Shown here piece after piece: positions 1 through 41,790 of a stretch of 41,790 nt of DNA. The stretch is from Octopus sinensis. Lineage: Eukaryota. The notes under the pieces are model-generated. The model was not told the DNA's origin and did not search any database. It saw only the letters and a list, made by a program, of their open reading frames with translations. Location of the stretch: contig NW_021835881.1 of NCBI RefSeq assembly GCF_006345805.1, positions 1-41,790 of the forward strand, read 5' to 3'. Each line of letters starts with the position of its first letter. Positions within the stretch are counted from its first letter, which is position 1. The translations under genes were made by a program, and so were the position numbers.

Positions 1-2131
1 GTCCCCCCTCTTTTTCTTGGTACATATAGTTTGTCTGTGTCACTTATTGGGTGGAGTGTCCCACATCTAGTTAGTAAGTTCCTTGTCTTTCTGTCTAAGC
101 TGTTTAATTCGTCTACTGTCCATGCGATTACCCCTGCTCCATATCTAAGGAGTTAAACCGCCCAGATGTTGATAGCTTCGATCTTATTCCGTCCATTTAA
201 TTTCGACTTAACGATCAGTCTTAGTCTGAGCAAGCACTCCACCTTAAATTTTTCTGTCATTTCTTTCTCCATTAATTTATCCATTTCCAAAATCCCTAAG
301 CACTTATAGCCCGTCTCTTCTATCTGCTTCATAACCTTCCCCGACGGTATCGATACCCCGTCCATACATTTGATTTTTGCCTCTCTTCAAAACTAACACA
401 CCACACTGTCTCAGTCCGAACTCCATTCTGATATCAGCACTGAACGTATACACCGTATCAACGAGGAAACTGACATGGGCTTCATCCGTACCATAAAGTT
501 TGAGGTCATCCATGAATAACACTTTTTTCTGTTGGCTTTTGAATACATAACCAGCTTTTGCTTTCCTCAGAATCAGTGTTAGTGGTATCAAGCACAGTAC
601 AAAGATCAGTGGGGACAGGCAGTCCCCTTGGAAGATGTTCCTCCTAATTTCTACTGTCCCTAAGTTACTTCCAAGCAATCGCTCAACAATCGATGCAATA
701 CCAAATAGGTTCATACATACCTTTATCCAAGCGTGTGGGGTCATATCATACTCCTTATGATAGTCGATCCATGCCATGGCTAAGTTACTTTTCCTCTTCT
801 TGCAGTCTCTAAGTATAGTTTTGTCTATCAGGAGTTGATACTTGGTACCTCTGCACTTACGCTTGCAACCCTTCTGCTCTTGTGGCAGTACTCCATTTTT
901 TCCGATGTTCGTACATTGATTCTGCGAGTATTCCAGTCAATAATTTCTACATAAGTTGCAAACAGGATATCGGCCTGTATTTGTCTACCGTATTGCCTTT
1001 TTCGATATTTTTCAAGCACCGCACTGTCCTATCCAATGTCAAAACCACTCTGGTGTTACTTGGTCGGTATTTAACAAGCTGTTGAGTTGCGCAGCTATTC
1101 CTGCATGACATTCCCAAATCTTTTGATCCAGTAGCCCGGTCCCGGGGACTTCCAGTTGCTCATCTTTTTGCTGATTTCCTTCACTTCCCTAACTGAAATG
1201 ACTAGTTCTGCCTGTTTTGGACAGACTACTGTTTGTTTCAGTTCTTGCAACCATTCAGCATCCTTCTTGTGCTCTTTGTTTTTGCTCCAGATGTCACTCC
1301 AAAACCTTTGACTTTCATTGTTATCTGGTATCAACTTTTCATCTGTACACTCTCCATTTATTTCTTTATAGAATCTCTTCTGATCTAATCTGAATAACCT
1401 ATTCTGGTGATAACCCTTCATTCTTTGGTCGTATCTTATCATCTTTGCTTTCTTCGCAACGAGGCGCTGTTTCAGTTCCTCCACTACTACTTTCAGGCCC
1501 TTTCTTTCAATGTTATACTTCCTTTTCAGCGCCCTGTATTTTTGTTCGCTTTTAAGCTCCCCTTTCTCTTTTCGGTCTAACAGAAATTTCCTTCGAGAGA
1601 ATATCTAACCCTGTCTGTATTCTTCGTTTCCCCCATGGATCTTTTCTTTTGTCAATCCCATTATATTTCTTTTTCTTGACATCAACCCCCATGTTTTCTG
1701 CTATAACAATACTTGCTGCCTTGAACAAATTATTTGTTTCTCTGATGTTGTTTGTTCCGATGTATTTCAGAATATCATTGACAGTTTTGGTTTCTTGGTT
1801 CAATTTCCATCGATCAACATTTTTAAGGTTGCAAATAATGTCGCTATCGTTCTCTTGTAGTCTTACCTTTATTCTGTCGTAGATTGCCTTTTGTTCATCT
1901 GTCATGTCACCATTAGTTTTATTGTCTTCTTGTAGATCATCTATATGTCTCTCATCAAGTAAACTACCACTGCTCCTTTCCTGTGCTATGAAATTACTTT
2001 TATTAGTAAGAACTGTATTTTCATCGTTATCTCTGCTGCTATTTTCCAAGACCCATCTTTTGATAGCTTTGAGCTCTACTTCTGTGAACCAACGATTTTT
2101 TCTTATTGCTCTAACTTGATCACATAGTCTC
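1..2131 (-). mobile_element. Decayed R4/Dong-clade non-LTR retrotransposon (RT pseudo-ORF, frameshifted, runs off the window start)
   Basis: Consecutive minus-strand ORFs 1552-2133, 1095-1484, 304-777 and 153-365. RT motifs: [71 protein letters not shown]. These are typical of R4/Dong elements. Confidence 0.88.
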
Positions 2132-2145
2132 AACCACTACGCCAC

Positions 2146-2250
2146 GGGTATATGGCGTAGTGGTTAAGAGCGCAGGCTCCTAACCCCAAGATTCCGAGTT
2201 TGATTCCAGGCAGTGACATGAATACTACTACTACTACTACTACTACTACT

Positions 2251-2343
<93 letters not shown>
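2146..2343 (+). mobile_element. Short tRNA-derived SINE head with (TAC)n(TAA)n tail
   Basis: A-box TGGCGTAGTGG (2153), B-box-like GAGTTTGATTCC (~2196), followed by (TAC)n then (TAA)n at 2223-2343. Confidence 0.7.
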
Positions 2344-2344
<1 letters not shown>

Positions 2345-2442
2345 CATCAGAGCATCACAACATATCACAGCACATACCCAAGGCACACAGAGCTGCGCTC
2401 GATAGTGAAGTGAAAGCACGATATATAAAAAATATACTACTG

Positions 2443-2474
<32 letters not shown>

Positions 2475-2508
2475 TATAATAATGATAATGATGATGATGA
2501 TGATGATG

Positions 2509-2573
<65 letters not shown>
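2341..2573 (+). mobile_element. ~100-bp 3'-terminal fragment of a TAA-tailed LINE (probably R4/Dong 3'UTR) plus (TAA/TGA)n tail
   Basis: Unique segment sandwiched between two (TAA)n tracts and ending ...ATACTACTGA(TAA)n. The family call rests on recalled similarity and Dong target preference. Confidence 0.4.
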
Positions 2574-2575
<2 letters not shown>

Positions 2576-2610
2576 CTTGGAATGATAACCCAGGTTCGAA
2601 ATTTCCCCAA

Positions 2611-2656
2611 GACACCTGATGAAGGTTGGAAGGTATATCAACCGAAACATTTTGTT
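2611..2656 (+). ncRNA. Decayed minimal type I hammerhead-like motif
   Basis: GACAC-CUGAUGA-A-GGUUGG(aagguaua)UCAACC-GAA-ACAU-U-UUGUU. Core is intact; stem III and stem I are each one substitution from paired. Confidence 0.45.
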
Positions 2657-2899
2657 AACAACAAACAACATGAGGACAAATATCCGTCAAATGTAAATAA
2701 TGTAAGAGACATTATTGTTCATAAATCTCGCAACGAGAGATATTAGGTAGCAATACTTTAAAGTAACAATTATTTGCCAACCTAATGTGGCAGTCCCGTT
2801 TGAGACGAATGCTACTTTTGTTTAGCACCAGGAGACATCGTCTCCAGCTGGCTATACGATATACGATCTGTGTCCTTATATTTTTGAATGGGAGAGCTC

Positions 2900-3600
2900 A
2901 GCATCCCTTCCCAGCACACTTGCTCACACCCTGCCGCAGGAAAGGCGCCAGAAACATCATCACCAAGGGAAGGCAACAGCAGCAATTAAGTTCGTGAAAG
3001 AAGGGGAGAGAGAGAGAGAGCAGTGAAATCAGCAAACATAATACATAGCTTGCAGGAAGGCTCTTAACCATGGGATATAACCATGGGATATGAAAGTGGA
3101 CCTGGGGGAAGAGATTGTAGTTTCCCCAGATTGTCCATACAACCCTGAGTCCAGATTTGGTGCTGTGGTCTGAAAAGGCCAAGGAAGTTATCGTAATTGA
3201 ACTAACAGTCCCGTATGAAGAGAGATGTGACGAGTCCCATGAACAGAAGGGTACCAGATATGAGATCTTTCTGCAGGATTGCAGGGAGAAGGAATAGTAG
3301 AAGTGGCTTTTCCCAGACGAGGGTGGCCCTAAGGGATTCCCTGCTCAGTCGGCATGGATGATGCTTACAACAATTGGAATGGGAGATAAGGAGCGAATCG
3401 TGACAGTGCGCAGGATAGAAGAGGCAGATGAAAGAGCCTCTTGTTGGCTTTAGAGTAAGTGGAAGCCAGGAGGAGATGAGGAGCAGGGACTTGACCACCT
3501 CTGCGACCCACCAAAGGGAGGGTATTACGGTTCAGGGTCGAAACACCCGAAGAACGTTGGATACCGTCTGGTGACATCAGTTCCTTCTGACCAAGGCTCC
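2900..3600 (+). mobile_element. HERO-like (R2 group) non-LTR retrotransposon 3' fragment with restriction-like endonuclease, disabled
   Basis: The frame starting at 3121 reads FPQIVHTTLSPDLVLWSEKAKEVIVIELTVPYEERCDESHEQKGTRYE (PD...ELTVPxE...K..Y RLE signature). Upstream IKFVKEGE, downstream ERASCWL. In-frame stops present. Confidence 0.8.
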
Positions 3601-3615
3601 ATTCACTTATAGGTT

Positions 3616-3648
<33 letters not shown>

Positions 3649-4050
3649 ACTATAAGAATAAGTATGCATACATACACACACTTACACACACATATACATA
3701 TGAATATATACACATATACATACATACACGCGCGCGCGCGCGCGCACACACACCACACACACACACTGACGAATACTTATTAGCGTTGCTTAAATGAATG
3801 ATAAACTAAACTGATGGTTGAACATGAATTATATTCAATTGTTTAGTCAAAATAATAAGATATATTTTCATTATTTTTAATCGTCTGAGTTTAAATAGGA
3901 AAATTTCTAGTTTGTTTATTTCACTTGTAAAAAGCATCAATAATGTGATACACAAACGTCACTTAATTTCAGATCATTTAAAGTAAATAAAAATTTTAAT
4001 ATACTTAACTTCCCGAATAAGTAAAATTTTATATGATGTTCTCGATAAAG

Positions 4051-4255
4051 CGGCGAGCTGGCAGAGTGGTTAGCATGCCGAAAGAAATGCTTAGCAGTTG
4101 TCCTTTACGCTTTGTATTCTGGGTTCACATTCCGCCGAGGTTGACTTTGCCTTTCATCCAGTTGATAAAGAAAGTACAAGTTCAGCACTGGAGTCAACTA
4201 ATTCCTTTCTCTTCACCACTTACTAAGTTTCAGGCTTTGTGTCTATAATACAAAG
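4051..4255 (+). mobile_element. tRNA-derived SINE, family A (diverged)
   Basis: GCGGCGAGCTGGCAGA...TTCCGCCGAGGTTGACTTTGCCTTTCATCC; matches the copy at 23376. Confidence 0.75.
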
Positions 4256-4259
4256 GGTA

Positions 4260-4470
4260 GGTGCAAGTGTGGCTGTGCGTTAAGAAGCTTGCTTCACAGC
4301 CACATGGTCACACCTTCAGCAAATGCCTTCAACTGTAGCCTCGGGTTGACCAATGTCTTGTGAGTGGATTTGATAGACAGAAACTGAAAGAAACTCGTCC
4401 TATGTGTGTGCTTGTGTGCGTGCGTGTGTATTTGTCACCTCTCCACCGTTTGATATCCGGTGCTGGTGTT
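4260..4470 (+). mobile_element. tRNA-derived SINE, family B (diverged, partial)
   Basis: GTGGCTGTGCGTTAAGAAGCTTGC...TTGTGAGTGGATTTG...AAACTGAAAGAA; same family as the copy at 33144. Confidence 0.75.
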
Positions 4471-4569
4471 CCCGGACAAGTGAAATTTCTCAGAACAGAA
4501 TCATTTCTTTAAAGCATTGGATCTAGAAGTCTGATTGCCTCATTACCTAGAATTTCTTCTCATTTTCTT

Positions 4570-4945
4570 GGCGCAGGAGTGGCTGTGTGGTAAGTAGCTT
4601 GCTTACCAACCACATAGTTCCGGGTTTAGTCCCACTGCGTGGCACTTTGGGAAAATGTCTTCTAAAGAAGCCCGTCGCATATAATATATATATATATATA
4701 TATATACATATTGGTGTGTGTGTGTGTGTGTGTTTGTGTGTCTATGTTTGTGCCCCCAACATCGCTTGACAACGGATGCTGGTGTGTTTACGTCCCTGTA
4801 ACTTAGCGGTTCGGCAAAAAAGACCGATAGAATAAGTACTAGGCTTACAAAGTCCTGGAGTCGATTTGCTCGGCTAAAGGTGGTTCTCCAGCATGGCTGC
4901 AGTCAAATGACTGAAACAAGTAAAAGAGTAAAAGAGTAAAGAGAG
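4570..4945 (+). mobile_element. tRNA-derived SINE, family B (internal deletion, internal TA/GT microsatellite)
   Basis: Head GGCGCAGGAGTGGCTGTGTGGTAAGTAGC; 3' end CAGTCAAATGACTGAAACAAG(TAAAAGAG)n. Confidence 0.85.
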
Positions 4946-5099
4946 AGTGTTCTATTATCGGTTTCAGGTAGAGGATGTGGCCATGCTGGAGCATTGCAAT
5001 TAGAGCTAATTCTTGCTTATTTACAACTTATTTCCTGGTTTTATTTCCGGAACCTATCCTGGTGATGTAGTGATCCGCCTTTCTTTGTGTTTCGTGCTG

Positions 5100-5390
5100 T
5101 GATAGGAGTTCAGCTTATCTATCAGATGCACGTCAGGTGGCTTCACAAAAGGTATCTCGTTCATGAAACGTGGTTTCATCTGATTATTCTTCGAACACAT
5201 CCGTATATACACGTCGTACGTTTCTGAGATTGTTTGCCCGAATGTTGAAAAGATGCGAGCCTTTGAACCCTAAGCTGTTACAGTATTGGGTTCTTACACT
5301 GGACGAAGAGGGTATAATCTTCTGTACTATGCAGTGGCGTTCAGTTCGGTGACTGGTATAGTTGTGTACTAGATCCTCTAGGATCACACA
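5100..5390 (-). mobile_element. Decayed C-terminal fragment of a CR1/L2-group LINE ORF2 (second copy ~6760-7050)
   Basis: ILEDLVHN...RTERHCIV...RTQYCNSLGFKGSHLFNIRANNLR...DVF resembles the 'GPxLFNxLPxxLR...FK' C-terminal motif of CR1/L2-group ORF2. Confidence 0.6.
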
Positions 5391-5432
5391 AACTCACGCA
5401 CACACACGTGCGCATGCGCACTCATATACATA

Positions 5433-5805
5433 GGTGCAGGCCTGGCTGTGTGGTTAGAAGCTTGCCTCCCAACCACATGGTTTTGGGTTCAGTCTCACTG
5501 CGTGGGACCTTGGGCAAGTGTCTCCTATTATAGCCTCGATCCAACCAAAGCCTTGTGAGTGTATTTGGTAGATGGAAACTGAAAGAAGCCCGACATACAC
5601 ACACACACACACATACATATATATATATCTTTATGTTTGTACTTGCCACCCACCCCCAACGCTTGACAACTGGTAAATAAGCGCATCGGCAAAAAGGAAC
5701 CGACAGAATAAGTACTAGGCTTTAAAAAAATAAGTCATAGATCGATTTGTTCTACCAAGGTGATGCTACAGTATGGCCGCAGTCAAAAGACTGAAACAGG
5801 TAAAG
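5433..5805 (+). mobile_element. tRNA-derived SINE, family B (duplicated at ~7093-7472)
   Basis: TGGCTGTGTGG A-box, GGGTTCAGTC B-box, TTGGGCAAGTGTCT core, GCAGTCAAAAGACTGAAAC end. Confidence 0.85.
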
Positions 5806-7907
5806 GTAAGTGATAATATATATATACCTGCATTTTTTCGCGTCTTTTTTCAGTGAATAGCCCCTTCCAAGCGTCCGTCTGCTATAGAACTTTATTTAAT
5901 ATCTTGGAATACACATGTCAATGCGTTTTATAAGTTTTCTGTCAGGCTTCGGGTCAATCAAAGCCCTGGGGTTAAACAGGGAAGACAAAAAAAACGTTGT
6001 GAAAGGCTGTCGGATGGAATTTTACCCGTAATTGAAAAGTCCTGTTTTGTCACATGCACTCTGTGTTGCAATGATTCTGGCTATGAATACGAATCATGAT
6101 TGAGTCACGCGGCCATGTTAACATTACATGTTAATGCAAAACGTAGTTAATTCTCTTGATCAAACAGCTGAATAGTCATCGTCGAAATTGGTGGAGATCA
6201 ATTTGTACATAAACACACACACAACACACATAATCGTGTGTGTATATATATATATATATGTGTGGTGTGTGGTGTATATATATATATATATATATATTAT
6301 ATACATATATATATAACACACACACATATGTATATGCATATATATATATATAATATATATATATATACATATTGGTGTGTGTGTGTGTGTGTGTTTGTGT
6401 GTCTATGTTTGTGCCCCCAACATCGCTTGAAACGGATGCTGGTGTGTTTACGTCCCTGTAACTTAGCGGTTCGGCAAAAAAGACCGATAGAATAAGTACT
6501 AGGCTTACAAAGTCCTGGAGTCGATTTGCTCGGCTAAAGTGGTTCTCCAGCATGGCTGCAGTCAAATGACTGAAACAAGTAAAAGAGTAAAAGAGTAAAG
6601 AGAGAGTGTTCTATTATCGGTTTCAGGTAGAGGATGTGGCCATGCTGGAGCATTGCAATTAGAGCTAATTCTTGCTTATTTACAACTTATTTCCTGGTTT
6701 TATTTCCGGAACCTATCCTGGTGATGTAGTGATCCGCCTTTCTTTGTGTTTCGTGCTGTGATAGGAGTTCAGCTTATCTATCAGATGCCACGTCAGGTGG
6801 CTTCACAAAAGGTATCTCGTTCATGAAACGTGGTTTCATCTGATTATTCTTCGAACACATCCGTATATACACGTCGTACGTTTCTGAGATTGTTTGCCCG
6901 AATGTTGAAAAGATGCGAGCCTTTGAACCCTAAGCTGTTACAGTATTGGGTTCTTACACTGGACGAAGAGGGTATAATCTTCTGTACTATGCAGTGGCGT
7001 TCAGTTCGGTGACTGGTATAGTTGTGTACTAGATCCTCTAGGATCACACAAACTCACGCACACACACGTGCGCATGCGCACTCATATACATAGGTGCAGG
7101 CTGGCTGTGTGGTTAGAAGCTTGCCTCCCAACCACATGGTTTTGGGTTCAGTCTCACTGCGTGGGACCTTGGGCAAGTGTCTCCTATTATAGCCTCGATC
7201 CAACCAAAGCCTTGTGAGTGTATTTGGTAGATGGAAACTGAAAGAAAGAAGCCCGACATACACACACACACACACACATACATATATATATATCTTTATG
7301 TTTGTACTTGCCACCCACCCCCAACGCTTGACAACTGGTAAATAAGCGCATCGGCAAAAAGGAACCGACAGAATAAGTACTAGGCTTTAAAAAAATAAGT
7401 CATAGATCGATTTGTTCTACCAAGGTGATGCTACAGTATGGCCGCAGTCAAAAGACTGAAACAGGTAAAAGGTAAGTGATAATATATATATACCTGCATT
7501 TTTTCGCGTCTTTTTTCCAGTGAATAGCCCCTTCCAAGCGTCCGTCTGCTATAGAACTTTATTTAATATCTTGGAATACACATGTCAATGCGTCTTTATA
7601 AGTTTTCTGTCAGGCTTCGGGTCAATCAAAGCCCTGGGGTTAAACAGGGAAGACAAAAACGTTGTGAAAGGCTGTCGGATGGAATTTTACCCGTAATTGA
7701 AAAGTCCTGTTTTGTCACATGCACTCTGTGTTGCAATGATTCTGGCTATGAATACGAATCATGATTGAGTCACGCGGCCATGTTAACATTACATGTTAAT
7801 GCAAAACGTAGTTAATTCTCTTGATCAAACAGCTGAATAGTCATCGTCGAAATTGGTGGAGATCAATTTGTACATAAACACACACACAACACACATAATC
7901 GTGTGTG

Positions 7908-7973
<66 letters not shown>

Positions 7974-8102
7974 TATATAACACACACACATATGTATATG
8001 CATATATATATATATATAATTAGATGTGTATGTGTGTGTATATGTATATGGATATAAATTCATGCATTTATATATGTATATATGTATGTGCATATATACA
8101 TG

Positions 8103-8152
<50 letters not shown>

Positions 8153-8195
8153 TATTATATACATGTATATATATATATATTATATATATATATAC

Positions 8196-8231
<36 letters not shown>

Positions 8232-8525
8232 TGTATGTATGTATGTACGTGCGTATGTGTATTATAAGAATGTACGAGGGCGCCATGAGACGATAAAACT
8301 TGCAAGCTTTTTGTAAACATAAATTCAATAGCGCAGGGGAAACGTATTAATAGATATTTATAGAAAGCGAGGTTAACTTGTATTGACGTAGGAATGATTG
8401 AACATGATTGTTTACTTACTCAATAGGGTTTCTAACAAAATTTGATCTATCTTGCTTCACGTTTGTTTGCTATCGCCTTGACATTCACTCGGTCTCTTTT
8501 ACACGAAAACATATATTTACAAATG

Positions 8526-8605
8526 ATTTCAGATGCATCCAGTTTTTGCCGATTATTAACACATGCTCACGTACGGATAGTCCCCACATAAGTCAACTTT
8601 ATATT
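8526..8605. repeat. Dispersed repeat segment, second copy at ~13427-13505
   Basis: ATTTCAGATGCA...GATTATTAACACATGCTCACGTAC.GATAG.CCCC..ATAA.TCA.CTTTATATTA is present at both sites. Confidence 0.75.
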
Positions 8606-8805
8606 ATTTATATATGTAAATAGAGTGACATTATAGACAGACAGACAATTATATATATATATATAATATATATATATTATATATATATATATATATATAT
8701 GAGTAGGAGAGATATATACAAATATACTGAGACAATCACATAAGCAGATTCACACACACACACACCACACACACGCATATATATATATGTATATATATAT
8801 ATGTG

Positions 8806-8860
<55 letters not shown>

Positions 8861-9213
8861 TACAAAGTTGCAGAGGGAAGTCACACAGACAGATAGGTAC
8901 ACATACACACGCACACACACACACATACACACATAAAACTATATAGACAGGCAGACCAACAGACAGACAGAGACAGACAGTCAGGCAGACAGACGGACAG
9001 ACAGACAGATAGATTGATAGATAGATATATAGATAGATAGACTGACAAATTAACATGTAGAAGGATTTTTTTTTAGTTTCAGCTCAGAGCTGCGGCCATG
9101 CAGATGCACCGCCGTTGATATATATATATATGGAATATACATGGATATGTATATACCGCATCACCACCCCTCCAAATTAAGAGTTATTGCAATCAATAAG
9201 GGAGCCTCTACAC

Positions 9214-9418
9214 CAGGTATTCTCAAACAGGGTCCATATAAGAATCTTTTAAGAGCCCATAGTCCAACATATACAAGTGAATTTGTATATAACAAAATAG
9301 GAATTTTGAAAGAAGTTCCTATAAAACTAGTTTTTAAACATCAAAATGGTTGTGGGGTCCACCAGAATAAAATAGTAATCAAAGGGATCCATAGATAGAA
9401 AATGGTTGAGAACCCCTT
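9214..9418. mobile_element. hAT-superfamily (Charlie-like) MITE
   Basis: Termini CAGGTATTCTCAA / TTGAGAACCCCTT with an exact 8-bp TSD CTCTACAC (9206-9213 and 9419-9426). Confidence 0.85.
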
Positions 9419-9534
9419 CTCTACACAGTTCTTTGATGTATTAGAGATTGCAGCCAAACCTCCCTCAAATTGCACATCTTCCATAACAAGGAGGCATAGT
9501 GGATTTTGTCATCCTAGATATTATAATATAAAAT

Positions 9535-9565
<31 letters not shown>

Positions 9566-9578
9566 GCAGCAGCAGCAG

Positions 9579-9609
<31 letters not shown>

Positions 9610-9628
9610 AATAATAATAATAATAATA

Positions 9629-9663
<35 letters not shown>

Positions 9664-10230
9664 TCCCTGATGCAGTACCAGGCAGTGGCTATGCCCTTGA
9701 TGCAGTACCAGGCAGTGGCTGTCGTGGCTTCTGATCTTAACTGATTGGAAGTGTTATCATGTACATTGTTTTGTCTTGGTATAAAAGATGGGCTACAGCA
9801 AATATTCTGCTCAATACAACAGATTTGCTTGTTAGTTGTTTGACCTTAACCAGTTTGACCTTAGTGGCTGACGATATGTGCATCTCTGATCACGAGCAGA
9901 AGTAGTGGGGGAGCATGCGTTGAGATGGATTCTTTGGGGTTTTAATAATTCATCTCTGGAAACATGAGTGTTTCGTTCAACATCCTTAAACAACCCTTAT
10001 TCAGAGATTTTTTGAGCAGGATGGGTTACTCGACCGGAAGAAAATTCTAACTTGGCCCCACCTGCAAGGTCATGTGCTGTTTATCTTGATATGAGATCAC
10101 CATGTCATGCACATATGGTTGTGATGCATGTACCTAATGTACCCTTATCAGACGTGTAGTCATGATGGGTATACTGGGCTTTGTATATTTTACCCCAGTG
10201 TCTTTGATGGCATGCACTGCTCTCTCACTC
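9664..10230. mobile_element. Unclassified ~570-bp insertion embedded in (TAA)n
   Basis: Flanked by (CAA/CAG)n(TAA)n on the left and (TAA)n on the right. Starts with a duplicated TGATGCAGTACCAGGCAGTGGCT. No recognisable protein motif. Confidence 0.45.
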
Positions 10231-10261
10231 AATAATAATAATAATAATAATAATAATAATC

Positions 10262-10640
10262 CTTTCTACTAAAGGCACAAGGCCTGAAATTTGGGGGAGG
10301 GGGATATCGCTTACATCGACCGCAGTACGTAACTGGTACTTATTTTATCGAGCCCGAAGGATAAAAGGCAAAGTTGACCTCGGCGGAATTTGAACTCAGA
10401 GCGTTAAGACGGACGAAATACTGTTTAACATCTTGCCTGGCATGCTAGCTAGCTTTTCTGCCAGCTTACGCCTTAATAAAAATAAGAATATAGTTCAAAA
10501 TATAGTTCAAAATTTGGGCACAAGGCCAACAGTTACCGTGGGATGGGATAGTAAGTCGATTACAGTGACCCCAATGCTCGACTGGTACTTATTTTTTGAC
10601 CCCGAAAGGACGAAAAGCAAAGTCGACTCCGGCAATATTT
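10262..10640 (-). mobile_element. Two tandem partial copies of SINE family A
   Basis: GGCACAAGGCC...CTGGTACTTATTTT...CCCGAA(A)GGA..AAA.GCAAAGT.GAC appears twice (~10262-10472 and ~10505-10640). Confidence 0.75.
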
Positions 10641-10879
10641 TACAGTTGATCTTCACGTCAGAACGATCAGAACCTAACCAAGGGCTAAAGAACAAGAGAC
10701 ACTGTAGATTCCCCTAACTACGCGAGCCGAAAGAACAATGAAGATAATAAATTATGAATCATGTGTTCATAAATCGTCAGAATGCTTTTAACATATCATC
10801 GCAGGGCATTCACCTGTTAAGAGGTGAGAAGTAAAAACTGCTGAGGCTTATAGTGCTGTGATTGAATTTTCCTCACATA

Positions 10880-11160
10880 TCTATGCGGCTGTGGAATCCT
10901 TCCATCTATCTTCCTCTGTTTCCCATTACTTGTAAACATGGCCCCGAGATGCTTCAACTTCTCCAGTTCGATTCGTGATGTTCCACTAACGTTCCGAGTG
11001 CACTTTATCTTGAGATAAATGTCTCAGTCTTTGCAACTTTAACTCTCATCTCTGCTTCTTGGCGCTCGATAGTGAACCCATTTAGTGCATGCAGGAGTTC
11101 ATCTTCAAATGAGCCGTGTAGCACCATGTCGTCTGCAAATATCAGCCGACCGAGCCTACA
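10880..11160 (-). mobile_element. Decayed RTE-clade LINE reverse transcriptase fragment
   Basis: Reverse frame reads CRLGRLIFADDMVLHGSFEDELLHALNGFTIERQEAEMRVKVAKTE (FADD catalytic motif, KTE motif). Not in the ORF track. Confidence 0.75.
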
Positions 11161-11166
11161 GTTCTA

Positions 11167-11304
11167 GGTGAATTCGTCTACAATTCATCTACGACAATTT
11201 ATCTGTGGCTGCCTGTGTGTATGTGTGGTTGTATGTGTGTGTGTGATTGTATGTGTGTGCGTGTGTGGTTGTATGTATGTGTGTGTGGTTTTGTGTGTGT
11301 GTGT

Positions 11305-11338
<34 letters not shown>

Positions 11339-11402
11339 TGTGTGTGCGTGTGTGTCTCCGTGTGTGCGTGGTTGTAGATGAATTGTTGTAGACAAATTCG
11401 CC
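11167..11402. mobile_element. MITE-like element: ~30-bp inverted repeats enclosing a degenerate (GT)n tract
   Basis: Left GGTGAATTCGTCTACAATTCATCTAC; right GTAGATGAATTGTTGTAGACAAATTCGCC. Confidence 0.55.
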
Positions 11403-12576
11403 GAATACCGATCCTACACCTTGCGTTCGTGATACAACTTCCAGAACTGCTGGCATAGGTAAATCACTGCCACATGGTAGATATAAGCAGAACCAAGACA
11501 AGGTCTGAAGGAGAGAAAAAAAAACATAAAAGATATGTCAGGTGCAGTGGCGCACCAAGAGTGTATGCGGTCAGGAGTGATCCTAGAGTGTGTAACACTC
11601 CCCCTACTCCAGGGGGTGGAGACTATAAAATCTACAGGGTTATACAGCAGACCCAAAAGTGCCGCCCACCTAAAAGCCTCATCCGGAGCATCCGTTCCAC
11701 CTCGCCCATCCCTACCTACGTTACTGGTCAGTTTGCAACATCGAGCGTCAGGAATCTGTAGCATATTTCGATTAGCCATTGTGGAGACAATAATTCATAC
11801 CCATCTGAAGATGCAGTTGCTAAGGAGAAATAATTAGGATTCTCCTAAAGAATTTCGATAATAGATTACAAAAGTTAGCAACGTTTAATCAATTACTGCT
11901 CTCCGAAAGAGGTTCTGCTACTAATTTGTAAAAGTTAGCAACATTTAATAAAGAGGAAAAAGAAAAAAAAAATCCTTCTTGCAAGTAGTCTAACTAATTA
12001 TGTATACCCATACCTTCAAAGGAATGCCCAGAGGGTGGTGGCTGTTGATTAACTTTGAAGGCAGTCAAGATCATTAACGATTGGCAGTGGGAAGATGGAG
12101 GGAGAGAGGGAGAGAGGGAGAAAGTTAGGGAGAGAGGGAATAGAGCGAGGGAGAGAGAAAAGGAGGGAGGCAGATATAGAGATTCTTTTCACTGAGAAAT
12201 GAGTAACTTTTCAACAACTGAACGAACGACCAGAATTTCAAAATTAATAAAAGGATAACTGACAAATATTATTACTAAAATGAAATACACAAGCACGAGA
12301 TTGAAAAATGTACATAAACCAATTAACTACAGAAATCAAATGCTGAAGAACTATTCTACCTCCAAGACCCTCCCCCGCTGCTTTATACTATATTCTGTCG
12401 TTGTACTGTGGCTGACGTCGACCTTGGCGTCAAGAGATATAACTGCGTAAGGTAATTTTGTTCGATATAATGATTGTAGCTATCCACGCCAATGCCGAAA
12501 AAGAAAAAAAACACACGCACGCATGCATACATACATACGTACATACATACATATATACATAGATACATACATACAT

Positions 12577-12623
<47 letters not shown>

Positions 12624-12732
12624 TACATACATACATACATACATACATACATACATACATACATACATACATACACAAAAACATACATACATTCATGCAT
12701 ACATACATACAAACACACACATATATACATAC

Positions 12733-12836
12733 CCAGTTGTTGATGAGGAAATTCCAATGAAGGAACCTTGGATCTAGGTTAGAAACCAGTTCTTTCTCTA
12801 TTGTCTAGAAATCTTGAAATAAAACTGAATAATGAC
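12733..12836 (+). mobile_element. Short PLE-type terminal fragment in (CATA)n; related piece at ~24590-24650
   Basis: Both copies share TAGAAACC(A/G)G(T/C)TCTT...ATCTT...ATAAAA.TGAA.AATGAC followed by (ATAC)n. Decayed HHR-like layout at 12748-12796. Confidence 0.5.
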
Positions 12837-12861
12837 ATACATACATACATACATACATACA

Positions 12862-13425
12862 TACAAGATTTTCTTGCCTTAAAAAAAGTGTCTAGACGCG
12901 TGAAAAAGTGGTAGACGGTGGGCGAAAGATCAGGAGAATATGAAGGATGTGATAAAGTCTCGTATTCCAAGTCTGTGAGCTTCTTCAGTGTCATCCTGGA
13001 AACATGCGGTCAAGCGTTGTCTTGGAGCATAATTGGACCACGTCGATAAACCAGTGCAGAGCTCATTTTGATCAAATGAACATGCATTTCTTCCTGTTGC
13101 TTACAGTAAATCTTCCGTTGTAATGCTCTGGTTAGGTTCCAGAAAACTATAATGGACGACACCATTGGCAGACCACCAGATAGTCACTATGATTTTCTTC
13201 TGATGCAACTTCAGTTTCGGGAAATGTTTGGGTGCTTCATCATATTGACCCAATCGCTTACGATTGTCATAAAGGATCTACTTTTTGTTACAAAACCTCT
13301 GTTCGATCAAGAAATGGGCCATTAGAGTTTCTCACGGAGACCATCGAACACACTTCAAATCGCCGAAGTTTTTCGATTTTCATTGATGTTTTGCGGGACC
13401 CATTTTTTCATCAATTTCCTTTGTA
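12862..13425 (-). mobile_element. Mariner-type transposase fragment (pseudogene)
   Basis: LQDNA*PHV, ETLSHPSYSPDLSPTVYHFF (YSPDL motif), upstream KHFPKLKLHQKKIIVTIWW. Confidence 0.88.
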
Positions 13426-13964
13426 AATTTCAGATGCACCTAGCTTTTGCTGATTATTAACACATGCTCACGTACAGATAGCCCCCATAATTCAGCTTTA
13501 TATTACACACGCACACACACGCGCGCACAATACATACATACATACATACATACATACATACATACATACATACACACATGATCACACTGTAGCCGTCATT
13601 TGCGCGCAAGTAGGATTTGGTAATTTGTACTGCAGCCTGCTTTCGCTGATTGCTTTAGGTGTCTGTGCAGTCGCGAGCAAAGGCTGACACACTTTCGGCT
13701 TTTCTGTCTTTGATCCAGTTGAATGACAGCTAGTGAGATGACTGCGTCATAGTACTCGGCTAATACTTCATTTACGTCAGTACACTGCAACAATTAGAAA
13801 TGAAATGCCCAGCTCAAGAGCACAACACGCCACCCGGTCCCACGACCTATGCATAAATACACACAAATACAAATCCGCACACGCGCGCGCACACTTATGC
13901 ACAGAGGGAGAGAAAGAAAGAGAGAAGAGAAAGAGAATACACTACCATAAATAAACACATACAC

Positions 13965-14010
<46 letters not shown>

Positions 14011-14226
14011 AGTTAATCCAAACAAGAAAACACAGAAAAAAAACACAGCAACGCGAGGACGTGGAACAATTAAAGTATTATTTGACGCTCAGGAAAGAAG
14101 GGAAGGAGGGTTTAACGTTTCGAGCGTAGCTCTTCGTCGGAAACAAAGGAGAAGGAAAGATCCCGAGAAGGGAAGACAGAGGAAAAAAATTTTTTTGATG
14201 GTGGTGCTCAAGAGATCACATGTTGA
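14011..14226 (-). mobile_element. PLE-type terminal fragment inserted in (TA)n
   Basis: (TA)n on both sides; carries a minimal HHR; organisation similar to 29292-29490. Confidence 0.6.
14110..14144 (-). ncRNA. Minimal type I hammerhead ribozyme (U4C variant)
   Basis: GUUU-CCGACGA-A-GAGC(uac)GCUC-GAA-ACGU-U-AAAC: stems I and II paired, palindromic ACGU stem III. Confidence 0.7.
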
Positions 14227-14505
14227 ATATATATATATATATATATAAGTTTAACAATTAAGGATAATCTCTTAATAAGGGATTTTAACAAGAAATTATC
14301 GGGTAGCTAGCGTGAAAACCTCATAAAAGAAAAGAATTCGAAAATAATTTTTTTCTTTTGAACAAATTAATTATATCTATATTGTATAGAGGGCATTATT
14401 ACACATAAATGCCTCACACTAGGAGGGACAAAGTCATTACTACCAAAATTATACTAATCATACCCAAATGCAGTTTTTCAAAGCAAGACATTTAAAAATG
14501 AATTT

Positions 14506-14563
14506 AGTTCTGTATCACCGTGATTTCACATTCAACTTACGTCTAATTATCATCAGCAGAACT
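14506..14563 (-). ncRNA. Type I hammerhead ribozyme, array A copy 1
   Basis: AGUUCUG-CUGAUGA-stem II (one extra mismatch versus copies 2 and 3)-GAA-AUCAC(G)GUGAU-A-CAGAACU. Confidence 0.75.
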
Positions 14564-14983
14564 GATTCTGAACACATCATAAATAAACTACCAACCTTAC
14601 GTAGCGAAGACGAACAGACACTGCTCACTCCGGCCAAGCACATGGAACGTTTATAAATCATATATCCGGTAAATGGCGGGCTTTTTACGAACTGCATGTC
14701 GGTAATGAAAAGTATTTCGGAATAAGTTTAACAATTAAGGATAATCTCTTAATAAGGGATTTTAACAAGAAATTATCGGGTAGCTAGCGTGAAAACCTCA
14801 TAAAAGAAAAGAATTCGAAAATAATTTTTTTCTTTTGAACAATTAATTATATCTATATTGTATAGAGGGCATTATTACACATAAATGCCTCACACTAGGA
14901 GGAGGGACAAAGTCATTACTACCAAAATTATACTAATCATACCCAAATGCAGTTTTTCAAAGCAAGACATTTAAAATGAATTT

Positions 14984-15041
14984 AGTTCTGTATCACCGTG
15001 ATTTCACATTCAACTTACGTCTAATGATCATCAGCAGAACT
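14984..15041 (-). ncRNA. Type I hammerhead ribozyme, array A copy 2
   Basis: AGUUCUG-CUGAUGA-U-CAUU-A-GAC(GUAA)GUU-G-AAUG-U-GAA-AUCAC(G)GUGAU-A-CAGAACU. 7-bp stem I, AUA cleavage triplet. Confidence 0.85.
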
Positions 15042-15453
15042 GATTCTGAACACATCATAATAAACTACCAACCTTACGTAGCGAAGACGAACAGACAACT
15101 GCTCACTCCGGCCAAGCACATGGAACGTTTATAAATCATATATCCGGTAAATGGCGGGCTTTTTACGAACTGCATGTCGGTAATGAAAAGTATTTCGGAA
15201 TAAGTTTAACAATTAAGGATAATCTCTTAATAAGGGATTTTAACAAGAATTATCGCTAGCGTGAAAACCTCATAAAAGAAAAGAATTCGAAAATAATTTT
15301 TTTCTTTTGAACAATTAATTATATCTATATTGTATAGAGGGCATTATTACACATAAATGCCTCACACTAGGAGGGACAAAGTCATTACTACCAAAATTAT
15401 ACTAATCATACCCAAATGCAGTTTTTCAAAGCAAGACATTTAAAAATGAATTT

Positions 15454-15511
15454 AGTTCTGTATCACCGTGATTTCACATTCAACTTACGTCTAATGATCA
15501 TCAGCAGAACT
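15454..15511 (-). ncRNA. Type I hammerhead ribozyme, array A copy 3
   Basis: Same sequence as copy 2. Confidence 0.85.
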
Positions 15512-15589
15512 GATTCTGAACACATCATAAATAAACTACCAACCTTACGTAGCGAAGACGAACAGACAACTGCTCACTCCGGCCGTGTG

Positions 15590-15810
15590 TTGTGCGTCGT
15601 TTTGTTTGTGTTTATCCTCCACCAATGCTTGATAACTGGTGTTGGGGTGTTTATGTCCCTGAAACGTTGTGGTTCAGCAAAAGAGACGGTGGAATAAGTA
15701 CCCAGGCCTTAAAAGAAAAGAGGTGTTAGGGGTCGCTTAGTTCGACTAAAAATCCTCCAAGCGTTGCCCCAGTATGGTCACAGTCTAATGATTGAAACAA
15801 GTAAAAGATA
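15590..15810 (+). mobile_element. SINE family B 3' half (diverged)
   Basis: GCTTGATAACTGGTGTTGG...GGTTCAGCAAAAGAGAC...ATGATTGAAACAAGTAAAAGATAA. Confidence 0.7.
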
Positions 15811-15989
15811 AGGGTGTCGCGAAAGACCTAGTTGGAGGCCCAACCTTCCGTTTTTTTTACAGGGTTTAGAAAAGTTGAAGGAGCCTGCACTCTGTGTATC
15901 TGAGAGTGGGGTATGCTGAATAAAATCATAATTAACTGATCGTCCTGTATTTTCTTTTACCCAGAGCCAGGAACTTTTCAGCACTCCCT

Positions 15990-15992
<3 letters not shown>
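15811..15992. repeat. Dispersed ~180-bp repeat; inverted relative at ~30996-31200
   Basis: Both copies translate to 'WLWVKENTG.SV' on opposite strands and share GGGTGTCGCGAAAG and AGCCAGGAAC.TTTCAGCA. Confidence 0.75.
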
Positions 15993-16036
<44 letters not shown>

Positions 16037-17027
16037 TATGGGCTTCCGTAGTTTTCGTGTTCAACTTACCAAATTTCACTCAAACATTCTTTAGGTAGAA
16101 TTGAAGCCACAGCAGAAAGGTTTAAAACCCGAGGTGCTGCGCAGCGCGGAATCAAGTTCTAATCAGTCTAGTTTGCGAGGAGAACGCCTTAACAACACAC
16201 CCAAACCTAAGTCCACATTAAGCCGAAGGGAATTATATTCTGATTTGTAATAATTGCATTGCGAAAACAAAACAAAGCTAAGTAAATACACGATGTGATC
16301 TAAAATAAATACACTTTGTAATATAACCAACGGGGAAAAAAAAAAATCTTAACAAAAAAATACGAAAATAAAACACTTTATTATTAAATACTACATACCA
16401 GACAAGTTTGCAATACATTCCTAGACAAACTAATGGCGTCAATCGCATCGTCCCAACTCCTTCTAACAGCCGAAGATTTATTACTAATGATTACAATAAT
16501 CACCTCCTATTATGTCTGCAAGCATATTTTATGCTGATGTTGTTGGTTAGATCCTTCATCGGTTTAAGAGCAATGGGACTTCAAAATCGTGATCATCCCT
16601 TCTATAACTCGGACATTTGGATAATATCCAGTGTATTCATAAGTGACATTTATACAGTGTATTCTGTTATTTTTATGATGCAGTGTTGTGTATTTTAGCG
16701 AGGGCAAGATTTGGTTGTTATTTCTAATGTTGTAGTTATTCAATTTTGAAAAAAAAAAAAATTATCACACAAATTCTCAAAGTTTACTGCCAGGATTGAC
16801 TTCATTGTTCGGAATGTTATGAAGAGAGAAACTAGGAATGGGCGGGAAAGTGGAACATCACTGCCGCATACACACACACACACACACGAATACATACATA
16901 CATAAATATATATATGTATACGTATACAAGCATATATATAAACACATATGTATATATACATGTATATATACAAATACATACATACATGCAAACATATATA
17001 TATATGTATATATATATATATACATAT

Positions 17028-17181
17028 ATGCCGGAGTTAGCACATAAATGTGGAACAAGGTGGGGAAAAAAAGAATACTCAAATACAAGAGGTAGAGTAA
17101 TATGCTTTATTATCAGAAATATCACAAAAAGTGTCACTCTGAGTAACAGTTTTTGTGATAATTCTGTTGCTTTTAATAAAG

Positions 17182-17184
<3 letters not shown>
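17028..17184. mobile_element. PLE-type terminal repeat with internal palindrome, same family as 19294-19535
   Basis: TATCACAAAAAGTGTC-ACTC-T-GAGT-AACAGTTTTTGTGATA. The outer part is the reverse complement of 19470-19535. Confidence 0.7.
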
Positions 17185-17220
<36 letters not shown>

Positions 17221-17274
17221 GTATGTATGTATATATGCTTGTATGTATGAATGTATGAATGTATATATATATAT

Positions 17275-18230
17275 GGAAAAATAAGTCAAGATAGAAAATG
17301 CTAAAGTTATTTTATAAAAAACATTTCAGTACCGGTTTCAGTAATTGAGACTTTTTCAATTGTAAGTATGGAAAATAATTAGAATTGGAAAAATTTAAAG
17401 AAAAGTTTTTTAAAAAAATATATGCTTAGTGTTCAAATACAAGTGGCATTTTCCTTGTTTCTGCCTATCTCTGTCTCTCTTGTTTATTCATGTGGATTCG
17501 AGGTCGTTGTGATTTATTGGTAGGGAAGAAGAAGAAGAAGAAGAAGAAGAAGAAGAAGAAGAAGAAGAAGAAGGAATGTAGGTAGTGTGAAAGTAGTAAG
17601 GTGTTAAATGTTCAAAATGACTTAAAATTGGCACGTTATGGATTATAGCAGTGATTGGAACTGTTTTTTCATGAATTCTTGGGAATCTCTTGAGCGTATC
17701 ATTATTAATATTTGCGTGTGTATTTGTGTTATTCTAAGGCCGTGGTGGATATGTCGTTTGTCGTAGACGCGTTCAAAAGGGGTCTGTATTTTGTAATAAA
17801 GAGAGTCTCTTTAATAATTCGTTGACTCCAGGTTGTATCGTTCCTGAATTGGTAGAGGGGAAAACTTCTAAAGCTTGGATTTTTGTTATTGGTGCAAATG
17901 TCTATGCTTGATTAGTTTTGATCCGAGTTCAAGGAGTCTTCGTTCACAAGTATAGGTGTCCGAAACTATGGAACAGATTCTTTTCGCTAGCTTACCAGGT
18001 ATATTAACGGTGTGGCATAAATTGAATAATAGGTATTGTTTTGAATCTGTGGGTTTATAGAAGACGTCTGTTTCGATGTGGTTATTGGCTATTTTAATTA
18101 GGATGTCAAGAAAAGGGAGTTGTTTATTGCTGTGCTCCATGGTGAATTGTATGTTGCTATTGATATTGTTGAGCATTATTTTGAAATCAAGTAGTTTGTC
18201 CATGCTATCTTTCTAAAGTATAAAGCAATA
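17275..18230 (-). mobile_element. Penelope-like retroelement fragment (RT C-terminus fused by deletion to the end of GIY-YIG, plus 3'UTR)
   Basis: ORF 17886-18203 NSNIQFTMEHSNKQLPFLDILI...TDVFYKPTDSKQYL.F..CH (PLE RT/thumb), then FPLYQF...QRIIKERLFITKYRPLLN. 3'UTR has (GAA)n and an HHR-like motif and ends in (TA)n. Confidence 0.88.
17327..17362 (-). ncRNA. Atypical hammerhead-like motif (UUGAAAA core) in PLE 3' end
   Basis: CAA-UUGAAAA-AGU(cucaauu)ACU-GAA-ACCGGU-A-CUG. Confidence 0.4.
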
Positions 18231-18272
18231 TACATAGATAGGCGTATGTATACACATATATACGCTCACACA

Positions 18273-18315
<43 letters not shown>

Positions 18316-18382
18316 TATAGACTCTACAGGAAAAGCGTCCAGTATGTCAGTGATGCTTATTTTAGCGAGCCCCTACATAAGG

Positions 18383-18607
18383 AAAGGTAAAGATATATTT
18401 CTTTATTGCCCACAAGGGGCTAAACATAAAGGGGACAGACAAAGGGATTAAGTCAATTACATAGACTCCAGTGCGTAACTGGTACTTAATTTATCGACCC
18501 CGAAAGGATGAAAGGCAAAGTCAACCTCGGCGGAATGTGAACTCACAACGTAACGGCAGACGAAATACGGCTACGCATTTCGCCCGGCGTGCTAACGTTT
18601 CTGCCAA
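18383..18607 (-). mobile_element. SINE family A, near full length
   Basis: Reverse complement of 23385-23612, including TGGCAGAAACGTTAGCACGCCGGGCGAAATGC and GAGTTCACATTCCGCCGAGG. Confidence 0.85.
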
Positions 18608-19170
18608 CTGATAGCATAGACGGAATTCGAAAGAAGAGCCTATACAACAGTAAGTAAATATTAAATGGTAGCCTATGATAGATACAGGTAACGGTCTGTG
18701 ATTCAGAAAGTCACTGGGGAAATTACGTGAAATTTGCGTTCGATTTTACCATGCGTCACTTTGGTAAAATGTCTTCAACTATATTGGGAGTCTAATCGAA
18801 AAGTGTGAGTAAAATTGAGCAGACGGGCTTTATGTGGAAGCCCGCCTGGTGGACTGAAACTGTTCTTTGGTCGTGAATGAAATTCAGCACCCTGTTTAAT
18901 GCCGCCCCTTGCGCTAAGTTGCGTGACTTTCGAAGAGTTTAACGCGTTGTAAACGTTCATGTGGAATCAAGTTTCCTATATAGAAATGATAAGGATAATA
19001 AATGGCTTGAATTCACTATTACCCTTTAATTGATCTAATCTACAGAATCATATTACATATATGTGTACGCATATATATATGTATGCAATTATATATATAC
19101 ATACTTACGTACATACGTACACACACATATATATTATATATATAATATATATGTATATATATATATGTGT

Positions 19171-19227
<57 letters not shown>

Positions 19228-19293
19228 ATGTATGTATGTATGTATGTATGTATGTATGTATGTATATATGTATGTATGTATATATATATTTAT

Positions 19294-19531
19294 GTATACT
19301 TCATTATTAAAGCTGGAAAATACATCACAAAAGTATCACAAAAAACTGCTACTCAGAGTTTCACGTTCCCGTTGGTCGGGCAGATCGTAACTGCCCGACG
19401 AACAGAAACGTGAAACTCTGAGTAGCAGTTTTTGTGATATCTTTGTGATGTTTTGCAACTTAATAATAAAGCATATTACTCTGAGTGCTATTCTTTGCCG
19501 TACCTTGTTTCACTTTTATGTGCTTACTCTG

Positions 19532-19535
<4 letters not shown>
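19294..19535. mobile_element. Inverted pair of PLE-type terminal repeats, each with a hammerhead
   Basis: Arms ~19294-19383 and ~19391-19476 with a 7-nt spacer; flanked by TA/TATG microsatellites. Confidence 0.75.
19391..19428 (+). ncRNA. Minimal type I hammerhead-like motif (mirror copy at 19346-19383, minus strand)
   Basis: Plus copy: CUGC-CCGACGA-AC(agaaac)GU-GAA-ACUC(U)GAGU-A-GCAG. Minus copy: CUGC-CCGACCA-ACG(ggaa)CGU-GAA-ACUC(U)GAGU-A-GCAG. Confidence 0.65.
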
Positions 19536-19593
<58 letters not shown>

Positions 19594-19602
19594 GTACATG
19601 TT

Positions 19603-19657
<55 letters not shown>

Positions 19658-19820
19658 AAGTCAAATTGCGATAAAATAAAAATAATTATTATCGCTGGTA
19701 TTTCTAGCACAAGCCATATATTTTTCATATATCAGTACATTAAGGCGAAATATGTGCTAGGAACACAGAAGCTAGATAAATTTAGTGAAATGAAGATAAA
19801 AACATTTACTAACTCGGTTC

Positions 19821-19894
19821 CTCTTAGACTGCAGTTTCGTTCTTTTCATCAATAAAGATAAATTATTTGCTCAGGGAGAATTCATCGGTAAGAG
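19821..19894 (-). ncRNA. Type I hammerhead ribozyme, array B copy 1
   Basis: CUCUUA-CCGAUGA-long stem II (UUCU/AGAA...)-GAA-ACUGCAGU-C-UAAGAG; GUC triplet. Confidence 0.8.
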
Positions 19895-20217
19895 CCCTGT
19901 TGTTCTGAGATCCTAACTCACTAGAAGCATGTGCTTCTAATGATTTACTCTCTCTAACTAATCAGATCACTGCGCAGACTCCGAACGTCCCGACAAAACT
20001 AGGGATTTCTGGTATATCGTCTAGCGCTCAAAATTTATCGAGAAATATGTAAACAAGTCAAATTGCGATAAAATAAAAATAATTATTATCGCTGGTATTT
20101 CTAGCACAAGCCATATATTTTTCATATATCAGTACATTAAGGCGAAATATGTGCTAGGAACACAGAAGCTAGATAAATTTAGTGAAATGAAGATAAAAAC
20201 ATTTACTAACTCGGTTC

Positions 20218-20291
20218 CTCTTAGACTGCAGTTTCGTTCTTTTCAGCAATAAAGATAAATTATTTGCTCGGGGAGAATTCATCGGTAAGAG
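20218..20291 (-). ncRNA. Type I hammerhead ribozyme, array B copy 2
   Basis: As copy 1, with better distal stem II pairing (AGCA/UGCU, AUAA/UUAU). Confidence 0.82.
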
Positions 20292-20407
20292 CCCTGTTGT
20301 TCTGAGATCCTAACTCACTAGAAGCATGTGCTTCTAATGATTTACTCTCTCTAACTAATCAGATCACTGCGCAGACTCCGAACGTCCCGACAAAACTAGG
20401 GATTTCT

Positions 20408-21155
20408 ATTCTATAATTATGAACATAATTATAATCAGGAGTCAGCTAATTGCTTCACCAGGCACCGAATTTAGAAATGGTAGTTAAAATGACTTTTCTG
20501 CTACTATAAAGATCTCCCAGACAATAACAAACTTATTTACGTACAAAAAGAAAAAAAATTACGAATCCACACGACTTAGATTAGCTACATACGCGTTTCG
20601 AATTTGAAGTAAGGTAATATTTACTTACTTATTTCACCTCTTCAGTGCAGTATTTCAAGATATAAAGTTGTGAGTGTTAGAATTAAATATGTACGTGATC
20701 AAGCGTCATCGCATAACTGACATCCAACCAACACTTTCAAAAATATACAGCCGAACGTGAACACGTTTTCATCCTTAATACCCACGTGTGTGTTACGAGT
20801 AATCCTGCAGAAACTGCGATTTCTGATCAAGGAGTAAAATATATTTCAATAATAATAAAAGGCTTAATTAATAATTAATAATTTTACCGAGTAGTTCGGT
20901 ACCTTTTTTAGGTAAAATTATATTTTATAAATATAATTATAACCAGGGGTTAGCTAATTGCTTCACCGTGCACCGAATATAGAAATAGGAGTTAAAATGC
21001 CTTTTCTGCTACTGTAAAGATCTCCCAGACAATAACACTTATTTACGTAGGCAAAAAAAAAAAGCGAATCCACACGACTCAGATTAGCTACATACACGTT
21101 TCGAATTTGAAGTAAAGTAATATTTACAAACATATTTCACCCCTTCAGTGAAGCA
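20408..21155 (-). repeat. Retrozyme-like tandem array C: ~505-bp unit x ~1.5 (copies visibly diverged)
   Basis: ATAATTATAA.CAGG.GT.AGCTAATTGCTTCACC at 20425 and 20933; HHR motif repeated 503 bp apart. Confidence 0.85.
20585..20650 (-). ncRNA. Type I hammerhead ribozyme, array C copy 1 (decayed copy at 21088-21153)
   Basis: CUGCA-CUGAAGA-GG..UGAA.UAAG...CUUA.UUCA..UC-GAA-ACGCGU-A-UGUAG; GUA triplet. Copy 2 has CUGAAGG and ACGUGU. Confidence 0.8.
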
Positions 21156-21184
21156 TATACTAGCTTATACATCTCTATATATAA

Positions 21185-21541
21185 TAGGAGCACTCCGTCG
21201 GTTGCGACGATGAGGGTCCCAGCTGATACGATCAACAGAACAGCTTGCTCGTGATTATTAACGTGCAAGTGGCTGAGCACTCCACAGACACGTGTACCCT
21301 TAACGTAGTTCTCGGGGGGATTCAGCGTGACACAGAGTGTGACAAGAGAAACAGGAAGAAAGAGCGAGAGAAAGTTGTGGTGAAAGAGTACAGCAGGGTT
21401 CACCACCACCCCCTGCCGGAGCCTCGTGGAGCTTTAGGTGTTTTCGCTCAATAAACAGTCACAATGCCCGGTCTGGGAATCGAAACCGCGATCCTTCGAC
21501 CGCGAGTCCGCTGCCCTAACCACTGAGCCATTGCGCCTCCA
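21185..21541 (-). mobile_element. tRNA-derived SINE, family C, near full length with TSD
   Basis: Head GGAGGCGCAATGGCTCAGTGGTTAGG...GGTTTCGATTCCC; 12-bp TSD CTCTATATATAA (21173-21184 and 21542-21553). Confidence 0.88.
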
Positions 21542-22324
21542 CTCTATATATAAACCAGCTCAAAAGTTGCACTCTGTACGGGTTTTTACGCTGGCCACTG
21601 CATAGGACTATAAATAACATGACTATAATACGTCTATAATGATTATATGCCCCGGTAGAATTTGATCAGAGATTAAGGACGGATGAGAATTAATTCTGTA
21701 ATGCAGTCCCAAGTCGAATTCGAACTATTGGCCAATTTGTCCCAAAGTTCTTTTTCTCGTCGTAAAATTAATGAAGCGAATGAAATTTATTTCCCCCTTG
21801 ATCTCTGACGTCATCTGACAAACGCAAACCAAGATGGAGTGAATCAACCAAGGTTTATGTGCTTATAAATAGCAACTCAAATGCTTTTAAATCAGTGCTG
21901 GATGTTCAAGAACCAAATGAAAGGCATATTTTCGATCCCCGGATCATCCCGATTCCAAAAAGGTATAATATGTCTATGTAGTACAAATGTAGACTGAGAT
22001 ACAGGGGTTCCTAGACGAACAGCCAGAATCTTATACAGCATATTATAATGACCAATAGTTAAAGCGCATGTATCACAATTGAATAATTATGCATAATAAC
22101 TCTAATTTATTGAAATTTATTGAAAGCAAAAACTGAATCAAGTTACGAGAATAGAATTTTTTTATACAATCAACTGAAATTAAATGAAATATTTTCTTAT
22201 AGGAGTGCAACCTAGCACTGTGTTTTGGTTTGTGGTGTAGACATGTGTGGAATACAGAAAACGTTGACCAATGATAAAGATTATGAGGATGACGCTTTTT
22301 GGTTTGCTGTATACATGCAATATT

Positions 22325-22545
22325 CTTTTAGTCTTTAACTTGTTTCAAACATTTGGCTCCGGCCATGCTTGAGCACCGTCTTAAAGGGGTTTTAGTCGAA
22401 GAAATATACCCCCCAGGACTTATTCTTTGTAAGCCTAGCACTTACTCTATGGGTCTCTTTTTGCCAAACTGCTAAATTACGGGGACGTAAACACACCAAC
22501 ATCGGTTGTCAAGCGATGGTGTAGTGACAAACACAGACACAAAGT
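22325..22545 (-). mobile_element. SINE family B 3' half
   Basis: CTTGTTTCA...GGCCATGCTTGAGCACC...GGGGACGTAAACACACCAACATCGGTTGTCAAGCGATGG. Confidence 0.8.
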
Positions 22546-22581
22546 CACACACACACACACATACACACACACACATATATA

Positions 22582-22617
<36 letters not shown>

Positions 22618-22904
22618 TTATATATATTTATATATATGTATGACCAAACACGAATAAATAGGGAAAAATTCTTATTCAAGCCACAACTCAACATACTCAA
22701 ACATACACCCCCACCCCCAGATACACACCCAGAAATATATACAGATGTATAAAATCACACACACACAAATGCAATGCAAACCTCCCACGCAAACACATAT
22801 ACATACATATAACATACACGCACAAACACAATATTCCCATAATCGAGCACACACCCACAAACATTTCAAAAAGAATACATACATAAATTCACTTGCAATA
22901 CGAT

Positions 22905-23270
22905 TCTACTCACGTACACACACACTCACGTACACACACATAACATCCCCACCAACACAAAACACACAAACATACACACACGCACGCACACAGACGAACA
23001 CATGCACACACGCGAACAAACACATACACACACACCACCAGGACAATTATAACAACACATACATACTCAGACAGAGACACACACACACACACACTCACGT
23101 ACACACACATAACATCCCCACCAACACAAAACACACAAACATGCACACACGCACACACACAGACGCACACATGCACAGTCAGACAGAGACACACACACAC
23201 ACTCACGTACACACACATAACATCCCCACCAACACAAAACACAAACATACACACGCACACACAACACCCT
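22905..23270. repeat. CA-rich compound minisatellite
   Basis: ACTCACGTACACACACATAACATCCC(C)ACCAACACAAAACAC occurs three times. Confidence 0.8.
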
Positions 23271-23375
23271 GACAAATTCTAATCACACACATACACACAC
23301 ATGACGTCCGCGACAGCAGCTTCTCAACGGGTCCTTCTTTGGTACCGTAGAACTTCTACTAAGTTGATGCTGTCG

Positions 23376-23612
23376 GGCGGCGAGCTGGCAGAATCGTTAG
23401 CACGCCGGGCGAGATGCTTAGCGGTATTTCGTCTGCTGTTACGTTCTGAGTTCTAATTCCGCCGAGGTCGACTTTGCCTTTCATCCTTTCGGGGTCGATA
23501 AATTAAGTACCAGTTACGTACTGGGATCGATGTAATCGACTTAATCCGTTTGTCTGTCCTTGTTTGTCCCCTCTGTGTTTAACCCCTTGTGGGTAGTAAA
23601 GAAATAGGTATT
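23376..23612 (+). mobile_element. SINE family A, full length
   Basis: GGCGGCGAGCTGGCAGAATCGTTAGC...GAGTTCTAATTCC...GGGTAGTAAAGAAATAGGTAT. Confidence 0.88.
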
Positions 23613-23654
23613 TCTAAATAAGAAATGAGGCAGTAAAATTTGGCTCGTACTATT

Positions 23655-24080
23655 AGTTCCAATTTTTGGCACAAGGCCAGCAATTTCGGGGGGAGCAGGT
23701 AAGTAGATTAGATAGACCACAGTGCTCAACTGGTCCTTATTTTATTGACCCCAAATGAATGAATGTAGCATACAAGTACCACGTAATATTGATTTCAGAT
23801 TTTGGCATAGGGCCAACAGTTTTAGGGAAGTGGATAAGTCCATTATATCGACCCCAGTGTTCAACTGGTACTTACTTTTTCCACCCCGAAAAGATGAAAG
23901 ACAAAATCAACCCCAACGGTATTTCAAGTACCGCATAATATGATTTCAAATTTTGTAACAAGGCCAGAAATTTTAAGGAAGTGGGTAAGTCGATTATATT
24001 TTATTGACACAGAAAAGGTGAAAGGCAATGTCGACATCGTCGGCATTCGAACTTAGAACGTAAAGACGTACTCGATGCCG
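23655..24080 (-). mobile_element. Three tandem partial SINE family A-related copies
   Basis: Repeated TTTTGGCA.A.GGCCA...AAGT...TTA.AT.GAC...AACTGGT.CTTA blocks. Confidence 0.65.
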
Positions 24081-24515
24081 CTAGAAAAAAAAAAAACAGT
24101 TGATTATATCGACAAAAAACTTAACTGGTACGGGTTATAAAATCTCCGGTGGTAAATACAAAGACTGAGTCAACCTTGGTGTGAATTGGGTCGGAAAAAT
24201 ACGAGGTAATTTTATGTAGAACACAATTTAACGTGCGCTATATCGTTCGTCTAGACATTTACAGCTTTCGGTCACGATAAAGAAATAATTATCATTGTTG
24301 TTATTCAGTAGTTAATGATGTGTCAATTGACGTCACATTCTCTTTTGGGCGTAACAAAGAAAAAACGAAACAGGAACTGTTCACATATATCTCTTTGAAT
24401 TAAATAGAAAATATATATATACCCACGCACGCAACCAAACACATACACACATACATACGTATATACATACACGGATACAAAAATACGTACGTACGTACAT
24501 ACATACATACATACA

Positions 24516-24549
<34 letters not shown>

Positions 24550-24929
24550 CCCCATTGTTGGGGTATATATGTATGTATACCCTTCACTCCAGGCTAGAAA
24601 CCGGCTCTTCCTGTATTAACAAGACATCTTCACATAAAATGAACAATGACGTACATACATACATACATACGTACATATATACATGTCCTTGTTTTCGTAT
24701 ACATTCGCTTGCTTTCATCCAAAATATCTGGTGCTCTTAGCTTAGATTTTCTTGGGGCCGTCCAGATTGGAGCAGTCTCGAGTGTAACGGGCCGAGACTG
24801 CAAAGACAATCTGGAATTCGACTGACAGTAAAAAGCTCCGAATGACCCGTCCTTGTTTTTTCCTGTCCTTTTTTTGTATCGTTTAACTATCCGGATGTTT
24901 TGCTGTCGCCTGTTACGTACTTGTTCCAT

Positions 24930-24967
<38 letters not shown>

Positions 24968-24984
24968 ATATAATATATATATTG

Positions 24985-25358
24985 GTTGGTTTGCATCCTT
25001 TTTGTCTTGGGAGACAATGGAGTTGCGCATAAAATAGTCTGGTCCGGCTTTTACATTTCATGTCCTAATACATTCCTGCTGTTACTGTGTAGTCCTATCC
25101 TGGACAAACACTCCTTCTGGCAGGTGCCGCAAATGTAGCGAAGACTGTTCCTGGCTGGTTGTAATGTCATACTTTCTTGTTGACGCCTTTTCTTGTCTAT
25201 CCATTTCTCCTCTCTCTCCCTGTCACTCCTTTGCGTTCCCTCTTTTACGGTACGTTGCCAATCTCCACGGTTGCTGGCAGCTGCTTCCCAGTTGCTAATA
25301 TTGATGTTGCAGGCCTTCATGTCCCTTTTGCAAACATCCTTGTAACGTAAGAACGGTC
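24985..25358 (-). mobile_element. RTE-clade (BovB-like) LINE 3' end in (TA)n
   Basis: RPFLRYKDVCKRDMKACNINISNWEAAASNRGDWQ...YICGTCQKECLSRIGLHSNSR (degenerate C2H2 finger), followed by a short 3'UTR. Confidence 0.88.
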
Positions 25359-25394
<36 letters not shown>

Positions 25395-25406
25395 GTGTGG
25401 TGTGTG

Positions 25407-25447
<41 letters not shown>

Positions 25448-25449
25448 TA

Positions 25450-25655
25450 TGCATTTGTGCGTCTGTGTTTTTGTCACCCAACTATCGCTTGACAACCGAT
25501 TTTGATGTGTTTACGTCTCCGTTACTTAGCAGTTAGGCAAAAAAGACGATATAATAAGTACTAGGCCTACAAAAAATAACTCCTGGGGTCCATTTCTTCG
25601 ACTAAAAGTTCTCCTCCAGCACGGCCGCAGTCAAATGACTGAAACGAATAAAGAG
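25450..25655 (+). mobile_element. SINE family B 3' half
   Basis: ATCGCTTGACAACCGAT...GGCCGCAGTCAAATGACTGAAAC. Confidence 0.8.
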
Positions 25656-25670
25656 TGGTATATATATGTG

Positions 25671-25715
<45 letters not shown>

Positions 25716-25895
25716 TTATTATGTATATATATTATATATATATATATATATGGTTATGTATGTATGTATGTATATATATATATATTTTATATATATATAT
25801 AATATTATATATATATATAGTCTTCCTTAGATAGATAGATAGATAGATAGATATATAGATAGATAGATAGATGTATACATATACATATATATAAT

Positions 25896-25941
<46 letters not shown>

Positions 25942-26010
25942 ATATATATATATGTATATGTATACATCTATCTATCTATAGATAGATATATAGATAGATA
26001 GATAGATGTA

Positions 26011-26041
<31 letters not shown>

Positions 26042-26196
26042 AATATAATATATATAATATATAATATATGTATGTATATATATATATATGTATTGTATAC
26101 ATCTATCTATCTATCTATATATCTATCTATCTATCTCTATATCTATCTATCTATCTATCTACTATCTATCTATCTATCTATATATCTATATATATA

Positions 26197-26240
<44 letters not shown>

Positions 26241-26468
26241 CTTAAACAAGATTAATATTGACAGTGACTCTGAAGCTTCAGTCAGTTTGCAGCCCGACGA
26301 TGATGCATCTGGCTGGAACTTCGAAGTCACTGTCTTGTTGAAGAATGATAATTTTGACCTTTACAAAAGTATACAATAACCCATCATATTAACGTAAAAT
26401 TGTTTTTATTATAACTGAACACAAAAGCAAAGATTTATTTGCATGCATAAAACCCACCTACATACATA

Positions 26469-26860
26469 CAGGCATGAATGTGTGGTAAGAAACTTACTTC
26501 TCCAACCACATGGATCCGGGTTCAGTCCCACTGTCTGGAACCCTTCTACTATAGCCTTGGGCCGACCAAAGCCTTGTGAGTGGATTTGGTAGACGGAAAC
26601 TGAAAGAAGCTCCTCGTATATATACATATATATATGTGTGTGTGTGTGTTTGTTTGTTTGTCACCCCACCCGCCATCGCTTGACAACCGATGTCGGTGTG
26701 TTTACGTCCCCGTTGCTGTTCGGGAAAAGAGAACGATAAAATAAGTACTAAGCTTACAATAAATAAGTCCTGGAAACGATTTGTTCGACTAAAGCCGGTG
26801 CTCCAGCATGTCCGTAGTCAAATAACTGAAACAAGTAAATGTATAAAAGAATAAAAGAAT
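26469..26860 (+). mobile_element. SINE family B, near full length
   Basis: GTGTGGTAAGAA...GGGTTCAGTCCCACTG...ACTGAAACAAGTAAA...(AAAAGAAT)n. Confidence 0.85.
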
Positions 26861-26863
26861 ACA

Positions 26864-27360
26864 TATACAAGGTGCGTAAGGTATTTGAGGATAGATTTCT
26901 ATTATGTTATTCAATAAGGCCACCTTCAGCTTCAACAACAGCTTGTATATGAAATCTAAATCATCTACATAGTCGAATCAAGTGGTCCTAGTTCATCTTG
27001 GACATTACTGTGATTATAGCACCTTTCAAAGAATCTTAGGTGTTAGGGGCGTGTTCATTGACCTCTCTCTCAACAACACTCCACATGTAATAGTCCAACG
27101 GATTGAGATCTGGAGAATTAGGAAGACAATAGTTAGGAGTTATGTGATCATGAACATTTTCAGCCATCCATTTCTGTGTTACTAGAGCCATGTGTTTTAG
27201 TGCAGAGTATTACTGAAACACATGTGGCCTTCCATTGCATATACTTTCTATACAGGGCTTAACAATTATTTCCAAGAGTTAACTCTAAGGCCTTGTGGAA
27301 AGAAGTAAGGATGCATCACACGTCCTTCATTGCAGATAACCCCTAAAATCATGACCTGGT
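26864..27360 (-). mobile_element. Tc1/mariner-superfamily (maT/DD37D-like) transposase C-terminal relic
   Basis: Reverse frame: GRPHVFQ*YSA...TQKWMAENVHDHITPNYCLPNSPDLNPLDYYMWSVVEREVNEHAPNT*DSLKGAI...QAVVEAEGGLIE*. Probable TIR end TA-CAAGGTG near 26866. Confidence 0.8.
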
Positions 27361-27829
27361 ACTTCAGAAGGGTCTGCACATAACCATCTCTCATTTATTT
27401 TTTCTGTTAACTTGATCTTGGTTCTGATTTGTGCGAGTTTTAGCTGTTGCTTCCATTAAGTCGAATGACCTCAAAGAAGTAACTGTGTTGAAATAGTATA
27501 AACATTTTTTGTTTTGATTTACTTACTGCTCTGAGTTAGTCAGAGAAGAAATTCAGTGATTGTTATTGTTGTTGTTCAGCTCTAGCCCAATCCTGATTCG
27601 GTTGACACACCTACTTTGACACCTTTCAGTTTTTCCACTTTAGATAATGTATTTTAAACAATTCAAACAAGCCATACAAGTTTTGCCAAAAGGCCAGCAC
27701 AACACCGCAAACTTGCATCTTTTCTACCAACATTTGTTGTCAGAATGGTAGTGCACCCTTTGTTATCAGTTGCTGGTAGGGACACTGTATTTCATTATGC
27801 AACCTTTACCTATTTTTCTATCTTAAGTC

Positions 27830-27925
27830 ACATTGTTTACAGAGACATATTCGTGTATGAAAGATTGTAACTTCCGATGCTGGTTCTAATTTCTATGGAA
27901 AATCTGTAGAGATAGCTTTTAAAAG
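27830..27925. repeat. Dispersed repeat; related copies at ~28487-28582 and partially inverted at ~39505-39620
   Basis: CATTGTTTA.A.AGAC.TATTCGT.TATGAAA..TTGTAACTT...TCTA...AAAATCTGTAGAGAT is shared. Confidence 0.7.
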
Positions 27926-27994
27926 TAATTGAATCGCGCGGCTAACACAGGCAGGACACAGTATAAACCTTATAAAGCCCTTTAATATACTTGG

Positions 27995-28250
27995 TAGTAT
28001 CTTGTGAAAGGTAGAAGAGTCCAGTTTGCTGAAAATTGTTGTAGAGCTGAAAACGAGGCAATTTCTGCTCTTCTCCTCTGGAAGTCATCTACTCGCGATA
28101 CCACAGGGCGCACATTCTCCTACCCTGATGTAATCTCCAGGGATACAGGCATCCAGCAACAGGACCTCCGTAATGCTATGATGGACCGTGAAGTCTGACG
28201 TAGCATAGTAAATTCCATTGTCTCGACCACGGTTGAACAATGATGATGAT
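27995..28250 (+). mobile_element. RTE/RTE-X-type LINE 3' end with (TGA)n tail
   Basis: KGRRVQFAENCCRAENEAISALLLW...GRTFSYPDVISRDTG...LRNAMMDREV*R, then TGATGATGAT. Confidence 0.8.
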
Positions 28251-29291
28251 TATGGTTGCCTAACGAAATACGGTGTCCCCACCAGCAATTATTATGTACG
28301 TACCAGTTGCTAGGAATGTGTTTAATATGTAAAATTGGTACAACCAAAAGTGTTACAACGCTAAATTTAGTGAGTATTTAAGCAATGAGTTTATGGATAG
28401 TTAATAACTTGGATATGGTGCTGAGGAGGGAGGAATAACTCCTAAAATATGCATATACACCCATTAACAAATTTTCTATCTTCGATCGCATTGTTTAAAT
28501 AGACGTATTCGTATATGAAACGTTGTAACTTTTAGTGCTGGCTCTAATGTCTACAGAAAATCTGTAGAGATGATTTTAAAAAGCTTTTGTTAGATCCCAT
28601 TTTCAATCTCAGTACCGTTCATAACATCATTTAGGATTGCAGCGAGGGATTAAAACAAAGAAGGCTCTTAACTGTCTGTTCCCTAATCTTCAGGATTATC
28701 TCCCTCCCAAATAAAAGCAGAAATTCTTGGTTTGATATCGTATTATGGATAGCCTGCTATATTTTTAAGAATACTTTGGCATGCAACCAACATTGCTGCA
28801 AAAGTTCACCAAAACCGAGAGAAATGTATTTGCTTCTACTTTAGTTTCCAATATGGCTACGATGTCATCCATGGTCACATGCAATGGTGGCAGTACCATC
28901 TGTCCATTGATGTGTACACTCTCCGAGCAATGCTAGAAAATATTAATAATAATAATAAAATATAATAATAATAATAACAATAATAATAATTAATAACTCC
29001 ATAGCAATCTCAAATAGGAATGGAGAAAAGCGCACTCCGTAGTACAGCCCATTACTACTGCTAGTTGTTCAGATCCAACTTCATGTATCAAAAAGTTCCC
29101 GAAACGCCTCAGAGGCTTTCGATATACATACACATACATATACATACTTACATACATATATACACACATACACACGCACATATACATATATATGTAATAT
29201 ATATATATATATATATACTATAATATATATATATATAGATATATATATATATATATACACACACACCATATATATATCTAATTATATATAT

Positions 29292-29490
29292 AGGGAGAGT
29301 TTACGAAAAAAACAAAAGACGAAGAGGTGTGGTTTACAAAACAAACAGATGTATTAGTATAACGTTCAGGAATAGAAAAAGTCTTTTACATTTCGAGCCT
29401 ACGCTCTTCTACAGAAAGGTACACATAAAAACAAGGAGAAAAACAAGGAGAGAAAAAAATGTGTGTAGTGGCTAATAACGATCTGTATGG
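29292..29490 (-). mobile_element. PLE-type terminal fragment inserted in (TA)n
   Basis: (TA)n flanks; shares ACG.TCAGGAA and the GAGC/GCTC stem II layout with 14011-14226. Confidence 0.6.
29383..29418 (-). ncRNA. Minimal hammerhead-like motif (variant core)
   Basis: CUUU-CUGUAGA-A-GAGC(guag)GCUC-GAA-AUGU-A-AAAG; A6U change and ACGU>AUGU. Confidence 0.5.
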
Positions 29491-29572
29491 CATTGACTAT
29501 ATATATATATATATATACATATATACATTTCTATTACATATATCGTACATATAAATATATATGTTACGCATA

Positions 29573-29641
<69 letters not shown>

Positions 29642-29860
29642 TCAATATAGGGTAGCAAAAATTCAGCAGAAATTATTTTGCTACCAGCGGTCTAGTGAGA
29701 AAAAGGAAATAGTCAGAGACTATTTATAAATTCAACAGCAAATTAAGGAACGGCCATAATAGGCCGTTCAACCCACTAGAAATAACAGCCAAGGCTTCAA
29801 CCGCAAAATAGTAGTAATTCCGTAAATCAGGAGAAAATTAAAAAACCCTTACCCTGTATC

Positions 29861-29958
29861 ACTTATACAATGCATTGTTTCATCGTTTTTTTATGGTAAA
29901 TCACCTGGTTAAATTAAATCAGCTAATCTTCCATAGGCCAACAGATTCATCAGTAAGT
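29861..29958 (-). ncRNA. Type I hammerhead ribozyme, array D copy 1
   Basis: ACUUA-CUGAUGA-AUC.GUU...UAUGG...CCAUA...AAC.GAU-GAA-ACAAUGCAUUGU-A-UAAGU; GUA triplet. Confidence 0.85.
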
Positions 29959-30671
29959 AAGCCAGGAGGGAGAGATATTACACGAGGCAGCACCACTACC
30001 GCTTCGGCAATATCTAACCTAAAATTTTCAAAATCATCGTACTCTCGCGCGCCAATTTATCGGCAGCAAATATAAGCTGCCGATTCCATTTCGGAATTAA
30101 CAGAAAATTCATAATTAATCAATATAGGGTAGCAAAAATTTAGCAGAAATTATTTTGCTACCAGCGGTCTAGTGAGAAAAAGGAAATAGTCAGAAAAACT
30201 ATTTATAATTCAACAGCAAATTAAGGAACGGCCATAATAGGCCGTTCAACCCACTAGAAATAACAGCCAAGGCTTCAACCGCAAAATAGTAGTAATTCCG
30301 TAAATCAGGAGAAATAAAAAAAAACATTTACCCTGTATCACTTTATACAATGCATTGTTTTTAATTTCTAGTGGGTTGAACGGCCTATTATGGCCGTTCC
30401 TTAATTTGCTGTTGAATTTATAAATAGTCTCTGACTATTTCCTTTTTCTCACTAGACCGCTGGTAGCAAAATAATTTCTGCTGAATTTTTTGCTACCCTA
30501 TATTGATTAATTATGAATTTTCTGTTTAATTCCGAAATGGAATCGGCAGCTTATATTTGCTGCCGATAAATTGGCGCGAGTACGATGATTTTGAAAATTT
30601 TAGGTTAGATATTGCCGAAGCGGTAGTGGTTTGTCTCGTGTCTCTCGTAATATATCTCTCCCTCCTGGCTT

Positions 30672-30770
30672 ACTTTACTGATGAATCTGTTGGCCTATGG
30701 AAGATACCTGATTTAATTTAACCCGGCTGATTTACCATTAAAAACGATGAAACAATGCATTGTATAAAGT
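30672..30770 (+). ncRNA. Type I hammerhead ribozyme, array D inverted copy
   Basis: ACTTTA CTGATGA ATC...GAT GAA ACAATGCATTGT A TAAAGT can be read directly on the plus strand. Confidence 0.85.
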
Positions 30771-30899
30771 GATACAGGGTAAATGTTTTTTTAATTTTCT
30801 CCTGATTTACGGAATTACTACTATTTTGCGGTTGAAGAGCCTTGGCTGTTATTTCCGTGGGTTGAACGGCCTATTATGGCCGTTCCTTATTTGCTGTTG

Positions 30900-30934
<35 letters not shown>

Positions 30935-30943
30935 TAATATATA

Positions 30944-30990
<47 letters not shown>

Positions 30991-31276
30991 GCACAAGTGG
31001 TGGGGGGGGTTTCTTCTGGCTTTGGGTAAAGGAAAATACAGGAGGATCAGTTATTATGATTTGATTCAACATATTTTCCTTCTCAGATTCATACACTTAT
31101 AGTAGCGTCCCTCGGTTTTTCTATACCCTATAAAAGAACTCGGACGGTTGGCCTTTCGCGACACCCTTAAAGCCAGGAACATTTCAGCATCCCCCACTTC
31201 CGTCTGTGTGTATGTATGCATGTATGTATGTATGTGTATGTATGTATGTATGTATGTATGTATGTATGTATGTATG

Positions 31277-31310
<34 letters not shown>

Positions 31311-32438
31311 TATGTATGTACATACGTGCGTATGCATTATATATGTAAGAAATAAATCATGCATTTTATACATTTTATTGTTTTGTCATGTGCATGATCC
31401 TCCCGGTCCTTGGAAAAATGGTCTGGCATGAAACCGGCCCATGGTGCAAAATAAGGTTGGGAACAATATTAGTACAACAACAGCACCAACAGTAGACATT
31501 CAAGAAATTGGACCTGGAGATCTCCATTTCCAGCGACTTCGAGGGCCACCTCCCAGTGGTGTCGGGCATCAACTAAGAGCCCTCGACTACAACAAGACGA
31601 CCAAAGTTTTTTTTTCCAAGGTCTGGAGTTTCCCGCCCCTAAGCCTTACCCGTCTTGTTGCTTAACAACAACAACAACAGCCCCAACAACAGTGGCAGCA
31701 AACGGCTGAGTATATATATGGTGGCCGACTTGTGAAAAACAGCAGTCAATTCTTCACCTTCAAATTATATACAACTACCTTAAATAAAAGGATACATTAC
31801 TTAACATACTCTCGAAGACTCGAAAGCAGAGGAGTTGGTCAGGACTTGTTGGCTCTTGTTGAATGTAGGTCCGCTTCGTAGTGATTAGATCAAGCAAAAA
31901 AAAAAAAAAAAGAAAGAAAAAAAGGAAGGAAGGAATAAATATAAAAACAAATAAATGAAATTAGAAATTTTTCAAAACTGACAAAAGAATAACAACTGTA
32001 ACAGCAGCAAACCCAAACAAAATAATATATAACAGTGAATTTCTATTTTTAAACCAAAACACAATAGCATGACTAATATGTGTTTGGAAGTATAGAAATA
32101 ATAATATTTATATCTGTCTTTGTAAATAACGGGCAAGTATAAAAAGTCATTCACATTGCTCTCTTTGTCTCTCCCCCAGTCTATGTCTCTTTTTCACACA
32201 CTCGCAGACAATGTATATATATATATATATAATATGACCTAGTGCTCAACCAAAAAGTTGGACGTTGTCATACATCGCTGGTCACGATGCGCTTTACATC
32301 GTTTTAGCTTTCGAATGATGTCACCTGGCTTGCTAGGCGTAAAGGCCAACTTTTCCTCCTGGTTTGAAGACCTGTCCATCATAATGTTACCCATTTACAG
32401 CAGAGTGAACTGTAATTATTTATGTGTATATGTGAGCG

Positions 32439-32469
<31 letters not shown>

Positions 32470-32482
32470 TGTATATACATAA

Positions 32483-32534
<52 letters not shown>

Positions 32535-32559
32535 AGCAGAACACAAGTGGGGCTCAAAA

Positions 32560-32636
32560 CACAACAGCTGTTTCGGCAGCATTTATTGATGAATTTATAG
32601 ATTACATGAAGGCAAAAAATCTGCTGCCATCAGGTA
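32560..32636 (-). ncRNA. Hammerhead-like motif with truncated core
   Basis: UAC-CUGAU-GGCAGCA...UGCUGCC-GAA-ACAGCUGU-U-GUG; G8/A9 apparently missing. Confidence 0.45.
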
Positions 32637-32677
32637 GATTTTAAAGAAACCAACAGGTATGTATATATATATATATA

Positions 32678-32952
32678 ATATTAAATTAGAGATAAAACCA
32701 CTATTAGGCAAATCAAACAATGAAAAACTTAAGCCAATACATAAAATTAATTAATTTATATTATTTTAAATATATATCAAAAATATTAAAAGTTTAATAA
32801 AAAGATAATGAGTGTTTTACTCATTATCTTTTATTTAAAGTTTTAATATTTTTCATATTATTTAAAATAATATAAATTAATTAATTTATGTATTAGCTTA
32901 AGTTTTTCATTGTTTGATTTGCCTAATAGTGGTTTTATCTCTAATTTGATAT
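32678..32952. repeat. Long AT-rich near-perfect palindrome (~135-bp arms, 5-nt loop)
   Basis: AAATTAGAGATAAAACCACTATTAGGCAAATCAAACAATG... / ...CATTGTTTGATTTGCCTAATAGTGGTTTTATCTCTAATTT; centre GAGT-GTTTT-ACTC (32810-32822). Confidence 0.92.
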
Positions 32953-33033
32953 ATATAATATTTTACTATAAATTGGATTCAATCCTAAATCTGATTTTTC
33001 CCTGTAAGTTTGGATTTATTCCCTAATATTTAT

Positions 33034-33101
<68 letters not shown>

Positions 33102-33143
33102 ATATAGAGAGAGAGAAGAGAGAGAGAGAGAGGAGAGAGAGAG

Positions 33144-33531
33144 AGTGGCTGTGGTGGTAAGTAGCTTGTTTACCAACCACATGGTTCCGGGTTCAGTCCC
33201 ACTTGGGCAAGTGTCTTCTACTATAGCCTCGGGCCGACCAAAGCCTTGTGAGTGGATTTGGTAGACGGAAACTGAAAGAAGCCCATCGTATATATGTATG
33301 TATATGTATATGTGTGTGTGCGTGTATGTTTGTGGTTGTCCCCCTAGCATGCTTGACAACCGATGCTGGTGTGTTTATGTCCCCGTCACTTAGCGGTTCG
33401 GCAAAAAGAGACCGATAGAATAAGTACTGGGCTTACAAAGAATAAGTCCCGGGGTCGAGTTGCTCGATTAAAGGCAGTGCTCCAGTATGGCCGCAGTCAA
33501 ATGACTGAAACAAGTAAAAAGAGTAAAAGAG
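33144..33531 (+). mobile_element. SINE family B, near full length
   Basis: GTGGCTGTGGTGGTAAGTAGC...GGGTTCAGTCCC...GCAGTCAAATGACTGAAACAAGTAAAAAGAGTAAAAGAG. Confidence 0.88.
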
Positions 33532-33539
33532 TATATATA

Positions 33540-33606
<67 letters not shown>

Positions 33607-33611
33607 TATAT

Positions 33612-34500
33612 ACAAAGAAGCCTTCACCATCATCACCCAGAATTTACCAATACTTCATAAGGGCCCCAAATTAAAGGAAATTCTAAAAAATACACCAAAT
33701 CATTAAAAGCTACAAACAACCTAAATCACTTAAAAAGATTCTCACAAAGGCAAAATTGTTTTCTGAAATTACGGATGCAAAAGTAAAAAAATGTGGTAGA
33801 TCGAACTGTGCAACATGTCCAAACCTGCTAGAAGGATCAGAATTCCTCTTTAAAGAGGGACAGAAATTCAAGATCAAATCTAACTTTACTTATGCCTCTG
33901 AAAACATAATTTATGTCATAAAATGCTCGGGCTACCACCAAGACTACGTGGGATCCACGGGACTATCACTCAGACGTAGATGCACACTGCATCGACAATA
34001 GATTGCATTCCCAGAATACAGAATGATACCTTTTAGTGAGCACATTGAGAAATGCGCAAAGCAACTACTACCACAATTTTTAATCTTTCCATTTTACCAA
34101 TGTGCTATCTGATCATCAACACAAATCAGACTAAACAAGGAAACATTCTTCATTGAAAAGTACAAGCCCAGACTTAACCATTCCAACATACTGATACAGA
34201 GAAATTCACACCAAGGGAAAGGCAAAAAATTTTAAGCGATTATCTCCCTTATACCGGAAGAAATCACTCATTACCTCCCCTTATTTAGAACTCTTTTAAA
34301 CATAAACATAACGATAACTCTGTTCAACATAAACTTAACGTCGTAAGAAATTTGAAAAGCTAAACGCGAAACCGGTCTTTCTTCTAAATTATGTCATTGT
34401 AAGAGAAAAGATTTTTTAATATTCTTCAGATATTGACTCAAATATATATATTTTTAACCTTTAAGCCTTCTGTAGTTTTTTCACTTTTTACTATTTTCTG
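33612..34500 (+). mobile_element. Penelope-like element 3' part (Neptune-like Cys linker plus GIY-YIG endonuclease, disabled)
   Basis: IIKSYKQPKSLKKILTKAK...CGRSNCATC...SENIIYVIKCSGYHQDYVGSTGLSLRRRCTLHRQ*...FSEHIEKC...FPFYQ...KETFFIEKYKPRLN; (TA)n on both sides. Confidence 0.9.
34345..34383 (+). ncRNA. Atypical hammerhead-like motif (UUGAAAA core) in PLE 3' end
   Basis: AAGAAA-U-UUGAAAA-GC(uaaac)GC-GAA-ACCGGU-C-UUUCUU; 6-bp stem I, GUC triplet. Confidence 0.5.
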
Positions 34501-34524
34501 TATATATATATATAATTATATATA

Positions 34525-34566
<42 letters not shown>

Positions 34567-34574
34567 ATATACAT

Positions 34575-34738
34575 ACGACGGACTTCTTTCAGTTTCTTTC
34601 TACCAAATTCACTCAGAAGGCTTTGGTCAACCCGAGGTTATAGAAGACACCTGCCCAAGGTGCCACGCTGTGTGACTGAATCTGGAACCATGGCGGTGGG
34701 GAAACGAGCTTCTTACCACACAGCCACACCTCCACCTA
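34575..34738 (-). mobile_element. SINE family B 5' half
   Basis: TACGACGG.CTTCTTTCAGTTT...CCCAAGGTGCCACGC...CTTACCACACAGCCACACC. Confidence 0.8.
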
Positions 34739-34957
34739 TTGTACTACAAACTTCATGTTTTACAAAGCTTTGATGCGGGAGAGAAACTCAACCATGTTGT
34801 AAAAGCTTAAGAACATGCAATACCTACAATAGGAATAACACGTGATAAAATTAGATGTAGTGATCGGGTAGTTACTCCGTTAACCACTCGGTATAGATTT
34901 GATATGATGTAGGTAAGATTGGATGCAATGTGCTGATAGACACAATGGTCATTTTAA

Positions 34958-35212
34958 AATAAATGCACCCTTTTTAAAGCCTAGCCAGGCTCATGGGCCC
35001 GGTTTCCCGGTTTCTATGGCGTATGTGTTCCCCAGCTAGACGGGACGCCATTCCATCGCAGCGTTACTCATTTTTACCAGCTGAGTGGACTGGAGCAACG
35101 TGAAATGAAGTGTTTTGCTCAAGAACACAACGCGTCACCCGGTCCATGAATCGAAACCACAATCTTACGATCATGATGCTGACACCCTAACCACTAAGCC
35201 ATGCGCCTCCAC
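34958..35212 (-). mobile_element. tRNA-derived SINE, family D (diverged copy ~38665-38866, fragment ~13795-13845)
   Basis: Head GTGGAGGCGCATGGCTTAGTGGTTAGGG...GGTTTCGATTC; body GGGACGCCA.TCCATCGCAG on the plus strand. Confidence 0.85.
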
Positions 35213-35302
35213 AATGGTCGTTCTAGCGCAAACTAAAAATTTGTGTAACACTTTTTAAAAAGTGAAGTATACCATTTCTAATGCAAAGCTTTTCCTGATT
35301 AG

Positions 35303-35640
35303 TACTCTTTTACTCTTTTACCTGTTTCAGTCATTTGGACTGTGGCCATGCTGGAGCACCGCCTTTAGTCGAGCAAATCGACCCCAGGACTTATTTTTTG
35401 TAAGCCTAGTACTTATTCTATCAGTCTCTTTTGCCGAACCACTAAGTTACGGGGGACGTAAACACACCAGCATCGGTTGTCTAGCGATGTCGGGGGGGGG
35501 GGGGACAAACACATACACACAAACACATACACACACACATACATATATATATAAATATAAATAGATATATATATACGACGGGCTTCTTTCAGTTTCCGTC
35601 TACCAAATCCACTCACAAGGCTTTGATCAGCCCGAAGCTA
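35303..35640 (-). mobile_element. SINE family B lacking its head
   Basis: (TACTCTTT)n...TGGCCATGCTGGAGCACCGCC...CAGTTTCCGTCTACCAAATCCACTCACAAGGCTTTG. Confidence 0.85.
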
Positions 35641-36533
35641 TTGGTTGCTAGTTTAAAAATTTAAGAGGCGTCTTGTTGAGAACCACTAAATTAATCGAAG
35701 AAGCTCCCAGTGTTGATACTAATTAACATGAAATGCTGCAAAACTTATTGCTGAAGGATGCAACATATCAGAACAAGAGAACAATATTGATGAAACTGAA
35801 CTCCTCTGGAAATGCGTAATTACTTGGAATAATAATTCTAGACAAGAAAAATCAGAACAACCCATAAGGCTTATAAAAATCGTCTGACAATCCCTGTAGG
35901 AGGAATTGCTGCTGTTTGATATGAAATTGAAACCCTTAGTTGTGTATCACTTCGAAACTTCAAGGGATCTCAAGGGCTTTCAAGTGTTACGCTTGAAAGA
36001 GTAATGACTATAATGGTTATATCATACAAATATACTGATATTTAATTATAAGGGACCTATGTAAAATGCTGTCGTGTATGAAGATGTGAAATGTAAAAAT
36101 ATGCGCACACATACTGTATATCTGCAGGTGTAATCGCATATATCTATAATTTGTAAGACGACATGTATGGACATAAACGCCTAAATGTTAAGCCAGCAAT
36201 TAAAGATATTTAATAAGCCTCGAGTCCAATGCACCCCTCCCCATGCACACATATACATATAGGCATGTGATGAGCTTCTGAATATTTTCACTTAATCAAG
36301 TTCCACTCATAATGGTGAAAACAAGGCTCTAGTCGGAGACAGACGTGTCTCGTCGTATGTCCTGAGATTTAACTCGGAACCTCCTGACTGGAAAGCGAAT
36401 TTACCACGCTTATTTCCTAAGCATAGAAAGCCACCATGGGGTCATCCAACCTGCAAAACAAAACGACGCAAAAGCATATTTTGAGCAATAAATAGGTACT
36501 ACATTCGGCCAACAGAAAGCAACAGCAACAGCA

Positions 36534-36722
36534 GTGGAGACGCAATGGCCCAGTGGATAGGGCAGCGGACTCGCGGTCGTAAGAACGCGGTTTCGATTCC
36601 CAGACCGGGCATTGTGAGTTGAGTGTTTATTGAGCAAAAACACCTAAGCTCCACGAGGCTCCGGCGGGGGTGCTGGTGAACCCCACTGTACTCTTTCACC
36701 ATAACTTTCACTCTTTCTTCCT
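36534..36722 (+). mobile_element. SINE family C 5' half
   Basis: Reverse complement of 21350-21542. Confidence 0.85.
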
Positions 36723-37509
36723 ACTTCTGCCACAAAGCAGAGGAACCATGGTGTAACCCACTATGGTGTAGTAAACCTTCAGACCCAAGTCTAGATTGCG
36801 AATCCTCTGTACCCTAGGATGGTTCAGCTCTCCACCCGTTAAAAGCCACCGTTTACGGAATGAGGATGACAACGTAGCTTTCGCGCCCGTGCAACCGCCA
36901 ATCTATCGCGTGTGGTGGGTGGATCTTCAAGTTGCCACACAAATTCTTAGTAACTTAGAGTAGGCTCGAATTAGAGATTATTCTTTGTGGCTAATGGCTT
37001 GAGTCCTGATTGGAAGAAGAAGAAGACAGCAACAACAGTGTACAAAGTAATACATTTAATCCTTCATAAATGACGTCAGTCTCAACTGAGTTTCTGACTT
37101 CTCAACAAACCACAATAAACTACAAAACACTCCAGACAGCACCATTTCGTATTATAGTGCATCGTAGACAGACCACACCCATTGATCACCTACACAAGAA
37201 AACAAAGTCATCAAAAGTTGAAGACCGCTTCGACATGATACAAAGAAGAGTTTGTTTCTGCAGGAAACTTCGATAACTATAGTTCTTAACATTATGGGGG
37301 CAAAACAAAAACCCAACAAAAAACACTTAGACATATACAAGGGCATGAGAATAGTACTACAACAGTATTCGTATCCTAAAAGCAGTATTTCTCCCATTAG
37401 ACCGGAAGAAACATATATAAATACATACACATAGAAATAATTATATAAGTGTTACAATCCATCAAATGGACCGAACTGTCATATAGACTAAATCTCTTTT
37501 GTTCACGTT

Positions 37510-37805
37510 TGTTGTAGCTGCCATCTGCTGACGTCAGATATAGACTAGACAGTGGAGAGACTGCAAATACCCAGGTTGTCATGTTACATCCCGAGCAATT
37601 CTTCTCTGCGTGTCGGACTGTGAAGTATGATATTCATTTGGGTGGATGCTTCACATGACTGGTTAAGATCGCCTATTGTCATCTGTCCGATTATTGACAG
37701 TAGTAGGAGCGATTGCTCAGGGCCGACTTGGAGGCTACAAAGTACGGCTATCTTCGTTCTCTACGACTGTTAGATCAGGGCTGTACTGGTGGGGGCTACG
37801 TAACA
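37510..37805. mobile_element. Possible solo LTR
   Basis: ~296 bp, GC-richer, bounded by TGTTGTAGC...GCTACGTAACA (TG..CA with a short imperfect IR). No TSD seen. Confidence 0.35.
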
Positions 37806-37821
37806 ACAACAACAACAACAA

Positions 37822-37863
<42 letters not shown>

Positions 37864-38004
37864 CACCACCACCACGACTACTTCTACAGAAGGTGTAATC
37901 CATAATCAGGGGAAATATTGATGGTCAACATCGACAACAATTAACTAATAGAGGAGTTCTTAGAAAACTTTAATAAATTCAACTGAACAAAAAGGACTGA
38001 AGAA

Positions 38005-38038
38005 TCTAACGTTTCGGGATTTTACCCTTCATCAGAGA
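38005..38038 (-). ncRNA. Minimal type I hammerhead ribozyme with canonical core
   Basis: UCU-CUGAUGA-A-GGG(uaaaau)CCC-GAA-ACGU-U-AGA. Confidence 0.7.
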
Positions 38039-38909
38039 ATGAAGCAAGTTGGGAAAGTTGTTATATGCATTACTATTCTTACAGATACTGTCTTTATCAA
38101 TAAGAATAAGTCTAGTTAGAAATGTGTCAAATTAATTTAGCGTTGGCTCTTGAGAAGTTGCTTATTATATTTCATCCATCCTTTCTCGACAAAGTTGCAT
38201 GAACGTAATGTAATCTGCGACTCCTTGCAGAGTGATAGAAGCATTGTCGATGTATATGGTGTATCTTGAGTATTTTTAACCTGGCGGATCCCAATCCACA
38301 GCTGGTCTAACCATAACGAACTTCTTATAGAGACAGAAGGGGAGAGGAGTCAGAGAGCAGGATCTATTTCTGTACTGGATTGGTTTTTGGAGTTACTGGC
38401 GCTGAGATGCCGAAAGGCAAAATTGACATCAGCGGGATTTGAACTAGAACGAATAACGCGGGGTCATTCGAGCCAATACTCTAACTAAGTCTGCCTATTC
38501 GCCGCTCACATTACATTGCACGTACAAGGAACAGAAGAGTATTTATGCAATTGTTAAGATGGAAAGAGTTACCCGTTTACCTTCAAACCAAATTATACCA
38601 TCATAAAACAATGCATGATTACATTAAGTAATGATCTCTTCAATATGAGTCTATATAGACTCATATAGCCTCACGGGGCTGGTTTCTCGGTTTCCAGGGC
38701 ATATAACTTTCCCCACTTGGACGGGACGCCGGTCCGTCACAAGATTACGGAGCAACATGAAATCATGTGTTTTTCTCAAGAACACAATGCATTGTCCGGT
38801 CCAAGAATCAAAACTACAATCTTATTATGATGAGTCCAACACCTTAACCATTAAGCCAGACGCCACCATGTTTTAGATATAGTTCGAGTTACACAATGCT
38901 TTTGAAAAA

Positions 38910-39280
38910 TAAGATCAAGATGGTCGTAGATGGATTGTCTTTCGCCAGAGTTCTTCTCGACTGAGGCTGAGCAGAGCGATAAACAACAATCATTTGATTG
39001 GTCATAGATGAATTGTCTTTGATCGTAGTTCTGCTTGATACAAGGCTGAATGGAAGTCAAAGATCAACTTGGTTGGTTAAAGATGGAATTGCCTTTGATC
39101 AGGGGTCGGACAAGAGCTAAAAATCAACTTGATGGTCATTGATGAATTGTCTTTGGTTGGAGTTATGCTCGATCAGGGATTGTACAGGAGCTAAACACCA
39201 ACTTGATCACAAATGAATTGAATTTGATTACAGTTCTGCTCGACCAGGGGTTGAACAGGAGCTAAAAAAAAAACAACCTG
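38910..39280. repeat. Degenerate ~55-75-bp minisatellite, ~5 units
   Basis: Recurring TGGTCATAGATGAATTGTCTTTGATC..AGTTCTGCTCGA.CAGGG.TGAACAGGAGCTAAA...CAACTTGA. Confidence 0.75.
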
Positions 39281-39729
39281 ATTCGATCGTTCCACCTATC
39301 TTGCTGATGAAATTACTCCTTCTGCCGCCGGTGGCCCACTTTGCCGGACATACCTGGTGGACGAGGAAACTAATGTATATATTAATAACTTGTAGGTACG
39401 TGGTATTTCGTTATTCAACCATAAAATACTATAAAGTATATTAAGCGATTTTATAAGTCAATACAGTATTCCACTGTGTTAGCAGTGTGCTTTACATCAC
39501 TTGTTAAGGTTATTTCTACAGATTTTCTATAGAAAGTAAGGGGTTAGATGGGTGCTGATGAAGGAGCATAAACTCTTGAAATATGGCATATAAGCCCATT
39601 AATCTTTTTTCATCTTCGATTTCAATGTTTGTTTACATCTGACGTCTCGGATATCAAACGTCGTAACAAAAATCAGTGGTGGCTATAATTTCTATAGACT
39701 AGCTGTCGAAATAACCTTAACAAGTGGTG

Positions 39730-39765
<36 letters not shown>

Positions 39766-40020
39766 TGCTGAACAACTCCAGCATTTCAAAGTGTCGACTA
39801 GCTTGTGACACCGGGAAATTGGACTTAGAACATTCTACGATGAACGAGGAAGCAACAAAGAGTTTGGGATGTTTCAAGCTTTTAAATGAATTTTGTATTA
39901 CTATGTTTAGAAATCTTACTTGGTTAAATTCGAACTAACAATCATTGAATCTCTGGTGTCTCAGAAAAAAAAATTAGTTATAATGTAGGAGACGTGTTCC
40001 ATTTTGGCTCACTCTCGTCC

Positions 40021-40148
<128 letters not shown>

Positions 40149-41182
40149 CACTCATTCAGTCTATCACTCTCTCATTCAGTCCGTCTCTTCCCTTCCGATT
40201 TTAGTGTTTGCTGCATTTTGCTCGCGCTTTCTCCCAATATATATGTGTGTGTAAGCATGCGCGCGCGCACGTGTGAATGTGACCATGTGTGTATGTGTGT
40301 GGTGGGATTGTATGACGTTACTGATATGTAGTGACATAGTGCGCGTTTTCACCGCCCTGTGCTGTAGCCAAATCGGCTACTCCACTTCCTTAAATGTAAC
40401 ACATTTGCGACAATAACAAACACACAGGTGTGTCTGAGTGTGTCTGTGTATTTATATATGTGTGTGTGTGTACGCGCGTGTGTATGTGTGTGTAGTGGCC
40501 GCTACGTCGCAGATGGTATAAACTGGGAGGCCTCTGAGAGACTACTCCATGTTAGTGTGGATACAGGGGGTAAATTATAAGCAATTTTCGCTACCAGCGG
40601 GTCATTCTCAGTATACACGCTGAAACAGAGTGAACTCATTGCTATCCACACATACACACATACACACACACACACACGTTTGGTGAACAGTAAACACTCA
40701 CGGAACTTGGAAGTAGCAACCGAAAGTAACCCCAGTAATAATTAATTCATCCTTATTCCATATCGTCCTTTTTCTCTCGAATATAAAATCAAATATACGT
40801 GAATACATAAGTAGCCATTTCAACTGAAATACAGCTATATATATATATATATACATATATATGCACATATATATGTGCATACGTATGCTCATATTTGCAT
40901 ATATGCATGTTGCATGTATATGTTTATATATGCAGGTGAGTATGTAATATATATATAAATATATGTATATGAAGGTGCGGGTATATATAGTCCACAGAAG
41001 AGATCCATATATTCTCAGTATAGGAGACAGTAGTTTCATAATTGCGTATATATTTGTATGTATATATATGTATGTATGTATGTATTTATGTATTTATGTA
41101 TGTATGTATGTATGTATATAATAGTATGTATGTGTGTGTGTATGTGTGTGTGCATGTGTGTGTGTGTGTTTGTGTGTGTATA

Positions 41183-41422
41183 CAGTATTCCCTCTACTAT
41201 CGCGGGTGTTACGTTCCAAAACATCCCGCGATAGGTGAAAATCCGCGAAGTAGAAACAGTACTGAACTGTATATATTTTATTATTATTATTATTTATTAT
41301 TTGCATATATTTATTTTATTATAAATACAAAACAATACCACAGAGGAATCGACGTAAGCTTAAATAATAAACCGCGATGGGTGAACCGCCGTAGGTCAAC
41401 TGCGACAAGGCGAGGGATTACA
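41183..41422. mobile_element. Tigger/pogo-like MITE
   Basis: TA-CAGTATTCCCTC... and ...GAGGGATTAC termini; internal CCGCGAT.GGTGAA repeats. Confidence 0.7.
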
Positions 41423-41447
41423 TATGTGTATGTATATATGTATATAT

Positions 41448-41478
<31 letters not shown>

Positions 41479-41518
41479 ATATCTATATATATATTATATA
41501 TATATATATATATACTAC

Positions 41519-41790
41519 GTGGAGTAGTGATTAGAATATTCAGAATGATCGCGTGTTTGATTCTCGTCGGCGCGTTGTGGCCTTCGGTAGGACGTTTTAT
41601 TTCACCTTACTCCAGGCACCCAGCTGGCAAAAATGAGTTGTACCTGTAATTCGAAAAGGCGTCTTGTAAACTTTTGGGCCATGCTGAATCGACGTTAAGG
41701 GTAGCGGTACTACGGAGTGTTCAGCCACTTGTGCGTTAAATTCAGGAGCGGGCTGTTACGTTGATCGGAGCAACTGGAGTACTCGTCGCC
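41519..41790 (+). mobile_element. Old tRNA-derived SINE related to families C/D
   Basis: TGGAGTAGTGATTAG head; CAGCTGGCAAAAATGAG; ACGTTAAGGGTA...GGAGTGTTCAGCCACTTG matches the 3' half of the family C copy. Confidence 0.7.

Follow-up and report, generated by a model that had tools for sequence, protein, structure and literature searches.

Array A is a tandem array in the 41,790-nucleotide stretch of Octopus sinensis DNA analysed here (the window; contig NW_021835881.1), and its features are collected in Table 1. Tandem-repeat analysis of the window gave a period of 478 bp, 2.8 copies and 97% matches, in agreement with the repeat of about 477 bp first annotated at this place. The array sits in a TA run at the inner end of element P, a remnant of a Penelope-like element (PLE) described below, and the second arm that is present at many other loci of the family is absent here. 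Its RNA would correspond to the minus strand, the plus strand being the presumed cDNA. No ORF of more than 71 codons was found when a trimer of the unit was scanned, and an endless reading frame, as in viroid-like coding circles, was rejected, since the longest stop-free stretch has 71 codons. Further hairpins had been proposed in the unit (GGCATT/AATGCC), and this one is indeed present beside each copy of start site 126; it is kept in the sister family A2 and is a candidate protein-recognition element.

Table 1. Features of array A in the window
Feature	Position	Strand	Remark
Single-arm retrozyme array A	14245..15584	-	2.8 units of about 478 bp
(TA)n target microsatellite, primed end	14227..14246	.	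same junction at 243 exact genome-wide places
Start site 1, "long" end with tail, used by the window insertion	14245..14250	-	insertion junctions
125-nt "tail", start site 1 to start site 126	14246..14371	-	two hairpins inside
Start site 126, TA-like stretch	14848..14859	-	internal in window; repeated at 14372 and 15320
Type I hammerhead copy 1	14500..14568	-	predicted cut 14513/14512; C10.2>A in stem II
Type I hammerhead copy 2	14978..15046	-	predicted cut 14991/14990
Type I hammerhead copy 3	15448..15516	-	predicted cut 15461/15460
GGCAUU/AAUGCC hairpin	14868..14889	-	immediately 5' (in RNA) of site 126; further copies at 14392 and 15340
5'-truncated inner end	15580..15584	-	unit position 391; joins TG-rich, SINE-like repeat (family D19)

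Hammerhead motifs of the array A unit

The minus strand carries three hammerhead motifs in the window, one per unit of array A, and a type I descriptor gave three matches in the window, all of them in these units, and none in 5000 shuffled units. The elements listed in the initial annotation were recovered each time, namely stem I (AGUUCUG/CAGAACU) with a C/AA bulge and a GAAU/AUUC extension, and the CUGAUGA...GAAA core, with CUGAUGA at plus-strand positions 14550-56, 15028-34 and 15498-504. The cuts placed after AUA, which delimit monomers of 478 and 470 nt, are also correct as predicted cuts. Conservation of the core elsewhere in the genome, on which that annotation had made its reading depend, was found, both core halves being intact in 181 of 196 genomic copies from 80 loci. 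Nucleotide N7, the one free position of the core (C in 132, U in 44 and G in 17 of the copies with an intact CUGANGA), varies more than any other column of the unit in the initial sample of 40 loci.

The stems depart in part from what had been described. The GUAA loop said to cap stem II is present, but it caps a distal extension, some 9 bp away from the core, and is not constant (GUAA in 129, GUAAA in 40 and GCAA in 26 of the 195 copies, out of 196, with a readable loop), and stem II itself opens with a U·U pair. This pair is a constant of family A (U10.1 in all 193 copies that have CUGANGA intact), which does not carry the G10.1-C11.1 pair that serves as a criterion of the type I hammerhead; in A2 the first stem II pair is G-C. 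Since a natural variant of this kind has been published (PMC7229834), the U·U pair lowers the expected activity and not the membership. In hammerhead copy 1, the change at 14548 breaks one more stem II pair. Similarly, the AUCAC-G-GUGAU sequence proposed as stem III occurs three times, but a loop of 1 nt is sterically impossible, and stem III of the monomer consists of 4 bp plus a CGG loop, which is CAGG in A2. The seventh pair of stem I is missing in one subfamily. When a three-stem fold with stem I open was applied to families A and A2, 95% of the cells were paired. Between the two families both sides have changed in two stem I and two stem II pairs while the A2 core is kept, which implies selection for cleavage. 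These four compensatory pairs go back to a single split of the family and do not count as independent, so that the covariation is suggestive and not statistical support. The same number of pairs was attained by 216 of 500 shuffles. An Rfam search disclosed no hammerhead in array A even at E<=10, nor in two A2 loci, probably on account of the long stem II insert.

Folding of the isolated motif was no better than that of shuffled sequences (z -0.5 to +0.4), and relative to the predicted minimum the hammerhead fold was less stable by 3.5-4.0 kcal/mol in the window copies, by 1.2 with C at N7 and by 2.1 in A2. The whole minus-strand monomer, however, was more stable than its shuffles when linear (z -5.7), and also in the circular mode that had been suggested as a check (-118.4 versus -89.2, z -6.1), whereas the opposite strand remained at shuffle level (-86.3). 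Covariation over the whole unit, as judged from a single A2 monomer, was modest, with 5 compensatory, 15 one-sided, 26 broken and 108 invariant pairs. Fast cleavage through a contact between a GNRA loop II and the stem I loop, as first envisaged, was not borne out, the tetraloop being too distal and too variable, and the internal loop located 4 bp from the core is more likely to be the contact partner. Conserved loop-loop pairs exist among hammerheads (PMC6155905). In view of the distal, variable GUAA loop and of the subfamily without a seventh stem I pair, the architecture is likely to be a stem I of 6 bp and a stem II of 4 bp, each followed by an internal loop. This would be the geometry of the S. 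mansoni ribozyme, in which stem I and stem II each lead into an internal loop.

A weak monomer is predicted from the U·U pair and from the parallel with axolotl HHR_Amex2, in which a U·U pair goes with 22% cleavage in 1 h as a monomer and better cleavage as a dimer (PMC7229834). HHR_Amex2 and array A have in common the U·U at the base of helix II and a short helix III, and they differ in that helix III of array A is a palindrome of 4 bp and its helix II has a distal hairpin beyond the internal loop. By these sequence criteria, the three minus-strand type I hammerhead motifs of array A are genuine, and its hammerhead is, as such, an ordinary one.

Distribution and insertion anatomy of the family

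In the 2.72-Gb assembly of the source organism, a unit search gave 196 matches from the 40 loci scored out of 999 candidates, the full-length copies being 94-98% identical with one at 90%. The cut-site motif has 1,181 exact occurrences genome-wide, and 14 of them follow one another at C1:38.17 Mb. Exact target junctions were found on many contigs for start site 1 (n=243) and for start site 126 (n=266), where the latter forms the outer end of an opposite arm, and none were found with the controls. Altogether, the family comprises several hundred recent insertions dispersed on many contigs. The sister family A2, with 53 exact motif matches, is 81% identical to A. No RNA data set was listed as containing the unit. 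Contigs assembled from four runs that can only be guessed to be RNA span all 30 unit bins and connect unit end with unit start, a result that tandem DNA explains equally; since assembled contigs cannot show strand, ends or circles, they served solely as a lead to A2. The identity of the copies, the number of cut-site motifs, the conservation of the core and the covariation support the initial annotation of a type I hammerhead in a recently inserted retrozyme. With dispersed copies, tandem units that each bear a type I hammerhead, no ORF and no LTR, array A is by sequence criteria a young non-LTR retrozyme.

The most informative feature of the family, which is absent from the initial annotation, is the combination of two (TA)n-primed start sites with inverted two-arm insertions. 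The copies lie in (TA)n and their arms almost always begin at unit position 1 or 126, 125 nt apart. Among 40 loci (a set that leans to site 1 because the query started there), 28 were inverted two-arm arrays whose outer ends both lay at a start site, and every one of these had one end of each kind; at two of the 40-locus set, L004 and L035, BLAST overruns into TA were read as site 126. The remainder were one atypical two-arm locus and 11 single-arm loci, that of the window among them. In the junctions listed from contig C1 to 115 Mb of C5, facing pairs were of mixed type in 43 of 43 cases (P about 1e-13 if the ends were independent). The input to this pairing was 85 site-1 and 100 site-126 junctions, 15 site-1 rows past the reach of the other list having been dropped, and 99 junctions were left unpaired. 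Forty of these 99 were fetched and proved to be 24 mixed pairs, 12 single arms, two that ran beyond the stretch and two ambiguous cases, with no same-type pair among them. As for the 31 A2-type loci, 15 of the 16 pairs with canonical ends were mixed, five loci had atypical ends and ten were single. The exception, L148, is a 126/126 pair. Other irregular loci were L015, where the second arm begins at unit position 315 without TA, and L136, L139 and L146, which also have atypical ends. At L008 an A arm is joined to a 66-nt PLE 3' fragment; the same PLE sequence adjoins, and the locus was not counted as an A/PLE chimera.

A probable trace of priming is present in the site-126 arms. At unit position 131 the target-type A replaces C in 33 of 39 terminal copies but in only 1 of 161 internal ones, as expected if the 3' end of (TA)n annealed on the RNA. 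These terminal target bases, together with arms of non-integer length that have fixed outer and variable inner ends and with the strict end rule of the inversions, are left unexplained if each locus is a PLE terminal-repeat remnant or monomer expanded locally as a satellite by unequal crossover, a model discussed in bioRxiv 10.64898/2026.07.22.740005. The greater likeness of units within arrays than between them speaks for that model, but no parent PLE with the A sequence was present among the PLE loci sampled and we consider it very unlikely. LINE-type RT fragments are common in the fetched loci and LINE twin priming produces inversions, but the inverted part then comes from inside the same RNA at variable positions, while A has two internal start sites and no poly(A) or simple-repeat tail of its own. 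An assembly artefact from palindromic long reads should leave mirrored flanks and identical ends; in the loci observed, both the flanks and the end types differ. Retroposition by a LINE or such an artefact can, taken together, be given hardly any probability.

The inner ends vary and do not cluster, with 2 of 125 at the ribozyme cut (P=0.19), and a linear cleaved monomer was consequently rejected as the template. Arms reach 10.2 units (L039), with the cut site crossed repeatedly. In 28 of 51 two-arm loci, variants are common to both arms (80 calls, against three discordant calls which, like singletons within arrays, may be assembly errors), and at L034, L048 and L049 variants present at 1-2% of the loci occur in nearly every unit of both arms. 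Substitutions per site were 0.0064 within arms, 0.0078 between arms and 0.0110 between loci. The common variants indicate that both arms derive from one template haplotype. One monomer read repeatedly is the simplest source, and a homogeneous linear multimer, or conversion after insertion, could also produce them. In shorter insertions the two arms tend to end together, within 3 nt in 7 of 23 as compared with 2 of 28 in the long set, and within 16 nt in 13 of 23, which fits a fold-back as well as a pair of enzymes that both ran off a single broken RNA.

Under the fold-back explanation, one end alone would be target-primed and the second arm would be a copy of the first cDNA folded back on itself, its end being set by the annealing of a TA-like stretch to the second target end. 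The variants common to both arms, the coincident arm ends and the TA-like character of site 126 agree with this. Nevertheless, the site-126 arm is often far longer than its partner (8.2 versus 0.5 units at L034 and about 7.7 versus 2 at L126), and single arms begin at either start site. Moreover, an arm that had started at site 126 and folded back would be expected to use another site 126 rather than site 1, where TA homology amounts to only about 3 nt, and there were no same-type pairs among the 43; we therefore regard a fold-back origin as improbable.

Penelope-like elements and the route of insertion

Young PLE families with long open frames, at least three in number, are present in the same genome; their frames measure 784, about 780 and up to 1,009 codons (L114:3129-5480 and the C10:29235440 region). 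The young, autonomous family PLE-1 has intact 784-codon RT+GIY-YIG frames, with an RVT_1 match and a GIY-YIG match below the cutoff, and its ends abut (TA)n, some bearing a tail of about 30 nt and others none. Both outward termini of its inverted pairs could be seen in 6 of 42 loci, and all six had one tailed and one short end. A second PLE family also displays both end types, and in PLE-2 a single end type was found, in 7 of 10 stretches, the other three not being readable. Published EN+ PLEs likewise leave inverted 5'-truncated copies with a 30-40-bp tail, often at one end only (PMC8557442). In vitro, this tail equals the distance between two internal RT start sites, and both target strands are cut and extended by a protein predicted to be a dimer (PMC11167929).

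The family of array A has the traits of a non-autonomous PLE passenger: it targets (TA)n, starts at fixed 3' positions, is truncated at the 5' side and forms inverted arms with a tail at one end. Terminal-repeat homology to an autonomous PLE was not found in the PLE families sampled. The A unit showed no similarity to three PLE 3' regions and element P, or to 104 PLE-enriched loci, an incomplete sampling that leaves out the Naiads. Neither was a PLE with a 125-nt tail or an A-like terminus present in PLE-1, PLE-2, a Pfam GIY-YIG sweep (30 loci cut out of 150 matches) or the clusters of TA-abutting ends. An AAGTT start common to A and element P is absent from A2 and was dropped as chance.

We believe that array A is probably a dispersed non-coding retrozyme inserted by a PLE reverse transcriptase/endonuclease that copied an RNA which was itself probably circular. 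The minus-strand transcript would cleave itself after AUA, weakly or with the help of a dimer or a protein, and ligation would close the product into a circle of some 480 nt. Both strands of a (TA)n run would be cut by a PLE protein, for which others predict a dimer; one of the target 3' ends would then anneal to the RNA at site 126, and its counterpart to the same molecule at site 1. Both reverse transcriptases might then run round the circle for up to ten or more turns, and the two cDNA ends would be connected head-to-head, in many cases at short palindromes or through small inserts; in the window copy, the site-1 arm alone would have survived or been made. We advance more tentatively, and with slightly less than even confidence, the specific version of this account in which an asymmetric PLE dimer uses two start sites, defined by structure, on one circle, one for each strand of the (TA)n double-strand cut, and performs two rolling-circle reverse transcriptions. 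If true, the insertions would be a genomic record of the movement of an animal retrozyme and of the origin of PLE tails and inversions, and tail length (125 nt) would be set by the passenger RNA and not by the enzyme.

Several observations speak against a PLE copying a circle. PLE tails, both local and published, measure 30-40 nt and that of array A 125 nt; L148 and the loci with atypical ends break the end rule; the hammerhead has a U·U pair, a fold that is not the minimum and no Rfam match; and the coincident arm ends of the shorter insertions are explained equally well by fold-back of a single cDNA. The template might also be an uncleaved linear multimer transcribed from an existing array, with PLE enzymes at work but no role for circles in mobility. 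PLEs are transcribed as tandem multimers, and in vitro the Anolis PLE inserts without need for ribozyme cleavage, ribozyme mutants included, with the same start sites on both strands (PMC11167929). A weak-looking U·U hammerhead would leave multimers uncut, and symmetric arm ends fit run-off at one linear 5' end. On the other hand, family-rare variants in nearly every unit of both arms would require a one-monomer bottleneck at or shortly before insertion, and the conserved core and covarying stems imply selection for cleavage, so that we hold this alternative to be unlikely.

Relation to known elements and other features of the window

The metazoan non-LTR retrozymes of coral, mussel and axolotl (Cervera & de la Peña 2020, PMC7229834) resemble array A in being tandem, non-coding, a few hundred bp long and low in GC, with one type I hammerhead per unit, a highly self-paired predicted monomer and dispersed arrays. 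The unit of array A is 478 nt long and theirs range from 150 to 450. Array A is set apart by its inverted two-arm arrays, (TA)n targeting and two fixed starts, the excerpts of that paper containing no mention of "inverted" or "microsatellite"; circles and cleavage have been shown for the published retrozymes and are predicted for array A. The resemblance to the EN+ PLEs Neptune, Poseidon and Naiad (PMC8557442, PMC11167929) lies in the (TA)n preference, 5' truncation, the tail at one end, the inverted copy at the 5' side and the hammerhead near the 3' end. Array A differs from these in having no ORF, a canonical and not a minimal hammerhead, arms that are multimers of a short unit, and a tail of 125 versus 30-40 nt. 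The Xenopus retrozymes reported as PLE derivatives (bioRxiv 10.64898/2026.07.22.740005) also tie animal retrozymes to PLEs; there the link is co-occurrence and terminal-repeat homology, whereas in array A it is the mechanics of the insertion junctions, with no PLE homology found.

PLEs have been termed "a strong candidate" for moving animal retrozymes (PMC7229834), the "precise mechanisms remain to be elucidated" (bioRxiv 10.64898/2026.07.22.740005), and the formation of the tandem and inverted structures of PLEs and of their tails has been stated as an open question (PMC8557442). A full-text literature search in which few subscription journals were covered brought up no report of inverted arms, a pair of fixed starts or (TA)n priming in retrozymes. 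Array A belongs to a new retrozyme family, and its junctions provide mechanistic evidence for mobilisation by PLEs. The family offers hundreds of young junctions, a near-exceptionless end rule, a 480-nt substrate and intact PLE frames in the same genome. Both the enzyme of retrozymes, along with the question whether their circles serve as templates, and the tails and inversions of PLEs could be studied with the existing in vitro assay, with array B as a neighbouring control family.

Array B (window 19648-20407) is an unrelated retrozyme of 397 bp with a CCGAUGA (U4>C) hammerhead that scored 29.3 bits, below the gathering score, against Rfam Hammerhead_1. In each of 19 loci it has a single fixed start at (TA)n and lacks an inverted arm, and its last bases resemble the short end of PLE-1. 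Hammerhead cores with U4>C recur in the source genome. The segment next to array B (20408-21150) contains a diverged pair of repeat copies of roughly 500 bp, and in both of them the minus strand shows a very short CUGAAG...GAAA motif. Element P (14010-14230) is what remains of a PLE 3' end, about 220 nt, and includes a minimal hammerhead-like motif; its copies are 97-99% identical (1,429 candidates) and it is similar to the end of the PLE-2 family. A small (TA)n-abutting element is found in inverted arrangement at 19320-19535 and 17030-17180, with a hammerhead-like motif of CCGACGA core at about 19392-19428 on the plus strand. Decayed PLE 3' fragments of the RT thumb/GIY-YIG region, 50-72% identical to PLE-1 and ending in (TA)n, occupy 17270-18230 (minus strand) and 33690-34500 (plus strand), and a broken LINE-type ORF with an RVT_1 match is located at 300-2140 on the minus strand.

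What the first reader, a model, noticed from the sequence alone, without database searches (positions are those of the whole stretch)
14506..38038. Every hammerhead family has a different self-complementary stem III: a possible dimer-recognition code
Seen: stem III sequences are AUCAC-G-GUGAU (A), ACUGCAGU (B), ACGCGU (C), ACAAUGCAUUGU (D), ACUC-U-GAGU (19.4 kb), ACCGGU (both PLEs), ACAGCUGU (32.6 kb) and ACGU (14.1 and 38.0 kb). All are palindromes with 0-1-nt centres, which is strong evidence the folds are real. Established: palindromic stem III allows double-hammerhead (dimeric) cleavage. Inference: cleavage is favoured in multimeric transcripts, which protects monomer circles, and family-specific palindromes would prevent cross-activation between co-expressed families.
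Basis: partly seen in the sequence, partly recalled or inferred. Interest (0 to 1): 0.72.

Follow-up and report, generated by a model that had tools for sequence, protein, structure and literature searches.

The report
Known dimer-type hammerheads, no recognition code
Several unrelated mobile repeats in this animal DNA carry hammerhead-type motifs, likely self-cutting RNAs, whose third stem reads the same on both strands, a long-published feature that likely lets neighbouring copies cut as pairs, and the differences between families are no greater than chance gives, so this is ordinary rather than a new recognition code.

Summary
The palindromes are at the stated places and far beyond chance: a scan that did not require them gave 11 hits, 9 palindromic, against 0.54 hits per shuffled window, 2 of 54 palindromic. 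They belong to type I hammerheads in retrozyme-like tandem repeats and Penelope-like element ends. Palindromic stem III, dimer cleavage and protection of monomer circles are all in print (PMC4209133, PMC3088659), and Rfam's own consensus has a loop-less palindromic stem III. The new part, a family code, is not supported. Two of 45 family pairs share a palindrome (ACCGGU, ACGU) although their flanks show no similarity. ACGU is just the conserved core letters. Cross-pairing penalties are no larger than for random palindromes. A double hammerhead also swaps helix I, which separates 43 of 45 pairs by itself. Several cited sites have altered cores or lack helix I, and one family copy reads ACGUGU. 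Cleavage was not tested, and ten families give low power. The scan noted a similar case on other DNA (e1-7789536).

The parts
15454..15511 (-). Family A hammerhead, copy 1; canonical core, 7-bp helix I, U-U at base of helix II, stem III AUCACGGUGAU
   Evidence: in tandem array 14245-15584, period 478
14984..15041 (-). Family A hammerhead, copy 2, identical to copy 1
14506..14563 (-). Family A hammerhead, copy 3; one change weakens helix II, stem III unchanged
14245..15584 (-). Family A retrozyme-like tandem array, 2.8 units of about 478 nt, 34% GC, ending at a (TA)n tract
20218..20291 (-). Family B hammerhead, copy 1; core CCGAUGA (U4C), 6-bp helix I, stem III ACUGCAGU
   Evidence: Rfam RF00163 29.3 bits, below gathering 34
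19821..19894 (-). Family B hammerhead, copy 2 (397-nt tandem unit, array 19648-20407)
20585..20650 (-). Family C hammerhead, copy 1; canonical core, 5-bp helix I, stem III ACGCGU
   Evidence: unit about 500 nt
21090..21151 (-).
30670..30772 (+). Family D hammerhead; canonical core, 8-bp helix I, long helix II arm, stem III ACAAUGCAUUGU
29859..29960 (-). Family D hammerhead, inverted copy; compensating 1-nt shorter helix I on both arms
   Evidence: tandem/inverted arrangement 29641-30911
30330..30360 (-). Truncated family D copy that begins just upstream of stem III, at the inversion junction
19389..19430 (+). 19.4 kb (family E) hammerhead; core CCGACGA (U4C), 6-bp helix I, stem III ACUCUGAGU
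19346..19383 (-). Family E inverted partner; core CCGACCA (damaged), same stem III
34345..34383 (+). Penelope-type hammerhead with U3-A8 core (UUGAAAA), 6-bp helix I with one extra base, stem III ACCGGU, 3' of a broken GIY-YIG-like frame (33687-34232)
   Evidence: atlas GIY-YIG look-alike cluster, 27% of members, score 0.95; no Pfam hit
17327..17362 (-). Hammerhead-like site with U3-A8 core and ACCGGU but no helix I at the junction; about 550 nt 3' of a Penelope-like protein fragment (17889-18212)
   Evidence: atlas HTH_animal look-alikes, score 0.97
32560..32636 (-). Decayed hammerhead: 6-7-bp helix II, stem III ACAGCUGU, A9 absent, 3-bp helix I
14110..14144 (-). Minimal hammerhead (ACGU, U4C core, extra base before helix II, 4-bp helix I)
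38005..38038 (-). Minimal hammerhead (ACGU, canonical core, extra base before helix II, 3-bp helix I)

Best explanation
These are type I hammerhead motifs in unrelated retrozyme-like repeats and Penelope-like element ends, whose palindromic stem III likely lets two neighbouring copies on one transcript fold as the known double hammerhead, and whose sequences likely differ between families through independent drift rather than as a selected code. Shown by sequence: motifs, palindromes, tandem or inverted arrangement, low GC, microsatellite flanks. Computed: in the dimer both stem III and helix I pair between copies; the dimer is more stable than two active monomers for A-E; mixed-family dimers are disfavoured about equally by helix I and by stem III. 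Inferred from known families: multimeric transcripts are cut to unit length, circularised by a host ligase and re-inserted by Penelope-type enzymes. Selection would act on self-complementarity (any palindrome starting with A, usually AC, will do), and partner choice would come mainly from the partner being on the same RNA.
For: Palindromy beyond chance without being asked for: 9 of 11 hits against 2 of 54 in shuffles. Dimer minus two active monomers: A -13.5, B -16.9, C -19.5, D -16.7, E -12.1 kcal/mol. A, D and E keep 1, 2 and 1 pairs more than a hairpin can use (1 in 256 if each pair is 1 in 4, my arithmetic). Published for other animals: PMC4209133, PMC3088659 Fig S8 legend, PMC6765202, PMC6466107; Rfam RF00163 consensus stem III has 4 pairs and no loop. 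No excess orthogonality: mean cross penalty 12.7 against 14.7+/-0.9 (free null) and 12.0+/-1.1 (AC-biased null); 2 identical pairs against 0.43 and 1.48 expected. Helix I penalty is 3 kcal/mol or more in 43 of 45 pairs, including 6.2 and 4.7 for the two pairs with identical stem III. Tandem joints for B and C in public contigs.
Against: No cleavage, transcript or circle was shown. Only 2 of the 18 sites got an Rfam hammerhead hit, below threshold. For the minimal site at 14.1 kb the computed dimer is 7.3 kcal/mol worse than two free folds. The minimal and Penelope-type sites have no tandem partner in the window. Units of A, C and D (about 478, 500, 478 nt) exceed the 150-450 bp given for metazoan retrozymes. 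The null test has 10 families only, and its outcome depends on the null chosen. Stem III does disfavour mixed dimers in 43 of 45 pairs, so a weak selective contribution is not excluded.
Confidence: 0.78

Rival explanations
1. Selected dimer-recognition code: co-expressed families are driven to different stem III palindromes so that they do not activate each other's cleavage in trans.
For: Mixed stem III duplexes are 3 kcal/mol or more worse than like pairs in 43 of 45 pairs. The six best-supported families have six different palindromes. One run guessed to be RNA holds family A words (share 0.39) and a family B relative, a weak hint of co-expression.
Against: Two identical pairs among dissimilar elements. 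Six different palindromes are expected by chance with probability 0.94 or 0.78. Penalties are not above random. Helix I alone discriminates as often. ACGU holds no letters beyond the conserved core, and 9 of 10 begin AC and end GU. Partners are linked in cis in A-D.
Confidence: 0.06
2. The long-stem families (A, D, E, perhaps B) work mainly as ordinary monomer hammerheads; loop palindromy is inherited or a secondary aid.
For: Monomer stem III of 4, 4, 3 and 2 bp is possible. Coral and mussel retrozymes cleave as monomers, and most metazoan circles are predicted to leave the ribozyme free to fold (PMC7229834).
Against: Loop letters stay complementary beyond what a hairpin needs. The active monomer is 2.9-7.7 kcal/mol above the free fold in all six sites modelled, whereas the dimer is below two free folds for A-E.
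Confidence: 0.12
3. The palindromes are products of DNA or cDNA fold-back during insertion, or chance, not RNA function.
For: At 17136 an inverted repeat is centred on the family E palindrome, and the D inversion junction abuts stem III. The same 12-nt palindrome as D occurs at 38784 in an unrelated repeat with no hammerhead core.
Against: Palindromes sit exactly between GAA and the H site inside complete core and helix I/II contexts in 7 unrelated elements. The same geometry is reported across animals.
Confidence: 0.04

Closest known systems
Metazoan non-LTR retrozymes with type I hammerheads (Cervera and de la Pena 2020, PMC7229834; passages and sections 14, 17 read)
   Same: Short low-GC (32-36%) tandem units with one type I hammerhead each, no long ORF; palindromic loop 3; U-U at the base of helix II in family A as in axolotl HHR_Amex2; several families coexisting with Penelope-like elements
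   Different: Units of A, C, D are about 478-500 nt, above the 150-450 bp range; stem III palindromes of 9-12 nt are longer than the 1-2 bp plus 2-4 nt loop called typical in PMC4209133; B and D have long helix II arms; circles and cleavage not shown here
Minimal and variant hammerheads of Penelope-like elements (Cervera and de la Pena 2014, PMC4209133, parts 1-2 read; Lunse et al. 2017, seen only as a citation in PMC6765202 and PMC6466107)
   Same: ACGU stem III made of conserved letters only, extra base between 9 and 10.1, G10.1-C11.1, U3-A8 core covariation, small palindromic helix III, position 3' of a GIY-YIG-like frame, isolated truncated and inverted copies
   Different: Copies here are fragments without an intact ORF or a tandem partner; helix II is 2-4 bp at the four ACGU/ACCGGU sites rather than 7-8 bp; U4C at 14.1 kb
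Double hammerheads of newt satellite 2 and avocado sunblotch viroid (Forster et al. 1988; seen only as cited in PMC4209133 and PMC3088659) and Rfam RF00163 Hammerhead_1
   Same: Stem III merged between two copies; Rfam consensus draws stem III as four pairs with no loop
   Different: No site reaches the Rfam gathering score; these are animal mobile repeats of many families in one 42-kb window
Retroviral dimer-initiation palindromes (recalled; related titles seen only in search listing)
   Same: A short palindrome that favours like-with-like RNA pairing: the closest precedent for the proposed code
   Different: There the palindrome nucleates pairing of two separate genomes for packaging; here the partner is in cis and helix I is exchanged too

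Membership tests
Type I hammerhead ribozyme | Core CUGANGA...GAAA...UH | tested here: met
   Canonical at 8 of 18 sites (A x3, C1, D x2, 38.0 kb, 2.6 kb); U4C at 4, U3-A8 at 2, damaged at 4
Type I hammerhead ribozyme | Helix I closing the 5' and 3' ends next to the core | tested here: met
   5-8 bp for A-E and 34.4 kb, 4 bp at 14.1 kb, 3 bp at 32.6 and 38.0 kb, 0 at 17.3 kb
Type I hammerhead ribozyme | Rfam RF00163 gathering score (34 bits) | tested here: not met
   B copies 29.3 bits; no hit listed for A, C, D or 14.1 kb; 82 low rows not shown
Type I hammerhead ribozyme | Self-cleavage 3' of H17 | not testable with these tools
   Only contigs were served, which show no RNA ends
Double (dimeric) hammerhead | Palindromic stem III/loop 3 | tested here: met
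   16 of 18 sites fully Watson-Crick palindromic; exceptions ACGUGU and ACAU; chance test
Double (dimeric) hammerhead | Second same-strand copy nearby | tested here: inconclusive
   Met for A, B, C; D has one full and one truncated same-strand copy; E pair is inverted; five others single
Double (dimeric) hammerhead | Monomer poorly active, dimer active | not testable with these tools
   Energies favour dimers for A-E, not for the 14.1 kb site; no kinetics
Non-LTR retrozyme | Tandem units of 150-450 bp | tested here: inconclusive
   Tandem yes; B 397 in range, A 478, C about 500, D about 478 slightly above
Non-LTR retrozyme | Low GC and non-coding | tested here: met
   GC 0.32-0.36; no stop-to-stop frame of 150 aa in the units except one running mostly through a microsatellite
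Non-LTR retrozyme | Expressed as linear and circular monomer RNA | tested here: inconclusive
   One 428-nt family B contig in run X16 closes on itself with a 30-nt overlap; fits a circle or a tandem array, and the run is only guessed to be RNA
Non-LTR retrozyme | Target site duplications | not tested
   Arrays end in (TA)n tracts, which hide them
Penelope-like element hammerhead | Motif lies 3' of an RT/GIY-YIG ORF | tested here: inconclusive
   34.4 kb follows a GIY-YIG look-alike frame and 17.3 kb follows an HTH_animal look-alike; Pfam gave no hit; no ORF evidence for 14.1, 32.6, 38.0 kb
Penelope-like element hammerhead | Extra base between 9 and 10.1 with G10.1-C11.1, or U3-A8 core | tested here: met
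   Extra A then G-C at 14.1, 38.0 and 2.6 kb; U3-A8 at 17.3 and 34.4 kb (features)
Proposed family recognition code | Each family has its own palindrome | tested here: not met
   2 of 45 pairs identical between dissimilar elements
Proposed family recognition code | More orthogonal than random palindromes | tested here: not met
   Fraction of null sets at least as orthogonal: 0.98 and 0.24 (10 families), 0.83 and 0.16 (6 families)
Proposed family recognition code | Stem III needed for discrimination | tested here: not met
   Helix I alone gives 3 kcal/mol or more in 43 of 45 pairs, mean 11.6 against 12.7 for stem III
Proposed family recognition code | Palindrome conserved within families | tested here: inconclusive
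   In window A 3/3, B 2/2, D 3/3, E 2/2, C 1/2 identical, but copies are recent neighbours; no stem III change among 40 of 294 difference rows shown
Proposed family recognition code | Families co-expressed in the same cells | not testable with these tools
   No run on record as RNA of the host; only guessed RNA contigs

The most novel reading that the evidence does not exclude
The long palindromes (9-12 nt in A, D, E), kept fully self-complementary although a monomer hairpin would suffice, act with helix I as family-specific pairing keys between separate RNA circles, so that a family's circles are opened or templated only when its own RNA is abundant, and co-expressed families are selected to keep different keys.
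Probability: 0.06. Interest if true: 0.62.

Novelty: new member of a known kind. Interest (0 to 1): 0.17.

Why it matters
As it stands it adds several undescribed-looking retrozyme and Penelope-type hammerhead families (no paper on them) with rather long stem III palindromes. These are handy natural test cases for whether 3-4-bp stem III hammerheads still use the dimer fold. A selected RNA-RNA recognition code between selfish elements would matter, because it would be a sequence-based self/non-self system among retroelements and a source of orthogonal ribozyme pairs, but the data here give it no support.

Tried and rejected
Whole-genome family survey: no genome is held. Relatives of the 34.4 kb Penelope fragment in metagenomes: 2 weak loci from 215 candidates, neither with a hammerhead by my scan, so ACCGGU could not be traced across relatives. 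Pfam: nothing for 4 of 5 fragments; the fifth is an RT at 304-933, unrelated to the finding. PDB sequences: nothing under E 0.4. Repeat finder: swamped by microsatellites; self-BLAST used instead. Rfam whole-window list: nearly all microRNA-model hits on microsatellites, rejected. Family C had no cover in X16, which proves nothing. Lunse et al. 2017 is not held; it may discuss palindrome variation or mixed dimers and I could not see it. The text-held supplements of PMC3088659 had no match for my two terms, so Fig S8 was seen as a legend only. PMC7357161 has no hammerhead passage. PMC2837043 describes a different double hammerhead in crickets, with stem III intramolecular, so not every natural dimer needs a palindrome. 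No earlier scan note on look-alike stretches of 12500-24499.


Full report
Setting. The window is 37% GC animal-type DNA full of microsatellites and dispersed repeats. From recall of its repeat content it looks like an octopus-type genome; no call shows this, and no genome is held.

Observation. To avoid circularity I ran a scan that asked for core, GAAA, helix II, helix I and UH but not for stem III pairing. It gave 11 hits, 9 palindromic, from 7 unrelated elements; 100 shuffles gave 54 hits in all, 2 palindromic, never more than 1 per shuffle. The two non-palindromic real hits are a mis-parse of B2 and an overlap with the 38.0 kb site on the other strand. The scan missed A3, C2, E minus, 17.3, 32.6, 38.0, 2.6 and 39.5 kb, and its two variant cores were chosen after seeing the data. 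The palindromes are real.

Corrections to the observation. ACCGGU is at 17.3 and 34.4 kb and ACGU at 14.1 and 38.0 kb, and the surroundings of each pair align no better than shuffles (scores 23 and 20; null means 21.0 and 18.8). I cannot exclude deep common ancestry of the two ACCGGU elements, which share the U3-A8 core; sharing by descent would still leave two diverged families with one palindrome. 'All palindromes' omits the second C copy (ACGUGU, with an A9G core) and the 2.6 kb site (ACAU). Of 18 sites, 8 have a canonical core with UH, 4 have U4C, 2 have U3-A8 and 4 are damaged; 17.3 kb has no helix I pair at the junction. A palindrome alone is weak evidence of a fold: D's 12-mer recurs at 38784 in an unrelated repeat with no core. 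Rfam scored only the B copies (29.3 bits, threshold 34) and nothing for A, C, D or 14.1 kb.

What the elements are. A (period 478), B (397), C (about 500) and D (about 478, with an inversion) are tandem units of 32-36% GC with one hammerhead each, mostly bounded by (TA)n, as in metazoan non-LTR retrozymes (PMC7229834; passages and sections 14 and 17 read), though three units are somewhat longer than the published range. The 34.4 kb site lies 3' of a broken frame that resembles GIY-YIG proteins in the atlas, and the 17.3 kb site about 550 nt 3' of an HTH_animal-like fragment; Pfam itself gave no hit. Their U3-A8 core, and the ACGU sites with an extra base before G10.1-C11.1, match features described for Penelope-like element hammerheads (PMC4209133, parts 1-2 of 4 read). 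Inverted, truncated copies and microsatellite targets are typical of these elements (PMC8557442, passages).

Public reads. On 20015-20920 (one B and one C copy), 1828, 1617, 1174 and 1 contigs of four runs were laid. Of 294 difference rows, 40 were shown. None falls in stem III, core or helix I of B1 or C1; one is in B's loop II and five in C's helix II arm. The 254 hidden rows may include stem III changes. Loose ends show B relatives with a canonical CUGAAGA core and other helix I arms (UCUCA, AAUCUUA against CUCUUA here), so helix I varies even inside the B group. A joint going back 496 nt occurs in three runs (tandem C). In X16 one 428-nt contig covers the B unit and closes on itself with a 30-nt overlap, while its 83 nt over the ribozyme did not align at 80%; this fits a circle or a tandem array, and the run is only guessed to be RNA.

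Mechanism. In a type I double hammerhead A15.1 of copy X pairs with U16.1 of copy Y, so the cut site and the 3' arm of helix I at X's core come from Y. Helix I is therefore swapped as well (follows from the topology). Nearest-neighbour energies put the dimer 12.1-19.5 kcal/mol below two active monomers for A-E and 1.5-8.5 below two free folds; the minimal 14.1 kb site is 7.3 above two free folds (two separate strands, no linker, no tertiary contacts). A, D and E can still form 4, 4 and 3 bp monomer stems, and coral and mussel retrozymes cut as monomers, so 'protected monomer circles' is not safe for these families. PMC7229834 itself argues that metazoan circles are probably blocked by something other than self-pairing.

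The code. Across 45 pairs of 10 families, mixed stem III costs 3 kcal/mol or more in 43 (mean 12.7) and mixed helix I in 43 (mean 11.6); the two pairs with identical stem III are separated by helix I by 6.2 and 4.7. Against 1500 random palindrome sets of the same lengths, the observed set is less orthogonal than a free null (98% of nulls at least as high) and unremarkable against an AC-biased null (24%); identical pairs number 2 against 0.43 or 1.48 expected. The six best-supported families are all different, which happens by chance with probability 0.94 or 0.78. Nine of ten palindromes begin AC and end GU, and ACGU has no free letter. Ten families in one window give low power, so a weak effect is not excluded.

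Prior art. PMC4209133 states that helix III of metazoan type I hammerheads is short with a palindromic loop, that tandem copies fold as dimers, and that this may allow cleavage in multimers but not monomer circles. The Fig S8 legend of PMC3088659 lists the palindromic character of stem and loop III for several ribozymes (figure not seen). Reviews PMC6765202 and PMC6466107 repeat this (passages). Rfam's RF00163 consensus has a four-pair stem III with no loop. Six searches (judged from listings plus the papers read) showed no paper proposing a between-family code and none describing these families. Lunse et al. 2017 was not available, and Forster et al. 1988 was seen only as a citation. An earlier scan note on another genome reports the same kind of observation and verdict (e1-7789536; not checked here, not counted as support).

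Verdict. Real feature, known mechanism, new family members; the recognition code is unsupported. Interest 0.17.

Noticed in passing
window 17100-17186: An inverted repeat centred exactly on the family E stem III palindrome (17136-17144), with the ribozyme's 5' half missing on both arms. It could arise by deletion between the two near-identical palindromes of an inverted pair like that at 19346-19430.
   Followed up: partly
window 30330-30364: The inversion junction of the family D array lies a few bases from the 5' edge of a stem III palindrome; with 17.1 kb, two rearrangement junctions sit at stem III.
   Followed up: partly
window 14000-21200: Dense cluster: 11 of the 18 hammerhead-like sites from six unrelated elements within about 7 kb, all on the minus strand except one of the inverted E pair; B and C arrays abut within about 10 nt.
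   Followed up: no
window 17327-17362 and 34345-34383: Both ACCGGU sites carry the U3-A8 core UUGAAAA within 9-13 nt of GAAA, though their flanks are dissimilar; this heptamer pattern occurs at only 40 places on both strands.
   Followed up: partly
window 20210-20291 against run X16 record 9: In a family B relative from another organism label the ribozyme segment (83 nt) fails to align at 80% while both flanks align at 90-95%; depth over this segment is also lowest in the B unit in three other runs, so the ribozyme region may be the most variable part of the unit.
   Followed up: no
window 2612-2655 and 39551-39589: Two further decayed minimal hammerheads outside the finding's range (stem III ACAU, not palindromic; AUAU with G at the cut site).
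   Followed up: partly
window 14245-15584 and 29641-30360: Families A and D have almost the same period (478 and about 477-480 nt) with no sequence similarity detected.
   Followed up: no
window 304-2136: Broken non-LTR retroelement on the minus strand with an RVT_1 domain (E 2.7e-09).
   Followed up: no
window 4742-6212 and 6403-7877: A 1.66-kb tandem duplication at 99% identity; recent duplication or assembly artefact.
   Followed up: no

Follow-up and report, generated by a model that had tools for sequence, protein, structure and literature searches.

A dispersed 397-bp hammerhead repeat family of Octopus sinensis, probably a non-autonomous retrozyme reverse-transcribed by a Penelope-like element

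Mobilisation of animal retrozymes by Penelope-like elements (PLEs) has so far been proposed mostly from co-occurrence and from likeness of the pLTRs. PLE insertions form partial tandems, can include inverted 5' copies and tails, and show a bias towards (TA)n, as set out in parts of PMC8557442. In an Anolis PLE, reverse transcription starts internally, downstream of the hammerhead, and hammerhead cleavage was found to be dispensable for PLE insertion in vitro (PMC11167929). A short palindromic stem III and cleavage as a dimer are described in portions of PMC4209133 and PMC6765202, and 8 of 9 predicted Xenopus retrozyme dimers failed to cleave according to a section of a preprint (Li, Clavereau & Pollet 2026, bioRxiv 10.64898/2026.07.22.740005). 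The U4C change of the hammerhead core occurs naturally in a viroid, where activity in vitro is reduced and infectivity is kept (Perreault et al. 2011, part of PMC3088659).

The window analysed here is the whole of a 41,790-nt stretch of O. sinensis DNA (contig NW_021835881.1). It contains a tandem repeat at 19648-20407 with a period of 397 bp, 1.9 copies and 99 % matches, which agrees with the 397-bp repeat array reported in a preliminary description of this DNA. The insertion, called array B, lies on the minus strand, with its fixed 3' end at 19653 and its truncated 5' end at 20407 (Table 1). Over the 355 positions at which the copies overlap there are two differences, at 19849 and 19873. The unit has a GC content of 35 %, no tRNA was found in it, and the only reading frames inside it are of 34-37 aa; the rest extend into the (TA)n and no ORF is conserved. 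Both pairs of extra hairpin arms listed earlier were found in each copy. The hairpin close to the fixed 3' end has both arms changed in the sister family. Array B is a single 755-bp insertion of a non-coding 397-bp hammerhead family, and we consider it likely that this family is a non-autonomous retrozyme copied from RNA by a PLE.

Table 1. Features of array B and its flank; positions are those of the window
Feature	Position (copy 1)	Position (copy 2)	Strand	Remarks
Whole insertion (putative retrozyme)	19653..20407		-	755 bp, 1.9 units
Full unit nearest the 3' end	19653..20049		-	397 bp
Second unit, 5'-truncated		20050..20407	-	
(TA)n microsatellite next to the fixed 3' end (insertion target)	19541..19652		.	
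Hairpin 15 nt upstream of the fixed 3' end	19668..19695	20065-20092	-	Candidate reverse-transcriptase start signal (putative function)
Extra 8-bp helix of the preliminary description	19704..19760	20101-20157	-	
Type I hammerhead	19821..19894	20218..20291	-	Core CCGAUGA at 19888-19882 (copy 1) and 20285-20279 (copy 2); predicted cuts after 19827 and 20224
Loop-II strand (CCCUG) of covarying pairing	19872..19876	20269-20273	-	
5' strand (CAGGG) of covarying loop-II pairing	19895..19899	20292-20296	-	
Extra hairpin of the preliminary description	19922..19939	20319-20336	-	
Predicted cut-to-cut monomer	19827..20223		-	397 nt; candidate circular RNA

A motif scan found in both copies a minus-strand hammerhead with a 6-bp stem I (CUCUUA/UAAGAG), the core CCGAUGA, GAAA, CUGCAG and UC, and C17 of the GUC falls at 19827 and 20224. 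The motif itself and the two predicted cuts, which would give a 397-nt monomer, are as first described. Both copies score 29.3 bits (E 0.0025) against the Rfam model Hammerhead_1, for which the gathering score is 34. The helices fared less uniformly. Stem III is present, but consists of only 2 bp (A-U and C-G) enclosing a palindromic UGCA loop. Stem II, described as long and AU-rich, is not one helix but several parts, as an A10.1.C11.1 mismatch is followed by 4 bp, an internal loop and then a distal AU-rich helix. Both copies thus depart from the canonical consensus (CUGANGA core and G10.1-C11.1 pair) in having CCGAUGA and A10.1.C11.1. In copy 1, a further change at 19849 weakens the distal helix of stem II, and in copy 2 a further weakening change, U>C at 20270, is found in the loop-II pairing strand. 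The preliminary description had overlooked that G10.1-C11.1 is lost, that loop II takes part in a covarying pairing and that the insertion has a PLE-type anatomy.

The five bases that precede stem I form base pairs with the beginning of loop II, as CAGGG/CCCUG in the array B family and as AAGGC/GCCUU in the sister family. A pseudoknot between stems I and II occurs in about 40 % of hammerheads (part of PMC3088659) and, because the position matches, the loop-II pairing is likely to be such a pseudoknot. Alternatively, it could be a nested off-state, and as a nested helix it has a probability of about 0.26 in the predicted circle. Stem I variants seen across relatives are CUUA/UAAG, CUUG/CAAG, CCUG/CAGG and CUCA/UGAG. 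In 44 aligned hammerheads, pairing was present in 85.1 % of cells, compared to 34-48 % in slid controls, and both-sided changes were found in 7 of 17 pairs; kinship among rows inflates the cell counts, and 6 rows that the MAFFT alignment misregistered at the pseudoknot and 5 in stem II were kept in. C3, G5, A6, G8, A9, GAAA and CUGCAGU are invariant in 44/44 rows and position 7 is variable, though core invariance is partly built in as the rows were chosen via a core pattern. A pattern for canonical relatives (sister families) had 53 matches in the genome and 0 in the control; U4 (CUGANGA) is found in 52 of the 53 listed and G10.1 and C11.1 in all, the latter by design of the pattern. Taken at the level of RNA, these changes argue that the array B hammerhead is under structural selection.

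Energies that exclude pseudoknots and dimers place the hammerhead at -5.1 kcal/mol and the minimum-energy local fold at -12.0 kcal/mol, and stems I-III have a probability near 0 in the predicted circle (z -1.6). The canonical relatives behave likewise, with the hammerhead 4.8-8.5 kcal/mol above the minimum-energy fold. Both U4C and the loss of G10.1-C11.1 should reduce activity. As this pair is lost and the hammerhead is not the predicted fold of lowest energy, cleavage may be slow.

On the sequence evidence, array B is one insertion of a dispersed family. A search of the 2.72-Gb genome with the unit returned 839 candidates, of which 40 were scored. At 39/39 fetched loci, as in array B, the 3' end lies within a few bases of ...TTGTTTA and is followed by TA-rich DNA, and the 5' ends differ. 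The search was repeated with a permuted (cut-to-cut) query to rule out query bias on the fixed end, and 38 of 40 3' pieces again stopped together, at query positions 177-180, with one at 163 and one at 192. This end is 174 nt beyond the predicted cut. Three family patterns had 220, 265 and 286 matches in the genome and 0 in each reversed control, the 286 being exact 3' junctions to (TA)n, and chance is thereby excluded. The dispersed copies for which the preliminary description had looked to a BLAST search are thus present.

From the first 100 listed of the 286 junctions, 99 were used and gave 97 distinct junctions, a few of them in local duplications. The 97 insertions selected in this way have a median length of 186 bp, with 4 cut off by the edge of the locus, and 35 are longer than one unit. 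Of the 97, 51 extend beyond the first cut site (174 nt in from the 3' end), 22 beyond the second and 14 beyond the third. The 5' flank is TA-rich in 70 of 93 insertions and an inverted 5' copy is present in 2 of 97. Across the family, lengths range from about 30 bp to about 37 units. At the long end are two arrays of about 37.5 and 28.3 units in a sister subfamily 90 % identical to the array B family, which share the same 3' end and have a mid-unit 5' start; their ends were fetched and their interior is known from the spacing of pattern matches. In the sister family with a unit of about 433 bp, the 3' end is fixed at either of two sites, one about 105 nt and one about 200 nt beyond the cut, and the RNA is TA-like at each of them; PLE tails similarly have two start sites. 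The divergence among units of one locus is no lower than that from the nearest other locus (0.0081 vs 0.0075; lower in 10 of 29 loci), which lends no support to a single circular template. None of the 97 junction-selected insertions ends at 167-182 bp. A linear cut-to-cut monomer cannot be the template as a rule, because reverse transcription on it would end after 174 nt; a circle could serve, and so could an uncleaved multimer.

Within the family, C4 is found in 54 of 220 exact motifs genome-wide, representing about 44 loci, and the canonical U4 in 166 of 220. Among the closest copies of array B, which are a biased sample, 38 of 54 have C4. A tree of the family hammerheads, with the sister family as root, leads from the canonical state to A10.1, then through a single gain of C4 (100/99) to several nested C4 source lineages and finally back to U4. 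Array B falls near the top of the nested C4 lineages, and position 7 changes freely up to the youngest long arrays. A single clade of C4 rows was rejected (AU p 5e-78, for a group named after the tree was seen), and C4 rows together with the later U4 rows form one clade. As C4 creates a CpG, the reversal may be partly mutational.

U4C had also been reported at 14.1 and 19.4 kb and regarded as a tolerated variant. CCGAYGA cores in a hammerhead context are indeed found at 14140 (minus strand) and 19395 (plus strand), but the families are unrelated. The first is a minimal hammerhead at 14112-14140 (minus strand) of a very high-copy family with 7111 exact-pattern matches. The second belongs to an inverted pair of minimal hammerheads with a CCGACGA core at 19346-19430, intact on the plus strand and damaged on the minus strand, which forms a PLE-type inverted end; a related fragment is at 17127-17167. 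Tolerance holds to the extent that C4 sources kept transposing through nested lineages and that C4 is found in 65 of the first 100 listed of the 7111 matches to the unrelated family. It is tempered by the return of U4 in the youngest lineage, by the 166 canonical motifs and by the fact that U4C was already known as a natural variant of low activity. U4C is therefore tolerated but not new, and was a passing and probably sub-optimal stage in the history of the source lineage. Genome-wide, a loose pattern for U4C, with 60,883 matches vs 51,673 in the control, is a lead only. The study of PLE hammerhead variants by Lunse et al. in 2017 may include U4C already.

These data also bear on an alternative that keeps the same element and PLE mobilisation, but in which this sub-lineage, with its U4C/A10.1 ribozyme, has in effect lost cleavage and uncleaved linear multimers, with no circle, are the templates. 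The two departures from consensus, a predicted fold other than the hammerhead, the passage of reverse transcription through cut sites with no clear stop, the regained U4 in the youngest lineage with the longest arrays and the finding that a PLE can dispense with cleavage in vitro (PMC11167929) are all in its favour. We nevertheless regard it as unlikely. Both strands of stem I went on changing while U4C prevailed and afterwards, via U.G intermediates, the remaining core letters stayed fixed in source lineages, and the activity of U4C is sufficient for viroid infectivity (part of PMC3088659). Additionally, 6 of 55 longer insertions start within -5 to +10 nt of a cut (nominal p 0.023), a count that is not significant given the length skew and for which about 10 of the 55 walks stopped early.

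The window also includes PLE sequences. A 5'-truncated Neptune/Nematis-type PLE at 33620-34500 (plus strand) consists of the GIY-YIG end and a 3' UTR, and ends at (TA)n; copies elsewhere have open frames of 800-850 aa. The GIY-YIG fragment at 33687-34001 is 96-100 % identical in 150/150 scored matches, with frames of up to 850 aa, and the family, judged by these identities, is young. In an 850-aa frame, RVT_1 scored above the cut-off and GIY-YIG under it, and a CxxxxCxxC linker of the type tied to Neptune and Nematis (PMC11167929) was spotted by eye. Elements of the young family stop at a fixed site next to (TA)n, in some cases with a tail of about 40 nt, and the 3' UTR of the copies with long open frames showed no canonical hammerhead. 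Another PLE RT family (9344 candidates, of which 150 were scored) is represented by a broken fragment at 17260-18212 (minus strand), and Pfam recognised neither PLE fragment of the window. Broken RT frames (RVT_1) of a non-LTR retrotransposon are found at 304-2136 (minus strand).

The array B family shares with Neptune/Nematis-type PLEs and their derivatives (parts of PMC8557442, PMC11167929 and PMC4209133) the 5' truncation, partial tandems, inverted 5' copies and (TA)n target, and shares the fixed 3' end with PLE derivatives. It is not an autonomous PLE, which would carry an ORF for RT and GIY-YIG. The repeat showed no significant homology to either of two PLE families, the young one and a second: against 24 loci the best E was 0.61 (own array aside), and against 8 loci the best non-TA match was 31 nt (E 0.029). 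Short U-rich likenesses at the 3' ends of the repeat and the PLEs were noted by eye only and were not counted. Contiguity with a PLE frame was found for 0 of 97 copies. We infer the PLE partner from behaviour, not from sequence.

A non-autonomous DNA element of the rolling-circle (Helitron2/Helentron-like) type, in which the hammerhead is incidental, is very improbable. Tandems of variable length and a fixed end that has a hairpin some 15 nt further in are rolling-circle traits too, but here it is the 3' terminus of the ribozyme strand that is fixed, and it reads TGTTTA, not CTRR. This end joins (TA)n, as that of the resident PLE does, inverted 5' copies are present as in PLEs and the structure covaries at the RNA level, and the Helitron reading was rejected on these grounds. 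Ordinary satellite DNA that recombination has spread, and whose hammerhead is a relic or due to chance, is scarcely credible, as recombination can neither fix one end at 286 sites while leaving the other random nor explain compensatory helix changes, and although long head-to-tail arrays exist and part of their length may be later local expansion, the end anatomy largely refutes it and leaves it only the growth of the longest arrays.

Further hammerhead repeats surround array B. Array A, at 14245-15584 (minus strand), has 2.8 copies of a 478-bp repeat, and type I hammerheads of canonical sequence lie at 14984-15041 and 15454-15511. On the minus strand the 3' end of array A meets (TA)n after a hairpin, and the array is likely to be a second retrozyme family. 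Array C, from 20408 to about 21160 (minus strand), has a period of about 505 bp, copies that are 88-89 % alike and a hammerhead at 20585-20650, and adjoins the 5' end of array B with no TA in between. As contigs show that the array C family normally ends near 20407 before (TA)n, array B was probably inserted at the tail of array C, or the RT switched template. Related canonical type I hammerheads with a long stem II form an inverted pair at 29859-29960 (minus strand) and 30670-30772 (plus strand). Elsewhere in the genome (C1:3710596-3711727 and 3945727-3947724), a tandem family of about 540 bp has hammerhead-like motifs with the CCGAUGA core.

No RNA record was identified among 20 records (9 studies, 5 organism codes) that contain part of the stretch, for which the RNA status was guessed. 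The four of these that were examined gave contigs only, and ends, strand and circles are not readable from contigs. One contig of 427 bases has the length of a closed assembly loop (397+30), but a tandem transcript or DNA gives an equal length, so that the contig does not speak for a circle.

For the preferred reading, a retrozyme copied by a PLE, the following course can be proposed. Tandem copies would be transcribed from the minus strand, and the hammerheads would cut at GUC, probably slowly, as dimers formed via the palindromic stem III loop and assisted by the loop-II pseudoknot. Monomers would then be ligated to circles, or multimers would be left uncleaved. A Neptune/Nematis-type GIY-YIG endonuclease would nick (TA)n and reverse transcription would begin inside the RNA at a fixed point, 174 nt beyond the cut and immediately behind the conserved hairpin, where the RNA reads UA(C/U)AU, like the target. 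The RT would go round the circle or along the multimer and drop off at random, producing partial tandems. A bolder version, which we hold only tentatively, is that the family is a record of Penelope RT rolling round circular retrozyme RNA from a single fixed start within it, with up to about 37 units per event placed into (TA)n, the hairpin as the start signal and a hammerhead sequence walk (G10.1-C11.1 lost, U4C gained and later reversed) buffered by the pseudoknot and dimer cleavage. If this were true, the partnership of PLE and retrozyme would become testable with a defined RNA start and a resident enzyme.

The family adds evidence from insertion ends, namely a fixed internal start, a (TA)n target and copies of more than one unit. 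It also supplies a concrete RNA start site, a candidate 850-aa enzyme and a dated series of natural hammerhead variants with a covarying pseudoknot. What makes it useful is the anatomy of its ends together with the series of variants, rather than U4C as such. Literature searches found no octopus retrozyme and no fixed internal 3' end of a retrozyme, though the supplements of papers may contain cephalopod examples; the words 'ribozyme' and 'retrozyme' are absent from the portion of the main text of an Octopus repeat annotation (PMC13282606) that was available.

Among the known systems, the plant LTR retrozyme has a type III hammerhead in each of two LTRs and a unique central region, and array B differs from it in having type I hammerheads in head-to-tail units. 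The viroid U4C hammerhead (part of PMC3088659) has the same core change. However, the variant in array B is genomic, at about 44 loci, is also found in the majority of listed copies of another family, and can be placed on a tree with one gain and a later reversal. As in PLEs, the putative start of reverse transcription in the array B family is fixed and lies within the RNA, past the hammerhead. Unlike PLEs, the family has no ORF, and its hammerhead has the larger canonical-type fold, whereas the PLE hammerhead, as described in part of that literature, is a minimal form. The start site resembles the TA target over a short stretch, whereas that of the Anolis PLE is not homologous to the cut DNA (PMC11167929).

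The closest match is to the non-LTR retrozymes of animals (Cervera & de la Pena 2020, part of PMC7229834), which are short non-coding tandem repeats of 350-390 bp in mussel, compared to 397 bp here. According to the same source, they have in common with the array B family a type I hammerhead in each unit, a 2-bp stem III with a palindromic loop, GC below 50 %, a range from monomers to tens of units and co-resident PLEs. Array B conforms in being a dispersed tandem of a few hundred bp with at least two consecutive hammerhead units, albeit with a variant core, in a genome with PLEs, and in having no coding capacity, no LTR structure and GC below 50 %, as assessed from GC content, frames and the tRNA scan. 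Homology of the pLTR to an autonomous PLE is reported for 21 of 57 Xenopus families in a section of Li, Clavereau & Pollet 2026 (bioRxiv 10.64898/2026.07.22.740005), whereas none was found for array B against two PLE families. The array B lineage differs from the retrozymes covered in these sources in its U4C core and loss of G10.1-C11.1, and in that its loop contact is a covarying 5-bp pairing in place of the archetypal loop-loop contact. A fixed internal 3' end at (TA)n combined with random 5' ends is likewise undescribed in the portions of that literature considered. With these distinguishing features, the array B family is classed here, by its sequence characters, as an additional family among the non-LTR retrozymes of animals.

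Follow-up and report, generated by a model that had tools for sequence, protein, structure and literature searches.

A decayed hammerhead-bearing tandem repeat in the octopus genome is probably an old insertion of a non-LTR retrozyme

We analyzed a 41,790-nucleotide stretch of octopus DNA (the window) that contains several tandem repeats with hammerhead ribozyme motifs. One of these, which we call array C, is a hammerhead-bearing non-coding repeat at 20407-21156 on the minus strand. Its sequence features make it probable that array C is an old and likely inactive insertion of an animal non-LTR retrozyme, for which the enzymes of Penelope-like elements (PLEs) would have served as the copier at an AT-rich site. 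We regard it as a new, decayed member of the known animal non-LTR retrozymes, which are non-autonomous Penelope-like derivatives. The repeat is decayed, and its class has been described before. Its value is limited; it probably extends the non-LTR retrozymes to the octopus genome. Three unrelated hammerhead families, whose copy divergences cover two orders of magnitude, lie within a few kilobases of Penelope relics, and this arrangement fits the proposed PLE-retrozyme partnership.

Array C consists of about 1.47 tandem copies with a period of 508 bp, and every one of its motifs is on the minus strand, an orientation that the sequence-only reading had not given. That reading had described a repeat of about 505 bp; the tandem arrangement was found and the length was slightly off. 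The period exceeds the longest that TRF considers (500), which is why that program was silent on array C. The upstream copy (20864-21156; 293 nt) is truncated at its 5' end and, in the register that we infer, starts 2 nt before helix I of the hammerhead. The downstream copy (20407-20863; 457 nt) is nearly full length, is without the last approximately 70 nt of the family monomer, and ends at the junction with a second repeat, array B. Comparison with related contigs placed the beginning of family sequence at 20407. Alignment of 20417-20653 with 20925-21156 gave 87% identity between copies (206/237, with 5 gap positions), and the 25 substitutions in 232 aligned columns were 15 transitions and 10 transversions. 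The unit junction (20902-20924) is shorter than in most relatives by about 11 and 12 nt, as judged from contig joints, and these two short deletions explain a period of 508 here compared to approximately 530 (about 520-533) in the family.

The unit has a GC content of 32%, below the retrozyme limit of 45-50%. There was no open reading frame in array C, the longest stop-free frame being 57 codons, and a comparison with 21 PLE proteins gave a best tblastn E value of 0.071. ARAGORN detected no tRNA genes in the whole window, and no tRNA-derived head was found for array C. No target-site duplication was visible around the array, whose flanking sequence at insertion is now hidden by array B and a SINE. 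The latter is a SINE-like insertion at 21185-21541 (minus strand), 16 nt from the 5' end of array C and flanked by a 12-bp target duplication (21173-21184 and 21542-21553), and is putatively an octopus tRNA-derived SINE. A continuation of array C beyond it was not found (p = 0.91 and 0.10).

Copy 1 of the hammerhead, at 20584-20651 (minus strand), is of type I and has a complete core. Helix I has 5 bp, including one G-U pair (5' arm CUGCA, 20650-20646; 3' arm UGUAG, 20589-20585), and the core consists of CUGAAGA (20645-20639) and GAAA (20599-20596) with one bulged base. Helix III is a palindrome of the dimer type, ACGCGU (20596-20591), and the GUA site predicts cleavage between 20590 and 20589. 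CUGAAGA, helix I with its G-U pair, the ACGCGU helix III and the GUA site had been named from the letters alone, and all are present. Three traits of PLE-type hammerheads are also present: a bulged base at 9/10.1, a G10.1-C11.1 pair and the palindromic helix III. Outside the core, copy 1 is not intact. The helix II region is 39 nt long, with a weak proximal part and a distal hairpin; the proximal part has a single G-C pair followed by mismatches, and is worth -1.4 to -1.7 kcal/mol when forced. This weakened helix II, which the sequence-only reading had missed, is common to copies 1 and 2, and copy 1 is missing the outer G-C pair of helix I that is found in relatives.

Copy 2 of the hammerhead (21087-21154, minus strand; offset +503) is damaged, in agreement with the lesions and many substitutions that the sequence-only reading had attributed to it. 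Its core reads CUGAAGG (A9G), helix I contains a U-U mismatch, and the palindrome has become ACGUGU. The cleavage site and the 3' arm of helix I are intact, and ACGUGU still pairs, by way of U-G, in a helix III formed between the copies (6 of 6 pairs). Changes at A9 reduce hammerhead activity. The locus is probably inactive, judging from these lesions, which deprive it of the two complete hammerheads that define an active retrozyme dimer. The core of copy 1 could face the intact site of copy 2, and a dimer would then be cut at one site at most; with the core of copy 2 damaged, no monomer would be released from the locus. A forced double-hammerhead fold of the locus RNA was 17.7 kcal/mol above the free fold. 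The 81-nt hammerhead region folded like its shuffles (z = 0.1), with helix I present in the minimum-energy structure. Circular self-pairing was indistinguishable from shuffles for array C (z = 0.04), compared to z = -5.0 for array A (described below) and -1.5 for array B (40 shuffles each); decay may be the source of the missing self-pairing. The hammerhead had been expected to be better conserved than the rest of the unit, and at the locus it was not: 4 of 29 hammerhead positions differed between copies versus 21 of 203 elsewhere (Fisher p = 0.53), as expected of a dead copy.

Array C belongs to a dispersed family. We aligned public contigs from four of 24 listed runs, three of DNA (X1, X3 and X12, under the three organism labels A, B and D) and one presumed to be RNA (X23), to one unit (20380-20935), requiring at least 80% likeness. 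There were 1047, 893 and 1003 related contigs in the DNA runs, respectively, and 69 in X23. In X1, 15 contigs had at least 99% identity, 238 had 95-99%, 461 had 90-95% and 333 were below 90%; X3 and X12 were similar, and most contigs were below 95%. None of the 69 contigs in X23 reached 99% identity, and that run has no bearing on the array C locus. The dominant alternative bases were identical in all three DNA runs, which suggests that the family spread before these organisms split. Exact patterns of the unit had no matches in metagenome contigs or viral contigs.

The contigs also indicated how the unit is joined elsewhere. Among the 12 back-joints listed, of 23 with letters between, 10 led from 20894-20923 back to 20406/7 and gave monomers of 512-533 nt (528-533 nt in 7 of the 10). 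We rejected these joints as sole proof of a tandem arrangement, since the junction is internal if the natural end is near 20864. Thirteen X1 contigs carried unit-like sequence across 20866, so that at other loci the unit closes head-to-tail. In each DNA run, 33-34 contigs ran on past 20407 into family sequence.

Relatives of array C appear to have a better-paired hammerhead, in which helix I has 6 bp, helix II has 4 bp, a base is bulged at 9/10.1 and helix III is palindromic. Canonical helix sizes are thus combined with the PLE signature (PMC4209133). The family base at 20651 restores the outer pair of helix I, giving 6 bp (2106 of 2553 depth in X1; X3 and X12 similar). Variants in the 3' arm of helix II were found at 20602, 20603, 20606, 20613 and 20616 among the 40 variant rows listed of 143. 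One loose end in X12, formed by nine contigs (agreement 0.95), keeps both CUGAAGA and the arm of helix I intact; next come a bulged U and then GGGA. UCUC, the majority sequence of the 3' arm (20602/20603), pairs with GGGA, and a six-contig loose end in X1 reads UCCC; the pairing was assessed by eye and the two arms of helix II come from different contigs. For the duplicated stretch, 24 variant rows were listed, of which three were dropped as exclusive, or almost so, to the presumed RNA run. Among the 21 rows examined, copy 2 had the family base at nine, both copies shared a non-family base at eight, and four had gaps or third bases. Four of the eight shared differences are in helix II. The shared non-family bases indicate that the source was already somewhat diverged, helix II included, and that each copy decayed later. 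CpG decay was considered as the main source of differences and rejected, as a family CpG was lost here at 4 of 37 rows and the opposite direction was seen at 3.

We used summed contig depth, which is not copy number, to compare regions of the unit. Within the interior, the half of the hammerhead with the cleavage site (the 3' half) ranked first, first and second of 19 bins in the three DNA runs, at 2.1-4.5 times the median; the 5' half was at 0.5-1.0 times the interior median. A much larger excess was found in a module of approximately 115 nt at the 3' end, where bins 20418-20455 and 20874-20892 had 11-31 times the interior median depth. Part 1 of this module (20864-20901, minus strand) contains a perfect 6-bp inverted repeat (20885-20901) and, beyond it, an AT-rich stretch of about 20 nt, and includes the deepest bin in two of the three DNA runs. 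Part 2 (20407-20460, minus strand) recurs at 20925-20968 and had 14-24 times the interior median. Depth dropped steeply below 20855, to 0.1-0.3 times the interior median at 20817-20854. At 20864, 21, 17 and 11 contigs in the three DNA runs left the unit into AT-rich flanks that agreed poorly with one another. These patterns hint at a natural family 3' end near 20864 and at frequent 5' truncation.

A hairpin followed by approximately 18-20 AT-rich bases was found at the minus-strand 3' ends of array A (14245-14300), array B (19650-19705) and array C (20860-20910), with fold z scores of -5.1, -2.1 and -1.5 (weak), respectively. The end of one PLE fragment, at 34445-34502, had no hairpin (z = 0.1). 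The second PLE fragment, like arrays A and B, terminates in (TA)n; in the two arrays the hairpin stands 18-19 nt from that end. The excess of the 3' module may mark a signal recognized by reverse transcriptase (RT), or may be merely the usual bias of 5' truncation. It is a speculative idea, and one that we consider improbable, that the module with its hairpin is a cis signal for the Penelope RT and that cephalopod retrozyme families of very different ages converged on one end structure. If it were true, the module would give a direct view of the way in which Penelope enzymes are hijacked by retrozymes, and with the module as an RT-recognition signal the claim that PLE enzymes mobilize retrozymes would become directly testable.

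Array C is the oldest of the three hammerhead arrays, in support of the earlier view of it as an older insertion. The Jukes-Cantor distance between copies was 0.116 for array C, compared to 0.0083 in array B and approximately 0.0012 in array A, a 14-fold difference between C and B. With an octopus substitution rate of 0.0036 per My (PMC13282606), array C would be approximately 16 My old (10-25), array B about 1 and array A less than 1, if copies were identical at insertion. Array B (19648-20407, minus strand; 397-bp unit, 1.9 copies, 99% identical) is hammerhead-like, and its order of arrival relative to C is inferred. Its 5' end is joined to the cut end of array C at 20407 and its 3' end is within (TA)n, so that array B is most simply the later arrival. 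The occurrence of the same family variants under three organism labels is also in keeping with an old insertion. Array B matched the Rfam Hammerhead_1 model at 29.3 bits, below the gathering score of 34; its helix III is palindromic and its 5' core atypical. There were no other Rfam hammerheads in the window. Array A (14245-15584, minus strand) has 2.8 copies of a unit of approximately 478 bp, with near-zero substitutions between copies; the unit carries a canonical type I hammerhead, and the array is the window's best candidate for an active retrozyme. Arrays A, B and C had no detectable similarity, the best local scores not exceeding shuffle maxima, and we therefore treat them as separate families. 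The proposal that the system has been active over a long period thus holds for hammerhead repeats as a class and fails for a single system.

The window also contains Penelope relics. PLE fragments were detected at 18227-17771 and 33617-34178, with tblastn E values down to 1e-31 and 3e-48, and two of the proteins that they matched carry Pfam RVT_1 and GIY-YIG domains. Two of the 20 protein matches were from Octopus bimaculoides (51% identity) and four were from Mytilus (62-68%). The fragment at 17771-18227 (minus strand) is internally deleted, with the C-terminal part of the RT fused to the extreme C-terminus of the endonuclease. The element at 33617-34500 (plus strand) is 5'-truncated, retains the GIY-YIG end and a degenerate compact hammerhead at approximately 34345-34385, and has (TA)n on both sides. 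The nearest fragment is 2.2 kb from array C, beyond array B and microsatellites. No autonomous partner for array C was found; the 3' regions of the PLE fragments are dissimilar to it, and their compact hammerheads are unrelated to that of array C. Array C was compared with arrays A and B, with a 71-bp repeat and with the 3' region of each PLE fragment. No score exceeded the shuffle maximum, and the lowest p values (0.02-0.05), among 14 tests with 100 shuffles each, were rejected.

Several other features were observed. A solitary compact PLE-type hammerhead at 37990-38042 (minus strand), with CUGAUGA, a bulged A, a short helix II, a minimal helix III and UU at the cleavage site, is probably a relic of a PLE pseudo-LTR (pLTR). 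The 71-bp repeat is a tandem unit at 39100-39268 with 2.3 copies and 77% matches. An inverted repeat of 139 nt (29657-29795 and 30352-30490; 96% complementary, 556 nt apart) adjoins (TA)n and is either MITE-like or an inverted PLE-type structure. At 304-2136 (minus strand) there is a broken LINE open reading frame; it includes an RT domain (E = 2.7e-9 to Pfam RVT_1), and its best relatives are 47-58% identical. A near-identical tandem duplication of roughly 1660 bp, at approximately 4300-8000, contains SINE-like and microsatellite sequence and could be recent or an assembly artefact.

Three other explanations of array C were weighed against an old retrozyme insertion. The most serious, which we consider unlikely though well within reason, is that the unit is the pLTR or UTR of an autonomous PLE and that the locus is a partial tandem of that element, with heavy 5' truncation or an internal deletion, and not part of an independent retrozyme family. 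PLEs are described as having a truncated copy ahead of a fuller one, targets in AT microsatellites and a pLTR hammerhead (Craig et al. 2021, 10.1101/2021.04.23.441226), the bulged base at 9/10.1 is a PLE signature, and the steep 3'-terminal depth excess fits mass 5' truncation. PLEs are abundant, amounting to 6.83% of the O. vulgaris genome (PMC13282606). Against this explanation, the unit has neither an open reading frame nor a remnant of one, contigs span both junctions and close a unit of approximately 530 nt, and among the 24 loose ends listed (of 503) none clearly switches in mid-unit to foreign sequence. Also against it are the compact, unrelated hammerheads that the PLEs in the window carry in their 3' regions. 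The two readings overlap, because retrozymes have been proposed to be PLE pLTR derivatives (Li, Clavereau & Pollet 2026 preprint, 10.64898/2026.07.22.740005).

We give a smaller chance, and consider it rather remote, to a SINE- or satellite-like family that is mobilized through its 3' module and in which the hammerhead is a vestige of a PLE. The depth of the module (11-31 times that of the interior) compared to at most 4.5 times for the hammerhead points in this direction, as do the helix II already weak in both copies before they diverged (4 of the 8 shared non-family differences) and the lack of circular self-pairing. Naiad PLEs, moreover, are described as having spread without hammerheads (10.1101/2021.04.23.441226). 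The relatives, however, retain the core and have compensating pairs in helices I and II, the cleavage-site half of the hammerhead stands at an interior depth peak in all three DNA runs, and ARAGORN gave no tRNA gene. By far the least probable is a chance hammerhead-like string in a local DNA duplication. Rfam matched no hammerhead among its seven hits to array C at E ≤ 10, probably owing to the long helix II, and the motif folds no better than its shuffles. A descriptor written post hoc (core, closing G-C, palindromic helix III and a helix I of at least 4 bp) nevertheless matched none of 20,000 dinucleotide-shuffled units and averaged 0.0 matches in 300 shuffles of the whole window, compared to two matches in the real window, at copy 1 and at 38035. 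Together with a multi-copy family whose relatives are better paired, and with the further hammerhead repeats and PLE relics in the window, this largely refutes chance.

For the retrozyme insertion that we favor, the following history can be proposed. In tandem transcripts of the ancestral family, double hammerheads would form by way of the palindromic helix III, and cutting at GUA would yield monomers of approximately 530 nt, which might circularize. A Penelope RT-endonuclease would nick (TA)n or other AT-rich DNA and prime at the 3' module of the RNA, and copying would then run beyond a single unit length, so that a near-full copy is preceded by one truncated at its 5' end. The inserted array would have decayed neutrally, by about 6% per copy, with loss of the core in copy 2, and the insertion of array B would later have cut it.

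In the literature searched, as distinct from repeat libraries, we found no description of a cephalopod retrozyme or of the array C sequence, and five 15-16-mers of the unit had no match. Penelope elements are reported to have expanded in coleoids, in a source whose available part does not mention ribozymes (PMC8967140); neither does the available part of a 2026 repeat annotation (PMC13282606). The sequence-only reading had judged the unit longer than known retrozymes. This is so relative to the 150-450 bp given for animal non-LTR retrozymes in 2020 (Cervera & de la Pena 2020, PMC7229834), and not so relative to the consensus lengths of 51-972 bp in the 2026 preprint (10.64898/2026.07.22.740005), so that on published lengths array C does not appear exceptional. 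In that preprint cleavage was reported in one of nine predicted retrozyme dimers tested and in none of the other eight, which indicates that predicted motifs are often inactive.

Among known systems, the satellite-2 hammerheads of newt and axolotl (HHR_Amex1 and HHR_Amex2) resemble that of array C in a weak helix III that requires a dimer, and a U-U mismatch is present, too, at the base of helix II in HHR_Amex2 (PMC7229834). Their 330-350-bp units have been shown to be transcribed and to occur as circles; the units of the array C family are of approximately 530 bp, and their transcripts and circles are putative. PLE pLTR hammerheads have a bulged base between 9 and 10.1 and a G10.1-C11.1 pair (Cervera & de la Pena 2014, PMC4209133), both of which array C shares, along with the palindromic helix III. 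PLE traits also include partial tandems, 5' truncation, a microsatellite bias and a hammerhead in the pLTR (10.1101/2021.04.23.441226), and array C would fit this pattern of 5'-truncated partial tandems with microsatellite-adjacent ends if its 3' end is near 20864. It differs from PLE pLTRs in having no linked RT/GIY-YIG open reading frame, and minimal PLE hammerheads have a helix I of 4-5 bp, compared to 6 bp in the relatives of array C. The canonical type I hammerhead is described as having 6 bp in helix I, 4 bp in helix II and a helix III that is short and palindromic (PMC4209133). Animal non-LTR retrozymes are described as low-GC tandem units with a type I hammerhead, and their circular RNAs as highly self-paired (PMC7229834). 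Array C departs from them in its long, extended helix II, in a decayed copy that is not self-paired as a circle, and in lacking the two consecutive complete hammerheads by which the preprint defines an 'active' retrozyme. It is like them in being a non-coding, low-GC tandem unit some hundreds of base pairs long, with a single type I hammerhead in each unit and a helix III that is short and palindromic, in having no LTR, and in belonging to a dispersed family that co-occurs with PLEs.

Follow-up and report, generated by a model that had tools for sequence, protein, structure and literature searches.

Metazoan non-LTR retrozymes, as the available text of two sources describes them (PMC7229834; bioRxiv 10.64898/2026.07.22.740005), are dispersed tandem units, non-coding, a few hundred bp long and low in GC, that carry one type I hammerhead each and co-occur with autonomous Penelope-like elements (PLEs). 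They are expressed as circles, and PLE enzymes have been proposed to mobilise them, a proposal argued so far from co-occurrence and pLTR homology in the same two sources. In the accessible part of the second, eight of nine Xenopus retrozyme dimers showed no cleavage in vitro. The insertions of EN+ PLEs (Neptune and Poseidon), according to the accessible portions of PMC8557442, PMC3846280 and PMC11167929, consist of partial tandems with an inverted, 5'-truncated head-to-head copy and a tail at one end; they lie in AT-rich or (TA)n targets and have a hammerhead upstream of their ends. The inverted 5' copy, the one-sided tail and the microsatellite bias are given as PLE traits in PMC8557442, and the first two are likewise found in PMC3846280. 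Dimer-active type I hammerheads (available text of PMC4209133, and of PMC3088659 with its Fig. S8 legend) have an intact core, and their palindromic stem III and loop can base-pair with those of a second copy; this palindromic helix III permits cleavage as a dimer. Published accounts exist of retrozymes, of hammerheads in PLEs, of tails and of inverted copies, and the octopus repeat reported here shares with each of the three systems the structural features just named. In a literature search covering mostly open-access main texts we found no report of hammerhead repeats or retrozymes in cephalopods, and the word 'ribozyme' is absent from the main text, as available, of a repeat annotation of Octopus vulgaris (PMC13282606).

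The window analysed here is the whole of an unplaced, microsatellite-rich contig of 41.8 kb from the 2.72-Gb genome of Octopus sinensis. It contains a two-armed repeat array that we call array D, the features of which are collected in Table 1.

Table 1. Array D and its flanks, in window positions; for the arms, the strand is that of the ribozyme sense.
Feature	Position	Strand	Remarks
(TA)n microsatellite, left target flank	29498..29637		
Arm 1	29636..30360	-	about 1.5 units
Tail between inner and outer 3' end sites	29636..29735	-	about 100 nt
Complete type I hammerhead	29859..29960	-	palindrome 29867-29878; predicted cut between 29866 and 29865
Half hammerhead	30337..30360 (approx.)	-	palindrome 30347-30358, GUA and 3' stem I; without CUGAUGA
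Arm junction, 5'-to-5'	30361..30363		3-nt filler
Arm 2	30364..30899	+	about 1.1 units
Complete type I hammerhead	30670..30772	+	palindrome 30752-30763; predicted cut after 30764
GAACGGCC/GGCCGTTC hairpin	30864..30885	+	about 14 nt upstream of inner end site
GAACGGCC/GGCCGTTC hairpin, further copies	29748-29769, 30226-30247, 30378-30399		
ATCGGCAGC/GCTGCCGAT hairpin	30059..30084	-	second copy 30542-30567
(TA)n microsatellite, right target flank	30900..30990		

The 3' end of arm 1 is the outer, or tail, site and that of arm 2 is the inner site, without the tail; both adjoin (TA)n. At its 5' end arm 1 is truncated within the GAAA of the upstream hammerhead, and the half hammerhead is the product of this truncation (24 bits with a covariance model of the family). 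A 480-nt circle would take two cut sites on the same strand; in array D the minus strand offers a full motif and a half motif in tandem. The tail contains a hairpin at 29651-29685 with an A-U/G-U/G-C series among copies. A sequence-only reading of this DNA had pointed out two strong hairpins in the unit. Both are present, in four and two copies in array D, and the less frequent one (ATCGGCAGC/GCTGCCGAT) is partly broken in the sister family described below. Array D has no ORF of at least 120 aa and so lacks the RT plus GIY-YIG ORF of an autonomous PLE.

The hammerhead motifs were confirmed at the coordinates of Table 1, and self-cleavage would be expected after H17. As the sequence-only reading had it, there is a complete motif on each strand with the canonical core (CUGAUGA/GAAA), a GUA site and a 12-nt palindromic stem III. 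The arrangement is that of type I, with CUGANGA, GAAA and UH around three helices and stem I open. A scan for high-scoring canonical motifs found four in the window, two in array D and two in an array at 14.2-15.6 kb, and none in any of 25 shuffled windows. With a covariance model trained on copies of the family, the complete motifs of array D both score about 115 bits, by construction. Rfam gave nothing over the window at the gathering threshold, and over array D at E up to 10 it gave chance matches only, with no hammerhead model that fits. The stem II of about 65 nt that had been proposed stood as a distance, with A9 and G12 separated by 65 and 64 nt, but not as a single helix: domain II comprises a base of 3-5 bp, an internal loop and then an inner hairpin of about 18 bp. 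In most family copies it is 67-68 nt long, and helix II far exceeds the canonical 4 bp. The inner hairpin of the copy at 30670-30772(+) is damaged by one deletion and substitutions. The pair 10.1-11.1 is A-U in 30 of 41 aligned copies in place of the usual G10.1-C11.1, which, from the available text of PMC3088659, is common and not obligatory, U-U variants being known. No tertiary contact between loops I and II was identified in the family hammerhead. A 12-nt palindrome, a domain II of 64-68 nt with a covarying base and an inner hairpin of 18 bp, and A-U closure distinguish the octopus motif from the dimer-active type I hammerheads as they appear in the accessible literature.

The sequence-only reading also noted matched indels in stem I, with homopolymer errors as a possible cause. 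ACUUA/UAAGU occurs in one of 72 family hammerheads, within a unit that has 12 and 9 deletion events relative to two chromosomal copies, and the half copy in array D has the normal stem. Seen once and in a deletion-rich unit, this variant is probably a consensus error and not covariation. The matched indel is no evidence of selection; substitution covariation is.

Other repeats were seen elsewhere in the window. At 14245-15584 a second, unrelated 478-bp tandem of 2.8 units follows (TA)n. Its three type I hammerheads all lie on the minus strand, at 14506-14563, 14984-15041 and 15454-15511; they have U-U as the 10.1/11.1 pair and a stem III that is nearly palindromic. A 397-bp tandem of 1.9 units, again after (TA)n, occupies 19648-20407 and has a degenerate hammerhead-like motif near 19805-19845 on the minus strand, with a U3 core and an 8-nt palindromic stem III, which was picked out by eye and lies below the scan threshold. 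An AT-rich fold-back of 295 bp (92%) lies at 32667-32961 near (TA)n tracts; it may be a MITE or another element's head-to-head stub. There is also a 1.66-kb direct duplication with 98.8% identity at 4677-8016, and broken frames at 304-2136 and 25051-25446 (minus strand) resemble what we take to be fragments of LINE reverse transcriptase.

The unit of array D is 478 bp long (a 480-base repeat), non-coding, dispersed and low in GC (35-37%). When 40 of 2,365 candidates were scored, the unit had 96 matches in the genome, spread over many contigs and 86-98% identical. Exact D-type matches number 27, and a degenerate motif pattern has 2,029 genomic matches, with 0 for the reversed control. The first 100 listed of these 2,029 are all of a sister type, a variant that first came up in read data and whose unit of about 490 bp is 82% identical to the D unit. 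Unit length across the two families is 478-492 bp, slightly over the 150-450 bp given for retrozymes in the available text of PMC7229834. Family arrays contain from two to six or more units with intact motifs in consecutive units, and the dispersed copies, as judged from genome matches and mapped arms, do not have the layout of LTR retrozymes. At the family level these are non-coding tandem units each with a type I hammerhead, as expected of a non-LTR retrozyme.

We aligned 41 of 57 distinct hammerheads, excluding indel-rich or near-duplicate ones. In this alignment 95.8% of cells are paired, compared with 29-45% in slid controls, and there are 72 double-sided changes against 27.9 in shuffles, a number reached in 0 of 500. 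The changed-cell count exceeds all 500 shuffles and all slid controls; the number of pairs with a double-sided change (6) is not above shuffles. Four of these pairs are in helix I, one at the base of helix II and one in palindromic helix III, where the A-U/G-U/G-C series is 100% paired. The inner hairpin of domain II shows one-sided changes only and is 97.4% paired, and in CUGANGA the only variable position is N7. Since the covarying changes come from few independent lineages, these counts are to be read as support and not as a probability. The alignment supports constraint on the ribozyme motif, with compensatory changes in helices I-III. The hammerhead fold is predicted to lie 1.4-3.0 kcal/mol above the MFE in six of seven single-arm copies tested, and the plus-strand copy in array D would need 7.0 kcal/mol to reach the active fold. 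For the 12-nt palindrome, the predicted energy of the duplex is -14.5 to -17.5 kcal/mol versus about 0 to +1 for the hairpin, the alternative being a 4-bp monomer stem. The unit itself has a stable predicted fold (z -5.8).

Arms were mapped at 35 D loci and 40 sister loci, the latter made up of 20 picked for divergent motifs and 20 other clusters in coordinate order. Insertions with two arms were found at 48 of these 75 loci, 20 of which had been picked for divergent motifs. In the 47 clusters among the first 100 listed sister matches, 20 were divergent and 0 convergent. At their 3' ends the arms stop at one of two fixed sites, separated by about 100 nt, and (TA)n follows directly. One arm ends at the inner site and the other at the outer site in 43 of the 48 two-armed loci (D, 16/18; sister, 27/30), and in the remaining five one arm ends elsewhere. 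The arms of L216 end at 375 and 385, near inner plus inner. A single junction and flank recurs at five D loci, and another at two sister loci; with such duplicates collapsed, about 39 of 43 insertions follow the rule. By contrast with these fixed 3' ends, the arm junctions and 5' ends are scattered over the whole unit. Of 96 such 5' ends, 5 lie within 6 nt of the ribozyme cut where 2.6 would be expected; this is no enrichment and thus gives no sign of cleavage in the insertions. Arms of exact unit length would be a sign of a circle. A start within positions 1-10 was found for 6 of the 45 D arms (p 0.0003), whose loci had been selected by a whole-unit query of the same register, and for 2 of 67 sister arms (p 0.4). 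Arms are longer than one unit in 34/67 sister and 19/45 D cases and reach about 6.8 units, or 3.3 kb (four duplicate D loci, L190 and L207 were excluded from these arm statistics). Opposite arms of one locus carry the same sequence variant and diverge by 0.8% in the sister family and 2.8% in the D family, compared with 3.5% and 5.8%, respectively, between loci. The target is microsatellite or AT-rich DNA, with (TA)n across mapped loci, within which TSDs are unreadable. The junction of one sister-family insertion has captured 158 nt of unrelated sequence (L195:1527-1684).

The sequence-only reading had likened the direct-plus-inverted layout of array D to that of PLE insertions, and the family bears this out: an inverted, 5'-truncated copy is joined head to head, and the tail is at one end only. 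Relative to the EN+ PLEs of the accessible literature, the octopus unit has no ORF, its tail is about 100 nt long compared with 30-40, and an arm may contain several whole units. Metazoan retrozymes are described, in the text available to us, as direct tandems, whereas the octopus insertions examined are mostly two-armed with fixed inner and outer ends. In the accessible part of the 2026 preprint (bioRxiv 10.64898/2026.07.22.740005) the word 'tail' is absent and 'inverted' occurs in one reference title only.

A chimeric read or assembly error could in principle produce such an inversion, as could a satellite spreading by DNA recombination and fold-back. Array D is on a small unplaced contig with many 1-nt deletions, and no public read contig crosses its junction. 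The latter point is uninformative either way, as contigs from 4 of 24 runs cover parts of the unit, none of those listed bridges the junction and the two 'RNA' runs are possibly DNA. We consider an origin of this kind extremely unlikely. The inversion is a family-wide trait seen at 48 two-armed loci, mostly on chromosome-scale contigs and always 5'-to-5'; the arms are asymmetric, differing in their fixed ends and flanks; and neither chimeras nor fold-back would pick one inner and one outer end.

The genome also contains candidate Penelope machinery. When 150 of 5,029 GIY-YIG candidates were scored, we found intact RT plus GIY-YIG ORFs of 775-781 aa with a CX2-5CXXC linker, the motif from which these autonomous elements are assigned to a Neptune-like clade. 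In their 3' regions hammerhead motifs are followed by (TA)n ends. Type I motifs are present at L079:3854-3910, L080:4343-4395 and L088:3823-3875, and one or two families have a U3-A8 core variant. Two-armed insertions of these elements bear a 38-nt tail on exactly one arm in five of five resolved cases among 30 loci; a sixth pair of autonomous-end matches (L248/L249) has a tail on neither side and a (CA)n end. The octopus unit shares no sequence with 40 sampled PLE loci by blastn, the best matches being 23-33 nt long and chance-level, and a D or sister arm was found at 0 of 30 autonomous-end loci. When the 3' ends of five PLE loci were compared with the D and sister loci, 75 in all, a direct join turned up once. 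At L026:780-1984 (G000:C11, near 55.268 Mb) a D arm exactly two units long meets, 5'-to-5' across some filler, a tailed Neptune-like PLE 3' end, 134 nt of which have 94-96% identity to the autonomous 3' end. Here each arm has an outer end, and on the far side there is no continuation of the host ORF. Being a single case, and with outer ends on both arms, this locus gives only a hint of shared machinery. A diverged relative of the 14245-15584 tandem flanks it.

The insertion anatomy of the repeat is identical to that of autonomous PLE stubs, which would also fit a unit that is the pLTR of an unsampled autonomous Penelope-like family. The arrays would then be truncated copies and not an independently propagating retrozyme, and at the sampling depth given above the parent could be missed. 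This is unlikely, however, given that arms run to about 6.8 head-to-tail units without an intervening ORF and that no arm runs into a PLE ORF in the 75 mapped loci (ORFs were listed for the first 30).

It had further been proposed that a read-through transcript of array D forms long dsRNA and carries a ribozyme whichever strand is transcribed. The first part agrees with the predicted fold, which has 509 long-range pairs on either strand. The second does not, as the same fold sequesters 94 of 101 ribozyme nt on the plus strand and 97 of 102 on the minus strand. Moreover, since the arms are joined 5'-to-5', read-through makes the antisense arm first on either strand. An inverted layout selected as a device, supplying dsRNA for editing or siRNA and an active ribozyme on both strands, would agree with these pairs and with how common two-armed insertions are (48/75 loci, including the 20 picked for divergent motifs). 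We nevertheless regard selection of this sort as very unlikely: the ribozyme is buried in the predicted duplex, the junction points are spread over the whole unit and autonomous PLEs give the same layout. Incidental editing or siRNA production, without selection for it, is possible. With junctions scattered and 3' ends fixed, the inversion is better explained as a by-product of integration.

Array D is very probably one insertion of a dispersed non-coding hammerhead repeat of the non-LTR retrozyme kind. A Penelope-like RT-endonuclease likely mobilised this repeat in trans, and the back-to-back arms are likely an integration footprint and not a dsRNA-making device. In the mechanism that we propose, a multimeric transcript would self-cleave, either as a monomer or as a dimer through palindromic stem III, to yield unit-length RNA that may circularise. 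The PLE enzyme would break (TA)n, and both DNA ends would be primed on the same RNA species, one starting at the inner site and the other at the outer site. The two cDNAs would truncate at random and then be end-joined head to head, so that the inverted layout would be the footprint of integration. Multi-unit arms would require an uncleaved multimer or a circle as template. In the accessible text of PMC11167929, the Poseidon protein, a predicted dimer, cuts and extends both strands of AT-rich DNA, the PLE tail is the stretch between two internal RT start sites, and insertion in vitro does not require cleavage by the PLE hammerhead. For head-to-head PLE repeats, PMC3846280 (in the part available) proposes self-priming on an antisense template. 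The fixed but differing arm ends found here appear to fit twin priming more simply than self-priming. A more specific form of this reading is twin-primed Penelope integration on a retrozyme RNA circle, in which a dimeric RT-endonuclease would prime both ends of the (TA)n break, obligatorily one per start site, and roll round the circle to give multi-unit arms. We put this forward tentatively, as an idea somewhat likelier to prove wrong than right. Among main texts we found no description of twin priming with Penelope and a hammerhead, of so long a helix II in a retrozyme, or of the rule of one inner and one outer end.

Array D alone is an otherwise ordinary mobile-element insertion. The PLE mobilisation of animal retrozymes has been argued from co-occurrence and pLTR homology, and here the octopus retrozyme insertions themselves bear a PLE-specific footprint. 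Their family has more than 2,000 motif matches, and its long-helix-II hammerheads escape Rfam. The rule of one inner and one outer end, together with the mapped ends, leads to exact predictions for TPRT in vitro, and intact candidate enzymes are present in the same genome. If twin priming on a circle is true, it would tie the circRNAs of animal retrozymes directly to the PLE machinery, would give one rule for both the PLE tail and the inverted repeat, and would add a class of long-helix-II hammerheads.
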